This document shows, in pieces, positions 1 to 64,000 of a DNA stretch of 64,000 nt. The stretch covers positions 2,976,001 to 3,040,000 of the forward strand of contig OZ116705.1 of the NCBI GenBank assembly GCA_964199315.1. Reading direction: 5' to 3'. Numbering within the stretch: position 1 is the first letter of the stretch; every line of letters starts with the position of its first letter. The position numbers and the translations under genes are program-made. The notes beneath the pieces are model-generated. The model worked only from the letters and a program-made list of their open reading frames with translations, was not told the origin of the DNA and did not search any database. The stretch comes from Orbicella franksi. Its lineage: Eukaryota.

Positions 1-36
1 AATGCAGCTCTTTCTTTTCCAACTCAGACCAGACTT

Positions 37-129
37 TACCCTGGGTACCAGAGGTAATACTTCGTTCCGCTTCGGAAGACATGACCGACACGGGAAACCG
101 CGCAAGAAAAACCTCTGGCACCCAGGGTA
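37..129. mobile_element. Short MITE with 18-bp TIRs
   Basis: TACCCTGGGTACCAGAGG (37-54) versus CCTCTGGCACCCAGGGTA (112-129), one mismatch. Confidence 0.7.
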
Positions 130-347
130 GCCAGACTCGATTCAGCGGTGGAAATCGTCTATGTAACTAATTATATCGGGATTTCACTACAATAGATTTC
201 TGAGGTAGAAAAACACTTAATGGGTCCATAATAAACCAAAAAAAGAACAAAGAAACTAAAGTTTCAAAGATACAGAACACAATCGACGAACGTGAAAACC
301 TTTAGACCAAATGTTTAACGATGTTCCAAACCATCGGGAAATGAAAG

Positions 348-370
348 AAAAAAAAAAAAAAAAAAAAAAA
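348..370. repeat. Poly-A tract
   Basis: Direct reading; forms the 5' end of the CENPE intron on the minus strand. Confidence 0.9.
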
Positions 371-375
371 CCAAC

Positions 376-3300
376 CTTGGCCATTCTTGCTTTGCTCGGT
401 TTAATGCCAGTCTCTCGCCCGGCTGAACAAATCATATCGCACAGCTTTTTGATTTTCTCCTTCTGTTCGCTCTACAGAGAAAGATGAAAAACAAACATGT
501 ACCTACACCTAGCAAGCTCTCAGGAAATAACCTGCCGTAGACTGACATCCTATATAAAAGGGAAAATAGCGACACTCAAGTTACTATAAGTACACTTCAG
601 TGCGCATTGAATGGCTGACTTGCCACAAGCCGACTTCTACTTCTAAGAGCAACGAAGTCGCTCTAAACGAGCGACGAAGAAAACGGACTTTGGGAACATC
701 TAATTGAATGGTGAAAATTTGAGAATATTTTTCATACTTGTTGTCTTCGTTGTTGTTCCAGCATCTCCTCCATCTGAGATGAAAAATAAACAAAAAGCAA
801 AAACAATATATTAAATCGTGGTAATGGATTTAATGCAATAAATATGGGGACCGATAATCGGAAAAAAAATCCAGAGTCTGTTACAAGTTTTAACAGCTTT
901 CAATAGCTGACTTTTTTCAAGACAATTATAATGATCTACTTTTGACAAGCTGTCTGTGTGACTTTCTTATCAAAGGATTCGTCAACTCTTACCTCGTTCA
1001 CTTTCTCTTTCTCGAGTTGTAACTCCTGCATGTGCGATTTGCTGCTCATCTGAGAAAGAAAAAAGAAAAATGCAATGTTGTTTATAGTGTAGTGGACAAT
1101 GCGCTTAGCTACACCTAGCTAGTTCTCAGGCATGCCAGTTAAACGGAAAGAAAGAACTACTTGAAACAAACATAACAGGCTTAAAAATCCCAACTGGCAG
1201 GGGGCAGACCAGTTTATTAAAGCATGACCGAGGAGTTGAACTAGGGTCTACCGAGAAACAACTCCAGGGACTTGAACCCGCGACCTCCAGATTCCAAGTC
1301 CGGCGCGCTAACCACTCGGCCTCGCTGCCTCCAAAGCTATCATGTAGCACCCAACCACCTTTTCCTAAGGAACAGCCATCCTTCGTTACAAATAGAATTA
1401 TCATATTTCGCCCATGTCATAATAAAAGCTTCTGCTACAGGTGTCGAAGAGAAGAATACAAGTACGCTGAAGTCAGCTTTACACTTACCTCGACCAGTTG
1501 TTTCTTCAGTTCACTAATTTCCTTTCGGTAACGTTTCAACAAAGTTCCATCATCAAGTACCTTAGGTGCAAAATTAAAACAACATACATGTAGCTATATA
1601 AAGCAACACAAAATTTATTATTTTTTTTTCGACAGTCTACATATTAAGGTCATCATACACTCCTCCTCATACACTAACGCCGTCCGATGGGACGGCCGAA
1701 CAAAACGCTGCATGCGTGAATTTAAGTCTTAACTAATTAATATTCGAATCGGTCGTGTCAGTTACTTAGTTCAACTATGGTTAGTTGTTGTTTAGCAGTC
1801 GCAAAGTTTGCACTACAGTCGCTGTGTTTTCGTTTCGATTTTTGTAATAATTGTAGAATTTCGTATCGTCGAAACACACTCAAACGCGGTAATTATTTTC
1901 TCCTTTACTTTTAACGTATCGGTTTGGCGCAAACTCACAGACGTTAATGGGCTAGCGCTAACTGAAGACAATAGTGCACACAAATTGAATTCATTTCATT
2001 TTTTGTAAACTAATTCGAGTCGATTATGTCCCAAAGACGATAAAAATCGACGGTTTACCTCGTTAACTTCTGGGCAGTTCTTGATTGTTTTGGCCCGGCT
2101 AGCAAACTGCAAGGAAGGGGAATATGAACGCTCAAATTACATATTGACAGAACCAAAAGAGAAACAAACAAACAAACAAACAAACAAACAAACAAAAACA
2201 TCAACAACGACAAAACAAGGGGAAAGAAACAAAATTTTACAGTCCGATCGATTGCTGACAAGTGAGTAGAAAGATATCAAAATACCAGTAATATTTGTCC
2301 AAGTTCAAATTTCACGAGAACGGACAAGCGTTGGCTGTAAAACAAAAACTACACGACTATAATTTGTTTTCCCGTGAACTTTTTTCCCTTTGAGTTCAAT
2401 CCAAATGTTGCTTTGGAATGTGTCATATAAGGGCAGAAGTGCGAATTTTCTTTCAAAAATTGAGGCATTTGTACGCAGGAGAATGAACAGTGGGCCAATA
2501 CTTTCAGACGTTGCGTATCAAAGTGCACTCCTGCCCACTCCATTTTTAAACCAGCAAACTGGGAGCGTTAATGAACACGCTAGTAACTTTTTACCTTTAA
2601 AGTGCTGATTGATTCTTCAATGGCTGCAGGAGTAATCGTGCATATCATTGAGGTTTTAGCATTCCCTCCGAGAGATGACTGTAAGATCCTGGTTAGCTTG
2701 GAATCACGGAATGGTATAAAGCTAGCAAGAAAATAACGTTTAATGAAGAATTATTGATTAGTGTAAGGTACGCAAGAATTCTCTCCGGCCGCACATGAAG
2801 TTGACTGAGAGAAACTTGCCTAAAACAGTACTCGAACAACAACTAGAATTTTCTGGACAGAAACGAGGTTCTGATACCGTCAAACCTCTCATAAGCGACT
2901 AGCCAAAATGCCAAGCCTAGGTGGTCGCTAACGAAAGCTTGGACCTTACATTTTTGGGTCAAACATTTTGCTTCATTAGCATATGGTAACGGCAGAGACT
3001 AACCAACGTCAATTTCCCTTGCTGAAGCTGATGGTTTTCGTTATTCTCTTTACCTGTTTGCTTGACAATATTTTAATAAATGTAAGGAGAAACTGGGCGT
3101 GGATCAGTTTACCTTTCTCCCTCACTTAGTTTTGCAATAACTGAGCCAAGGGTCAGAAGACTCCTGTTGATGTGTCCGCCTTCTTTCAACCGTTGACCTG
3201 CGATGTGGAAGTACAGAAGTAGTAACTTGAGGTGTACTTTTTTTATTTACTTTAGTTGGCAGACGACTTGCCTGGGTCCTTGCCCACTGGGCAAGTGAGA

Positions 3301-6300
3301 ATGAATAGTTACTTGGCAGCAGGAAAATCTACTTATCCCAGTCGACCAGACAGCGAGTTCGACAGCGAGACAGCCCTGTCGACATGCCCGGTCAAACAGG
3401 TCTGCTCAGATTCACAAATTTTCAAGGAGTCTGATAGTGACAACGACAACAAGTCAGATGCTAACTTACCAAAAGCCCCAGTTTGTGAGGCTCTCTCTGA
3501 TCCCGCTAGATCTACCAAGTTCTGAAACAAAAGAAGAAAAAAGTACATTATGAGTAATACTTAAACTAACTGAAATATTACTCTTTCCACTTACACTTTA
3601 CACCACTAAGGTTATTGCTTCAAAATGAGGGCTTGAACAATTTTAATGCAGACGATTTAGGATTCGATTAAATTTGAGGCAAGAAAATGGCGCTGTTATC
3701 CGAGTCAAGGTAGATATTTTAAAGTATCAACTTGATTCGCCGTAAAAGCTTTTATAATGGGCCGGGTGGGGCAGACCTTTTTTTTGACAGGGGTGCTAAC
3801 GGGACAATTCGAGATAAAGAAAGAGGCATGCTTTACCAAATGCGCTACTCTCACAGCACCATCTATCGCATCGCGGTCTTTGCTTTCGTCCATCATTTCT
3901 CGACTCTCGATAACCTGGAAAAAAAATGTAGAAGAAAGCGCCATCAATGATAAGAAACAAGCAGAAAGAAAGGTAGGGTATCTTGGTAGTGGAAGACTTA
4001 AAGCACTGCAAATTCAAGATGAGGATATAATTTAGGGAGCAGCTCTGTTCTTCCATTAGTCTCCAAAAGAAGCGCGAAAGGAAAAAAGGCCGTGGGAAAT
4101 CTGGGTGCTAGAAGACACATGTACCATCTCGCCCCAAGATTGCGCGCGAACAATTTTTTTTTTTGTGATGCCTTGCGTTGAAATTTAGCCTCTGGTATCG
4201 AGTTGGAGTAAATGGCACCAGATAACTTACCACTCGGAAAATTGTGTGACTTCTGCTACTGCGGTCGTTCATGTTAGTTTCACCAAAGTGCCGATTTTCT
4301 AGGGAAGGAAACAAGAACAAAAAAAGGTCAGAAAGTGCAAACAAGATTCTGTGAGGGCTTGATCTTTAAACAGCATTACGCGCTATGGTAACCGCGCGCG
4401 AGGGCCGTACTGGGATATATTGGCCCGTTGTCGTTTTTTGTACGGACCTTGCGGCGCTCGTTCTGTACTGGCACGACCCTCGGGCCAATATTCCCCAGTA
4501 CGGCCCTCGCGCGCGGTTAGTTAGACTATTCTTTTTTTGCGTGTGTGCGATACTTGGTAACTCTGAAATATTAGAAACAGCTTGATCATGTTTAGTGCAT
4601 ACATGTAATTCGTGAACACCACTACGTTATAAACAGGCCGTAGGTTCAACTGTAGTTGCAAAAAACGCCGTCTCGTCAGCCGCGCCAACAGCCGGAAGCC
4701 AACATCAAGGACATCAACCCGTGTCAAGACTGTTCCGCGCGTTCTGGAGTCCTTGTTCGATGCAGCGCCCGTGGCTCGTGTGAAAAACTGATTACTAGTT
4801 AGGCAACCTCGGAAGTTGTCAGAATCCGAGAGGCTTCATCCGCGTTAGGTAATAACTTACTCTCTCCCCGCATCATATGCTTGAAAACGTCCTCGGGACA
4901 GGACACAACCTCCTCTGTAAGATCACCAACGTAAACTTGCCTCTAAAAAACAAACAACTACTGATCAAAAATGAATTCGTGTCTCACTGATAGGAAAAGT
5001 GTCGTTGTTGTTGTTGCTGTTGACTTTTTTTGCGTCCACTTATGGTACAGAAACTAGACGCGCAGAGAGGCCGCACACTTACTTCAATTCGTATTTACAC
5101 GTAAGAAAAGCTAGCGAAAGATAGCTACTCGCGTTTTTAATTGCATGAAAACAAACGGAAACTCTTCGAGACAAAACAAAGATTTCTGTTCACCCGACTG
5201 TTATTGGCCAAACGAAGGCTTGATTGACTCATACCCAGTCCTTTCTCAATTCCCGCTGTCTGTCATGCTTCGTGATTCCGTTATTTCATACGAACTCCTT
5301 AAGTAGTTCTTTATTACATTGCCCTATCTGTTTTGCATTTGCTCCCCCGTAATCGACAACTGTGTTTTTGTGTCAGTCTCTTCTGGATTGAAATTGTCTC
5401 ACCTGAGCGTTCTCATGGATCTTGAGATTCGTCTTAGATGGATTCAGCAAATCCTTAATATCCTGCAACATTGAAAGACAGGTTTTATTTCCCATCGTAT
5501 GAAAAAGGAATCTGAAACAGAAAAACTTGAATGGAATGCAGGACGATGTTTTTTCAAAGAAAAATGGGGGTGGGGATGAGGGAGCTACATGTAAATGGAG
5601 GAAGGGCAGCCTGTATGCATTTTTGAAAAAAGTTTCATTAAGAAATAAGCGTAAAGTGTATAATTTCTTTCTTTGTGATATACATGTACTGCTAGCTGTT
5701 AACACAACACTTGACAAACATTAAACATAATTATCTCCCTAAGTGCTTGTACATGTACTGACAGAACTAAATGAACTAAATGAAGACGCCTGTGGTGTTA
5801 ACTTACAGTATGAGGGGAAAATATAATTAAGATACTGACTTACCTCGTTATAGATTTCCATGTACGATACTCGAATCAAAAATTCTCTAGAGGGATGCTA
5901 AGGAGATAGAAAAACTAATTTCATAATCCAGAAGCTACAATTCATTTGAATTCTACATTTACCAAATAATACAGTGAAGTACATGTGATATATGCAGTAG
6001 TTCTATAATCTGGATCATGAGTACTAAAGGCATCTGCAGTCAAGAGTGGATTGATATCCTCCATTGACACCTAGGTTGACAGTGGGTCGAGAGTTGACTA
6101 ATTTTCCATCAAGGGTATTATATTGATCAAGAGTATCGATCGACAGATGCCTTTAGTACACATGGCTATAATTTAACATGAAGAATCAAAAAGGATACAA
6201 TGAGTGAACAATGAAGGCCTCTGTGATACAATGAGTGAACAATGAAGGCCTCTGAACAGCTTAAATGTATCAGTTAGCCCTGTGCTTTTAGGAAAGAGTC

Positions 6301-9300
6301 CCTCTCCCAAGAGCATAGCGTCGCTTGATAGAGAGAGGGCCAGACCTCCTTACTGCCTGGGCAACGTCACACCAAACGACTAGTTCTCCTATCCTGCTAA
6401 AACTTTGTATAATTATTCAATTTTGTAATATACCTTTTCAATATAATCATATATTTCGCCAACTGCCTTGGGGATGACACCTTCATTTTGCTGATCTCCC
6501 ATCATGGTATATGTTTTTCCAGATGATGTCTGCCCATAGGCAAATAGAGTTCCTGCAAAAACGATGAAATTACCTCAGCAATGTATTTAAAGTCCTTGTG
6601 ACTAACTGACTCAAGTACAGCCTGTCATATGCGCAGTGGGTGCTGTAACAATGGATACTTGGGATAAAGCATGATGAGTGGACAAAGAGGAAAAAAGTTG
6701 TGAGGGAACTACAATATACATGTCTATGGCTTTGTTGTGTGCAGCATGTCCGTACATGTAGTGCTTTCAGAACTTTCGTGCAACCAGATGACAGCCTAAC
6801 CGACCTGTCTTACTGTACATTGTTGGAATGCTCTAAGTTAAGGGGCCATGAAGATCTTTGCCCTTAATACATGGAGCTGTTAACAAAGGTTATCAGCGCT
6901 TTCACATGTAGATTCAAATGAGATGAAAGGGTCCATTCTGCTTAAAAATATTGTCCCTAACCTTGCCTTGTTTACACGCCTTTTTAAGCAAAACAATATT
7001 TTGACTGCAGTCTCAACTGTAATAACAACTACATGTGTTGGTAACAAAAGATACATGTTAATCTCAACACTTTTCTCTATCTGTTATGGAAACGACAGTC
7101 ATGTGACACTATCCCTACAAAGAGGAATTGAGTCACATGCAACTTATTAGTCTGAAGCACATTAGCATAACAAACAAACCTGAAAATGCAAGCCCAAAAA
7201 ATCAATCAAACAAACAAACAAACATTTCAAACAAAAACATACACATTCATACCAAGCCTTTGAGGCTACATTATAGATTTCAACAAAGATGGCACCTTGT
7301 CAATCACCTTAGAAGAGAGTCAGACGACCCCTCAAGGATACCAGCATACAGCATAGTGTATGTGTTAACAATGCATTACTTCATCTTACCATTAAACCCA
7401 TCCATGGCAGACTGCACAGTTGGTTTTCCAAACTCATCATACACATCTTGAGTTGAATTTGAAGTGTCAAATATTCGATCTAAGTTAGGCAAATTAATAT
7501 ATATAAACTGCAGATGGATTGCATTGTTGTCAGTAATTTATTTTCATTCAATGCCTAGCACATGTACAACATTTGACCAGTTATGAAATTACATAAAAAT
7601 GTTGTCAAAAGAACAAAAATAATGTCATTAAAGCATCAAGCCGTTCTAGCCAAGGGTAAAGACCCTCTACTAATTGGACACTAAAAATAGAAATCATAAA
7701 AATATTATTCAATAGTTATCAATAAATTAAAACTAGAAATTCAGCTACAGGTATTGCAAAAAAAAGCTTAAAAATTAATTAATATATTTAGTTAGTTAGT
7801 ACATAATGTACATGTATGTAGAGCAACTGTAAAATTATTACCCTAAATAAGATCTTATGTACATCCCTTTCACAGTGAACTTTTCTTCTCATCTGCATTA
7901 CAATGCAATCAAACATGTAGTATATGTGAGACCAGTCTCGTTCCCAGAGCCCACATGTCTTTTGGTCAGTGCCAAGACATGGAGCTCTGGCATAATCAAT
8001 TTCCAGACTCCAAGATTTTTGGAGTTCCATATCACGGTGCATGCATGCCTTGGTTTAAAACATGGCAATCTCGTTCTCAGAGCCTACGTGCCTTTTGGTC
8101 AGCGACCAAAAGACACGTGGGCCTTAGGAACGAGATTGATGCGAGACAATTTTGCAGGGTTGTCATTAATTTTTTAGTCACCTGTAGCCTTATTCTCCAC
8201 ACCCATAGCAAATTTGTTACTTTGTGGGTGAATTCTTTAAACAACAGGGCATTTCACCCGTAGCATGAAGGGAAAATCAAGCATTCTCAGGCGTAACAGG
8301 TGTTATGGCTTACGGCCCTTAATGACAGCCCTGTTTCGTGCACGTAGTTTCTGCCTGAAATTTCCTCAGACCCATGTTTGATTAAATTTGAATACAAATG
8401 AGAAAAGCTGACCAGAAAAAAAGCTACAATAGGCCCTTTGCACGATCCAGTCACATGGTACAAAATCACACATGTTGGGACGCAAGTTGCACAGTGGGAC
8501 ATCCAAAATAATGCAACTCGTACCAGTCCACCTTGACCTGCCTTTGTTTTGGAAGTCCCACCGGGCAACTTGTGTCCCAGCATGTGTGATTTTGTACCAT
8601 GTGACCGGATCGTGCAAAGGGCCTATTCAGTGGCAGGCTGAATTCCCCTCCTTCTCTACCCCCCTCCCGGTTTAACTTGTGACTTATCATTTTGAAAGAT
8701 GAAATGCTATAATCACTACATTGTAGGGCAGACATACTGTAAATGCATGGGACAGTTTTAAAGATCTATACTGCCTCTTAATTGATTAATGTTTACAGTA
8801 AATAAGTTGCTGTGTACATTTCTTGTCTTACCAAAAATGAACGATGAGTTTGGGACGACCTTTCCATTAGACAATTGGCTTATAGTGTTTTTTTCAACCT
8901 TCCAATTGATTGAATGATTGGAATCATTTTCCCTGAAGAAGGAAAATATAGTAACTTATTAACACAGTTAATAATATATAATGATAAGAATAATAATAGA
9001 AAAGTTCAATCTAGGCTAGTTAGCTAAGCTCAATTATTTGATGGCAATGTCAGCTAGAGCATACAACTGCCGGTGCAACTGAATAGGCTTTTGGAATCCT
9101 AGTTAGCTTACAAGTGGCTTTCAAATTTGCAGAGAAATCGTGCGAATTGTGTAGTGTGTTAATGTACATGTATATACATGGCTCATTGGTCACTAGCAGC
9201 AATCTCATATTAGATCTGAGATGGAGAACCTGTAGTTTAGGCTCCTAGAAACACATAGTTCGATATTTCTGGAGCTTTCCAGAACCGGTATTACGGTTGA

Positions 9301-9467
9301 GTAAAAGCTTACATACTCTGGGAAAACAAATTGAAGAAGAAACAGGACAGAACGACTCGATCAGTTGCGTATGGTGATCTCAAGCTCGTTGGACAGGATC
9401 TCTGAACTTACCTTTTTATCAACGGACGAACTCTGATTGCAACCCTTATGTTGTCTGTATTGGCCAT
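376..9467 (-). CDS. CENPE: Centromere protein E (kinesin-7): motor domain and start of coiled-coil stalk; 3' part lies beyond window start
   Basis: Exons (minus strand): 9412-9467, 8832-8932, 7390-7479, 6434-6552, 5844-5897, 5403-5462, 4861-4942, 4231-4298, 3837-3914, 3470-3521, 3113-3197, 2595-2721, 2059-2106, 1489-1560, 993-1049, 738-773, 376-471. All GT-AG and frame-consistent (427 codons). Motifs: [17 protein letters not shown]-loop [70 protein letters not shown], and the CENP-E-type neck [16 protein letters not shown]. Confidence 0.93.
1078..1332 (-). mobile_element. tRNA-derived SINE in CENPE intron
   Basis: Minus strand begins GGAGGCAGCGAGGCCGAGTGGTTAGCGCG (A box) and has GGTTCAAGTCC (B box), followed by a non-tRNA body. 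The 3' boundary is approximate. Confidence 0.75.
2162..2195. repeat. (AAAC)n microsatellite
   Basis: Direct reading. Confidence 0.9.
4389..4519. mobile_element. Palindromic MITE (about 130 bp)
   Basis: TAACCGCGCGCGAGGGCCGTACTGGGATATATTGGCCCG ... CGGGCCAATATTCCCCAGTACGGCCCTCGCGCGCGGTTA. Confidence 0.8.
6194..6254. repeat. 31-bp tandem duplication
   Basis: GATACAATGAGTGAACAATGAAGGCCTCTG twice. Confidence 0.9.
7934..8137. mobile_element. MITE with a duplicated left arm
   Basis: AGTCTCGTTCCCAGAGCCCACATGTCTTTTGGTC at 7934, second copy AATCTCGTTCTCAGAGCC at about 8067, inverted end GACCAAAAGACACGTGGGCCTTAGGAACGAGATT. Confidence 0.65.
8155..8333 (-). mobile_element. hAT-like MITE, copy 1 (5-bp imperfect TSD)
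   Basis: Termini CAGGGTTGTCATTAA ... TTAATGACAGCCCTG; flanks TTTTG/TTTCG; body is the reverse complement of 10976-11156. Confidence 0.75.
8428..8627. mobile_element. MITE with about 60-bp TIRs
   Basis: AATAGGCCCTTTGCACGATCCAGTCACATGGTACAAAATCACACATG ... CATGTGTGATTTTGTACCATGTGACCGGATCGTGCAAAGGGCCTATT. Confidence 0.85.
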
Positions 9468-9839
9468 TTCCCACGATCGCGGGTAAAAATGCTAGGGAAA
9501 AGCCAGGGATCGGAAGCTACCGGTATTCGAAAACTTGTCCTGGAGACCTGTATATAGTTTGAATTCTCTGCCTTTCATTCGTTCGCTTGTGATTGGTTGC
9601 TTTTCTCATCACCAGCTTCTCGCGTTCTTCATTCTCGTTATGGATTATTTGATTGGTTTACTGCTTGAGCCAATCAAAATATTTGTCATATCGAGTGTGG
9701 CCCCAAGGGGTCAAGGTACCTAGCTGAGCAACAAAGATGGCGGATAACGCTGCGAAGTGTAAACTGTCTAATTCGTTGTTTTATTTTGTTGGAAAACGGG
9801 AACAATTAATTTGTTACGGCATCACAATATCACTATAAG
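9468..9839. promoter_or_regulatory. Compact bidirectional promoter between CENPE and FBXO9
   Basis: Divergent ATGs at 9467 (-) and 9840 (+; alternative 9737). ATTGG at 9592 and 9652, CCAAT at 9670, TTTGAA at 9558, two AAGATGGCGG (YY1-like) motifs at about 9734 and 9837. Confidence 0.6.
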
Positions 9840-12800
9840 ATGGCGGTAAGCATTTATATGGTTTTTTCAAAGCGTGCATCAAGCAATCATGTTATGAACT
9901 TGTCACCAAAAACAGTCCAGTATTTAATCGAACTAGTGTCAGATGTCCTGCAGCCGGATAACATTGCATAAACTTAAGCTTAACTTCAATTATTTGCTTC
10001 CAAAGTACTCAACACTTCTGTTATGCATTATACGAGTTAAGCCGTTAAGCGTATAATAGTTTGATTTCTAAATATTTTGCTTACGTATGTTCGGGTCTAC
10101 AGTTAGTCTTACACCGTCTTACACAGGATTGCATAAGCCATAATCATGTACAATGTAGTAGTGATGAAGTACGGCATATGCCATGTATGGCATATATAAG
10201 GCCCTGTACTAATTACTTAGTCTTATTATTATTTTTTGTTTCTTGCTAGGATGAGGGAAGACTGGAAGACGAGCTTGCCTCATTTCGACGTGAGTGGCGT
10301 GAAGAGATCCAGCGGTCAGCAAATGACAGTGGTTCATCCAGAAATTCTCCAACTACAGAGTCAACCACTCAACCAAGTCGCGAAGGATCACCGAGTCCTC
10401 TGGTGTTAGCAAGAAAGAATTCAGCTAATGCAGCACAGCAGTTGGAGGAAAAGGTAGTACCCATTAAATACATGTATGTTCATAGGGTGTACGACCATTA
10501 AATAATTGAAGGGGTGTGTGGAAAAAAGCCCTAAGTGACTCTTGATTTCATGTCAAAGTCTCCTTTATTGTACAAGAGAGCAAAAAACAATTTGCTAGCA
10601 GAATCTTGCAGTCTATCAGATGTCACTTAGGTTCTTTTATGATGCAGCCCTTCAACTGAGGCATGGTGCACTAATTTGGACTCCAGATTGAGTCAGGTTA
10701 GAGTTCAAGCCTTGGTCAAGGTCATTTCATCATGGTTTTGGGCAAGACACTTCTTGTAGTGCTGCCTCGATTATAACTCTGGTGACCTACATGTAAACAC
10801 ACCAACTAAAAATTGTGGTACACTGTATTTCCTTCTTTTTTTTAAAAGTCCTCTTTCCAACTGTGAGCCACAAGAAACTTCAAGCCTGGAGTCTCACCAG
10901 GCTTTTAGTCAGGATTCGAACAGTGGGCGTCCAAAGTGCGCTATAGAACCTGCTCAAATGAACAATAATGACAACCAGGGCTGTCATTAAGGGCCGTAAC
11001 CTGTAACACTTGCTACAGTGTGCCGGCTGAGTATGCTTCATTTTCCCTTGATGTTATGGGTGAGATTGCCTGTTGTTGATAGAATTCACCCAGAAAGTAG
11101 CAAGTTTCTGCAGGTGTGGAGAACAACAGGTGATTCAAAACTTAATGAGAGCCCTGGCAACATGAATTATAATTAAAAACATTTTTCTTTAAAAAGTGAC
11201 CATCCACAGGATGTCTGCAATCTGGCCAAAAGCTTGAGGCTCACTTTTTTATTTTCATTTAGTCTAATAAATTCTTTTGTTTTGTTTTGTTTTGTTTTGT
11301 TTTGAATAGGCAGCGCAGTTGTTCCTGCAGGGAGTATCTGCTGAAAGGAGTGGAAATGTTTATGAAGGTAATATTTGGCCTGGAATTTAAAATACTGCTT
11401 ACTGTGTGGCCCTTTCTACCTCCAGCTTCGGTTAATTCTCCTGAGCCCTTGATCCTGGTACATATAGTAATGAAATGCATACATGTACTATACATTGTGC
11501 TTATTTAATATTACAATTTTCTTTTAGATCCAATACTTACTAAATCAATTACATTGTTACACATACACTGTTACGATGACTAAGAAGGCTGATAACTCTA
11601 ATCAGTCAATCAGGTTAAGTGAAGGTTCATTATTTTCTACATGTAAGTACATGTATTGGACCATTGAAGTACGTACATGTGCAGTTACCAGTCACAGCTC
11701 CTTGTCAGTTATTGTTAAGTCATGCAGCCATAGTGTAGTGTAAATCGCTCATTAACCAAGCACTTTCAGGATTGTGTATTTGTACTGTAGTAAGATTAAA
11801 AGATATACTTACAAGTACATGTAGGGGAACCCCATTAATACAACCCTGACAATTAGCGGTGATACTACATGTAAAAACAGTTAATAATACAGTCATGTAA
11901 AACATGGAACAGTACGTCCACTCGGAGATAAGCAAACCAAAATTGTTGATGTCAGGTTGAAAAGTATAATTATATACCCTGTAGTTGTACTAAAGGGGTT
12001 CTTAAAATAAGAAAATGGTTGACAAAGCTTCTTTTTCAGGATGAAGAAAGATTAAGAAGCCATACTAATGAAGTGGTTATCATTTTAAGTTGGTATTAAC
12101 ATTTTACCTTCCTTTTCAGCCATTTATTTTTATCGACAAGCTGTCCAGCTTGTTCCAGACATTGAGTTTAGAATCAAAGATTTTGCCAATCAGAACTTAG
12201 CATCAGGTATGTGTTAAGTTTGTACAAGTAGGCTGTACGTTTGTACGGTTTGGAGATTTCAAATCCAGTGTAAAATTATTGTAATCTAATTTGGTATGTA
12301 TTATTACCTGTATTTCTTTTGATTAATGCCATCTGTTTTTACGAATACAGTAAAGGAGACATTTGATGCCAAAGGAAAACTAATAAAATAATAATAATAA
12401 TAATGATGATGATGATGATGATAATTTAATAATGATCATGATCATGATAATAATAACAATAATAATAGTAATAATTTACAAAGTTCTATACAAATTTGCT
12501 AGGCTTGATATTGTGTTGTAAACTTACACGCAATATTCAATGTGAAACTGCATACTACACTGCATGTAATCAGACCATGATACTACGTTGTAGATTCTGG
12601 TATCATGGAGTTCTAAGTAACATTAAAGATAAGTTTTCTGTCTTCCCATGAGATATTTTTTCCCAGAACACACTTGATTAGAGATCCACCCACCATCTAC
12701 ATGTATACCCTACCAAGGAGGAGTTGTATATGGGCTATGGACCTTGCAGCACTGCTTTCAAGTAGTGCATGTAATTGTTATTTTGTGCACACATTTTTGA

Positions 12801-15800
12801 TTCCCCGTATGATTGTGTTGTAGACAACGAGGATGATGATGACAATGAGGCTGACTTACCTCAGGACCCTGACGAGTAAGGCTTATGTCACTTCTTTTTG
12901 AAATCATACATGCATTTATGTACACATGTGTGTAACTTAGTACTGACAGTCATTTTCTTTGTGAAGGTGGTCGTTTAGATTAAAGAATATTGATTAGATC
13001 ACAGATAATGACATCATGGTAAGGACAAAAACGTGCCATTACATGTAGGCAAGCATGTCACTGATGATCTATTACTGAACAGATGCATAGCAACTGATCA
13101 TGGAATCTACTTGGTTATTATTAGTATTACTATTAATTATTGTTATTGATTTCCATTACAAATTGCAAAATATAATTTCTCACAAAACAAGATTCTCGTC
13201 CCGTGAGAGGGTGGTAACTTACTTTTGGGAAGTACTGTACATTACCCACATACATGAACAGCGTTTACACACTAATCGAGGTGGCATTGTAATAAATAAA
13301 TTTATAAATAAATATTGCTTTTATTATTAGTCACAATAAAAAAGAAAGAAAGAAAACAATCAAATTAACAAACACACAAACAAGAACAAAGAGTCAGACT
13401 AGTTATAAGTAGGACTAATTATGATACGAATCATGAAAAGGGAAAGTTGCAAATATAAATACAGCCTTGTTTTATTTAAGAAACAAAAAATGTGTTAATG
13501 ATGTCATCAGACCAATCAAAATGTGCCCAAAATAATTTGACATTCATGTGTTCAGAGAGATGTTAATGGTATGTGTAATGTATTTAAGACATGATCGTGT
13601 TTTTTAAAACTAGTAGTGGCATTAATTTATGTCCTGTGTCTTTTAATAGGTTATGGAATTGATTAAATTTACAATCATTATGATAATAAAACAACAACAA
13701 CAAAAGCAACTATATTCTGTGTCAGTGAAAGCATCTGAGGGCCTGTTATGTAGCAGTAGGAAATTCTGATGGGAGCCTGTTGTCTTTGTTTATTCTGCAG
13801 CATGCTTCATTTGGCTGATTTGGCCAACAGATTCCATTCTCTTTCTGTAACTGGAATTTGTCAGCCGCACTATGAAACAAGGGTACGTTATTAAATCAAA
13901 TAACGATATAATTGTTTCCTGACTCTGTAGTAGACATAATAAGAAACAAGATACTGGAGCAGAGTCAATGTTTTAGTGATCACAAGCTTTTGATCCTCAC
14001 AGCGTCTTTCTCGAAGTTAACTAATTTGACAGTGTACATGTTAAACTGCAGTGAACAGTATCAAGTTTTTTTAAAGATGGTAGGAACAATTGCATGCATA
14101 CATTGTACAGTGTATGTGTCACAATCCCCTGAAAGCAAGACACAAGACCACATAAAAGGCATGCACATGTACTGGCATTCTGTCTTCGATTAAAAGATAT
14201 TCTTTTTTTTTTCTTCCAGATGACTCACATCTCTGCCATCCCTCTGGAACTTATCATGTATATTTTCAAGTGGGTAGTGTCCACAGAGCTTGATATGAAG
14301 TCTTTGGAACACTTGGGACGGGTACAAAGAAACAGTTTAATTTATATTTTGCTAATTATGAATGAATGAGGTCTTTATTTCTTATTGAAAAAAAAAACAT
14401 CAGTAGACACAAGTCTTTACAATCAAATCCTGAATGAAAACAAGATAAATAAATAAAATGAACAAATAAAATAGCTCATTCAGCTTCAGAACAATAATTT
14501 GCATGTAACCACTTATTAATAAATTTTATATTTCTGGAGAAAGCTAAGGCAGCATGATCGTACAGTACATGTATTTAGTCTTACACTATAAGTCTTCAGT
14601 CCTGGAATTCTTGATCTGGAATCCATCCCACAAACCATGTGCATAATGCCACCATACTGTTTTCAATTTCTCTTCATTTTTGTCTCTGTTCATCACCCCT
14701 GGCCAGTGTTTTTATGAAAGGTAATATACAGCCCTCGTGATTCTGACATTTTTTGTTTTGCTTTCTTTTTTTCCTCTTGTTAGGTTTGTAAAGGTTTTTA
14801 TGCCTGTGCTAGAGATCCAGACATATGGAAACTTGCTTGTCTCAGGTACATGTAGAATAAAATTATACTTTCTACATGTATAAATTACAACTTTTTATGC
14901 TCTTCAAATAACAAATTGGAAGGCTGGACCAGTTTATAGGCATGTAAAGTTTTAGTGATTATGAGCTAGCAATTCAAGTAAGTACCTTGTGCATTGTAAT
15001 TTTTGTGTGCTGGCTTTGTATTTCAGGGTCTGGGGAGTTAACTGTGGCAGTGCCGTGGAGTGGAATGGCTCATGGCGACTGATGTACATTGAACGCCCAC
15101 ACCTTCTGTTTGTTGGTATGGAGTTTAATATTGAACTGGTGATGATGGTTGCCTGAACTTTACTTTATGCCTTGATCTTTCTTTTCTTTTGCTCATTTAC
15201 ATGCTGACAAGGTTTTGGAGGCGGTTTATTAAAAACTTGTGTGATTCTTAATCGACAGGTGTCTATATAAGTAAGACTTCATATATCAGACAAGGAGAAA
15301 AAAACCTGGATATGTGCTACCGGCCATTCCATGTGGTGGAATATTATCGTTACATGAGATTTTTTATTGATGGTAAGGGCATGATAATTTCATACAATGA
15401 TTGTTTTCTTGATTTGAAACACAGCCTTAAAACATCTTGTTTGGTGTACTACATGTATGTTTTTGGTGATCTATAAATTAAAGTGCTTCATGTTTGGAAA
15501 ATTTTGGAATTGTTATTTTCATTGTGATAACAGGGAGTGGTCTTTCGCAAATCAGCAAATCTCAGAGTTCAGAATGGTGTATTCTGTCCTCAAAAGACAG
15601 CCTTCTATTCGTAAAGATCTATCAGTCAAAATCAATATTGCGAGTCACACCTTTACTGCATGAGAGATAAATCAACTTGACTAATATCCTTGCTTAATTT
15701 TGAGTTCACAGTTATGTATTTTTTCTTTCTCACGTTTTTTTAAAACAGGGACTGTTGTAATTCACACAAGTGCAGATGAACCTGTTACTGCTATTCCAAG

Positions 15801-17581
15801 GCTGAAACTCAAGCACGGTGGTAATCCATCTGTTTCAGTGGGTCATTACAGACTCTCTGGGGATAGGGTATGTTTCATGACTGATACCCTGACAGTACAG
15901 ACGTTGGCCGAACAGTGAAGGCAGAGATAATTTGTTACTGCATCTTAGAGCGTGGGATCTGTTTTGTTACCATTGCCCTGTAGTTGTATACTTGTTCCTA
16001 AATAATTATGTACATTTGGAAAGGCAGGCACAACCTCACATCACCCTATTTTCTGTGCTTCTAAGGCTTTTGAAACAGGCCCAGCACAATTTCAAACTTC
16101 GTTCTTACACTGCACTGTAAGTATTTTCACCCAGTACTATTTTTGACTAATAGGTGACCTCGTACTAAAACTTACTGAAACCCCTGTTACTATTCAATTA
16201 CACGTATTATGCAGGTCATCATTGTTGTCCGTAAAACAGTTACTGGTGAAGGCCACAATCAGTCCAGAGGTCGACGATCTAAAGGCCCTCCGCCAACCAT
16301 CTTGGAACAAGTTTTTCACATGGTAAGTTGACTAAAATGAGGGAAAATGACAAAAATGTATTAAAAGTTATTATGCAACAAGTGACAAGAATAATTAAAA
16401 CAGCCAAGCTCCAACAGCTAAAGGAATTTCCTTTGTACATGTGTGACACTCATCACTGTCTGTTGAATTATTTTCTCTCTACAATCCCTGCTTGTCTGAG
16501 TGATTATTTCAAGGTTGTTGGGTCACCAGTTATGATGGCGTGGTTGCACTGTTGCAGAGCTGGCAGGAATGCAGGGCAGACAGCGGTGAAAGCATTTGCC
16601 TCCCAGCATTGTTGCCTGGGTTTGAATTCCAGACCAAATCAGATGTGGTTCGAGTTCAATATGGGTTCTTTTAATTGTTCCAAGGGCTTTTTCTGGGTTT
16701 ATTTCAATTGGGTTTTCTTCCTCTGTCTACAGAAACCAACCTTTCCAAATTATACAGGATTGGCAGTTGCAACATTTGCTACCCTTGCTAAACAAAGTCA
16801 ATCATTAACAAGAAATAATCTACATTCCTGGGGATTCATAATTGTTAGTTAATCATTAATCAATTAATTAACCTTCTTTTCAAGGAATTACAAATCAACA
16901 GTAGTGGACGTCGCCACCATAATCAACTCACATGGATGCATTACACTGTTAATACAACCTACAGGTTATTCTCACATTTTGGTTGCTTTTAGTGGGAAAT
17001 ATTAGCAACGAAACTGGAAATGTAGTAACAATTGTTCTTGTATTCCATCGGTTGATAACTCCTATAAAATGTTTGCGATAATGCTGATGAACGCTAAAAA
17101 AAGAGATAGATGAATAAAAATATTTGGGGGCAGTATGACTTCTCATCTTTTGTTTTGTCTCCAATAAGGGTCCCACAAGTGAGTGCAAGATCAGACTCGC
17201 CCCGAACTTTTTTCCAGTTGCTAAAGTAGCTAATAGTTACTTGAAGTTCAAATCGCAATGAATATAGTTGACAAGTTTTGGCTGGATTTTGAGGGTGGGC
17301 AGGATTTCAAGGGGTTCCAGCAATAACAAGCTTGCATGATCATCTTTCCTAAGCAAAAAGCTTTTAATTACCGTTTCTCTAGCCTAGTGGCTATGCTGTG
17401 CATGAGTACATGTACATAGCAACCAAAAGGGTTGGTTATATACTCATTCTTAATCCTTGTTATTTTCAGGTCATCTGGTCAGACAGTGAGCTCACAGTTT
17501 GATTTAAATAACCAGTTTCCACCATTGTACTTCTCCCCTGTCAGAAGTTTCAGCAGCAATGCCATAGCACCATTAGATTAG
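9840..17581 (+). CDS. FBXO9: F-box only protein 9 (about 424 aa)
   Basis: Exons: 9840-9845 (ATG GCG|gtaagc, least certain), 10250-10453, 11310-11367, 12120-12206, 12824-12875, 13801-13882, 14220-14321, 14784-14845, 15027-15115, 15259-15372, 15749-15867, 16215-16322, 16885-16964, 17470-17581 (TAG); 1275 nt in frame. Motifs: [15 protein letters not shown]-like [20 protein letters not shown]-box [55 protein letters not shown]-terminal [12 protein letters not shown]. Confidence 0.92.
10655..10775 (+). mobile_element. Degenerate SINE fragment related to the 18624 SINE
   Basis: Decayed B box GAGTTCAAGCC followed by TTGGGCAAGACACTT, which also occurs in 18624-18930. Confidence 0.45.
10976..11156 (+). 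mobile_element. hAT-like MITE, copy 2 (5-bp imperfect TSD)
   Basis: Termini CAGGGCTGTCATTAAG ... CTTAATGAGAGCCCTG (15/16 match); flanks ACAAC/GCAAC. Confidence 0.75.
11275..11304. repeat. (TTTTG)n microsatellite forming the FBXO9 acceptor tract
   Basis: Direct reading. Confidence 0.85.
12385..12475. repeat. Compound (TAA)n/(TGA)n microsatellite
   Basis: Direct reading. Confidence 0.8.
16545..16760 (+). mobile_element. Degenerate tRNA-derived SINE remnant in FBXO9 intron
   Basis: GCGGTGAAAGCATTTGCCTCCCAGC...GGGTTTGAATTCC (A/B-box-like) followed by a body ending ...TTTTCTTCCTC...AAACCAAC. Confidence 0.4.
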
Positions 17582-17801
17582 CACTGCTTAATCAAGGAAG
17601 GACTTGGCTGCTTTAATTTAAGATCTGAGGCCCCTGGCCATAATACATATACACGAACAGAAAATTGAAATGTGTACATTGTCTGTGTCAGGGCTCGACA
17701 CTAACTTTTCAACTTACTAGCCAAGTGGCTAGTGATAACTTAGATGTTACTAGCCAAAACCTTTTTTTGTACTAGCCAAGCATTGTGGTTGGCTACTTTA
17801 T

Positions 17802-18609
17802 TACATGAAATTTTCGCGACATGTTTATTTCGTCACTTGGGGTGTGCATATTTCGTGACACTCAAATTCGGCAATTTTGCAAAAATTTTGTATTTTGAAT
17901 CACTTTAACTTCGCGTTTTTGAGTAACACAAAATTTATCTTCTTGGCAATGCTACTCAGACATGTCTTTGAATGTAGTAAACTGACTCTATCAAAGGTAC
18001 AATAACGTCAAAAGTAACAAAGACACGATGGCGGTACTATAAGTCAACAGCAACTTAATGTGTTATTGTAGTCAACGTTCAACACGCTACTTGGCTTTAA
18101 TCGATAAGACGAAATGTGCAATTTAACGATAGAGTGCGAAGAAAGCGATGAAAAGGGAGCGATTGCTACAAACAAAATAAAGTACAAGTTATAGACGAAT
18201 ACAATAAAAGAAACAGAAATAACGAGCCGAAGGTAGACGATACTTACAAACGTTGTATGACTAGGAAGCTAAGGAACACGTAAAAGGAAAACAGCAGGGC
18301 GGTAAATGAAACGAGATGACAGTAGCGTCGTGATGAAAATGCACAAATAAACTAGAAAGACGCATACAAAAGAGAAGTGAAACAAAGCAAAATTATGCGA
18401 AAAAACCTAACAGAATATCGATAACGTGAAAGCGAGATAAACGAAAAGAATGCGATCACGAAAGAATGCACATGCACATAACAAAGAATTAAATGCGGCT
18501 GCAACATGTGTTATGTTCCTGACACTTACATATTATCATCACTTTAATTTCATGACTTTTTTAAAATCGTGAAATTTGGAAAATTAGCTAGTCGCAAAAA
18601 TTTCAGGTA
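17802..18609. mobile_element. Nested TIR element (about 800 bp)
   Basis: TACATGAAATTTTCGCGAC versus GTCGCAAAAATTTCAGGTA (17/19 inverted match); CpG-rich interior in a CpG-poor setting. Confidence 0.6.
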
Positions 18610-18623
18610 GATCTAATAACGGC

Positions 18624-18930
18624 GTAGGAGGCGCGGTGACCTCATGGTTAGTACACTCATCTCTGGATCGAGCGGTCCGGGTTCGAGCCCTGGCCGGGGA
18701 CATTGTGTTGTGTACTTGGGCAAGACACTTTACTCTCACAGTGCCTCTCTCTACCCAGGTGTATAAATGGGTACCGGCAAACTTAATGCTGGGGGTAACC
18801 CTGCGATGGACTAGCATCCCATCCAGGGAGGAGTAGAAATACTCCCAGTCGCTTCATGCTACGGAAACCGGGATAAGCTCCGGCCTGATGGGCCACTTGG
18901 CTCGTACACAGACTTAACCTTCACCTTACC
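18624..18930 (+). mobile_element. Full-length tRNA-derived SINE with 9-bp TSD AATAACGGC
   Basis: Head GGAGGCGCGGTGACCTCATGGTTAG, B box GGTTCGAGCCC, central TTGGGCAAGACACTT...GTATAAATGGGTACC (tentatively MetaSINE-like), (ACCTT)-type tail; TSD at 18615-18623 and 18931-18939. Confidence 0.88.
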
Positions 18931-20558
18931 AATAACGGCAGAATTACTAGCAAGACTTGGAAGCACAACGCAAGCGACTCTCTTTGATACCTAATGTTGG
19001 TAATTATACTGTAGTTCCCGAAAAGACTTGCAGGACTCTGTTTTTCTTTTAAGACTTCCTTGGGAAAACATCGAGACCCTCAAGATGTCACTGTAAAAAC
19101 TGTCGAGACTTCTTCACAGACATGCACCGTAGAAATGTTTCAAAAGCAAAACAACTATCTGGACAGTACTGTAAACTGTCGTTGGTGAAATTCGACTGCT
19201 AAACACTGTTGATTTAAATGTCGAAGGAAATCTTTCTCATCTAATTATTTCTGCAGTGGTAAGTTTGTAAGTATACATGCAACAACAAATCATCCATGTA
19301 TTGTTACGCTGAATGAAATGTTATCCCTTCACAGTTCCGCACCATTTTGTGCATGAAAAAAATTTCGTAACATAGAGCATTGATGGGTGCTTTGAGAAGA
19401 TGCTGTCTTGTTTGTCAAATATTTCTTTCAGCAAAATTAACATGTTCAGTTCCCGTCTACATATCACCCAGCGAAAAGTAGACAAACTTAAATTTGCATA
19501 CGTGCTGAACACCACATGCCTGGTACCATGATATGTCCCCAATGAAATTCTGACCTTGTTTGCGAGAAAAGTGTAAATTTTGTGTTTGTCTTCCTTGAAG
19601 AAGACAGAAACTAGTTCAGCCATTTCATTTTGTTCACTAGCCAAAGTGGCTAGTGGAAATTGAAAACCTACTAGCCAAAACTAAATTTCCACTAGTCTGT
19701 GGCTAGTTGGCTACCGTTAGTCTTGAGCCCTGCTGTGTGGAAAGCAAGTGATGAAGATGCTGATTTCTTTTGACTCAACCTTTAAATATCTACAGTTTTT
19801 TTGGTCAGAAAATTGTAGAAACTGATATGAAATCAGTGTGAAGTAAACTAGAAAATATCATTATCATCTTTGCAGCGGTGGGGGGATTTGAAAAGAGTTT
19901 TCTTGACATAGGTTTTACTTAATGCACTTGTAAGTAAGGGTGGGGCATTGCTACCTAATTGCACTGTCACAACCTCTCTTAGTGAGACACGAATGACCTC
20001 CGCAAGAACACCAAAGTTATGAAAACAAAAACATCTCAAATTTGTATGTTGTAAACTACTGATAACGAAACAATACCACATGAAAGTACTGTTAGTACTT
20101 TTTAATAGCTTTTATTTGATTAGTCACACACTAGGGTGTAATCTGACTGCTACAATAAGGTTTAAAACAGGAAATTTCTTCCTGATAGCTTTCTTGTCAA
20201 TGGTCCAACAGTTGATTACTGCAATGGGAAGTGAGTTTGTTTGCTAATTAATGCAGGTCCCATAAGTTAGATCAGCATACTGTAGCATCATCAAGCATGC
20301 CCTTGCATACGAGTGGTTGGTTTCATATATATATTTTTTTTTGGGGGGGGGGGAGGGAGGGGGAGGGAAGGGGAGGGGAGTTGTCAAAGCAAATCAATTA
20401 TACAATGTAATTGTTGGAGGTTTAATGCCAATATAGAACAACAGTTACTTTTTACAGCCTTTAATTTTGTGTGTTGTGATTTTGGCTTAAGTTGTAATTG
20501 ATTAGTTTTGTTTCCATGATGTACTGGTAACCATTGCTTCGGTTTTAATTACTTAGCC

Positions 20559-20706
20559 ATAGAGTAGTTTTCAATTGAGAGTTGTAAAACTAAAACCAAA
20601 GCAATATTATTACTTACTAGACTACTCAGCCAATCTCAAACCATAGTAAAACCAAAACCAAAGTAATTGCCCAATTACTTCCGACACTCAATTGAAAACG
20701 TGTTAT
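20559..20706. mobile_element. Degenerate MITE
   Basis: ATAGAGTAGTTTTCAATTGAG ... CTCAATTGAAAACGTGTTAT inverted termini. Confidence 0.55.
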
Positions 20707-21703
20707 CTGCAGCTGTCAAACACGAGGCTAGCTGAACCAATTTGAGATATGAACTACACTGGTTTAGGCACAAACAGCCAACATCCTATAACTTTGTTTT
20801 CCATTTCCTTGAAACTTACAGTTTTGCAATGGGAAATTGTATAATTAGTGGCACTTTCAAGTGAATGTGTACGTGGTAGTTCAATGTAACCCTTGGTACA
20901 ATTTGATATTTTCCTTTGTTTCATGTGCATTTTAATATATTACCGTATACCAGAACAAAGGAAGAAATTGAACCACAACATGTACACAATGTATGCTATG
21001 TTGAAATACCAATAAAAATTTGAAATAATTTTAGCATTGAGTCAAATTACTATTAATACGGCTAGTTTCAAGAAGTAAATGCACCAGAAATGTTGACAAC
21101 AATTCCTCTTCCCCAAGAAGTACATCCCGAAATAAGCATGTCAAATCTAGACTTCATCATATCAGGGTATTTACATGTGACATAATTTTCTAGCTTACAG
21201 TAGGTACCAGTCCACATGCCTGTAAATGGAAAACTCTAACACTGTTCATGCAAAACCACAACAAAATGTTAATTCTACAGTCCTGCTCAAAAAATTATGT
21301 CAAACTTCAAATGAGCCATCCTTATGTCACTATTAGGTATATGTAAAGTTCCACATCTGAATCAGCTACATGTACTATCACATTTGTATTTGGGTTGGCC
21401 CCTGCTATATGACTATGATAGTCAAATAGAATGGCAAAAGTTTGACTTTGATTCAGATGTCAAACTAGCACGTCTCAAATCTAATGCAAAAGTGCGATGT
21501 TTGAACCACGCGTAAAAGGTACATGTACTAACAAGGTTTAACCACTACTTGTCCACCCCATCTTCACTGCTCCTGAGCAATGTGCATGGTGTTACATGCA
21601 ATATGACAACACTGAGGTGTTTAGTACATGTGACAGGCAGAAAGAGTAAACATGAAGTGTGGAGAGAGTACATCAACTAAGTAACACAGTCTAGGATCCC
21701 TGG

Positions 21704-22022
21704 CCGGGGGGACTACCATGTAAAAGGAACAGAGGTGCTTGTACCTGTTAGGTGTTAAAGAAACGATTTTCATGCCTCTTAAGGTGTTCAGCCTTAAAAG
21801 GTCCACAGTGGGAGCTTTTGCAGTACCTTTTAGGGTATTGAGCTTAAAAAAAGTTGACAGGAAATATAACCTGAATTTAATTTTGTCTCAGATTTGGTAC
21901 CCCTTGGGGGGTGAAAAAAATTCAAGCCACGCTCACAAAGCAGGATCTTGGTACCTGTTAGGGGTTCTTTACAAACTTTCCGATGAGCACCCCTGTCTTT
22001 GTTATATGAGAGTCCCCCCTAC
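21704..22022. mobile_element. TIR element just downstream of the TDP2 stop codon
   Basis: GGGGGACTACCATGTAAAAGGAACAGAGGTGCT versus GAGCACCCCTGTCTTTGTTATATGAGAGTCCCCC (imperfect inverted); internal GGTACC/TTTAGGG motifs. Confidence 0.55.
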
Positions 22023-22138
22023 CTCCTGGGTCTAGGACAAGTTCTATATTCATAATGAGTTCTTTGCACTCTGCCATTGTGGCAGATTTTGGTGACTGAT
22101 AACCATGAACCCAAAAGTTTTTTTTTCCCCTGATCTGA

Positions 22139-25100
22139 CTACTTCTCATTACTTGATTGAGAGAACTCGCACCACACACCCCAGTGGTCACTAGGAAACC
22201 TCCCACACCCTGCTAGCCTTTCCATTCCTACCAATGCAAATTTTGTTGCCTTCAAGGCATGTGTGCCTTGTGCAGACCTCTTAAACAACCTGTCAAACCG
22301 TATTCTTGGCTTCCTAGGATATGCCCAGTCAAGATTGTCATTAATACTCGTATCCCAGGTGAACTGGGAATCTGCTGGCCTTCCACATTCCTCCCATGCA
22401 TCCACTACCCCACTTGGCAATCCCCCAACTGACGACACCTCAGCATCACGGAGGTTTGTATCGCCACCAAATATTACAGTGGCTTGTGGTGGCTGCTCTT
22501 TCATGTTCATTAAGACTTGTTCAAATTGTCTTTTCCGTTCGCCTTTGCACTGTGCAGTGCTCTCAAGGTGTGAAGTCATCAGAATTAGTTCAGTCTTGTT
22601 CTTGTGCATTACTGGTTGACAAAGCAGATGTCGTCCCATTTTACTCGACTGGAAATATGTACAATGAAGTTCATCTGTTGTTTTAATTGACGAGTTCTTG
22701 AGAAGTAATATATTAAAGTATGCATGAGTTGGCCCATACTTGCAGGAATACCTTAAAATAAGACAGTGAATCCACAGCAAATAAATTCAAACCTTTTTAC
22801 CCTGCACACAAATGTCTCTTACTAACTGAGACAGAGTACCCATTAACACACAGGTGTGTGTCTTATATGCACAAAAAATGAAAAGGACACACAGTATTTG
22901 GCAAAGTGCATCCTTGAGAGGCAGGAAAAATGTTCTGAAAATTTTAGTAAATAGGCAAAGGACCCCTGAAAAGCAAAAAGAACCCCGACTCTTTGGAACT
23001 GGGGGTCTCAAGGACCCTTAACTATCAAAACCAGTGGGAACTCTACTGAGATGTATTTCCATTGATATGAAACTTTCAGAATTTGAACTTATTAAGCTGA
23101 ATTTAAGTGCTCCAAAATTAATTGCGTCCATAAAATCCTCGCATTTACCATAAGTTAGATTTATTAATAATGTTCATGAGAGCTTGAAAATATTAGTTTC
23201 ATTTTGCAAATTTAACCTAACAAAGCAATGTTTCTAGTGATGGTCAGACTACAAGTTATATCTCCAGATTGTCATCTTTCAATTCAAGTTTTTCATTGTT
23301 CAGCCTTTTCTTTTTTCTGGGATTCAACAACAAAAATGTGTCGTACACATACAGTAACCACTTACCAGCAAACACTTCTCCAAAAAAAGTACACAGTAAA
23401 TCATTATCTACAGGCAAACAATCCCCACCCCAACCCAACCTATTGTAAATCACCCAAAATATGACTGCAAAATAATATGCATTTTGACACTTTCTCAGCA
23501 TAGCTGCGGTACTTACCCAGAGCATTTTGACTGAAAAATGGATAAGGACTTTGGGATCACCTCTTGCAAGAATACAGCATCAGGTTTTAGGCTATTTATA
23601 ATATGGCAGACTTTTCTTGTACGCTCGATGAGATTCCTCTCGTCCAGGCCGTCAACATTCCATGACAAGACAGTTAAGTTTGGATTTGGATCTGTTTCTT
23701 CTGCCTCACCTTGGCTGTACATTTAAAAAATAAGTGTGCATAGTCAAACTGTATCAGTACAATTTATTACTTTAACAACTCAAGACTGTAACATTTGAAG
23801 GTTGACATCAGGTTTTGAAGGCTTATAAACGTGTATCTAATATGTCTCGTGATGAGAACTGAAGCTCAGAAATATCTTCATCCTTCTGTGGTGAGAAATG
23901 CAAAGCCTCCACATCAACAATATGGTTGTAGAACGGAACTTTACCTTTCCACTGTCCCACTTCCAGATGAGCAAGCTAACTGATCGCCATGCTCAGACAC
24001 CTGAGATAAACAATTTTGACACATTTTAACATACGTTATTGACCAAGTGTGAGGTCCAGATGTACATGTAGGAATATTTGTATTTATTTAATTTTAGTAT
24101 TTGCTAAGTTCTCTTTTTCTGTTTGTTCACATACTCATCATACATGTTATGTGTGGGTCAAGACAAAGTCAAGGTCCTCATACAAACAGAGAAAAGAACA
24201 ACGATTTGATATGATTACTGCATGCTTGGCAGAAGTCAGATTGAGAAGCTGGGAGGAGCCGCCGAACATTTGATCGATGGTAGCAAAAAACACATTTGTC
24301 GGTTGAGGTTTGAATTTTAGAATCTGCATGTTATTGGCCGTTTTCACACTAGAGACGGATAATCTGTCCAAGACGGGTTATCCGTCCAGCACAGATAATC
24401 CGTCTTGGTGTGAAAACGGAACAGTGTTCACTTTAGATGGATAATCCGTCTAAAATGAACACTGTTCCGTTTTCACACTAAGACGAATTATCCGTGCTGG
24501 ACAAATAACCCGTCTTAGACGGATTATCCGTCTCTAGTGTGAAAACAGCCCATACCAAGACAGAAAATGAAGCAGACAGATAATCTATCTAGACAGATTA
24601 GACGGATTATCTGTCTCTAGTGTGAAAACGGCCATTGAAAGGTGCAGTAAGCTTACTCACATTGTAAAATGACACTGGTTGTTTTGTCATTGTATAAGCT
24701 TATATGTAATTGCCATACTAAGTCTAATTAAAAATTAATAACTAAATATTAAAAAATTAATCAATAATAATCCCAAATACTTGTTCACTCACCAGTACAG
24801 GGTTTTCCTTGCTTCCATGCCCTCCACGGGCAAAAACCGAGTCAAAAAACGTATTAATCGCGGACTGAAAGATCAAGAAATTGAACAAACAAGTTTTGAT
24901 GATTCGAATATGGGGAAGCTGAAATGTTGGCAAAAAACACTCTACACACCTCAACATTCCAACTCGACTGTTGTAAATAGCTCAGCGCCACGGTATCTTC
25001 AGCTCCAGTGACGGCCATGAACTGATGAACCAAGTCAGTTATTTCAAATTCCTCACTGTCACTACTATCCCCCATGTCTCCTTGCGTTTCAGTCTTCTGT

Positions 25101-25432
25101 TTCTTCTTCGATTTCTTCGGTCTCGCAGTGCTATCCGACAAGACGGAGTACGATGGAATGAGCCCGCAGTTTAGGACAGCAACATTGCTGAGGAACGCAA
25201 CGTCGAGCAATCGGTCTACAGTCGGCTCACTGTCTGATTGAATGACAATTATCGGACTTCGCCGGACACTACCCGAATGATTTTCGTTTTCTGAAAAGCG
25301 CGCGAAAATGTGTGACCAGGCCTTTATCATGCAAATGTGGAAGCCTGGTAGTTTTTTGACATGCCTACAACGATGAGCGATACATACAAAGCGATTGATA
25401 CAGTGTAGTTGATTCTGCGACAATAATTTCAT
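22139..25432 (-). CDS. TDP2: Tyrosyl-DNA phosphodiesterase 2 (UBA-like domain plus EEP nuclease domain); 354 aa from ATG 25075 or 473 aa from ATG 25432
   Basis: Exons: 24950-25075 (frame open upstream to 25432), 24793-24864, 23945-24000, 23517-23714, 22139-22751; GT-AG and frame-consistent. UBA-like FMAVTGAEDTVALSYLQQSSWNVE; EEP motifs LSWNVDGL, VFLQEV, MGRHLL, TSHLES, GDTNLRD, RFDR, FPSDHWG. Start codon uncertain. Confidence 0.92.
24336..24633. mobile_element. Palindromic Harbinger-like MITE with an extra right arm, TDP2 intron 2
   Basis: Near-perfect 215-bp hairpin 24336-24550 (GGCCGTTTTCACACTAGAGACGGATAAT...ATTATCCGTCTCTAGTGTGAAAACAGCC) plus a second right arm ending 24633; ATT flanks both outer ends. 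Confidence 0.75.
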
Positions 25433-25937
25433 TTTTCAAGGAAGCCTACAGAAAAGACATGGATATAGACACGTACACTCCGATTTTTGTACAGGTAAGG
25501 TTCATTTTAAAATCGTAATTTTCAAATATTTTGTCTCGAATTTTGTACGGAGCTCAGAAACTGTCAAAGCTCACATGTGCGATAAGAAACATGTAGAAAT
25601 CAAGCTTATTTAAGCTTATAAGCTTAACTTTAAGATCCGAACACGCACAGTGTTCAAAATTTAAAATATTCAGGACCCAAGGCAATTATGAAACATATAG
25701 GGTGTAAAAGAATAGGGAAAGTATAAAATATAGCTGGGAGTTTTCATCCAAAGAAAAGTGCTACAAATTTAATATTTTTGAGGTCTTCGATTTTTGCTGA
25801 AACCAAGAGAACCTTTTATAGTTTATAGATAAATTTGTCTTTCAGATAGAAATCTCTTGAACTCATGACGAGTAATTGAAAGGAAAACTGGTTTGGAGTC
25901 AAATCTCTTTTCTTCTTTTCATCAAAATGTAAGCTAA

Positions 25938-26330
25938 GGGTGCGTTCCTTTGGGTTGATCTGGATCCGTGATCCAAGATCACTCTGTTCATGGTACATCA
26001 AAGGAACCGATCAATCCACTATGGACACAGATTCATCAGCTCTAGTCTGTCTCCGGCCTTTTTTCCATCAAGTCTTTTCTTCGTAGAGCTCGGGAACCAG
26101 GCGAGCGCCCGTGAAAGCGAGCGCGGAGCGCGAGACACCCGGGCGAAAGAAAATTGATATTTCGCCAGCTACACCACGTTGCGTTTTAGCGCGCGTGTCC
26201 TGCGATCTCGACGAACTCAAGACAAAATAGGTTGTCTGTGGACAGGCTTCATCGGCTCCTGCGTTGCACCATGATCCAAGTTATCTTGGATCACCGATCC
26301 AGATCCTGATCATCGCAAAGGAACGCACCC
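25938..26330. mobile_element. PIF/Harbinger-like MITE (TAA TSD) interrupted by a second element
   Basis: TAA|GGGTGCGTTCCTTTG ... CAAAGGAACGCACCC|TAA. Confidence 0.8.
26038..26248. mobile_element. GC-rich 211-bp insert with 5-bp TSD TCATC
   Basis: TCATC at 26033-26037 and 26249-26253; termini AGC...GCT; interrupts the centre of the host MITE. Confidence 0.6.
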
Positions 26331-27549
26331 TAAACAGCAGAACCTGTTGGGTACGTATTTGAAGGTTGTGAACTCAAACTGAGCGTAGAGATCCAAGGTT
26401 ACGTGATTGTGTACGTAGGGGGTGGGGTGGGGTGGGATGGGGGGGGGGGGGGTGATGGCTGGTCATGTCTGGGTGGAACAACAGAAATAAATTGAGCACA
26501 AAGCTGTGAAATAATTTCAATTGTTCGTAGAATTTGTTTATTCAACCCGACTGAATGGTTTCTTCCTATCAAGCGTTGAAACCCACACCAAATTATTCGG
26601 TGTCTGAACATCGACCAAAACAATGATTTACTCCACTTTTTATCGCAAACTAAAGCGTCAACTCATGCTTCAGTAACGTAAAAGGAGGTCAAATACACTG
26701 ATTTTATACTCACAATCTAGATCCAGCGTTTTATACCGTTTATGTTGCTCAATTTTCTAGTCAGAGAACATGATCCTTTCTTTATTTAATTTTCCTATTT
26801 ATCCTAGAAACTTGTTTTTCGCTAGCGGGTGGCAGTTTGCTGCTTTCCCGCGCTTTTGCTTTGTTACTGACAGAAACATTTCAATTATTATCGTTCTTTT
26901 CCGGTTAACAATACTATTATGGCGCCAAATACAAGTCATTTCCAGATTTAAATACCTCGTTTGAGTCGAAAAATTTAGCTTGTCAAAATCACTGACAGAT
27001 TTGCTTGTACTCGCATTAATTTTTCATGCTGTCAATTCACGCGCGAATAATTGGCGCCCTGTAGCAAGGTGGCAAAGACTCATAAACAAGGCCACTTATG
27101 AATGTAAGAACAAACATCATCAGGAAAAGATGAAGTGGAAGAGGATGACTTCTACCTTAATAATCTTTTGTACCCTTGCTCCTTGTGAATAAAGATTTCT
27201 TAAGCTCGATCGGTTGTTGCGTTTTTGGTCAAGCCCCCATGAGCCGAGAGCCTTGAATGGTTTGTGATCTGATCTTTAAATTTGTCCATGATCCGAAGTT
27301 AAAACCAAACTCCGCGACCTGTTTTGACATGACGTAATGCAATCCCCACACTCCACTGACTCTCGATTCAACGGTAGGACGGGGTTTTTCACGCTTGTTA
27401 ACTCCGGAAAAGATCTTGCCCGATATCTAGACGCAACAGTGAAGTTGCTAATTACGCAGTGGAAAATTGACACACATCCTCGGCAGAGTGAATTTTTCAC
27501 CTCGCTTAGCTCTATGGTGGCGGGCGACAGGAAATCACCATGAGGAGCT

Positions 27550-30500
27550 ATGCCGGCTGATCGCTTGCGAACCATAAAACCCAGGACAGCTTTAGTGTTT
27601 CTCGCCGTTGGCCTTCTACAGATTTTCGGTATGTATCGTCCCATTTTGCTAACTTCACGGAGCGCTGGCGCGATTTAGAGTTCTTAGTGTGGCTAAAGCA
27701 TTTTTTTTTATTCTGTCACAGGTACCCTCGCAAGTTTTGACTTCTCCAAATCAACTTTCATCTGTCAAGGAAGCGAGAAAAAGATAACTTATGCTCTAAT
27801 ATCTGGAGGGTACAGACATGAACGGGCGGTTGTTGGTAACGCACGTTTTCTTAGCTCCTCAACAAATCTCCATAGCTGTATCTCACGCTGTTGTAGTTTA
27901 ACATGGTGCAAGCATGCTTTCGTGTCGCAACGCAAGTGCTACGGCGAGCCATGCACTGGAAGTCCTCCCTTGTATCGAAGACAACGAAGTCTTGTTCCCA
28001 CCACAGGCTACCTTCACACAACGTCCACACTAACTCCAGCGGAAAGTGCGCAGCAAGGTAGCATTTAAATTAACCTTGTATATCTTTGATTTGTTTTACT
28101 ATACCTAATTGATCTATCACCAGTAACGATGCAACACGCAGTGCGTAAACCTTGAATAGCTTAGCAGTGGTTCGATTGTAACGGGTTTAACCAAGCATAA
28201 TTTCAACAAATAGGTCTTTAGCTAAGCAGCCGGTATTTAATTAAATACACTATTGATTCCTGTCGGTACTCAGATCTGTTTTTGGCATTATATTTTTACT
28301 TTTATCTTTAATAATCGGCCATTTTTCACACATTTTTTTCTCTGTATCTGGCTTGTATGACGCGGTGATAAGAACAGTTATGATCTAAACCTGCTGGAAT
28401 GAACGCGGGGGGAAAATTTGACATTTCATGATTTTCTCCCCTTTAATAGCGTTTTTATTTGTTATGTTAAATATATTTTTACCGATTTTGCTGATTAATT
28501 TGTGGAGATGTCATCGATTGCCTTGGGGAAGGTCGAGAAAGAAGAGACTTTTTCTCCTTTTAAGGTTACCGTATATCTTCAGAGGTGTCTCGCGTCCAAG
28601 CGATGTAGTGCGTCCGATTTAAACTAACGATAGGTAAACTCCACATCAAATTAAAGCTTATAAAGCTGGCTATCAAGCTATACCAAGAAGTTTGAAATAA
28701 AATGAATTGTGGAGTATTTCACGACCTCTAAATGGGAGCTTCCGAAACACCTTTTGAAAGCTTCAAGTCAAAGGGCTTTGTTCGTTAATTTTCCCTTAAG
28801 TTTGAACAGTAGCTAGGTTAACATATAAACAACAAAATCGTGTCAGCAAATTGTTTATTTCGAAATATTTTTTCTCCAAGAGCGATTTTTGTACGATCAT
28901 TGCACATTTTTTAAATCCAATTTCGAAAATGTTCTGTAACTTTTTACTGCAATTGAATATGGCAAAACGCAAACCCTTTTTTAGCGCTTTGGGTCTGGAA
29001 ACTAAGGAACAAATTAAATTAACGAAAAACGAACTTCGCTTTAACTTGAAGCTTTCAAAATGTGATTTGGACGCTCGCATTTAAAAGTCATGAAAAATTC
29101 GACAATTCATTTTGTTTCAATATTCTTTGAAAATATAGTTTGATAGCCAGTTCTATAAGCTTTAATTTGATACGGGGGTTTGGATATCTACAGTTTAAAC
29201 CGGACGGGCTACATTACTTGGACGCAAGACACCTCTAAAGGTATACGGTAACCTAAAATAAATCTGTTTTGGTGAGCCAGAGACACAGTAAAATAGTTTG
29301 AGATTAAATAGAAAGCAACAAAGCCCTGGTTAATGAAAAACTTTCCTTGTATTGGCTGCTTCGTTGTGTAGCGACTGCATACAGGTTTAAAACCCGTTTC
29401 GGCTTTCATTGTGTGTTGCCCTGAATTTTAATGTCTCGATATTCATATCAACCCGGGTTTCACGTTGCCAGAAACAGGAATTTATTTGGCTTTATTATCG
29501 GTTGAATTACCCTTTTGTTATCGCCCAGTACAGTTCGCGATACTCTGTGAACAAAACCGTGAAATTTCCTCAGGGTAGCATCGCTCCAGTAAACCATGTA
29601 GCTATGGAGTATCAGTGTTGCCAAAAGTATCGACTATTCATGCGCTTGACTTTTAAACCCTAGCCAACCTAAATAAATGCTTGAATAAATAAGGAGGCGA
29701 GCCTAAGAACATTGAAAACATATTTTCTTTACACGGGGATGTGCAGGCAAAGTGCACAGTTAGTTTACTGCATTTTATCTTAAAGAAGCAAATATTGTGT
29801 CCGTTTATGTACTTCATTCAATATATTGTAAAACTTTGTCTCTTTTTTCAAGAGCCACGCGTTTTTGGCCACACTACCCCAAGAGAACTGAATTATTAAC
29901 AATAATTTCTGCCTCAGTGACTGACACCTGGAGGGAAGTAACTACAGTGTAGATCGAGTTCAAGAGAGCATGTTATTTATATTTTAGAACATTTTTCTGA
30001 TTACTTGTGAATTGAAGGAAACCTTAAAGTAATAGTTAAGTAAGGTAGAATTTGCAATAAAAAAAAAAAAAATAGAAAATGAACTAGACTGGGTATGATG
30101 CGAAAGATTTAGACGGATTAATAGGCCGCTTTCGATATATCAATATTCTAACATGGATCCGAGGCTTTCGGGTCAAAGTTGCAATTTTTTTAAAAGTTTC
30201 TTTTGTCTCACAATTCCCAAAAGAGACTTGGATACAAAGAAAATAACACCAAAGGAAGACGTTTGTCCTGAAAGCCCCGGAGCCATGTTAGACTGGAGCA
30301 ATGTTACATGTTAACCATGCAATTATTTAGAAATTGTTATTAGTTAGGAATTTTTACAAGACCAAATCAGCGCTGCTGTAATTTTGAATCGTGTTTAAAT
30401 AAATGCTATTATTATTATTATTATTATTATTAGAATATTGATATATCGAACGCAGCCTATTAAAAATGACGAGCTTAAATAAGACGGCCATATTTTCTAG

Positions 30501-33500
30501 ACTCGCCTTACACGGCGAAGCTCCTTAAGCACCCAAAAGCGAGCTGGAGACAGCCAATATTTGTAACGAAATTTTGTTATTTTAGATGTTTCTTGGGCCC
30601 TGTCCGACTTAACTCAGTGCAAGAAAAGTGCAATCGTCTTCAACTCTACTTTGGCCAATGGCTATCAGTCCGGGAAATTTGTGGACCATGGAGACCTGGG
30701 CGCCATGTCCGTGTGTCAAGATCTGTGCTGTCAATCACACGAGTGCGACGTGGCATTTATGGCGGGAAAACGTTGTTTCTCTGTTCATTGCCACAGCCAG
30801 GCGCAGTGTTTGTGGATGCCAGCCAAAGACAACAAATACATGCTGCAACTTTCTTATATCGCTAGTGCTCACAGTATTCCATTCAGCGGTAAGTCACCAC
30901 TAAGCTCAGCACAGATTCCGGATGTCTATTTTCCTCGATCTGAGTGCTCTCTTTTCTCCAAAATGGCGAGTAGAGCTCATTGATAACCGTGGTGAATAGT
31001 CTTCTAGTTGGTTTGAGGTTGATACAATGAAAACGTTTCTGGTCCGCAAGGACAGAAACTCCCCCTTCCCCAACGTTCGGAATACATAATTGGTTGATTA
31101 AGACGCGTTTCTTTGAAAGCATTCAGATAACTTACTGCTTTTCCGGGCATTCATTCCAGAATTGTCTCAAAAGCTCTCTCGAAACTGCAATGTCTTTTAG
31201 GGTTTCTTTGACTTGTTACTTCAGTCGTATCTGACTTCGAGACGGAGAGCAAATATTGGTCCCAGGGCTCTCTAAAAAGTGGCCTTTGGTATGGACCATT
31301 TTTTTTTAGGGTGGGGTTGGGCAATTTCTGAGAAAAAATTCCTGCATAGCAGGGACTGCTGGAAAAAAAATCATGCAAGGGGAGCCATGGGAAACAAAAA
31401 TCGAGCAAGTGCTTTCTAACATCCAGGTCCTGTATTTTGACGTTAAAAAATTCTTGCACAAGCTATTGCTCACCAAAACAAAAACTCGTGCACAACCTAA
31501 AGTAAGAAAAAATTCCATGCTCCAGAAATTTGCCCAACCCTTGGACCCCCGCCCATCACCCCCTTCTAAAAAATTATGGTCCGTCCCTTAACAAAATGAA
31601 ATTCAATAAAATTCGCACGTATTCCAATTTTGTCATGTTATAGCTTTGAGAATTAACAGTATCTTATTGCCGTTAATTTCTTATAGCGTCTTCACTGAAG
31701 GTTGATCAACCCACAGAAGTAATGTTTGAAGTGGAAGCAGATGCAAGGCCTATTAAAACTTATAAGACTGGAAACCAACAAACGGCACACACATTGTCAC
31801 GTAAGCCACCCAGGAACAGAGAAATACCGACAGTGTCACGCAGTAAGCTCAAAGGTGGAGGGAGTGAAATGAAATCAGCGTCGAAACACAACCCTACGCA
31901 TGGCGTGACAGGGAAGACCACAACGGCTATGTCACGCGATCACTTAAAAGTCAAACACAATAAAACTACTTCTGCACCGCCGCCATTTCATGGTAAGGAC
32001 ACTAAGGAAAACACTACTGTGACTGTGTCACGTAATCCTCTAATAGCCGAGCACACGACAACTACGCAGTCTGTGTCGCGGCGTGCTAATAAGGGAGAAG
32101 CCTCACCAACAGCGAGTAAAACAGCACAGGCGATTTCACAGAATGTTCCCAAGATAGGACAGGAAAAGGCCAAACAATTTGAAACACTAAAGCCCCCAGT
32201 TCCAAAACAATCACATATAAAAGACGATTTAAAGGGTCCAAGAAGTATGAAAGTTAGCGCAAGCCCTGCCACGACAGTTGCATTGTCTAGCACACAGCAC
32301 GTATTGAGGAAGCAAACTCTTGCTGAAAACAAAAACAGCGTCGTTTTGATCAACTCAGAAAAACTTGCACCTTCCTCGCAAAGTAATGCAATGGCTCACT
32401 CGAGGCAACCGCAACCTAGATTAGCCTCTTCCCTAATCTTCTATTCCAAAGCGTCTACTTCAGTCTTTGAAAGTTCTAGTACCTTTGTAGCTGGCAATGT
32501 TTCTCAATTTGATTCGCAACACACTACGGACGACGCAGTGTCTTGCAAAGACAGCGAAATATTGCGAGATGTTTCTCCTCCAGTCGGACAAGAAACTGCA
32601 CTGGGGCCTGTACCGGACATGCGTACTTGCATTGAACTAAGTTGTGATCACATGGGTGGTGACGTTGCTTACATGCGCAGTTCGCAGTGCTTTGTGATCA
32701 CGTGTCAAAGTCCTGCCTTGTGTCAAACGAATGAGCTAAGACCTGGTATTTCAGACACTAACACGACGGTAGCCTTTCTCAGAAAACGAGGTCAACATTC
32801 TAAAGGTTAGTAACAATAACATAATTGACAAAAGTCAGGTATTTTGTCGTCGTTTAAGGTGGAAAACAAAGCAACTCATACTCTGAAAATGGAAATTTTA
32901 ATCGGGTTTTTCTCCTGACGTACATTTGTTTGATTTAAATTTTCAGATCACATTTTTGTGGCGGATAGACTTCAGTGACGAATTTCTTTATTCTTGTCAC
33001 CTTTTTTCTTAACAATTTATCGATATGTAAAGAAGAATCTAGAAGTTGATCAACCTGGCGATTCGCAGATTAAATTTCTTCTATAGATTAAACAATTAAG
33101 ATGCGTTGCATAAAGTGAAAAACGATTACCGGAGAGTGAATTGTATCTATGTTTTTGATCATGTTGTGGTTAGATTTCCTAACTTTAAAGCATTTCAGAT
33201 CAAAGGTTTGCAGATCTCCTTTTGAACTGTTTGGTTAAGTCAAACACTGCACTAAATTGGTTTGACAAGTTCTAACGAAATATTAAACATTTTTGCTTAA
33301 ATTTGTTTTGAAAACAAGTAACTTCGTTCCAAGAAACAAACTATTTGTCGTTCTGTCAAAATTTTTCCAGAAAGTATTTGGAACTACGGTCGTTTACCCC
33401 TTCCTAAGATAGATCAAAACCTATTTTCTCCCCCTGATATCTACGCAATGACAACCAGACAGGTGATAAGAGAAAAGAAAATCATCAAGTAAGGCATACT

Positions 33501-36500
33501 GCCTAGATGTCGGGGAAAGTTATCAGAAACTTAAAAGACGGAACCACACGACGATCGACGAGGAAAAGTTATTTAATATTTCAGGCTTGACACACTAAAC
33601 TCTCAACTCACCGAGAACCTGCTCAGAGCGAACTATTTAAAATTCCTGAGTTTGAACCGTTCATTGGTCTGTATCGTAAATAACCACCGGTGTTAATTGT
33701 TCTTCCGAGTCAACATGGGTTTCTTAGGTCAGTAATTATAAATCGGGCACCAGCCATTTTTCAAATATTTTCGAACGCTAAATCCCATAAACTAGTCGGA
33801 AAAAATGCGAGATGCTAAGAGCTAGTTTCTTTTAGTAAGTGGTAGTGAGTGGAGGTACAGGATTTAAATCTAAATAGGGGTCGTTTTGACGCCTGGAATA
33901 TCACTGAAATTGCGGTAGCGGTGGTCTGAAATTGTCGCAAAACAACCAGAGAAAAACACTCCGTAAGTATATATTCGGTTGACATTGTTTTATCCCACAT
34001 ATTTTTGCTTCCATTCTTTGCCACAGTGTAAACGTAAATAAGTTGCGAGCTGAAGTTATAGGTTAAGGCAAATCAGATTTTCCGTGAATCGTTTTGTACT
34101 TTTCATGTTGCTTAATATATTTCAAGCAAAACTGGTTTATAATTTGTCTTAGTAATCCTTGCATTGCCGAGGTTTTGAATGCAAGCTTAATTATTTACTT
34201 GTAAACTTTAACAGCTCGAGCTCAAATTAAGGGCCGCCAAATCTATTGATTTCGGTCTGACAATTTTCCTCGTGAATTTTGCTTATTACCTTGCCATAAC
34301 AGATACATTAAATATTTACCCAGTTACTGCCGATATCTCATATCCTATATATTTCACTGTTAGTCATATCCACTGGGTGAAAATGATCCTGGAGAGTTTC
34401 AAAAGCCTTGACGATGTTTCTTTGTTTTCTTGTAACAGGACATCGCTCAAGAGATTCTGTCTCGAAATCGCTCAGCCGTGGAATTAATAATGTCTTTAGA
34501 ACAAGCCAAGCTTCTCTGGCGCAATCACCGTCTAATGCGAAGACACCTTTGCCAACTAAACCATTTGAAGTTCAAAATTCATCTTCAAAGTCTACAGAGG
34601 TCTTCGAGAACAGCATCTCAAAAGCAATTCCTTCTGTCTTTTTGGCTTCCTCGCACATATCAGATGACACGCCAGAGCTTTCAGGGTTATATCACCTCAT
34701 ATCTTTCCAAGAGGTCGATAAGTCCGGGCGACAGGCTAGTCACATTCCCACTCCCCTGATAACTACATCTCGTCAAAATGGACCCCATTCTCCTCGCCGG
34801 GATTTGGCGACGATGTTGGCCGAGCTGGCTGGATCGAATTCCTCTTCGCAGAATGTACAAGCATCCTCTACAGTTGGTAGTGGAGCATTGGAGAGCATTT
34901 CCCTTAGAACGCGAGGTAAAACGCCTGAGAGAAACGTTTTTAGCATTGACTTGAGTTTCGCCGATAGGGCATAGATTAAGAACACAGGGAAGAAAATTCA
35001 ATTACCGTATTTAGTATCAAGTGATACATAGGAGCGACTACGCCGACCGGGTTTGCCTGTAAGAGTTGTGTTTAAAAGAGCTACGTCACGGATTGCCCAT
35101 CATGAAAAGTGTAGCCTAAAGTTTTCAAGTTGCTTTTTTGAAATCCTCGCTAATCCTTTCCATCCTTAACTATCCTTGTTCCGCTATGGCTTGTCGTTCT
35201 CTCCCTGGTGTTTTTCTGTGTTAGTAAACTACTATTTTCAGGTTTCCTTCAATTTAAAGGTAATTTTGTGCGTGGCTGAAATAACTCAAAATACCGTGAC
35301 TGAGCTCCTTTAAACACTGAGATTAATAGTTCTTATTATAGTGCGTTAACAACAAGAGCGATACATAATCGCATTTGTGCATTGACCAATAACCAATCAC
35401 TTTTTCTTTGTAGCCGAAAAAAGCCAGGTGACGAACACAACAAAAGTCCACCATGCTGACGTCACACTATCGGCGTGCCATTACGGTCACGTGTACTACA
35501 ACTACTCCTTGTTATATGGCCGAAAGGCGGGAAATTTTACCGATCGAGGCGAAGTCAAGAACATGAGTGAATGCCTTCGTATATGCTGCAAGGACGTGTC
35601 CTGTAAAATTGCTCTTATGTTAGAGCTCAATTGCTACTCCGTTGCCTGTTATGGAAAGTTTTGTCAAACCGTGCCAGTGAAGCCATTTCAGTTCAAACCG
35701 AAAATTGCACACGTCATCAGACGAAAAGGTAAGAGTGAAACTGGTGTTCTTTATGCGTAAACTAATCAATTGGTGACGAATGAAATTGGAGGATAATTTC
35801 ACTTAAAAAGTAAAATTCAGTTCACGAGTGCTTATTTGATCACCTATTAACATTATGGAAGATAAATTACAAGTTTTACCTTAGCTTCTTTATTAACGAA
35901 GAAATTTCCTTTTTCAAACGTTTTGATTTTGAAAATTGCCATAATCTCTTTATTCTGAATTAAGTAAATTGTCACCATAACACCCTTTCCACTTTTAATG
36001 TGCTGATAGCATGTTGGATATGAAAAGCCCATAGGTTTCCGGTACGACCTTGTTAATTTCAGTCGAAATTGAAGCTGCTTAATAATTATAGTAATTGAAA
36101 ATATTTATACAGAGTAACCAGAGTTATTAAACTGTTGTCAATGTGGGCCCTTTTACTTGAGCAAAATAAGGGTAAAAGTCTTTCGGAACAAAAACATGGA
36201 AAAGTTCTGGGCAAAAAGCTGAAAGCATTATTTGTACCAAGGTCACTTATAATGAGCCCCTTCTGGTGGTGTTAGTTTTGAGAAGTTTGAAGCTGACATA
36301 GAAAACTGACAAAGAACATTTATTCACAGAATAACTAAAACGCTTTGAAACATTTTCTGCAATATTTTTTGATTGCTTGATATTCCTCTTTTTTGTTTCT
36401 CATAGTTGTTTCGGACACGACCAGAAACCTTCCACCCACACAATCCAGCACTTCCCATCACCCTCCGGGAGCAGTCTCTTACAATGTTACGCTACACCAG

Positions 36501-39500
36501 CACCAGGCTCCTCCCGGAGCGTACGGTGGGAAAGCTGGGGACCACAGGAAGGCTGAGGCACGTGGTAGTGAGCAAGGTGACCAATCAGATAAGCGTAACC
36601 AAGGCAATAACAATAGCACACGTGGGAATAGCTCTTCCAAGTTTCCGTATAAAGTCTACGAGATGTCTTCGGGTGACGATGCAGGGAAGGGCGATCAAAG
36701 CGAGTTTGCTTTCCGAGAGTTTAGCCGTTTAGACATCCTTTTGAACTTGTCGCTGATCCACAGAAAGCGTGCTCTCGATATCTCAAGATATCTAATCGAG
36801 ATTGGGAAAACCACAATAGAAACCGGCTTGAGAATGGTGCAAATTCATAGCGGGAACAAAACACAAACCGAGAACTTCAAAAGTACCGTGAAAATCGGTA
36901 GGAGACTGATTTCAGCCGGAAAGAAAATCCTGGCTCGTGGGGAAAAAGTTCTCAAGGCAGTCCTGCACCCAGCTAGCGAAAAACCGCTCAAGGCACACGA
37001 GCCAAATATACCAGCTACAAGAATATCAGACCTACAAGTCGTGACACCAGTGATCAAGATGATATCACTCTGCAGTCACGGACCCTCTTACTATGGCGTT
37101 ACTCTGTTGGGAGGAATTCGCGCGGGACACTTTGTCAGTCACGGAAGAGTTGATAACATGCAAGCGTGTATCAAAAAGTGCTGCGCGAATCAAGAGTGCG
37201 ATTTGGCTTTCATGGTGAAGGAAGACTGTTATTCGGTTATCTGCTATCACAAAAGCTTGTGTCGAAGCGTCCGAGCGCAGCATATAAAGAAATACAAACC
37301 TCGTATTGCGCATATATGGAGAGGGTCTAACAAAGAGAAGGAACGAGTGACTGGCCACTTCCGGTCGCGTCAGCCGTCACGGAAGCATATGAAATCAACT
37401 GGGAAGGGAAAGTTAGCCATAGTAAAGTACAAAGATTTGAAGAGCGTGACTCGTGATGTCATGTCACGTCCAATGTCACAGAATCGGATGAGGAAGACAA
37501 AGGCACGAAAACGAAAGAGGACTCAAGCTCAACACTACAGGGAAAAGGTAGCTCGGACGCAAATCTCAGCTAATGACTTTGACTCTCATCTTTCTTCAAG
37601 TATATCAAACTTTCATTCTTCCACGCATGAAAGATCTCGTTTGAACGCAACGCAAGGCTTAACTCAGAAAAGTTATTCAAGGAGTTCTCAAGGGCAAACT
37701 GCTTCTAAAACACTCGTGATTAAACCTTCAACATCCATAGAGTCAAGCAAGAAAGATTCCCGAATAATAAAGGAAAGCATAAAAGTTACCAGTTCTACGC
37801 GTCGAAGCCATTCATCGGGTCTTAAGGAAGCAAATTTCACTGTGCATAAAGACACGACTTCTGAAAAATACCCAGTAGAGAAGAAGAGCAACAACGCATG
37901 CCCACACTCTCCTATTGAGCATAATGTCGGACTCCGCCATGGCTTGAAAACGGGTAAATTTTCGTATATTGGAGAATTGTTTGATATAGAAAAGTGTCTT
38001 GACGTGTGTTGCCACGAGCCAGACTGTGATATAGCTTTCATGTTAGACCAGTCATGCTATATGGTTAATTGTACGACTGAATCAGTGTGCCGTAGTGTCC
38101 CATACCATCAACACCAGTACTCCACAAGGGCAGTTTTTGTTTTGAGACGCTTCAACAAACACAAATCTGGCTTTGATAGTATTCAGCGCGTGGCAAGTCT
38201 TGGGAGAAGTACAATGCCCACTTTGTCCTCACACAAAGCCTTCACGAAGGGTAGTGTTGTCACGCCCACTATTGTACAGGCTACCAATATCGAGACAGAG
38301 CACAACAGCGCTAGTCCTTTGCAAGACTCTGACGTGGAAAACGGTCCAGAACTATGGCAGGACGAAAAGATAAAGATTAACTTCACTGGAGCACAACACT
38401 CTACGCCAAAAGGCAACGAATTCGACCTCGTGGAAATCAAAAGCAACAAAAGTGCTGACGAAAAATGGAAAAACGAGAAAATCCGGGTTCATCTTGTGAA
38501 CGTGGATAACGCGGAAAGTCGGCCGTCCTCCTTAAGGCAAAAGTCCAATTTGACATTAGAGCATTCTGATAGACTTACATCGGGTAAGAGCCATGTTGAT
38601 GCGCGTAACAAGGTTCCTAAAACAAACTCAAAGCCACATGTCTCGGTTACTTCCCACAATTACTTGACAGAAAGCGAAGAGAAGTTGGAAAGTTCTTCAG
38701 AAAAGGAAAACGACGTTGGGAGAAAAGGATCAAATACTAACGAATCAGCAGTTTATCACAAATACTCGTTGAAAATCAAAGTTGCTCTAGGCAGTGGGGA
38801 CAGTTCACTTCAAGGTGAACCAGATTATTACAAGTCTCAATCACAGACCAGCAAGTTCTTCGATTCATACGCTCACAAGAATTCTGAATTAGTTAAGAAG
38901 ACTGCGGAGAACAGTGGAAGAGCGGGGTCTGGAATGAGTGGTAGTGCCGAGTTAGAGACCGGGAGCGATTACGACACAAGCTCCGCCCAGTACGAAACAG
39001 GTTCTAGCCTGTACGAGACAGGCTTTACATTCGATTCGTCTTCCGCAGAATCAGCGTCCCAAAATTGCTCCAGTTACTCTTACTATAATGTCACTTTACA
39101 AGGAGGTGTTCAAGCAGGAAATTTTACGTTCGCCGGCCGAGTTTCGTCAAAGGAAGATTGCGTGACTCGTTGCTGCTCAACCGTGGGTTGTGACTTGACT
39201 TTTATGGTCCTGGATAGGTGTTTTCTTGTTGATTGTTACCGTGACGATTTGTGCGATGTCACGGAGGCAAGAAATGCAGATAAATTTGAACCAGTGATTT
39301 CTTACGTGAACCTGACAATCATAGACACGCTTGTTGCAAGATCGATCGAAAACAGTGGTCTTATGTCCATAGAGAAGAATGATAACAGTTATGTTAACCA
39401 GACGTCTAGCGAGAAAGAAGACCGTTCACATGATGTTGGAGAAATTAAAACTGTAACAACTAACCGTGTGCATAACACACCTTGGACTCACGACACGGTC

Positions 39501-42500
39501 TTACAAACTGACATGCACCAATCAGGTTGCCTTTATAGTGCTCCATTCCACAATATATCATTCCGTCAAGGGCGACAAGCTGGGTTATTTACAAATCATG
39601 GAAATGCTAAAAACATTCACGAATGTTCTCAGTGGTGCTGTCAATCGAAACACTGTGACGTGGCATTCATGCTATCCAAGGACTGCTTTTTTGTACGTTG
39701 CCATAGTAACAAATCTTGTGACACATTCACAATCCATGGTTCTAAGTTTAACCCGAGGATGGTCTTCGTGAAAAAACAACGAGTTCAACTTGACGCTCAA
39801 CGCGAGAACAGTACAAGAAATACTTCAAATGGGGTAACAAATCAACCAGGTAGCTTTCAATCAAGCGAATTTATCCCAACAAGTGCAGCGATCTTCACAG
39901 TGAATAAGTCATCTGATTATTATGGGTATTTAATCTCAAGTGCTTCATTAAGTTTATCAGCAGCAGATCAACTGGCGGTACCATACGGTCCCATTGCTTC
40001 AAAAGCAGCAGGTTTGGATGTAAATTCACCTGTTGCAAGCGGTACCTCTGAGGATGACACCAGTCCCGAGGCCACACAACCTGTTCCAAAAGATGACCCA
40101 TCAAACTTCGTAGAGGTAAAAACGAACGGTTCGGAATTTTGGTGGCAGTTCTACAAGCCAGAGGGTATTAATCTAAGCAATTCAAGCTTCAAGGTCGAAT
40201 TGCCTGATGTCAGCGAAAGCACGAGAAATTATGCAGCCATTGCATCAAGTAGATCCGCTTCGCCAACGGTACGTGGTACTCATTCTCACAACCAAGAGCA
40301 AGGATTATGTAACCGCGCTAAGATTGTAAATGGAGTGACACTGACAGGAGGTTACTATGCAGGGATATTCAGCATGCAGGAAAACGTCACGAGCATGAAG
40401 CAGTGTATCTCAAGATGCTGCTGTCTATCCAAGTGCAATGTAGCTTTTATGGTCAGTAAAATTTGCTACGTGGTCCAGTGCTTCAGTAATGAGAAATGCA
40501 CTACTGTCAAAGCTCATTATGCAAGGCGATACCATCCACAGGTATCGTACGTTCGCCAAGGACCCATAGACACTTCACTGGATGAAGTCAAACATCATGT
40601 GACCGATCATGACCTCGTTACTGATAAGCTTCGTTGTGTATTGGATGACATCAGTGGGGCGAAGTACACGGTACCGAAAGGATCTGCGTTGGTGCACTCT
40701 TCAGCTCAAGATTTGGGTGATTGTGCAAAGCTCTGCTGTCAAACAAGAGGTTGTGAAGTTGCTTTAGTAGATAATGGTACTTGTTTCTCGTTGAACTGTC
40801 ATGGCAACATCACATGTCCAAACACGAACCTTTCACGTGATGAGCAATTTTTTTCACGCTCGGTAGTCGTGATAAAGGACTTGCTCCATTCACAAACGAA
40901 TTCAGAAGGCGTCGAGACCGAGGCCTGTGATTTCAGTAATGTCCTCCATGAAGTCGTGCTGCGCGGCGGCTCGCAGTCTGGAAAGTTCAAATACCTGATC
41001 GAAGTAGAAAACATGGACACTTGTATCAGAGAATGCTGCAGACATAAAGTTTGTGACCTCGCTCTCATGTTGAAGGACAACTGCTTCTTAGTGTCGTGTC
41101 ACAATGAGATGTTGTGTGACCCGATACCGTCCCGCTCCTCTGACTACCATCCCCAGATAGCCTACAAGATCAAACATGGGAAGCGACGGCATATTGGTAA
41201 GGAAGTTTCCTATTTACACTCTATTCAAACAGTGTGAGCTGTTGGACTAGGGTTTCAGTCGACGTTTTCAAGGCAGCGTTTTTTGTGTGGAGCTTTGCTG
41301 TGTATCAGAAGCTTATGCAATTCCCACTACGGTGAAATAGTTGCGACATTGATCAAAAGTAACATGATCTCGTTGTTATTCGTAATCACAAAAGATTATT
41401 CAGTCATTTCCGTAATCAATTTGGTTTTGAAGGTAGTTAAAGGTACTTAAGTCTTTCTTTCCATCCCGAGATTGTCAAACTTCGATCAAGAAACTTTTTA
41501 CTATGGTCTAATAATTTGTTTGTATTTGTTATATTTGTTTGTTTTTGTTTTTGTGTTGTGGCTTATCATTGCTTCTTTGCTCGTTTTCTTGATGCGTTTT
41601 GTTTTGAATTATGAACGAAAGTTAATAACAAAATGTTAAGGTTTCAATATCAATTTTAAGGTTGTGGTTAAGATTTCAAAGTAACCTCTGACAAGCGGGA
41701 AATTATAATAAAAACTGCTTCTTTTCCTAAACATGTACAGGTAAAAATTAAATTGTTTCTTTCTGATCAGAAAACCGGTCAAGAAGGGACAGAAAGAATT
41801 CAGCTACAACCAAGCACATACCTAAAGCTTCAAAAGATAGTAATGCAGAAAACGCTACGTTCACGATGGGTAAATTTTTCCCAGTAAGTACCGTTACAGT
41901 AAGGAACAGTCATTCCAACGAGAGTGGATTTGTTGACATAGCCAACAACAGTAAAGCTGATGAGGAGATGACTTCTAACGACACGGTGCTAGTGTCTAAT
42001 GAAACAGAAACCGACATCTTTGCCAACGAGACGACGCCGCAATACGTTCTGATGTCGCAACCATTGTTGACTTTAAACGATTCCAGGTCCGTTCTTGGGG
42101 GCAAGTCGACACTTGTCCATATGGAAAACAGTCTGAGTGTTAAGAAAACGGTGCTTCTTTCTCGGTCATTGAAAAGCAACAAAACACAGACGTTTTCAAC
42201 AGTGGCTCGGACCGCAGTAGTTGACCCAAGCGAGCTTACCAGCATAGAAATGCAATCGATGGAGAGGTTAAAGTCCTTTAAGGTGCTCTCTAACCAAACG
42301 TTTAATACAGAGGCTGCAGAAACCGTCGAGCAAACATCAAAGACCACCGAAGTGCAATTACAGTCGGCAATTTCGCAGGTTTTATCCCCTGCCCCTTTAC
42401 CTGATTCCCAGCCGGTGCTCAAATCTAGCGTTCACGTAAGTCAAGTTGAAACAAATGACTTGATTAAAACGCAGACCAGTAACGTCCAAACGGTATCCAT

Positions 42501-45500
42501 GGAGAATGGAAGCTCGTCTTTAAACTCTCAGATGTTAACGAGTTTAGGGGTATCGTCTGCTGTAACCTTAGAGAATTCCAATCAGGTGCAGACATCTCAG
42601 GTAGAAACAAGTTCTTCAGAAATAAATGAATTTTCTTCGCCAGCTCTATCGGATTTAAGTACTCCTCTTAACACTCCTGTAACCAAGCAAAAATTATCGT
42701 CAACACGAAATGGGCTTGGGCCACTTAACCTTGTTTCTTCAAATTTGTTAGTGGACCAACCTGGTCTAGCTTCCTTATCTTTGAAAGCCTCCTCCATCAG
42801 AAAAAGTAGTGGATCAGAACAAATATCGCAAACAATTCATTCTGTCCTACCCGAAATCTTCGAAACTGCTGGAATCTCTTCAAGCGTAGTTATCCTGGAT
42901 GAGAAAGAAAACCAAGCAATCCTATCGTCAGAAATCTTAGATCAATTAGAGTCAACTGCGAACGTATCGTGGGGAAGCTTCTCTTTAAGTTCAGGTGTGT
43001 CTTCGCCTACCAACGTTCTGTTTCGGAGTAGGGTAGACAGCCTTCCTCTGTCACGTTTAGAGACACCGAGCATCGCTCAAAGTAAAACAGAAAACTATCA
43101 AAGTTTCTCACTAGTCACTGGGTCGGTGCAACCCGGAACACAGACACTAAAGAAAACAGAAGGGTTCGGTCTTCAGAGCTTCATTTTGACAACGACAGAG
43201 ACTGTGTCAAGTATTAACAGTTATAGCAGGTCCAGCTCCTCTATAATTGTTACCCAAGGAAACAAAACAGTACCAGCCACTGCCACGACCATCTCCAAAA
43301 GTGAAGAGCCCAGTATGAGTGCTAATTTGCTCGATCAATCAAACGTGACGGCTCATGCAGATGAGAATTTGACTTCTCCATCTGTGCCTGGGCGATTCTC
43401 AAAGCAAAACCAAAATGTTTATCAGCGGAGAACATTTCCCTTCGTCTTGCCTACACCATCAGCAACCGTTCATGTTATTACTGAGGAGCCTGTGAATAAC
43501 AAAGCGTCTTCCTCTCTGGGCAATATACAGTCGATTGAGTTTGCAACAGTGCAGGAGGAACGAGATGAAATCCCCGCACTCACGCCAAGACTAGCAGGAC
43601 TTCCAATTTTGTCAGACGTATCTTCCATTGAGATCCATTCTTCGACTTCTTTTGTTAGTGCCAGCAGCCCTGGAGTATTCAATGAGAACAACGAGAAATC
43701 GAACGACAAGCTGATTTCTGCAAAATCAGACAGTTTTGTTGCAGTGGGATTGACGAGCCCACCATTGAAAAGGGAACCAGAGGCTGTTTTTTCAGAAAAC
43801 ATACATTCATCGACGTATTGGAGCCCAACACCGACTGCTACAACAGAGACATTCATAGCAAAGGCGTTTTCAAACCCAGAACTCGCGAACAGTGCACGAA
43901 GCGTGACACAAGTGACGTTTAAAGGTCAGAGCTCAATAAATCCCTTAATCGAAGCAGATGGAAGCGGTCTAGAAGCTGGTAGCGGTGAAAAGGCATCTCC
44001 TGTAGTGGGAGTTCAGGGTACCCGAGAAATCGATGAAGCGGATACACTTTGGCAGTCTACACAGAAAGTCTCGTCATTCAAACGGGAGGTAGCGCTGACA
44101 GTAGTAGCAAGCAGCCCATCATCGCTAGCACCATCGCAATTTTCACGTACGACACTTACACCATCTTTACAGCAGGGTGTCGTAACCAACATTGCAGCAG
44201 TAAAAACATCTACGTTATTGACACATTTTATACAGAAAAAGTCTAATGTTGAACCATCTGCCACGGAGAAGAATATCACTCAAGTGTCTGCTACTCAGGG
44301 AAAGCAGGCTGCTACTAGGAAAATTTCACAGCAAGATATTCCGGCTGAATTTTCAGTTTTACACCAAGGGGCAGCTGGTTCCTCGTCCGATGTGTCTCGT
44401 AACCAGAGTAGTGCGATATCGAAGTCCACAGAGACCAATAAGCTTTTATCTTCTGGCGTTTCACGGAAGCAATATCTCACTACACTTCCACTACAGGACT
44501 TACAAATTCAAAAGCAAATATCAAATGACGTTATTGCAGCATCAAGTACACTCAGCATTACCAAAAGTTTACAGACCTTAATGCCAGAAGAAACTTCCAG
44601 TTCAAATGCATCTTTATATAAACGGAAGACAATCCCAGAGTCAACTGATAGTTTTAAAACCTCCTCAGAGCCGTCACAGCAACAGATGATCAGTTTAGAA
44701 GGTTTGTTGAGTATTTATTCTCGTAAAACGACAACACTGTCGCTATCACACAGCAGGCCAGCAAACACTTCATCTACGGAATTTCACTCTGGGCTGGTTT
44801 CCTTTCGTTCAACTGCAACGAAGAACAGTATTGCTCTTCTCGCCGCAACTCACTCACAAGCTTCTGAGACACTTCAAGGTGTAGGAAAAATGACGCCTTC
44901 ACGCGTTTACAACGCAAATAATGAGATAAGAAAGAGCGAAGCTAGGGTACTGCTTGGAACGCCGTTTGTGCCACACAGCGTCAACACCGAGAACATTAGA
45001 AATTCCACCAAAGCCACTCCAAGTGTACTTGAACCCCAATCCAGTGGGAGGTTTGTAACGAAATCACTAACCATAGCATCGACATCTGCACTAGAAAGTC
45101 TTGAGGACACGCTGGGAAAGTTGCAGGGGAAAGAAAAAGTAGTCCGTACGCTAGCCAGTGGAATAGTTACAAGCCCTGTGTTTCACCATGCTATTCGCCA
45201 CATAGGAGATTTACTGAAGAATGAAACTGGATTAGTGCATTCGGTGTCTCGAATTGAAAGCATGTTGGGTCATCTACAGAACCTCTTAGCACGTGAAACA
45301 AGAAACCACGTGAGAAACTCGGTTAACTTTTCGTTTCCCTTGGTAGATACGGTACAGAAAGGCAATAGCTCTAACGAAATATCCAAGCAAGTAGATTCGA
45401 AACTTGATGGCATTTCAACGAAGCTAAAACGAATATCGTCAGTGCTCACTGAACTGCAGATAAAGAAAACAGAAAAAAATAGCACTATAGTTGAAAAGTC

Positions 45501-48500
45501 TCTTATAGAACGACCGGGAAATTTTACTACAGTCGACGAGAAGCACAACAGGCTTATTGAGCTCTTATTAAAGAGATTTTCTAAATTGGAAGCTGTGATT
45601 CAAAGGAATCGAGACTTTGTAAATTTCAACAGTTCTAAAACGCAAAGCATCGAATCAGTGAATGGAACCTCCGGTACAAGTGGTCGTGTCGTTCAACATA
45701 GCTCATCAAAAGGCTCAAGCAGCATAATAAAATCCAAGCAAGAAGCATCGGCCATGGTTTCATCGTCGAATGAAGCAACCTTTAGAATTTCCAGTCCAGT
45801 AACATCTCGGAGAGATCAGATATCTACGAATACTTTGCTTAGCTCCAAAGAAGTCGGCATGCATCACACGTCGACTACAATGAAATCAACTATTTCAATT
45901 TCATCAACACGGTACATGAATGATCGCAACGTTTCTCAAACCACAACAAATAGGCTGAATTTGGATTTGCTGCAGGTACCAAAAATCAGCTCGTCATCTG
46001 TTGACTTATTTACTTCACTTGTTGGTAGACCTTCGCCAAGAAACCTGATGACATCACATGACAGCGTAACGTTACTGACTGAAGTAACCAGCATTATGAA
46101 AGCAGCGTCGTCTTTGGTTCGTGCGAAGCCATCAATTGGAAATGCTGAAAACCATATTAATGTTTCAAGCACAGTTTTGAGGCCATCCGTATCTACGACT
46201 AGTTCAAGAACTGCCTCAGCTGTTGTTGGCGTCCCTCAATCAGTCAGTAGTCATCACACGTACAACAAGACACATCATGGTGAGCGTAGTGAGGAATTCA
46301 CGTTTGTGACATTTCGTAGTGGAATGGAGGCTGGTGTTTTCACCGATAGGGGCAAGGTGAAAAATATGGAGTCATGCGTAGAACGCTGCTATAACCATCC
46401 ATCGTGTCACGTGGCATTCATGGTAGGAAATAACTGTTATTCCATACACTGTTACAGTCAAAAAACGTGCGAAATTCTGCCCGTCCAGTCTCCTATAATC
46501 AGCACACGTGTTGTCTATCTCAAGGATAGAATGCTTAGATTACCATACAACACTACAACACAACCCAAAGCCTCTTCTTTAGTAACAGATGATAGGAATT
46601 TCACCATCAAGAACTGTGCCAAGAATGTAACAGTTCTCAAGAACATGACATTTCTCGCTGGAATGAGCGCTGGCAACTATACCGATTACGGAACTGTGGA
46701 TAGCATCCAGGCCTGCTCGAACATTTGCTGCTCTAAAAAAATATGCGATGCGGCGTTCATGATTCTCAATAACTGCTTTACAATCGACTGCATTAGTGAT
46801 AAAGCCTGCCATGCAATTCCATCAAGATCACATAAGGTAAACACATCCATTGTTTACTTTCGTAAGACTCTCTCTTCAGTGCGTTTTCAGCAAGTGCGCG
46901 TGGGGGTACCTGAGGCTAAGAGTCAGCCACTCTGCCCCCTTCTTAGCGGTGTTCTCAAGGGAGTTACCTTCAACGGGGGAATAAGAGCAGGCAACTTCAC
47001 TGATCATGGATTTGTCCAGGAATTCTCTTCTTGCATCGAGAAATGCTGTAGTTCGAAGACTTGTGATGTTGCGTTCATGGTCGAAAAGAATTGTTATTCC
47101 GTCAAATGTGCTGCAAACAAGAGACGCTGCCTTCCAGTAGTTGCAAGATCGAAGAAATTCAAAACGTTCATGGCTGTAAAGAAAACAGGCGACTTTCCAA
47201 AATTCTCTATTCCAGCTGGGAGCAATTCGACGTGTGCTCAAAGCGGGCCTACTCAAAACAATTTTACATTTCGTAGAGGTATCAAGGCTGGAAACTTCAC
47301 AGGTCGTGGTCAAGTAAAGAACATGGACAGTTGCATTCAGAAATGTTGTAGCAGTCCTTCATGCAGTGCTGCTTTCATGATAGGAAAACACTGTTACTCA
47401 GTCGTATGCTCCTCCGCGAAAGACTGCGAGACAGTGCTGGCAAAGAAGACAAACCTCATTACGTCTATTGCTTTTGTGAATAGAGAGAGGGGGAAGGACA
47501 AAGCTGAAGAAATTGAGTCAAATCAACGAACGACTTTTACAAGAAGCATTCTAGGGGGCCATTGCGATGTCACTGATGTGCAGCATAATGTAAATATTAC
47601 TGGAGGATGGAGAGCAGGAAAATTTCTCCGAATTTCTGATATCAAGGACATGAAAAAATGCACGGAAGCTTGCTGCGATTATCATGGATGTGGTGCTGCC
47701 ATGTTCATCGATAAATACTGCTACAACTTAATCTGTTTTAAGCAGCGAGGCTGTCAGCTGATTGGGTCAAAAGAGGCCTTTATGATTGACAAATTTGTCG
47801 CGGTACGCAAGAACGTGGGCCATGTCCTGTCACCTTTCAAGAAAGCGCAAATTGCTACGCTCACTGCGTTTAAAGAGCATATGAATCACTCCTCGTTCAA
47901 GCAAGAAGTCCGCAACGCAAACAAAATTCGAAACCGATCGACGATTTTTAACTTGGAGACACCTGAGAAGACAAGAAATGGGGATGACCTACACAAACTG
48001 TCACGCTCCGTGATGCAATCTCTATCCATCCAGCCCACACGTACGCGCTTTTTAACCAAAAGCGAAGGTCTTGATAAAACAGTTTTCAATTCAAACGCCA
48101 AGAAACATGAAATTCCCTTCTATATCTCTTCAAAAGTTAAAGACCGCTCTCTGATTCCGTCATTGTTGAGGACACCTCATTCTCATATAAAATCATCCGC
48201 TGCAAGTTTGCAAGATAGCCCAAGCATCGCAGTTAGAAATACGTCATCTATCTCCGTTACAAAGCAGCTGACCAACGTTCAAGATAAGACGCAAAGTGTA
48301 GGCACGTTAAAGATCTCAAACTCTAAGACATTATCACCGCTAATAACAGACACTCCTGCCATGTTTAATCCTTCTTCATCCACGAGCAAAGAATATAAGT
48401 TGCCAAGGCAGTCACTCAGTTTGGACACGCCATTCACAACTTCCAGCAATTTTACAGAAGAAGTTTCTGTTTCTAGCGCAAGTTCTGCGATTAGTGACGA

Positions 48501-51500
48501 TGGAATCAACGTAACTGCAGTGCCACAAGAGGGGTACTCATTCAAGAGCGATTATAGTCTACTAAAGGGAAAGGCTAATCACAAAACAAAAAGGACATAC
48601 GCCTGTACCCATACGTTTGTCTTTAACAATGCAACTTTACGCGGTGGACTCAAAGCTGGAGATGTCAAGAATGAGGGTAAAGTGGAAGGAATGGAGGAAT
48701 GCGTTGAGATGTGTTGCAAAACACCAGAATGTAACGTGGCGCTGCTGTTGAAGGAGAACTGCTATATTGTGGCCTGCTTTAACAAAGAGAGCTGCGAGGC
48801 CGTCCCTTCTAAGCAAACGAAAGGCAGAACGAAAGTCGCGTATGTCGCGCGCAGTAAGGACGAAACAGAACTGATTAAACAACTTATCAGTCACACAGAA
48901 ACATCAAAAACTAACGTGTCAAGCGCCAATAGAACTAAAGATGGCAAACCAACAGGAAACAAAGATTTTCAACCTGCAGATGTTGCTATTAGACAAGGAT
49001 CGTGCTTTAGAAGCCCCATTTTGCGCGACGTTCGTTTTAAGCTTGGCAGACACGCTGGCGATTTCAAATCAGTTGGTTTAGTAAGGAATGTTGACCGATG
49101 TGTAGCGTTATGCTGCAAGGAACGTGCGTGTAACGCAATCTTCATGTTGGGATCACGTTGTCATCTGGTTTCCTGTTCTAATGAGCAAGATTGCCAGACT
49201 GTTGAGGCAAAGTCGAAGTTTTACAAGCCCACGGTGGTTTATTTAGCGAGGTCCAAGGTCGAAGTAGCATACTTTTTCAAGCTGATTTCAAAGGAGGCGC
49301 TCGGGAAATATCAAGACAACATGACTCTTGCTGTGAACGCGTCAACTGATGAGGATGAGTCAGCAATACGCAGATCACAACTGGAACGCCCAGAGTGGAA
49401 TACAAGCGTCGGTGTGTCGTATTCGCAAAGGAGTAATGTAAACGTCACCGCAGCATCTGAACCTTCAAATGCCTTTACTACTCTGGAGAACGTTACGCCA
49501 TCACTGAGCAGCATGAGTGTTCCAGTAATACCACAGTCTACACCGCAATCATCAAATATCGTCTCCCCTCCGGAAACAATGGCGGTGGTGTTAAGTAGTA
49601 CGAATGTCACAGCACCAGTAGCAGCAATTCCACGACTGGATTCATCAATTGCTGCCACTACTATGAAAATCGTACCACCATTAGCCAGTGTAGAGGTTAC
49701 AGCAAACCTTAAGCCAGCACTGGAATCTTCAAATGCCTTCCCTCTTCCTAAAGAACTCTCAAGATCATTTAGTATTTTGAATGTTACACACACGTTGACA
49801 TCATCAACAACGCTAACGACACCAAAAGTCTTTTCATCTCCACAAGAACATAGGTTATCACTTTATCAGCATGGTGTGGCAACGTCAAACTCAAACACGA
49901 AATCTGTTACAACGTCGCTTTTAAATGCTTCACGTTCTCCTGTTCTTCCATCTAATGTTACTAACATGCCTTTGAAGCCATTAACGATCACTACCATAGA
50001 GAGACGTGGAAACGAGAGCAGTGAACCGAAGACTCACACCAGGTCTGGGCTATCAGCAAAACACTATTTGTCACAGGAGAACGCGATAGAAGAGAAACCT
50101 ACTATGGCTAACACAACTGCAACTCCTACTCCTGGTGTGAAATCCTCCATTCAAGCACAGTTAAAAATGGTAGTGACAGACATCACGAAATCAACAGATA
50201 CCGTAAGTCAGCTTAGAGAATCTATAACACGACTGAATATAAGTCGAATAAAATCCCCAGTGGCTCAATTTGAGGCCAGTAAGATTCGGTCATCTGCAAG
50301 ATTAACGCCAAAGATCTCAAGTGTACAGGAGACCCTTGAGCGCAGCAGATCAGACGAGACAATCGCAACAGTACACTTTGCAAAGAAAGAAGATGTGGAT
50401 ATAATGATAACGAAAGTAGATAAGATATCTTCAACTAATCCGCGTGCTAGTTCTGTTTTTGGCTCAAATTATGATTATTCTACGGCAAATTTTGCCGCCT
50501 CGCATCCAACGCCAGCCCCAGCAAGAACAGAAGTTGAAACCTTTCCCGCGAGTCTTGCTCGACACGGGTCCACGGTTTCTCTGCAAAGCGGCTTACGAAC
50601 CTTAACAGCTGCTCATCAACAAAATGGAAATATCAATGAATCCTGGCGCCACATATCTCAAGCTGACAGCACAACAATGGTTGATACCTCAGACGTACCA
50701 TCTGGAAAACTACATACCAATTCGAGTGTCTCTATCATCGTACACAGCAACAAATCCAGTGATGTAACTTCTATCGAGAACAAGGCGTCCGGCATAGAAC
50801 CAACAAGACGGCACTTTGTCAACGAGCACAAGAGGGGTGACATTGCAATGTTGAGGAACTCAGCGTTTCAGAAATCTCCCGGGATACTATCACATTTACT
50901 GATTCCGTCTTCATTTGTGTCTCAAATCAATGCTACACCTGGAACGGGTAAACAGCAAGTAATGACAGTGAATCAACCCAAGCTCGCAAATCTGAAAAGT
51001 GTGTTCCAATCATCTATATTGCCGATAAGTAACAATAGTGAGAACACGTCAATGGCACAGACATTACTGCCGGGAGCCTCAGACAGTAAAGGTATGGTGA
51101 CGACTAGATCCACATTGAATGGACCCCACTACATTCAACCGTCACCCACCACCAGAGGGAGAAGAAGTTCTTCAACGAGCGAGTTATTGTTAAGGGAATC
51201 TCCCTCTATAGGGCTCAGGGCTCAGAGAATTTCAACATCAGCTGTCCCTCTTTTGACATCTTCAGAGGTTTTGTTTTCTTCAATCCCCATTCAAAGATCA
51301 TTTACTCACATGATATCATCTAGTCGTGGCGCTGAGGTATACCCCACACCTGCAAGTCACACCCTTGAAATAACGAGAACCAAATCAGCGTACGCACCAT
51401 CCTCTACACGGCGAATAAATGCTACAACTATTTCATCTTTGCTAGCATTGGTATTAGGGGGCATGAAGACACCTTTGCCAGCGTCATCAATCCAATCAGT

Positions 51501-54500
51501 CTTGCCAAAGACATCTCGATTAAGTTCCACTTTGTCGACGTTACTTTATCTAAGTGATGTCGTGACTGCAGTAAAGCCTACCACAACAGGTTCCAAACTA
51601 CTTAAGGGAACGAACGCGGTTGACGATCCCCGCCTCATATTGACAGCTCCGCACATACCCTATACTCTTCACTCGCCCACAGTTAGCAGAATCAAGAAAA
51701 TATCTTACACATCAGAGGGACTTATAGCTACAAAAGTTGTCTTGTCATCTGAAACAAAGTCTCCACTTAGTACATCTAACAACAATCTTCTAGCAAGCAC
51801 AACAAGAACGATTCCACTGCCAACAAGTTCTTTCAAACTAAGTTCGGAAGTAGCTTCAAAGTCAATGGTTCGATCAAGAGGAAATTTCCGAACCTCTTCA
51901 TCTGTTCAGCCGTATCTATCGACGACTACAAATGCCTCAGGAAAGCCAAGTATTTCCTCTGCATTCCTTCCTCGAAACGTTTCATTCCCTCCACATTCAC
52001 ACATAAATGACTCAGTTGTGAACAATAGCTCCAGAGGAGAGTTTGTTTCAAAAGAAACGCATTATTTGTCACATACAACCTCCCAGTTGCTCCATCATTC
52101 GAAACTGATTAAGACTTCGCTCAAAGTGGAAAAAAGTGTAACAATGCCACCCGGGAACCAAAACCAGACGTCGTCTTCCTTGCTAAAAGCCAAGGATCTT
52201 CTTCAGTCACTTCAGGGTTTCATCTCAAATATGGCGTCCAAGCGACAAGCAATTCTGAGAAACGGAAAGACTCAAGACTCCGAGAAGCAGAACATTTCTC
52301 ATGACAGTTACCAAGCCCACCAAATTGACGAGATTTTAAAAACATTAAGTTCTGATTTTCCGAATATACCTCAAATAAAGGCGCTTAATCAATCCGTTTT
52401 GATGTTGGTTTCCAACACCTCAAGAAATGCAAGCGACTTTATGTCGGTGAAATCACTGCTTAATAATGTTCGAAACATCCTCAGCCATAGAGAAACATTG
52501 CTCCACAGCACACCTCACTTAGCAGCCAGAACCACCACCCAAGGTATGTCTACTTCAAGTGTGACGGTTGAAAAGAGGTTGAATTTCTCTTCTGTCAATA
52601 TAAAAGACATGCCAGGAAGAACCAAGAGTAATGTTCACGGGCCAAGCAGCCAGATATCATCGAAGGTGACTGTGAATTACAGAAATGTGTCACTTGCTTT
52701 TCCACCATCAATCAGCAAAGCGGACAATGCTTCTTCCCAGTTGCTTCAAGTTGCCTTCCCTAGTGAAGCAAAAACTCAACATTCATCTTCCGTTGAGTTG
52801 CAAAAACGTGTAGAAATACCCTTCGCTGGCAGACTACTGGAACAAATTAAAGTACTTCAATATTCATCCATGCTTAAACAGCGGCATACACCAACAGATT
52901 CTACACCAATAGCCGGAGGGCTGCTAGAACAGATCAGACCTCTTCATAAATCACCACAACAACCCTTACATACCATCTCAGCTAACTTATCGCAGATGTC
53001 TAGCGAAAGAGCTCCTTTAATTACGAAACCTTTGGCAAGCAGAAGCTACACACGGGAAGCTGACAAAGAAAACCAAGATAAAGCAACTTCCGTCGAAAAT
53101 TTGCAGCCCACAGTTGAACTGTCAAGTATAATAAGCAGTAACAGTAAAGGTGTACCGCCAAGTACTTCAGTTACTGAACGTTCAGCTAAATATGCTAGCA
53201 GTAGAGAAAGGGATATTCACAGCAAGTCCCCAAAACATTCTACAGGTGTCTCTTATTCTAAAACATCTTTCACTTCACAAACTGCATCTCCATCGCCAAA
53301 GAGGGACCTTGAAAAACGAACATCGCATGTGAGACGCACAGGACCTGTGACAGTTATCACAGCAATCCCGTCAGTGATCATAAAGCCACTAGAAATTGTA
53401 CATAGCAAGATATCAACACCTGTATTAACTAACACGCCTGCTCCAAAACGTCTCCAGTCACTCACATTGTTGCAAGGAAGTAGAGCGCTTACAAAAGAAA
53501 CGAGTCAAACAGTTAAAACTACTCTCGGTCACAGTGCAACGATCAGTTTTCCCTCAACTAAATCAGATTCAACAGAGAAAACGTGGCACAAGGAAAAGAA
53601 TAGCATGTTTGGATATTTTGCTAAGCTACTCAAAAGCATCAAAGATATTTTAACTAAAAAGAACTCCAGGCCTGGTCGTGAGTCTAATGCCGCGTCAGTC
53701 TGGAATGGACCGACCCCGTCCTATCAGCACGTTACAAAAGCGACATCTGTTTCATCAGGTCTGAGGTCTGCACTTGCAGCACTATTCATTACACCTCAGC
53801 AATCCGTTGTCACGTCAATTGCTTCAAGTGTAACGCCAACGAAACCAAGTTCATTGCAACTCCTGACTTCCAGAGCCTTGGATATTTCACTAGCGATGCA
53901 GCCCTTGCATCAAGTTGCTTTAAACGTCACCGGAATTCGACAAGCGGCTTTGTGTGAACATTCCCCCTCCCATGAGAACGCGACGATGCGAGGTGGAATA
54001 GACTCAGGTATCTTCAAAGAGGTGGAAATGGTAAATAACGACGCCGAGTGCATCAGTCAATGTTGTTTTTCCAAGACATGCGACGCCGCATTTTTGCTGT
54101 CGAATCGTTGCTTTCTTGTCACTTGTAGGAGCAAGACACTTTGCCAGAGCGTCCCAGCCAAGAATGTCAAATTCAGACCCAGAGTGATCTACATAGAGAA
54201 GCGAATGGCGCTAGCCAAAGAGGAAAGAAATCAGGAATCATTGAAACTCTCTCTTTCCCCGAGTCCAAGGTTTGAAGCTTCCCTAACGAGCTTTCAGTTC
54301 AGCAGGTCAGTAAAATCCAGTATAAGTTTAAATACACCACGAATTAAGAGCCATGGCGGAAAGGCTGTCTGTCAATCTTCCGGCATTCAACAAAACGTGA
54401 CTGTACGAGGTGGAATAAAAAGCGGGCACTTCAAAGACCAAGGAACTGTTGAAAGTATGCAAAAATGTATTGACCTGTGCTGCAGTGAGCGCAACTGCAG

Positions 54501-57500
54501 TGTTGCTTTTATGCTTTTAAGCCGCTGTTTTTCAGTCTCTTGTTACAATGAGACTTCTTGCAATAGTATTCCGGCGCGAGGTTTAATTTTCCAGCCTCAG
54601 TTGGCCTATTTAAGAAGAAATGATACTTCAAGAAGTACATTGAACAATCATTTCGCAACAGTTGCAATTTCTAAAACACAAACTTCGGTCATGGTGTTCT
54701 CTTCATCGAGTGAACTAGGAGGAACGGAAAGCAAAAAAAGCTTGGCTCGTTTCCATGACAACTGTCGCTATAGTAACTCGGAGATTCACGTAACCCTTCG
54801 AGGAGGACTGAACGCAGGATCATTTTTGGACTCTGGTGTAGTTGATAACATTACGGAATGCGTCGATAACTGTTGCCAGGCGACCAAATGTGACGTTGCC
54901 TTCATGATCGTGAAGAGATGTTTTTTGGTAACGTGCTATAGTTCCAGCCTGTGTCAGAGCATTCCTGCGCGAAATTCCGGCTACTTCACCGAGATTGTGC
55001 ACATAGCACGAGACGAGAACGCTGTTGTTCGAGATCTTCTAGCAAGACTCGTGCAATCATCGTCGCCGCCTGTCAAGATGAAAAGCGTTGTTTCAAGTTC
55101 GGTGGAAACCTCCACATTCCGTGTTAACCTTCTCAACTCCAGTAGCTCGCTATTTCTCAATAGCACCACAGGTGGCTCCATAAGTAAACTCTTGACACTG
55201 AGTGGCCATTTTACTGGTTTCTACAGCGGATCAAGTTTGCCCTCAAGGCCACCCGCTGTACCTGCTTTTAGGGCGGTAATCAAATCTGCGATTGCACCGC
55301 TAAACGTCAACAAACAAGGAATAGTTGGACTGATTCAAACGATAGGTATGTCAACACGTCCATTGAGCACTCGTCATGTACTCGATCAGAACATTACGCC
55401 ATCTTCAGTGAAGCTTAATTCACCATCAAGCTCGCAATGGCCTGAAACTGTCGGAGATGGAAATATACAAGGAAAACAACTGGAAACTGTAGAGTTTTCG
55501 AAAGATGAAACATGTCAAAGCACAGCTGTTTTTTACAATGCAACCATGCGTGGAGGAATTAATGCTGGCGTTTTCAAGGACCAAGGGACCGTGCAAAATA
55601 TGCGGAAATGTATTGAGCAATGTTGCCGATGGCAGTTCTGTAGTGTAGCGTTTATGCTTTTGACTCGTTGTTATATAATTGCCTGCTACAATGATCACTT
55701 GTGCGATCCTGTTACAGCCAGAAATGTGACTTTCACACCTCGCATTGCTTTTGTTTCTCGTGTGCGGAGAGATCATGGCAATTTGAGTAGAATTTTAGAA
55801 AACATCCCAACACCTACCTTGTCAGTCTACCAGAAGTCACACCTTAAAACATCAACAGGAGGGACAAATTTCACAACAGCCAAAGTTTATTCAAACAAGG
55901 CATTATTCCCGTCTACATTGACTAACGCAGCACCACAGCTGCCAAGTTCGCTGGCAATTAAACCTTCGCCATCTCAATCGTCGTTTTCTAAAGTGTTTTC
56001 GTCTCGACCTGTATTGCGTCATAATTGCACCAACAGCGAACAAAAACACAATGTAACATTTCGCGGCGGGCTAAGTGCAGGGCATTTCAAAGACAGGGGT
56101 AAAGTCGCCGATATGGAAAAGTGTGTCGACTTTTGTTGCAAAGAAGACCATTGTGATGTTGCGCTGATGCTTTTGGAAAACTGTTTTACGGTCATCTGTC
56201 ACAACAAACGCCTTTGTGAGAGCGTACCTGCCAAGACTGGACGGTACAAGTCAAGAATAGTTTACGTTGGGAAGAATCGTAGTGATAAATCCACCCAGCT
56301 GGTAACGCATAAATTAACAAAGACAATCTCCTTACTAGATGCCGCTTTGCCGGCTATGGGAGAAAATAATGAAACTGAGACTTGGCAAAATAGAAAGAAA
56401 ACCACTGTCTCTGAGAGAACTCGTAGTTTTGAGTCTCAACAACTTACGCAACTCTTATCTTCTCCACCGTTTGAGGAGGTCGACCAATCGAGTAACATCT
56501 CGAAGATAGAAAATTTGACTTCTACCGAACATTCCACAAATCAAAGTGAAACAAATAAAGAACATGAGAGTTTGATACTTCAAAAAAAATTACATAAAAA
56601 CGCAAAAACTAAAACATTTGACGCTACGGCGTCACAACGCAAACAACATCACCTGATTTCAGCATCTGTATCATCAGGTCATAACACTAGCTTGCTATTT
56701 TCGTCAACCATAAGGCTGAACGCAAGCGTCTGGGCTCTTCCTGAGCCAGGTAAATCGGCCATAAAAAGGGGTGGAAAGTCAGGACACAAATCTGGGCTAA
56801 CGTCGACTTTTACGAACCCCTCACAACACTCATTTCCTCAACCTTCCTCTTGTCTCAGCAGCCCGATCTCTTACAATGTTACGCTACGCAACGGTATCCG
56901 ATCGGGCTATTTTAGAGACCAGGGGAGGGTTGAGAATAATGGCGCGTGTATACAAAAGTGCTGCGGCGCTGAGGACTGTGATGTGGCTTTCTTGCTCAAG
57001 CAAAGGTGCTACCTCGTCACGTGCTACACTAAGAAGGGATGCGAGACAGTTCCAGCCAGACACAGCTTATTCAGACCACGTGTTTCTCACGTGCAGCGGA
57101 CCAATGTTTCCCAACTGATGTCGTTCATGGACGAGCAGGATGATGCTTATTCATCTGGGAAGACAGCTTCTATCCAGTCTCGCAGCAGTACTCGAACTCA
57201 TTTTATTACACCGTCTTCGACCCTCCCCGCTCCAGTTAACTCACTTGATAGTAGTAGTATACATAAAACAGAAACAAAGGCGTCACCAACTCACAAGGCA
57301 CAGGCATCTCCAGCTCACCACAGTGGAACGAAACATCACAAACTAAAGACTGATAAAAATAAACACAGATCTGGTAACCTAGAAACGCAAAAGAGGTCGC
57401 AGCACGTGACAGTAGCACCTGAGCTAAAGAAGAGGAAATCGATGAAGTCAACAAAGAGTCGACGCGCCAGACATAAACCTAAACCAAAGGAGACAAAGAG

Positions 57501-60500
57501 TGAATCATCAAGAGCCAAAATGCAACATTTTCAGTTACAAATGGTGGAGAAAAAAGATCAGAAATTGTCTCATAGTGACTTGAATCAGTTATTCCATCTT
57601 ATGAAGCCCACGAAACGAGTGAACAATGCTCACAGCATGTCAGATGTTGGACCACAGGAGACGAATTCTGACAGCTTAAAAAAGACAACACAACCAGACA
57701 AAATATCCCTCAAGGACGGAGCTATAGCGTCATCGTTTAACTTTCCAACAGTTATAACGACGGCCCCAACTCCTTCCGCTTCGAAACAGGACAGTTCTCG
57801 AAAAGCAGTGGCTGCAGGTTTTGACCATAGGACATCTAAAAAGAAAAACGAAGCTACTAGTTTACACAGAAAGTCATCTGCGTCCACTCACAAAGGAGCG
57901 ACTAAGCAGCGTACTAGGCCTTCTTTGGCAGCAACAAAGCCACATTCAAGAAGTCACAAGTCTCAAACCACAGTAACAGGTCGTCTTGATTTTGCTTCCC
58001 AAGTTAAGGCTCTTCTTGAAAAAGAAGGCGACAATAAGGAACATTTTGAACAAACCAAAAAGGCAAAGTTTAGCCGAAAGACAACGACTAAGCAAAAAGC
58101 TACTTTTATGAACACTAAAGAATTTCACGATTACACTACAACATCAACTACGTCACGTCTAACAGCACCAACCCGAACAAGGTTACGTTTAAATACACCG
58201 CGGCAACCTACTGTACTGCCACCGAAAGTTTCATCGCATCGTGGAAGTAAATTCCGTGAAACGAAATCAACTGTACCCTCCTTGCCGACACAAGTTCCCG
58301 ATCTTCGGGTCTCAAGTTGTGCAACAGGCCATGTGGAATGTAATCAAACATTACGGGGTGGGTTGTCTTCAGGTTTGTTTCATGAGGTAGGCAAAGTGAC
58401 AGATATTCGGGGATGCTCACAGCACTGTTGTTCCAGTCCCATATGTGATTTAGCCTTCATGGTACTGAACCACTGCTTTTTGGTCACCTGTTCAAGTTCC
58501 AATCCTCACATGTGCGATAGCACGCCAGCCTTGGCTACGAACTTTAATCCGATGATCTCTCGTGTATCGCGAAGTGGGAGCAAAGACAATAAAGATCAGC
58601 CGATGAAAACTGCGTCGGACAGAAACAACAAACCAACCCCCACTGTAAAGCCACTTGCAACACCACCTAAGTTGCCAAGGCAACCAGAAATGGAAGCGCC
58701 GGTACCTGCTAGTAACGTAACCAACCAGTCAACTGCCGAGAATCAAGCAAATTCATCTACGTCACCTGCTAACTCGTCACGGAGACACCCTGAAGCTAAA
58801 GAGAGTGGTGCAATGCCTGTTTCTGCATCTGAAATGCTACCATCCCCTCCAGGCTGCATTTCCTCTTTAACGGAGCACAATGTTACACTAAGAGGGGGTC
58901 TTCATGCCGGAAAATTCACAGACGCGGGTAAAGTGGACGGGTCTTACACTTGTACCGAGCTGTGTTGCAAGGCAGATAACTGTGATGTAGCATTTTTCGC
59001 TTTTCATCGCTGTTTCCTTGTCAACTGTTTCGATGAGTACCTTTGTACTTCCACGCCCTCGTTGCTGCCGAACTTCAATCCAACTCTGGTTCACGTGTAC
59101 CGCCATCATTCAAAACCAACGCCAAAGCCATCAACGACTTTACCACCAATCAACTATGTGTTGCAGCAAATCGAAGATGAAACGAAAACAAAATCAAATA
59201 GCAAGAATAAAACTTGTGCCCATTCTGAAGTTTATGAAGAAGTCACGCTTAGGAAAGGCTACAAAGCTGGAAAGTTCACCTCTCATGGTAAAATCAATTC
59301 TACAGATCAGTGCGTCGACTTCTGTTGTAGACAGTCTGGTTGTGACTTGATTTTCATGTTTCTAAACAACTGTTTCACAGTTTCCTGTTCCAGTGGAGTC
59401 GCGTGCGAAATCGTATCAGCGAGACAATCCAGGTTTAAACCTAGGGTTGTTTATTTGATTAAAAATAACTCCACCAAGCTGATTAAACCATCAGAATTGA
59501 ATTCTTCTCTCTCTGATCCGAAATCTTTCGTCGGAAAGCAGCCTGTGAATGCCGTGCATTATAAGGAACTGCTATCGGATAAGAATAATGGGGGATCGTA
59601 CAAGAAGGACTTCAGCCAAATGAGCAATGACACCGAAACAATAGATGAAGAGTTCACGGAAGTTCCTGATAACAAAATAACGTCGCGCACTGTCATCAAT
59701 ACGGCGGGAAAAGTTAACTCACAACATCTGAAACACAACGTTAGCGAACGTATCGTGGGAAAAGAGCCTTTACATACCTTGCAAAATAAGGTGTTGCGAC
59801 TGAGTGAGAGAAATCAAGAATCTTACAAAAAGAACTTCACCCAAATGAACAATGATACCGAAACAGTGGATGAAGAATTTACGAAAGTTCCTGGCAACAA
59901 AATAACGTCTCGCACTGTAATCAATTCTGCGGTAAACGCTAGCTCACAGCGTCAAAAACACAACATTAGTAACAATTTAATTGCTAAATCCGATATTAAA
60001 ACTACAAAACAACGCTTCAAGGACAACCATCAACCGAAACTTGAAAGTGGTGAAATGACCAATCACAAGGAAAGCAGAACAGACGAAAAGATGGACCTTG
60101 TGTTGAATAAACTAACCAACGTCACAGAAGAGAATAAACGCCTTGAAGGAGAGCTTCACGTTGTTATGGCCAAACAGAATAAGCGCCGTCATAAAAGTAG
60201 AGTAACATCCTCAGTTCCGGCTAGAGGAGAGCGTATGAAAGAGAAGTCACAGTCTTCAAAGAGTATTGAAAATAAACGGATTAAGTATAAAGAGAGGCGA
60301 AGAATGGGTAGGTTAGGATTCAGTGGTGACGGATCCGGAATGGACTCCTCAGCTCGGAAAAGGGTAGTCATTGTGGATACAGACAGACCTCCAGTGTTTC
60401 CGCCAACAGATGAGCATAACATCGAGGAACACAGTATACATGCATTCCGGAGGAAAACGTATCAAAAAGATCATCACTTGAGAAAATCTGGAAAGGTGAC

Positions 60501-63500
60501 ACCAGAGCAACGACCCCTAAAAAAGCAGCGTAACAATACAAAGACAGGATTAAAACACTGGGATCCGACAAATGAACACGATATCGAGGAACATTCTATT
60601 TATAGCATCAGCGATGTATCGGAAAGCAGGAGCGAATCGATGAAAAACCCGCACGTTAAGGTGGGAGAAGGTTCGGAGGTCAAGTACGGACAACCCGAAG
60701 AAGACACAGATGATCTCGAATTGAACGACATTCTGAAGCTGAAACCAAACAATAAGCATGCAAGGAGACCAGAGGAACCAGTGTGGATAAGTTCCAGTGA
60801 TGAAAACAAAGACGACAGGGAAAGCTTCCATGAACAAATACCTCCTACTCAAAAATGGCATTTCAAGTTTAATGACCGAACAAACAAGGAGCATACCAAT
60901 GAGGATGAATTCCACATTGAACATCAAGATAAATCAATTGCAAGGTTGGCTGATAAAAACGTTTGGATGAACACAAGAAATGAAGATATAGATCATAAGG
61001 AAAGTTTCCATGAAGAAATATTTCCAACACATAAAGCGCACTTCCAGTTGGATAGCCAGAAAGGCCTCGGACATACCAGTGAGGATGAATTCCACGTTAA
61101 ACATCAATATAACTCTAAGTTGGCTGATAAACATGTTTGGATTAACACAAGAAATGAAGATATCGATAACATGGAAAGTTTCCATGACCAAATAGCTCCA
61201 ACACACAAATCGCATTTCCAGCTGGATGGCCAGAGAGGCCTCGAACATGCCAGTGAGGAAGAGTTCCACATCCATGATCCAACTTCGCCTGCAAAACATA
61301 TGTGGATGAGCTCGACGAATAAAAACAAAGACCGTTTGGAAAACTTTGATGAACAAATAGCTCCAACTCACAGATCCCATTTCCAGTTGGACAAACAGAA
61401 AGAGAGGATGAGAGAGGATGAATTCGACATTGATGGCAACGATAAGTCAGAGGATTCCGAAAGCCATGTCTGGGTTAGTTCGAGAGACAGAAATGAAGAC
61501 CATTTGGGAAGCTTTCATGATCAAATAGCTCCCACCCATAAATCCAATTTTCAATTTGAGAACCAGAGAATTAACAAAAATTCCAGAGAGGACAAACGGC
61601 ACAAAGAACAACAAGATAAGCCAGATGTGTCTCAACAGCATGTGTGGAAGAGTACTAGGAATAGAAATGAAGATCGCCTAAAAAGCTTTGATGACCAAAT
61701 AGCTTCTACTCATAAATCCACCTTCCAGTTGGATAAACAGCGAGAAAACCAGAATACCAAAGAGGATGACTTCGACATTGAAACCCATTATAGACCAGAG
61801 GAACCCCAAAGGCATACATCGATTGGTTCGCGAAATAAGAATGAAGACCAGCCGGGAAGCTTTAATGAACAAGTAGCTCCTACTCATATATCGCATTTCC
61901 AGTTAGATAAATCGGGAGATAACTATCATTCTAACGACTACGATTTTCATCTTGAAGACAACGTTGAGCCGCAAGATTCTGAGAAACATGTGGGGGAAAG
62001 TTCGAGAAATCGAAGCAAAGATCACATGGAAATGGTAAACGTTCCTGAACCAACTGTGCCTTCTCATACATCTAGATTCCAATTTGATAATCAGGGGAAG
62101 ACCAAGCATATCAACAGAGATGAATTTCACATTAAACAGCAACACAAACCATCTGTACATGAAGTGGCTGGCGCTGAGCCAAAAGACCAACATGACAACG
62201 AGCGCCCGGAAATGTTGTCTCAAAATGTCTCAAAGGAGCCTGAAACTGACTTCACAATGTCGAACTCCTCTGAGCCTGCTTTGTCAGAGTTTGTCGAGTC
62301 AGAAAAGAACACTGGGACATCTCAAGTGGGGCATGGTGCTGAGGGACCTGTTTTTGCGAAGGAAGACTTTGCTAAAGGACATAAAAGGGTACCACATGAT
62401 CATAACGATGGTAGCAATAGCAAGCCAATTGAGGAGATGGCTTTGACGGAAAAACCCTTAGATATTTCTACCTCCTCATCTGTGACCGAGCACACAGGAA
62501 ATGGGCATAAAACATTGACTCTTCCCGATCGAAAGCAAGAAAACAATAGTCATGAAAAACCAGACCTCGACGCGATCTATAACAAAATAAACAACATCTA
62601 CAATCGCCTGCAGGATCTTTTTGACGCACAGTCTCGAAGAGAACGAAATACGACCCGTTCCTCTCGTAAAACACGAGGAAGGCTGGATGGAGTAAGCGAA
62701 AACTCAAAGAGGCGTGAAGAAGGTATACCGACGCCCCCAGTGTCATCCCTGAGGCCTACAACTCTTCCTTCCAGGTTAACACCACCAACAAAGAGAGTAC
62801 GAGTTGTCAAACAGTTTGTAACTGATGACTTTGGAGGCTCTGGTGTGCCGCCACATCGCCATCGAGATGCCCTCATGGATTACATTAAAACCATTTATAA
62901 TCGTGTGCAGGAGTTATACAAAAGGAAGCTGAAGACTCCACCTCCTAGCAAAAGAAGAAAGTTTCATCATGTTTTTGCCTCAAGGGACGACAGAAAACAA
63001 AGGAAAACCAGTAAGGGGAGAAGTCACACGAGGAAAGCGAAAAATTACCATCGTAAGAAAGTTGAAGAGGAAGCAGTCTTGAAAGAGATGAAGCGGATAT
63101 ATAAAAATATGAAGGAAATGTACCATCAGCAACGGAAAGCGCAGAAGAAAGCCAAAATTATCGCTCAAACCTCTGAAGGACAACATCAACGGTCATACAT
63201 TCCTTCACGTTATGGTGCTCGTGAAAGTGATGGTCGAACAGCTCCAACTGTGGAGAGTGCGAAACCGACAGGCCTGGTGGAGACTCTCGAGAGGCCAATT
63301 TCACTGACCAGTAGTATCGTAGGAGCTCGAGTTAAACCACAAGTTCATAAGACCGGTAAGTACCCGTCGTGCATTGTCTGATTTGATAGTCAAACAATTA
63401 AATGTGAAAGAAACGTGTGGTTTTTACGACAGGTTGCTACGTCTGACAAATTTATTTAAGATATCTCTGAAGGCTGTATTGCATAAAAAGGTGAATACGA

Positions 63501-64000
63501 TACGTTGAACGTGAATTCCAAACTTGGGACGAAAATTTTGAAGGATTAATTGACAGGTTTGTCGTGGTGATTTCCGTAGAGACTCCCTGCAAACGTGAAA
63601 TATTGTTTCTGGTTTATTTAACATTTCAATGTCAGTTTCGAACAAAGGGAATAGTTAAATAACCTCGATAGAACGAGTTTTGCTGTGTAGTTTGAATTAA
63701 GATTTGTTCATTTTGTGTTTTCCCATTTCAGACAGTGGACATCGGCTTGCCCATGAACCTCCAAGGCAACCTAGTGATGAAGGTTATCAGCGACACAAGC
63801 CGACAGAACCTAGCAAAGGTTACAATGACTCGATCAAGCATGGCGGTATTTTGGCTGATAGCTTGGCTTCAAGACATCCTACAGTTAACCAGTCATTCAT
63901 TGACAGGATAGTGGCAGAAATCCAAGCGGAGCACCCGATCATTGGAAAGAAGAAAAAAAGCAATAAATCCGATAACTTGCAACAGTTGATTGACAATGTG
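27550..64000 (+). CDS. Giant secreted or cell-surface protein with 27 MANEC/MANSC-like 8-Cys modules and mucin-like Ser/Thr spacers (at least 9,758 aa, 3' incomplete); possibly KIAA0319/AAVR family
   Basis: Exons: 27550-27628 (signal-peptide-like MPADRLRTIKPRTALVFLAVGLLQIFG), 27722-28057, 30586-30888, 31687-32805, 34439-34915, 35414-35728, 36406-41196, 41771-63355, 63732-64000 (open to the edge); 29,274 nt. All introns are GT-AG and phase 1. Module pattern: C-x31-C-x3-CC-x4-C-x9-C-x4-C-x5-C with vTlrGG.aG.F and cdvAFm...Cf.v.C. Confidence 0.85.
28564..29253. mobile_element. Foldback or Kolobok-like non-autonomous element with arms over 200 bp
   Basis: TTAA|GGTTACCGTATATCTTCAGAGGTGTCTCGCGTCCAAG... 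versus ...CTTGGACGCAAGACACCTCTAAAGGTATACGGTAACC|TAAA; inverted similarity continues through ATCAAATTAAAGCTTATA and TTTTGAAAGCTTCAAGT. Confidence 0.75.
30118..30463. mobile_element. MITE containing a LINE-like 3' tail insertion (30293-30429)
   Basis: TTAATAGGCCGCTTTCGATATATCAATATTCTAA ... TTAGAATATTGATATATCGAACGCAGCCTATTAA; the insert ends in AATAAATGC(TAT)n and is flanked by TTAGA repeats. Confidence 0.75.
31286..31590. mobile_element. MITE with decayed left terminus
   Basis: Right end ATGGTCCGTCCCTTA; left end TGGTATGGACCAT followed by a T/G tract mirrored by a C/A tract on the right. Confidence 0.5.
36406..41196 (+). CDS. Giant gene exon 7 (4,791 nt), 7 MANEC-like modules
   Basis: Acceptor ctcatag|TT, donor ATTG|gtaagg. 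Modules start at about 37071, 37899, 39066, 39528, 40308, 40635, 40926. Matches ORF 36393..41237. Confidence 0.85.
41771..63355 (+). CDS. Giant gene exon 8 (21,585 nt), 16 MANEC-like modules plus His/acidic repeats
   Basis: Acceptor ttctgatcag|AAAACC, donor ACCG|gtaagt, uninterrupted frame (ORF 41866..63381). Modules start at about 46285, 46615, 46933, 47233, 47563, 48604, 49003, 53953, 54370, 54763, 55513, 56026, 56851, 58318, 58855, 59215. Confidence 0.85.
60775..62150 (+). repeat. Coding tandem repeat: 8 copies of a ~55-60-aa His/Asp/Glu-rich unit
   Basis: Consensus [KH]VW.s.rn.neD...SFh[de]QIaPTHkshFQld.q......ededFhi, visible in the translation of exon 8. Confidence 0.85.

What the first reader, a model, noticed from the sequence alone, without database searches (positions are those of the whole stretch)
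27550..64000. Giant (at least 9,758 aa) signal-peptide protein built from 27 MANEC-like cysteine modules
Seen: nine frame-consistent exons give a signal peptide followed by 27 copies of C-x31-C-x3-CC-x4-C-x9-C-x4-C-x5-C (1 each in exons 2, 3, 4 and 6; 7 in exon 7; 16 in exon 8). They are grouped in clusters separated by up to ~1,570 aa of Ser/Thr-rich linker. Known: this spacing resembles the MANEC/MANSC (PAN/apple-related) domain, present once in KIAA0319, KIAA0319L/AAVR, LRP11 and HAI-1. Inference: a multivalent 'beads on a glycosylated string' extracellular protein of about 1 MDa or more (mucus, mesoglea or skeletal matrix). I know of no described protein with this architecture.
Basis: partly seen in the sequence, partly recalled or inferred. 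Interest (0 to 1): 0.9.

Follow-up and report, generated by a model that had tools for sequence, protein, structure and literature searches.

The report
Giant multi-MANEC membrane glycoprotein, miR-2030 host
This is a real, transcribed coral gene for a roughly 12,000-residue cell-surface protein made of about 33 small disulfide-knotted MANEC (PAN/apple-type) domains strung on long disordered Ser-rich spacers, and it is the coral counterpart of the "unknown protein" that hosts and is cut by miR-2030, one of two microRNAs reported as conserved across all Cnidaria.

Summary
Nine canonical, phase-1 exons on the + strand (27550 to the window end) give 9,758 codons without a stop: a signal peptide plus 27 eight-cysteine modules (1+1+1+1+7+16). 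RNA contigs confirm four junctions base for base, and RNA runs hold exons 7 and 8.

The modules are true MANEC/KIAA0319_N domains by Pfam, by PDB profile (HAI-1) and by predicted fold (TM 0.75 to KIAA0319). All cysteines lie in the modules. The 7,475 linker residues have none; they evolve fast and are Ser/Thr-rich and charged.

The "secreted mucus or matrix protein" reading is not supported. Annotated orthologs (Nematostella LOC5501396, a Montipora protein) continue with 2 Laminin-G, 6 more MANEC, EGF/Ig, a transmembrane helix and a conserved short tail.

The gene is not unknown. It is the ortholog of Nematostella NVE19315 ("2030T"), the host and sliced target of miR-2030. The window carries two near-perfect miR-2030 sites (36473-36494, 56865-56886), far better conserved than their flanks. 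The miR-2030 hairpin sits about 1 kb beyond the window in a 99.5%-identical contig.

The protein's architecture and function remain undescribed in the searched literature. I rate it a new variant of a known kind, of moderate-to-high interest.

The parts
27550..27628 (+). Exon 1: ATG and signal peptide (basic n-region, hydrophobic core TALVFLAVGLLQIF); donor TTTTCG|GTATGT, phase 1
   Evidence: the junction to exon 2 was not tested with reads
27722..28057 (+). Exon 2: MANEC module 1 (degenerate, 7 Cys)
30586..30888 (+). Exon 3: MANEC module 2
   Evidence: RNA contigs end and join at these bounds
31687..32805 (+). Exon 4: Ser/Thr/Lys-rich linker and MANEC module 3 (degenerate, 6 Cys)
   Evidence: joints 30888/31687 and 32805/34439 are seen in RNA contigs
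34439..34915 (+). Exon 5: linker only, no module
   Evidence: joints on both sides are seen in RNA contigs
35414..35728 (+). Exon 6: MANEC module 4
36406..41196 (+). Exon 7: MANEC modules 5-11 with linkers
   Evidence: the acceptor is confirmed by RNA contigs; RNA runs hold 0.4-0.63 of sampled words
36473..36494 (+). miR-2030 target site 1 (19/22 complementary; differences opposite miRNA nt 5, 21 and 22). It encodes VSYNVTL in a linker, 23 codons after the exon 7 acceptor. Slicing is predicted between 36484 and 36485.
   Evidence: 0 matches expected by chance; 21-22/22 conserved where flanks are 43-88% identical
41771..63355 (+). Exon 8: a single 21.6-kb exon with MANEC modules 12-27 in three clusters (46261-49230, 53935-57078, 58300-59442), separated by Cys-free linkers of about 1,500 aa and followed by a 1,304-aa charged tail; donor AGACCG|GTAAGT lies 23 nt before the frame's stop
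   Evidence: 14 RNA runs hold 0.45-0.71 of sampled words; about 30 orthologous exons all have 16 modules
56865..56886 (+). miR-2030 target site 2 (21/22 complementary; C opposite miRNA A5). It encodes ISYNVTL, the first strand and N-glycosylation sequon of MANEC module 24. Slicing is predicted between 56876 and 56877.
   Evidence: 22/22 conserved in L007, where flanks are 60% identical; the peptide occurs once in each of 33 homologs, including Nematostella
63732..64000 (+). Exon 9 (cut off by the window end): linker, homologous to Montipora protein residues about 2970-3038
   Evidence: in the 99.5%-identical contig L008 the match runs on to about window-equivalent 64525

Best explanation
Window 27550-64000 (+) holds the first nine exons, about four fifths, of a coral gene for a giant type I membrane glycoprotein of roughly 12,000 residues. 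It is the ortholog of Nematostella NVE19315 / '2030T' / LOC5501396.

Shown in the window: the protein begins with a signal peptide and carries 27 MANEC (PAN/apple-fold, four-disulfide) modules. These are separated by cysteine-free, Ser/Thr-rich, highly charged, fast-evolving and presumably disordered, glycosylated linkers.

Inferred from orthologs and from a near-identical contig: beyond the window the protein continues with Laminin-G, two MANEC, Laminin-G, four MANEC, EGF / Ca-binding EGF / Ig, one transmembrane helix and a short conserved cytoplasmic tail.

Inferred function: the protein is anchored in the apical membrane of a restricted set of cells (cells at the oral end in Nematostella). 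It projects a very long, flexible, glycosylated stalk studded with about 33 ligand-binding PAN/apple-type knobs. It would therefore act as a multivalent adhesion, coat or capture molecule of the cell surface. The ectodomain could also be shed.

Expression appears to be self-limited. The same primary transcript carries the miR-2030 hairpin in the intron after exon 9 (shown in contigs 84-99.5% identical to the window) and two near-perfect miR-2030 sites in exons 7 and 8 (shown in the window). In Nematostella these sites are sliced. This is an incoherent feed-forward loop that buffers the dose of an extremely costly protein.
For: Gene structure and transcription.

Domain identity: Pfam PF23597 with E 1e-58 to 1e-69 per piece and PF07502 with E 1e-17 to 1e-30. 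The PDB profile's best hit is the HAI-1 MANSC domain 2MSX. The AlphaFold model has pLDDT 87. Foldseek ranks HAI-1 MANEC first, then FXI/prekallikrein apple, HGF N and plasminogen PAN domains. Against reviewed AlphaFold models the order is KIAA0319 (TM 0.75, rmsd 2.1 A), then KIAA0319L, LRP11, MANSC1/4 and HAI-1.

Beads and string: linkers have 0 Cys in 7,475 aa and 132 NxS/T sequons. Module/linker identity to the window falls from 92/75% to 50/24% across orthologs, and indels occur only in linkers. All 30 coral orthologs have exactly 16 modules in exon 8 although lengths range from 6,139 to 7,666 aa.

Orthology and the membrane anchor: tblastn of the Nematostella and Montipora proteins is collinear with the window and with the downstream exons in L006. 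Both have a TM helix plus a tail ending KKSLFSW(L/T)E.

miRNA circuit: two complementary sites are found where 0 are expected. A perfect sense-strand miR-2030 lies in a hairpin (z -5.6) 984 nt past the window end in L008, and lies between exon 9 and the Laminin-G exon in L006. The sites are 21-22/22 identical where flanks are 43-60% identical.

Literature: the precursor sits in an intron of NVE19315, two sites are sliced, host and miRNA are co-expressed at the oral end, and the product is called an 'unknown protein' (PMC3975064). LOC5501396 is named as the miR-2030 target (PMC8141815). The interaction is predicted to be conserved in Stylophora (PMC7935066 and 10.64898/2026.05.09.724056).
Against: The C-terminal part (Laminin-G, EGF, Ig, TM, tail) is not in the window. 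For this species it is inferred from orthologs and from relatives' contigs.

Junctions 1/2, 2/3, 7/8 and 8/9 are not confirmed by reads. No single RNA molecule spanning the whole gene was seen.

Two polyA raw-read runs labelled with the same species showed no reads on exons 3-7, so expression is low or restricted.

No ligand of any MANEC domain is established, so the binding function is an analogy with PAN/apple domains. Glycosylation and disorder of the linkers are inferred from composition only.

Slicing at the coral sites has not been shown. Both sites carry a conserved A:C mismatch opposite miRNA nucleotide 5, inside the seed.

The cell type and subcellular location are unknown in any species.
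Confidence: 0.8

Rival explanations
1. One reading: a freely secreted, gel- or matrix-forming glycoprotein of mucus, mesoglea or skeletal organic matrix, with no membrane anchor.
For: It has a signal peptide, a huge size, Ser/Thr-rich linkers and many N-glycosylation sequons. An alternative transcript that ends early, or shedding of the ectodomain, would produce a soluble form. No TM segment lies inside the window.
Against: The exon 8 donor and exon 9 show that the gene goes on. Orthologs and relatives' contigs continue to a TM helix and a conserved cytoplasmic tail. No VWD, TIL, CTCK or other polymerising domains were found. The linkers contain no cysteines that could form intermolecular disulfides. 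I found no paper reporting a MANEC/KIAA0319-like protein from coral mucus or skeleton.
Confidence: 0.12
2. The nine exons belong to two or more separate genes (for example exons 1-7 and exon 8 onward), or the array is a decaying, non-functional repeat region.
For: Junctions 7/8 and 8/9 were not seen in reads. Public gene models of the orthologs start inside or just before the giant exon (Montipora at the equivalent of window 53218; the Nematostella model has no signal peptide).
Against: All exons are phase 1 with canonical sites and give 9,758 codons without a stop. RNA contigs link exons 3 to 7. The same RNA runs hold exon 7 and exon 8. Intron 7 is 60% identical with many indels while its flanking exons are 87-90% identical, and GT/AG are kept in a relative. 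One miR-2030 site lies in exon 7 and the other in exon 8, matching the two sites of the single Nematostella transcript. The module count is fixed at 16 in 30 species or strains.
Confidence: 0.05
3. The same protein, but working as a structural part of a specialised apical apparatus of one cell type (for example links or a coat of a cnidocyte or sensory-cell ciliary cone, or of the developing capsule) rather than as a general surface coat or adhesion molecule.
For: [quoted passage not shown] A single-MANEC protein (NSP5) belongs to the nematocyst proteome of Hydra and other cnidarians (PMC6134521). The other pan-cnidarian miRNA, miR-2022, is cnidocyte-specific. Low or absent signal in whole-colony polyA runs fits a rare cell type.
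Against: There is no cell-type data for this gene. NSP5 is a different, small protein. The Hydra homolog lacks the miR-2030 peptide signature, and in Hydra miR-2030 is expressed elsewhere.
Confidence: 0.2

Closest known systems
Nematostella vectensis NVE19315 / '2030T' / LOC5501396 (host and target gene of miR-2030; Moran et al. 2014, PMC3975064)
   Same: It is a collinear ortholog (41-48% identity over the module clusters). It has many MANEC modules on long linkers. It carries the ISYNVTL-coding miR-2030 site in the orthologous module, has two sites in the transcript, and has the hairpin in an intron.
   Different: The public Nematostella model has 6,953 aa and 21 modules and lacks a signal peptide, so it is shorter or N-terminally incomplete. 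The coral gene has 27 modules before exon 9 and an estimated 33 in all. The published work treats the product as an unknown protein and does not describe its architecture.
Vertebrate MANEC/MANSC proteins: KIAA0319, KIAA0319L (AAVR), LRP11, MANSC1, MANSC4, HAI-1 (SPINT1)
   Same: They share the same domain family by Pfam and by fold. All are type I membrane glycoproteins, as the orthologs here are.
   Different: They have one MANEC at the N-terminus, followed by PKD, LDLa or Kunitz domains, and are about 340-1,080 aa long. Here there are 27 (about 33) MANEC modules in series with Laminin-G, EGF and Ig, at about 12,000 aa, and there are no PKD, LDLa or Kunitz domains.
Membrane-tethered mucins (MUC16, MUC4, MUC1)
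   Same: They share giant size, a type I anchor with a short tail, folded modules interspersed in long disordered Ser/Thr-rich glycosylatable sequence, EGF domains near the membrane (as in MUC4), and one very large central exon.
   Different: There is no SEA, NIDO, AMOP or VWD domain. There are no tandem PTS repeats. The linkers have only 24% Ser+Thr and 5% Pro with 23% charged residues. The folded module is MANEC, not SEA.
Multi-apple/PAN proteins (factor XI and prekallikrein with 4 apple domains; nematode and apicomplexan multi-PAN proteins)
   Same: They have the same fold superfamily repeated in series and are used for protein or carbohydrate binding.
   Different: Those use PAN_1/apple domains packed against each other without long spacers. 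Here the MANEC subtype is spaced by 16 to 1,568 residues.
Hydra vulgaris LOC100203833 (uncharacterized protein, 2,296 aa)
   Same: It has a signal peptide, 10 MANEC modules, a TM helix and a short tail, so it belongs to the same family.
   Different: It is much shorter. It has no SYNVTL signature of a miR-2030 site, which agrees with the different localisation of miR-2030 in Hydra.

Membership tests
MANEC / MANSC domain (Pfam PF07502; KIAA0319_N PF23597) | Sequence match above the curated Pfam gathering score | tested here: met
   PF23597 scores 193-230 bits per piece (cut-off 27). PF07502 scores 61-104 bits (cut-off 25.5). Single exons 3 and 6 also pass for PF23597. Exons 2 and 4 fall just below it.
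MANEC / MANSC domain (Pfam PF07502; KIAA0319_N PF23597) | Conserved seven- or eight-cysteine pattern | tested here: met
   23 of 27 modules have all 8 Cys at the fixed spacing; 4 are degenerate.
MANEC / MANSC domain (Pfam PF07502; KIAA0319_N PF23597) | PAN/apple-type fold as in the HAI-1 MANSC structure | tested here: met
   A predicted model only (pLDDT 87). The top PDB hits are 5H7V and 2MSX (prob 0.97-0.98, TMq 0.54-0.60), followed by apple/PAN domains. TM is 0.75 to the KIAA0319 model.
MANEC / MANSC domain (Pfam PF07502; KIAA0319_N PF23597) | A single copy at the N-terminus of the mature protein (the 'N' in the name) | tested here: not met
   There are 27 copies spread over 8,300 residues. 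This concerns the architecture, not the identity of the domain.
miR-2030 host/target gene (2030T, NVE19315) orthologs | Collinear protein homology with the Nematostella gene product | tested here: met
   The equation LOC5501396 = miR-2030 target is taken from PMC8141815.
miR-2030 host/target gene (2030T, NVE19315) orthologs | [quoted passage not shown] | tested here: met
   36473-36494 (19/22) and 56865-56886 (21/22), with 0 expected by chance. They are conserved beyond their flanks.
miR-2030 host/target gene (2030T, NVE19315) orthologs | miR-2030 precursor in an intron of the same gene, on the sense strand | tested here: met
   It is not inside the window (there is no + strand match). In L008, 99.5% identical to window 53474-64000, it lies 984 nt past the window end. 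In L006 it lies between exon 9 and the Laminin-G exon. The hairpin has z -5.6.
miR-2030 host/target gene (2030T, NVE19315) orthologs | Slicing of the transcript at the sites | not testable with these tools
   This needs degradome or RLM-RACE data. The one read-laying run had no raw reads on the gene.
Gel-forming (secreted) mucins | VWD / TIL / C8 assemblies and a C-terminal cystine knot for polymerisation | tested here: not met
   No such Pfam hits in the window's exons or in the full ortholog models.
Gel-forming (secreted) mucins | Tandemly repeated Pro/Thr/Ser domains | tested here: not met
   TRF finds only one 174-nt, 2.1-copy array in 37 kb. The linkers are S 15%, T 9%, P 5%.
Membrane-tethered mucins | SEA domain, or NIDO-AMOP-VWD, next to the membrane | tested here: not met
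   Orthologs have EGF / Ca-binding EGF / Ig next to the TM helix instead.
Membrane-tethered mucins | Type I anchor with a short cytoplasmic tail | tested here: inconclusive
   It is present in the Nematostella, Montipora and Hydra homologs. The 3' end of this species' gene lies outside the window.

The most novel reading that the evidence does not exclude
The 'unknown protein' behind miR-2030, one of the two miRNAs reported as conserved across all Cnidaria, is a cnidarian-specific surface molecule of about 12,000 residues and about 33 MANEC modules, an architecture with no bilaterian counterpart. The miRNA's extreme conservation is explained by the fact that its target sequence is written into the coding sequence of this gene: once in the first strand and N-glycosylation sequon of a MANEC module, and once as an orphan copy in a linker kept only for the miRNA. 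The hairpin, the two sites and the host would then have been locked together as a dose-control loop since before sea anemones and stony corals split.
Probability: 0.45. Interest if true: 0.75.

Novelty: new variant of a known kind. Interest (0 to 1): 0.62.

Why it matters
It gives a face to a gene that the cnidarian miRNA field has carried as an "unknown protein" since 2014. The host and target of miR-2030 turns out to be one of the largest animal proteins: a membrane-anchored array of MANEC domains.

It shows that the whole circuit is present in stony corals: the intronic hairpin, two coding-sequence target sites, and their positions. It also shows that the sites are under selection at the RNA level. 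That makes an old question testable, namely why this miRNA is so conserved and what dose control of its host achieves.

For MANEC biology, whose ligands are unknown even in human KIAA0319, AAVR and HAI-1, a protein with 33 divergent copies is a natural library for finding what the domain binds.

For coral biology, it is a candidate major component of the cell surface or mucus interface.

Tried and rejected
1. Rfam scan of the whole window at gathering thresholds found nothing. The hairpin is outside the window.

I did not try to get around this. I used the metagenome pattern scan instead.

3. PolyA raw-read runs X23 and X24 gave no reads on exons 3-7. They only hit a high-copy repeat in intron 5, so there is no read-level depth, strand or cleavage-end information.

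4. Literature searches for MANSC+coral, KIAA0319+coral and a broad mixed query found no description of the protein. The broad query was swamped by general coral papers and was uninformative.

5. The ESM Atlas look-up only repeated the domain family.

6. Of ten more distant multi-MANEC representatives looked up, only the Hydra one carries a name, and it is 'uncharacterized'.

7. Pfam on the His/acidic repeat region 60775-62151 and on upstream ORFs gave nothing related to this gene.

8. Considered and rejected: a gel-forming mucin (no polymerising domains, Cys-free linkers); a pseudogene or repeat debris (29 kb open, fixed module number across species); a chance match to the miRNA (0 expected, sites conserved beyond their flanks).


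Full report
OBSERVATION

The window has no N. On the + strand, between 27.5 kb and the window end, lie a 7,204-codon and a 1,618-codon stop-free frame and several shorter ones. The typical 64-residue unit is exactly C-x31-C-x3-CC-x4-C-x9-C-x4-C-x5-C.

Nothing on the other strand scores better than E 0.3. Four modules are degenerate (6-7 Cys or shortened). The 27 copies are on average only 37% identical to one another, so the array is old and not a recent amplification.

GENE MODEL

Each open frame is bounded by a canonical acceptor with a polypyrimidine tract and a GT donor, and every junction is phase 1. The exons are:
- e1 27550-27628
- e2 27722-28057
- e3 30586-30888
- e4 31687-32805
- e5 34439-34915
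- e6 35414-35728
- e7 36406-41196
- e8 41771-63355
- e9 63732 to beyond 64000

Exons 1-8 give 9,668 residues with no stop.

The single read-laying run (window 30500-36499) showed, in assembled RNA contigs of two independent runs, joints at exactly e3/e4, e4/e5, e5/e6 and e6/e7. One 893-nt contig links e4-e5-e6-e7, and a 1,030-nt contig has e3 in its middle. RNA runs of cDNA, polyA and metatranscriptome type hold 40-63% of the sampled words of exons 6-7, and 45-71% of those of 10 kb in the middle of exon 8.

Junctions 1/2, 2/3, 7/8 and 8/9 were not tested by reads. For 7/8, a relative (L011) is 90% and 87% identical in the flanking exons but 60% identical with 92 gap columns in the intron, and it keeps GT and AG. 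For 8/9, GT and AG are kept, and exon 9 is homologous to the annotated Montipora protein (48% identity, E 3e-13).

Two polyA raw-read runs labelled with the same species had no reads on the gene, so expression is low or restricted in those samples.

The N-terminus (a basic stretch, then a 14-residue hydrophobic core) looks like a signal peptide. No dedicated predictor was available.

WHAT THE MODULES ARE

- Pfam assigns them to KIAA0319_N (PF23597; 193-230 bits per piece against a cut-off of 27) and MANEC (PF07502; 61-104 bits against 25.5).
- A profile of the 27 copies finds the HAI-1 MANSC domain (2MSX) as the best solved structure (E 0.001).
- An AlphaFold model of module 24, built on the paralog alignment, is confident (pLDDT 87, pTM 0.74).
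- Foldseek against the PDB ranks the two HAI-1 MANEC structures first (prob 0.97-0.98), then factor XI and prekallikrein apple domains, the HGF N domain and the plasminogen PAN domain.
- Against reviewed AlphaFold models the order is KIAA0319 (TM 0.75, rmsd 2.1 A), KIAA0319L, LRP11, MANSC1, MANSC4 and HAI-1.

BEADS AND STRING

All cysteines of the 9,668-residue product lie in the 2,193 residues of modules. The 7,475 linker residues contain none. The linkers are S 15%, T 9%, P 5%, K+R 13% and D+E 10%, with 132 N-x-S/T sequons. The three longest are 1,511, 1,568 and 1,304 residues. There are no tandem PTS repeats; TRF finds a single 174-nt, 2.1-copy array.

Between species, modules stay 92% to 50% identical with practically no indels. 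Linkers fall from 75% to 24% identical with hundreds to thousands of gapped positions, yet they remain open and Cys-free. All 30 coral orthologs of exon 8 have exactly 16 modules, although the exon product varies from 6,139 to 7,666 residues.

This is the signature of folded binding knobs on disordered, probably glycosylated spacers whose length, but not sequence, is loosely constrained. The composition is less Pro/Thr-rich than that of classical mucin domains.

THE REST OF THE PROTEIN

A search of 5.8 billion proteins found about 30 unnamed giant-exon orthologs (54-99% identity) and two annotated proteins: Nematostella LOC5501396 (6,953 aa) and a Montipora foliosa protein (5,252 aa). Both align collinearly with exon 8. 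The Montipora model starts at the equivalent of window 53218 and runs about 2,300 residues beyond exon 8.

After the MANEC array these proteins carry Laminin_G_3, two MANEC, Laminin_G_3, four MANEC, EGF / Ca-binding EGF / I-set Ig, a hydrophobic helix, and a short basic tail ending KKSLFSW(L/T)E in both. In contig L006, about 84% identical to the window, exons collinear with that part of the Montipora protein follow exon 9.

The whole coral protein is thus estimated at about 12,000 residues with 33 modules, and it is most likely a type I membrane protein. That part is inferred for this species, because it lies outside the window. No VWD, TIL, CTCK, SEA, PKD, LDLa or Kunitz domain is present.

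THE MICRORNA CIRCUIT

PMC8141815 names LOC5501396 as the target of miR-2030. Moran et al. [quoted passage not shown]
- the miR-2030 precursor lies in one of its introns;
- two nearly perfect sites in its transcript are sliced;
- the arrangement forms an incoherent feed-forward loop.

miR-2030 is reported as one of only two miRNAs conserved across Cnidaria (PMC7935066).

I took the mature sequence from the Stylophora paper (PMC3962355). The window has two complementary sites in the + strand transcript and none expected by chance:
- 36473-36494 in exon 7, with 19/22 complementary;
- 56865-56886 in exon 8, with 21/22 complementary.

Site 2 encodes ISYNVTL, the first strand and N-glycosylation sequon of module 24. 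That peptide occurs exactly once in each of the 33 homologs, including Nematostella, at the orthologous place.

Site 1 encodes VSYNVTL in a linker, 23 codons after the exon 7 acceptor, with no cysteines around it. It is an orphan copy with no module context.

Both sites have C opposite miRNA A5. Perfect pairing would turn the Thr of the sequon into Met.

The sites are much better conserved than their surroundings. Site 2 is 22/22 identical in L007, where flanks are 60% identical. Site 1 is 21/22 identical in L010, where flanks are 43% identical. The peptide signatures recur in far more distant relatives at the same relative positions.

The window itself has no sense copy of the miRNA. A scan of metagenome contigs found it in L008, which is 99.5% identical to window 53474-64000, at 984 nt beyond the window end on the sense strand. 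It sits on the 5' arm of a clean hairpin (MFE -38 kcal/mol, z -5.6). In L006 it lies between exon 9 and the first Laminin-G exon.

The full Nematostella topology is thus present in stony corals. A conserved miR-2030/2030T interaction had been predicted for Stylophora (PMC7935066 and the 2026 Acropora preprint). The site positions, their coding context, the hairpin position in corals and the nature of the protein had not been described in what I could search.

BREADTH

An exhaustive HMMER search of 1.84 billion representatives gives 803 hits, 70 of them below 1e-30. Many are long multi-MANEC proteins with 5-14 modules. The only named one among ten looked up is Hydra LOC100203833, 'uncharacterized'. 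It has a signal peptide, 10 modules and a TM helix but no SYNVTL signature, in line with the different localisation of miR-2030 in Hydra. No paper in the library links KIAA0319 or MANSC to corals.

MECHANISM

Shown: the domain identity, the architecture, transcription, orthology, and the presence and conservation of the miRNA sites and the hairpin.

Inferred: the membrane anchoring in this species, the disorder and glycosylation of the linkers, multivalent ligand binding by the modules (by analogy with PAN/apple domains; no MANEC ligand is established), slicing at the coral sites, and dose buffering.

My best reading is a very long, flexible, glycosylated stalk anchored in the apical membrane of a restricted cell population, studded with divergent binding knobs. 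It would serve adhesion, coating or capture at the cell surface, and its output is limited by the miRNA made from its own intron. A shed soluble form cannot be excluded. A role in a specialised apparatus of one cell type is a live alternative.

VERDICT

The domain interpretation is right. The 'secreted mucus or matrix protein' and 'nothing like it known' claims are only partly right.

I rate it a new variant of a known kind: a MANEC-domain type I glycoprotein, here as a 33-module giant. It is the ortholog of a gene already known at the RNA level but not at the protein level.

Noticed in passing
window 35100-35400 (intron 5): A short stretch with word depth in the thousands in RNA contigs, many loose ends running into unrelated sequence, and the only place hit by the polyA raw reads. 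It looks like a high-copy, transcribed repeat (a SINE or other transposon fragment) rather than part of the gene.
   Followed up: no
TRF detects a 174-nt (58-aa) unit, but only 2.1 clear copies at 60892-61271. There is no Pfam match. The whole last linker (1,304 aa) is unusually charged: D+E 16%, K+R 17%, H 6%.
   Followed up: partly
window about 63070-63130 (end of exon 8): A short charged motif (..VLKEMKRIYKNMKEMY..) is recognisably conserved in the Montipora and Nematostella orthologs, inside an otherwise fast-evolving linker. It may be a conserved helix or a processing or interaction site.
   Followed up: no
window 24854-25432 (- strand) and 22139-22780 (- strand): Upstream of the gene there is an ATG-started ORF on the opposite strand with a UBA-like domain (PF14555, E 7e-10), probably an exon of a divergently oriented neighbour. 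There is also a weak endonuclease/exonuclease/phosphatase fragment, probably a decayed non-LTR retroelement.
   Followed up: no
window 32802-34253 (intron 4) and 31300-31600 (intron 3): Metatranscriptome run X1 has low-depth contigs across intron 4 (unspliced precursor or DNA carry-over). It also has a high-depth piece in intron 3 with a non-canonical GC..AA joint at 31467/31570, probably a repeat or foreign sequence.
   Followed up: no
P0031 and P0033 C-termini (orthologs, outside the window): The cytoplasmic tails of the sea anemone and Montipora proteins end in the same motif, KKSLFSW(L/T)E, after otherwise different tails. This may be a conserved sorting or docking signal.
   Followed up: no
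L008:11470-11590; also L001, L004, L006, L007, L009, L012, L013: The miR-2030 hairpin, with its flanks (CCGGxTAGCATAAC...GATCTTTAAG), is nearly identical across contigs whose coding parts are only 80-89% identical to the window.
   Followed up: partly

What the first reader, a model, noticed from the sequence alone, without database searches (positions are those of the whole stretch)
41771..63355. Single 21,585-nt internal coding exon without DNA-level tandem arrays
Seen: good acceptor (ttctgatcag|) and donor (|gtaagt) with 7,194 full codons and no stop. Known: this is in the size range of the largest coding exons described (MUC16, titin, AHNAK), which are often repeat-driven. Here the spacers are mostly unique sequence and the modules are highly diverged, so a collapsed or expanded assembly artefact is unlikely. 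This implies old intra-exonic duplication that has been kept in frame.
Basis: partly seen in the sequence, partly recalled or inferred. Interest (0 to 1): 0.72.

Follow-up and report, generated by a model that had tools for sequence, protein, structure and literature searches.

The report
Real 21.6-kb coral coding exon
A stony-coral gene for a giant membrane-anchored glycoprotein carries a real, expressed and evolutionarily conserved single coding exon of 21,585 bases, about as long as the largest human exon; it is a striking example of a known kind of thing, not a new mechanism.

Summary
Window 41771-63355 is one open stretch of 2 nt + 7,194 codons + 1 nt with no stop, where about 414 stops are expected by chance (P~1e-185).

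- **Splice sites.** Both sites are phase 1. The donor is shown in RNA: spliced contigs from two RNA runs cover 57.9-63.35 kb without a gap and join 63355 to 63732, and intron depth is zero. The acceptor is supported only by gene models in two other coral genera, which place an intron at the same position.
- **Content.** The exon encodes 16 MANSC/MANEC (PAN/apple-fold) cysteine modules. Ser/Thr-rich, cysteine-free spacers full of N-glycosylation sequons separate them.
- **Gene.** It is roughly the eighth exon of a ~51-kb gene. The predicted product is a ~11,800-aa type-I membrane protein with 33 MANSC modules, 2 laminin-G-like domains, EGF_CA domains, one Ig domain and a TM segment.
- **Conservation.** Thirty uninterrupted orthologous ORFs (6,139-7,666 aa, 98-38% identical) keep exactly 16 modules at near-fixed spacing. 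Each module has a 1:1 orthologue. dN/dS is 0.14-0.24 in modules and 0.44-0.46 in spacers, and every indel is in frame.

The duplications are therefore ancient and the frame is under selection; this is not an assembly artefact. RNA continuity over 41.8-52.7 kb, the mode of origin and the function remain untested. Public annotations split this exon into several genes.

The parts
27130..27183 (+). Putative first coding exon (MKWKRMTSTLIIFCTLAP..., signal-peptide-like), phase-1 donor CCTT|gtgaat
   Evidence: Sequence reading only. It is in phase with the acceptor tcacag|GT at 27722. Not tested with RNA. A UBA-domain exon on the minus strand at 24857-25435 bounds the gene on its 5' side.
27722..35757 (+). 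Four to five small upstream exons, four of which carry one MANSC module each (modules at 27832-27960, 30618-30860, 32586-32777, 35476-35715)
   Evidence: Pfam KIAA0319_N/MANEC hits and my own HMM. Exact exon ends were not determined.
36381..41196 (+). Second large exon (open frame from 36381; about 1,600 codons) with 7 MANSC modules, ending ATTG|gtaagg (phase 1)
   Evidence: Oculina and Desmophyllum models align up to 41195 and continue at 41770 with consecutive residues.
41197..41770 (+). Upstream intron, 574 nt, GT..AG
   Evidence: It has stops in all frames.
41771..63355 (+). The giant exon: 21,585 nt, phase 1-1, 7,194 complete codons
   Evidence: open frame; RNA; conservation.
41771..46284 (+). 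Spacer 1 (about 1,500 aa, Ser/Thr-rich, no Cys) with two conserved islands: 41866-42102 (near-invariant acidic segment) and 45073-45672 (conserved helices)
   Evidence: AF2 of the second island gives helices only, pLDDT 54. No Pfam match.
46285..47796 (+). MANSC modules M1-M5 (46285-46521, 46624-46857, 46945-47172, 47239-47478, 47563-47796)
48604..49245 (+). MANSC modules M6-M7 (48604-48846, 49003-49245)
49246..53952 (+). Spacer 2 (about 1,570 aa), fast-evolving, open in all orthologues; its length varies 1,264-1,894 aa (M7 to M8 start distance)
   Evidence: RNA runs hold 33-62% of the words of 43900-53899.
53953..57093 (+). MANSC modules M8-M13 (53953-54195, 54370-54612, 54763-55005, 55513-55755, 56026-56268, 56851-57093)
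   Evidence: AF2 model of M11 has pLDDT 96.6; the top PDB match is 2MSX, the HAI-1 MANEC domain.
58318..59457 (+). MANSC modules M14-M16 (58318-58563, 58855-59097, 59215-59457)
59528..59969 (+). Two-copy 225-nt duplication (76% identical), lineage-specific: least conserved part of the exon
60775..62150 (+). Degenerate array of about 8 copies of a ~57-aa His/acidic unit (period 174 nt)
62473..63355 (+). Conserved C-terminal part of the exon: three 'IYNRxQxLY'-type helices and an acidic GGSG motif
63356..63731 (+). Downstream intron, 376 nt, GT..AG, removed in RNA
   Evidence: joint 63354/5 to 63731/2 in contigs of two RNA runs and in one raw read; zero depth at 63501-63700.
63732..64000 (+). 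Start of the next exon (continues beyond the window). The gene runs on to about window-equivalent 77,900, through Laminin_G_3 x2, MANSC x6, EGF_CA, I-set Ig and a TM segment.
   Evidence: loci L004, L005.

Best explanation
Window 41771-63355 is a real internal coding exon of 21,585 nt. As far as it could be tested it is included whole, and it makes up about 60% of the coding sequence of a ~51-kb stony-coral gene.

**Protein (inferred from sequence).** The predicted product is a type-I membrane glycoprotein of about 11,800 aa. In order it has a signal-peptide-like start, 33 MANSC/MANEC modules (PAN/apple fold, disulphide-rich), two laminin-G-like domains, calcium-binding EGF domains, one Ig domain, a transmembrane helix and a short tail. 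Sixteen of the modules lie in this exon. They are separated by cysteine-free, Ser/Thr-rich, N-glycosylation-rich spacers that are probably disordered.

**Shown.**
- The frame is open and is held open by selection across many coral lineages.
- Module number, order and spacing are fixed.
- The 3' 5.4 kb is continuous in spliced mRNA, and the donor is used.

**Inferred.**
- Splicing is probably unproblematic because the flanking introns are short (574 and 376 nt), so the introns rather than the exon are recognised.
- The protein probably acts like a membrane-tethered mucin or proteoglycan: a very long glycosylated stalk at the cell surface or in the pericellular matrix, presenting many PAN-type binding modules at set distances.
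- The modules arose by ancient duplication before the sampled coral lineages split, and have since evolved independently without homogenisation.
For: **Open frame.**
- There is no stop in 7,194 codons against about 414 expected.

**RNA.**
- 14 RNA runs hold 51-82% of the words of 53900-59500 and 33-62% of the words of 43900-53899.
- RNA contigs of 15,361 nt (X1) and 6,515 nt (X7, polyA) lie on 57901/58091-63354 with no gap and are spliced from 63355 to 63732.
- Raw polyA reads (X23) cover 29 of 30 bins, with zero depth in the intron bin, no internal joints and no loose ends.

**Acceptor.**
- Two annotated models (Oculina P0067, Desmophyllum P0068) pass from 41195 to 41770 at consecutive residues.
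- All three junctions are phase 1.

**Domains.**
- Pfam KIAA0319_N scores 1e-58 to 1e-69 and MANEC up to 5e-30.
- A profile of the modules hits 2MSX at 5.6e-4.
- The AF2 module model has pLDDT 96.6, and its best PDB match is the 2MSX MANEC domain (TM 0.71), followed by PAN/apple domains.
- Downstream exons carry Laminin_G_3, MANSC, EGF_CA and I-set domains and a TM segment.

**Conservation.**
- All 30 orthologous ORFs have 16 modules.
- Modules are 74-95% identical to their orthologues with no gaps; spacers are 29-80% identical.
- Module orthology is 1:1.
- dN/dS is 0.14-0.24 in modules and 0.44-0.46 in spacers, with in-frame indels only.
- Inter-module distances have a CV of 1-3%.

**Composition and splicing context.**
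- Spacers are 15% Ser, 9.5% Thr, 5.6% Pro and about 0% Cys, and the exon has 131 N-X-S/T sequons.
- Large exons flanked by short introns are efficiently spliced in human (PMC3467050, section 22, heading only).
Against: - Reads could be laid only on 57.9-63.9 kb. For 43.9-57.9 kb there is only the share of 31-mers in RNA assemblies, and for 41.77-43.9 kb there is no RNA evidence at all.
- The acceptor is supported only by other species' gene models, which may be ab initio.
- Oculina RefSeq/GenBank models start inside the exon, at the equivalent of 53470. This could mean an internal start rather than a split annotation.
- Raw-read depth was low (117 reads) and one polyA run had none.
- No proteomic, localisation or glycosylation data exist, so the mucin- or proteoglycan-like function is inference from composition and domain content.
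- The combined Ser/Thr/Pro content (30%) is lower than in classical mucin domains (my own knowledge).
Confidence: 0.8

Rival explanations
1. The exon is real, but it is not always used whole. In-frame internal splicing (exitrons), or an internal transcription start near 53.4 kb, produces shorter isoforms that make up a large share of the transcripts.
For: - Oculina models XP_078381845/6 begin at the equivalent of 53470, inside the exon.
- RNA word share is lower for 43.9-53.9 kb (33-62%) than for 53.9-59.5 kb (51-82%). In the polyA run X7 it falls from 0.74 to 0.33.
- No reads could be laid on the 5' half.
Against: - The whole frame is kept open in every lineage, with spacer dN/dS of about 0.45 and only in-frame indels. 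The 5' half must therefore be translated in some important isoform.
- The X1 RNA contig runs 5,157 nt beyond the 5' end of the laid stretch, so probably back to about 52.7 kb, upstream of 53470.
- The lower 5' share fits the 3' bias of polyA libraries on an mRNA of more than 35 kb.
- The Oculina models are the submitter's models (the same sequence carries both a KAL and an XP accession). A neighbouring model, G032462, covers the start of the exon, which looks like a split annotation.
- There are no joints or loose ends in the 5.4 kb tested.
Confidence: 0.15
2. Origin rival: the giant exon did not grow by duplication inside an exon. It arose by loss of the introns between many one-module exons (for example by recombination with a reverse-transcribed mRNA), and some linkers later expanded.
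For: - Paralogous multi-MANSC genes in the same genome (C8:6.27-6.30 Mb with about 20 modules; C7:9.74-9.75 Mb with 9) have one module per exon, in open frames of 108-423 aa, mostly 110-190. So do the flanking modules of this gene.
- All determined junctions are phase 1, as expected for shuffled module exons.
- M1-M5 are spaced 98-113 aa apart, the size of a typical one-module exon.
Against: - In a tree of 58 modules, most modules of the two big exons group together, along with a few paralogue modules. This suggests duplication within this gene, but branch support was not examined and 80-aa domains resolve poorly.
- No orthologue with introns inside the region was found: all 30 ORFs are uninterrupted. 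The event, whatever it was, therefore predates all sampled taxa.
Confidence: 0.35
3. The long open frame is an assembly artefact, a pseudogene or a non-coding stretch that is open by chance or because of its composition.
For: None found. Ser/Thr-rich low-complexity sequence can lower stop frequency slightly.
Against: - P(no stop) is about 1e-185, and the other five frames have 249-536 stops.
- Other assemblies give the same ORF.
- Spliced RNA is present.
- dN/dS is below 1 throughout.
Confidence: 0.01

Closest known systems
Human MUC16 exon 3 (more than 21,000 nt; largest human internal exon per PMC3467050) and other membrane-tethered mucins
   Same: It is an internal coding exon of about 21.6 kb encoding mostly Ser/Thr-rich, heavily glycosylatable, probably disordered sequence of a type-I membrane protein. 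The giant exon holds most of the coding sequence.
   Different: - Sixteen folded cysteine modules are embedded inside the exon.
- No SEA domain or VNTR was found.
- Ser/Thr/Pro is 30% rather than the higher values typical of mucin domains (my own knowledge).
- There is no sequence homology to MUC16.
- The flanking introns are very short.
MANSC/MANEC domain proteins (HAI-1/SPINT1, LRP11, MANSC1, KIAA0319 and KIAA0319L; Pfam PF07502 and PF23597; structure 2MSX)
   Same: The repeated module is a true MANSC/MANEC domain by HMM score, cysteine pattern and predicted PAN/apple fold. It sits in an extracellular, membrane-anchored protein.
   Different: - The named vertebrate members carry a single N-terminal MANSC domain (my own knowledge); this protein has 33.
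- PKD, Kunitz and LDLa domains are absent.
- It is not an orthologue of any of them.
Titin and AHNAK giant exons
   Same: Exons of more than 17 kb that encode many copies of a module within one exon.
   Different: Those are intracellular proteins with recognisably similar repeats. Here the modules are 36% identical, the protein is extracellular, and 82% of the exon is unique spacer.
Paralogous multi-MANSC genes of the same genome (G000:C8:6270494-6303107, C7:9738646-9753372)
   Same: They have the same module family in long arrays, and the modules are of similar divergence.
   Different: They have one module per small exon and no giant exon or long spacers. Their full architecture was not studied.

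Membership tests
MANSC/MANEC domain (PF07502) / KIAA0319_N (PF23597) | Match to the family HMM above the curated threshold | tested here: met
   KIAA0319_N scores 193.5 and 230.4 bits (cut-off 27) with 7 + 9 stretches. MANEC scores 61.5 and 104.1 bits (cut-off 25.5).
MANSC/MANEC domain (PF07502) / KIAA0319_N (PF23597) | Conserved set of seven or eight cysteines in about 80 residues | tested here: met
   In 24 modules, C33, C37, C43, C53, C58 and C64 are invariant and C38 is nearly invariant. A first Cys is present in most modules.
MANSC/MANEC domain (PF07502) / KIAA0319_N (PF23597) | PAN/apple-type fold as in the solved HAI-1 MANEC domain (2MSX) | tested here: met
   The AF2 model has pLDDT 96.6. 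The best Foldseek PDB match is 2MSX (TMq 0.71, prob 1.00, E 0.015), followed by HGF N, plasminogen PAN and factor XI apple domains. The profile against PDB sequences gives 2MSX at E 5.6e-4.
MANSC/MANEC domain (PF07502) / KIAA0319_N (PF23597) | Extracellular part of a secreted or membrane protein | tested here: inconclusive
   A TM-like segment lies in the last exon found, together with EGF_CA and Ig domains, and exon 1 looks like a signal peptide. All of this was read from sequence; no predictor or experiment was used.
KIAA0319 / KIAA0319L orthologue | One MANSC domain followed by five PKD domains, a Cys-rich region and a TM segment | tested here: not met
   No PKD domain was found in any exon searched, and there are 33 MANSC modules.
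Membrane-tethered mucin (MUC16-like) | Pro/Thr/Ser-dominated domain, usually with tandem repeats | tested here: not met
   Spacers are 15.1% S, 9.5% T and 5.6% P. Only one degenerate array of about 1.4 kb is present.
Membrane-tethered mucin (MUC16-like) | SEA domain(s) next to the membrane | tested here: not met
   No SEA match was found in the Pfam scans of the exon or of the downstream exons tested. Not every downstream exon was scanned.
Membrane-tethered mucin (MUC16-like) | Dense O-glycosylation | not testable with these tools
   Composition only.
Giant internal coding exon (more than 10 kb) | Both splice sites used, so that the exon is internal | tested here: met
   The donor is shown by spliced RNA contigs and one read. 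The acceptor is supported by phase and by two orthologous gene models but not by RNA directly.
Giant internal coding exon (more than 10 kb) | Whole length present in mature mRNA | tested here: inconclusive
   This is shown for 57.9-63.35 kb. Word shares of 0.33-0.82 cover 43.9-59.5 kb. 41.77-43.9 kb was not tested.
Giant internal coding exon (more than 10 kb) | Translated: frame under selection | tested here: met
   dN/dS is 0.14-0.46, indels are in frame, and the ORF is open in 34 other contigs.

The most novel reading that the evidence does not exclude
The exon family (18.4-23.0 kb of uninterrupted frame in the sampled corals; the longest ORF, P0006, has 7,666 codons) may contain the longest internal coding exons on record.

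Its module count, order and spacing are frozen: distance CV is 1-3% while linker sequence drifts to about 30% identity. This could mean that the protein works as a length-calibrated tether or ruler. One candidate is a giant coral transmembrane proteoglycan. Conserved acidic SG/SGxG motifs at 41.9, 60.3 and 62.9 kb would be its glycosaminoglycan attachment sites. It would set the thickness of a pericellular layer or anchor tissue to the skeleton.
Probability: 0.2. Interest if true: 0.6.

Novelty: new member of a known kind. Interest (0 to 1): 0.42.

Why it matters
- **Exon size.** A coding exon as large as the largest human one exists in an early-branching animal, and it has stayed a single exon in every coral assembly sampled here. 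Giant exons are therefore neither a vertebrate peculiarity nor necessarily driven by repeats.
- **Annotation.** Public coral annotations break this exon into several 'hypothetical proteins' (Oculina G032462 and G032464, Desmophyllum OS493_034671). As a result, a ~11,800-aa surface protein with 33 MANSC modules is missing from coral gene catalogues, proteome databases and expression tables.
- **Selection on disordered spacers.** The contrast between strongly constrained modules and spacing and fast-evolving but always-open spacers gives a clean natural case for studying this.
- **Function of MANSC.** The function of MANSC domains is itself poorly known.

Tried and rejected
- **The look-up of encoding contigs.** Four metagenome contigs were used instead.
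- **Raw-read run X21.** No read lay on the stretch, so it gave no test.
- **Literature.** A search for MANSC together with coral or cnidarian terms found nothing relevant.
- **Single-sequence PDB search.** One module gave only E = 0.19 to 2MSX; the profile and the fold search were needed.
- **Conserved island 45040-45672.** AF2 gave low confidence (pLDDT 54, helices only), so no fold is claimed. Pfam finds nothing significant in the five non-module islands or the repeat array.
- **Spacer 1 against spacer 2.** The similarity is 67 bits against 47 +/- 7 (maximum 64) for block shuffles. This is marginal and is treated as compositional.
- **Module tree with paralogues.** It is too poorly resolved to decide between intra-exon duplication and intron loss.
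- **Oculina.** No ORF-type hit is its own sequence (the best is 71%). Whether the Oculina exon is continuous therefore could not be checked.
- **Sampled variants.** In the 40 listed RNA/DNA differences there were 18 synonymous, 22 non-synonymous and no stops. This is consistent with the other results but too few to use alone.
- **Rejected readings.** A terminal exon ending at the stop 63379-63381 is refuted by the spliced RNA. Assembly collapse or expansion and a chance ORF are also rejected.

Full report
**1. Observation**

The window is G000:C8:2976001-3040000 of a 497-Mb coral genome. The interval 41771-63355 is 21,585 nt. Read from 41773 it gives 7,194 codons without a stop, while the other two forward frames hold 392 and 536 stops. 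The stop-to-stop open frame is 41767-63378, 7,204 codons. From base composition about 414 stops are expected (log10 P = -185), and the five other frames carry 249-536 stops.

The borders are ttctgatcag|AAAACC and ACCG|gtaagt. The exon starts with two bases that complete a codon and ends with one spare base, so it is phase 1 at both ends.

Tandem Repeats Finder and a blastn self-comparison find only two repeats. One is a degenerate 174-nt-period array at about 60.78-62.14 kb, with copies 64-69% identical and the best pair 83%. The other is a two-copy 225-nt duplication at 59528-59969. Apart from one 122-nt match between modules M9 and M11 (71%), the remaining ~92% has no DNA-level repeat.

**2. 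What the exon encodes**

Pfam finds 16 copies of the MANSC/MANEC module. KIAA0319_N (PF23597) scores 193 and 230 bits for the two halves, and MANEC (PF07502) scores 61 and 104 bits. An HMM built from the window places the copies in groups of 5 + 2 + 6 + 3.

The copies share a fixed cysteine framework but are only 20-52% identical in protein (median 36%) and 38-61% in DNA (median 48%). An AlphaFold2 model of one module is confident (pLDDT 96.6). Its best PDB match is the solved MANEC domain of HAI-1 (2MSX, TM 0.71), followed by PAN/apple domains of HGF, plasminogen and factor XI. A profile of the modules also finds 2MSX by sequence (E 5.6e-4).

The other 82% of the exon (5,911 residues) is spacer. 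It is 15% Ser, 9.5% Thr and 5.6% Pro. Its only three cysteines sit just upstream of the M2-M4 envelopes (probably those modules' first Cys). The exon as a whole has 131 N-X-S/T sequons, 110 of them in the spacers.

**3. The gene around it**

Upstream on the same strand lie:
- a second large exon (open frame 36381-41234, ending at the donor ATTG|gtaagg after 41196) with seven modules;
- four small exons with one module each;
- a possible first exon at 27130 with a signal-peptide-like start, read from sequence only.

Downstream I fetched 40 kb more. The Oculina patagonica model XP_078381846 aligns without interruption to 53470-63354. It then continues at about 63730 through exons that carry two Laminin_G_3 domains, six more MANSC modules, EGF_CA domains, an I-set Ig domain and a hydrophobic membrane segment at about window-equivalent 77.7-77.9 kb.

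The gene therefore spans about 51 kb, has 33 MANSC modules and encodes roughly 11,800 aa. That length is my estimate from exon sums. The giant exon supplies about 60% of it. The flanking introns are short, at 574 and 376 nt.

**4. Is it expressed, and are the splice sites used?**

- Fourteen runs recorded as RNA, from several studies, hold 51-82% of the sampled 31-mers of 53900-59500.
- They hold 33-62% of those of 43900-53899.

- A 15,361-nt contig of RNA run X1 lies on 57901-63354 with no gap. A 6,515-nt contig of the polyA run X7 lies on 58091-63354 likewise.
- Both jump from 63354/5 to 63731/2 (GT..AG, 376 nt skipped).
- Raw polyA reads of X23 cover 29 of 30 bins. The intron bin is empty, one read crosses the joint, and there are no internal joints, loose ends or pile-ups of ends.
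- The empty intron shows that these RNA assemblies are spliced mRNA rather than contaminating DNA.
- The X1 contig extends 5,157 nt beyond the 5' end of the stretch. If it is colinear, it reaches about 52.7 kb.

The rival reading, a terminal exon ending at the stop eight codons past the donor, is therefore refuted.

The acceptor was not tested with RNA. However, annotated proteins of Oculina (P0067) and Desmophyllum pertusum (P0068) align up to 41195 and resume at 41770 at consecutive residues, and the phases match.

**5. Conservation**

A search with the exon's translation returned 30 proteins of 6,139-7,666 aa from ENA, Logan and JGI assemblies. They appear to be plain ORF calls, because most of them end by reading a few codons into the downstream intron, like '...GKYPSCIV' here. 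Each is therefore an uninterrupted frame.

- **Module layout.** All 30 have exactly 16 modules in the same 5 + 2 + 6 + 3 layout.
- **Identity.** Against 12 of them, modules are 74-95% identical with no gaps. Spacers are 29-80% identical with up to 24% gaps.
- **Module orthology.** In a tree of modules from eight taxa, each of M1-M16 forms its own clade (support 0.92-1.0). All duplications therefore predate these lineages, and there has been no homogenisation since.
- **Spacing.** Distances between successive modules are almost invariant (CV 1-3% for linkers of 98-347 aa). The three long spacers vary by 11-12%.
- **Selection.** Four metagenome contigs with orthologous DNA are open from the contig start to the same exon end. 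By Nei-Gojobori, dN/dS is 0.14-0.24 in modules and 0.44-0.46 in spacers. There are 21-24 indel events per about 3,000 codons at dS of about 0.25-0.3, all in frame.

A stretch that was always spliced out would not stay open under that much divergence.

Inside the 'spacers' there are four conserved islands without any Pfam match: 41866-42102, 45073-45672, 60073-60672 and 62473-63354. One was folded and gave only low-confidence helices.

**6. How it most likely works**

*Shown:* the exon is a selected, expressed, internal coding exon.

*Inferred:*
- With introns of 574 and 376 nt on either side, the spliceosome can pair sites across the introns, so exon length need not matter. In human, large exons flanked by small introns are spliced efficiently (PMC3467050).
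- The product resembles a membrane-tethered mucin or proteoglycan: a long glycosylated stalk carrying many PAN-type binding modules at set distances. From general knowledge, PAN/apple domains bind proteins or carbohydrates.
- Conserved acidic SG/SGxG motifs in three islands could be glycosaminoglycan attachment sites.

None of these three inferences was tested here.

**7. Origin**

Whether the duplication happened inside an exon is open. Two paralogous multi-MANSC genes in the same genome have one module per small exon, as do the flanking modules here. M1-M5 are spaced like fused one-module exons.

A 58-module tree groups most big-exon modules together but is poorly resolved. I put intron loss at about 0.35.

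**8. Comparison with what is known, and novelty**

The module is a true MANSC/MANEC domain. The protein is not an orthologue of KIAA0319 (no PKD domains) and does not meet the mucin criteria tested (no SEA domain, no VNTR, Ser/Thr/Pro only 30%).

The largest human internal exon is MUC16 exon 3, at more than 21,000 nt, and titin's largest exceeds 17,000 nt (PMC3467050). This exon matches MUC16's, and some orthologous frames are longer (7,666 codons, P0006).

No paper in the searchable library links MANSC arrays with corals. Public annotations split the exon among several models.

I rate it a new member of a known kind: a giant exon of a membrane-tethered glycoprotein. It is well documented and of moderate interest.

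**9. Limits**

- Reads could be laid on only 6 kb.
- There is no RNA evidence for 41.77-43.9 kb.
- Taxon names of most orthologues are hidden.
- Function is inferred.
I confirm the repeat but did not study it further.

Noticed in passing
G000:C8:6270494-6303107 (-) (loci L012-L015) and G000:C7:9738646-9753372 (-) (L016-L019): Two further multi-MANSC genes, with about 20 and 9 modules, each module in its own small exon. Smaller clusters lie on C2 (29.1 Mb), C15 (4.38 Mb, three modules in one 512-aa frame) and C10 (30.69-30.75 Mb). The MANSC family is expanded in this coral.
   Followed up: partly
window 41866-42102, 45073-45672, 60073-60672, 62473-63354: Four conserved islands lie inside the otherwise fast-evolving spacers, with no Pfam match. 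They include a near-invariant acidic stretch, conserved amphipathic helices and three 'IYNRxQxLY' motifs. They also carry acidic SG/SGxG motifs that look like glycosaminoglycan attachment sites.
   Followed up: partly
window 46285-59457: Distances between successive MANSC modules are almost constant over 31 orthologous frames (CV 1-3%), although the linker sequences diverge. Length seems more constrained than sequence.
   Followed up: yes
G000:C8:3058291-3059769 (+) (L020:291-1769), about 18 kb beyond the window end: A single open frame of 493 aa with Mab-21 nucleotidyltransferase and Mab-21_C domains (cGAS-like) lies about 4 kb downstream of the giant gene's membrane exon.
   Followed up: partly
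window 24857-25435 (-) and 22142-22786 (-): There is a UBA-domain exon of another gene on the minus strand, and a weak endonuclease/exonuclease/phosphatase match that may be a LINE remnant. Together they bound the giant gene on its 5' side.
   Followed up: partly
window-equivalent 94871-98928 (-) (L007 and beyond): Long minus-strand open frames (622 and 512 aa) have retrotransposon-like gag/RT/integrase-type sequence, judged by eye only.
   Followed up: no
window 63356-63381: The first about 24 nt of the downstream intron read on in frame to a stop ('KYPSCIV*'). This tail is similar in many orthologues. Retaining the intron would give a truncated protein without the membrane anchor, but no retention was seen in the reads laid.
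   Followed up: partly
public annotations (P0067, P0032/P0031, P0068): The Oculina patagonica and Desmophyllum pertusum annotations split this exon into separate 'hypothetical protein' genes. The RefSeq Oculina models start in the middle of the exon.
   Followed up: partly
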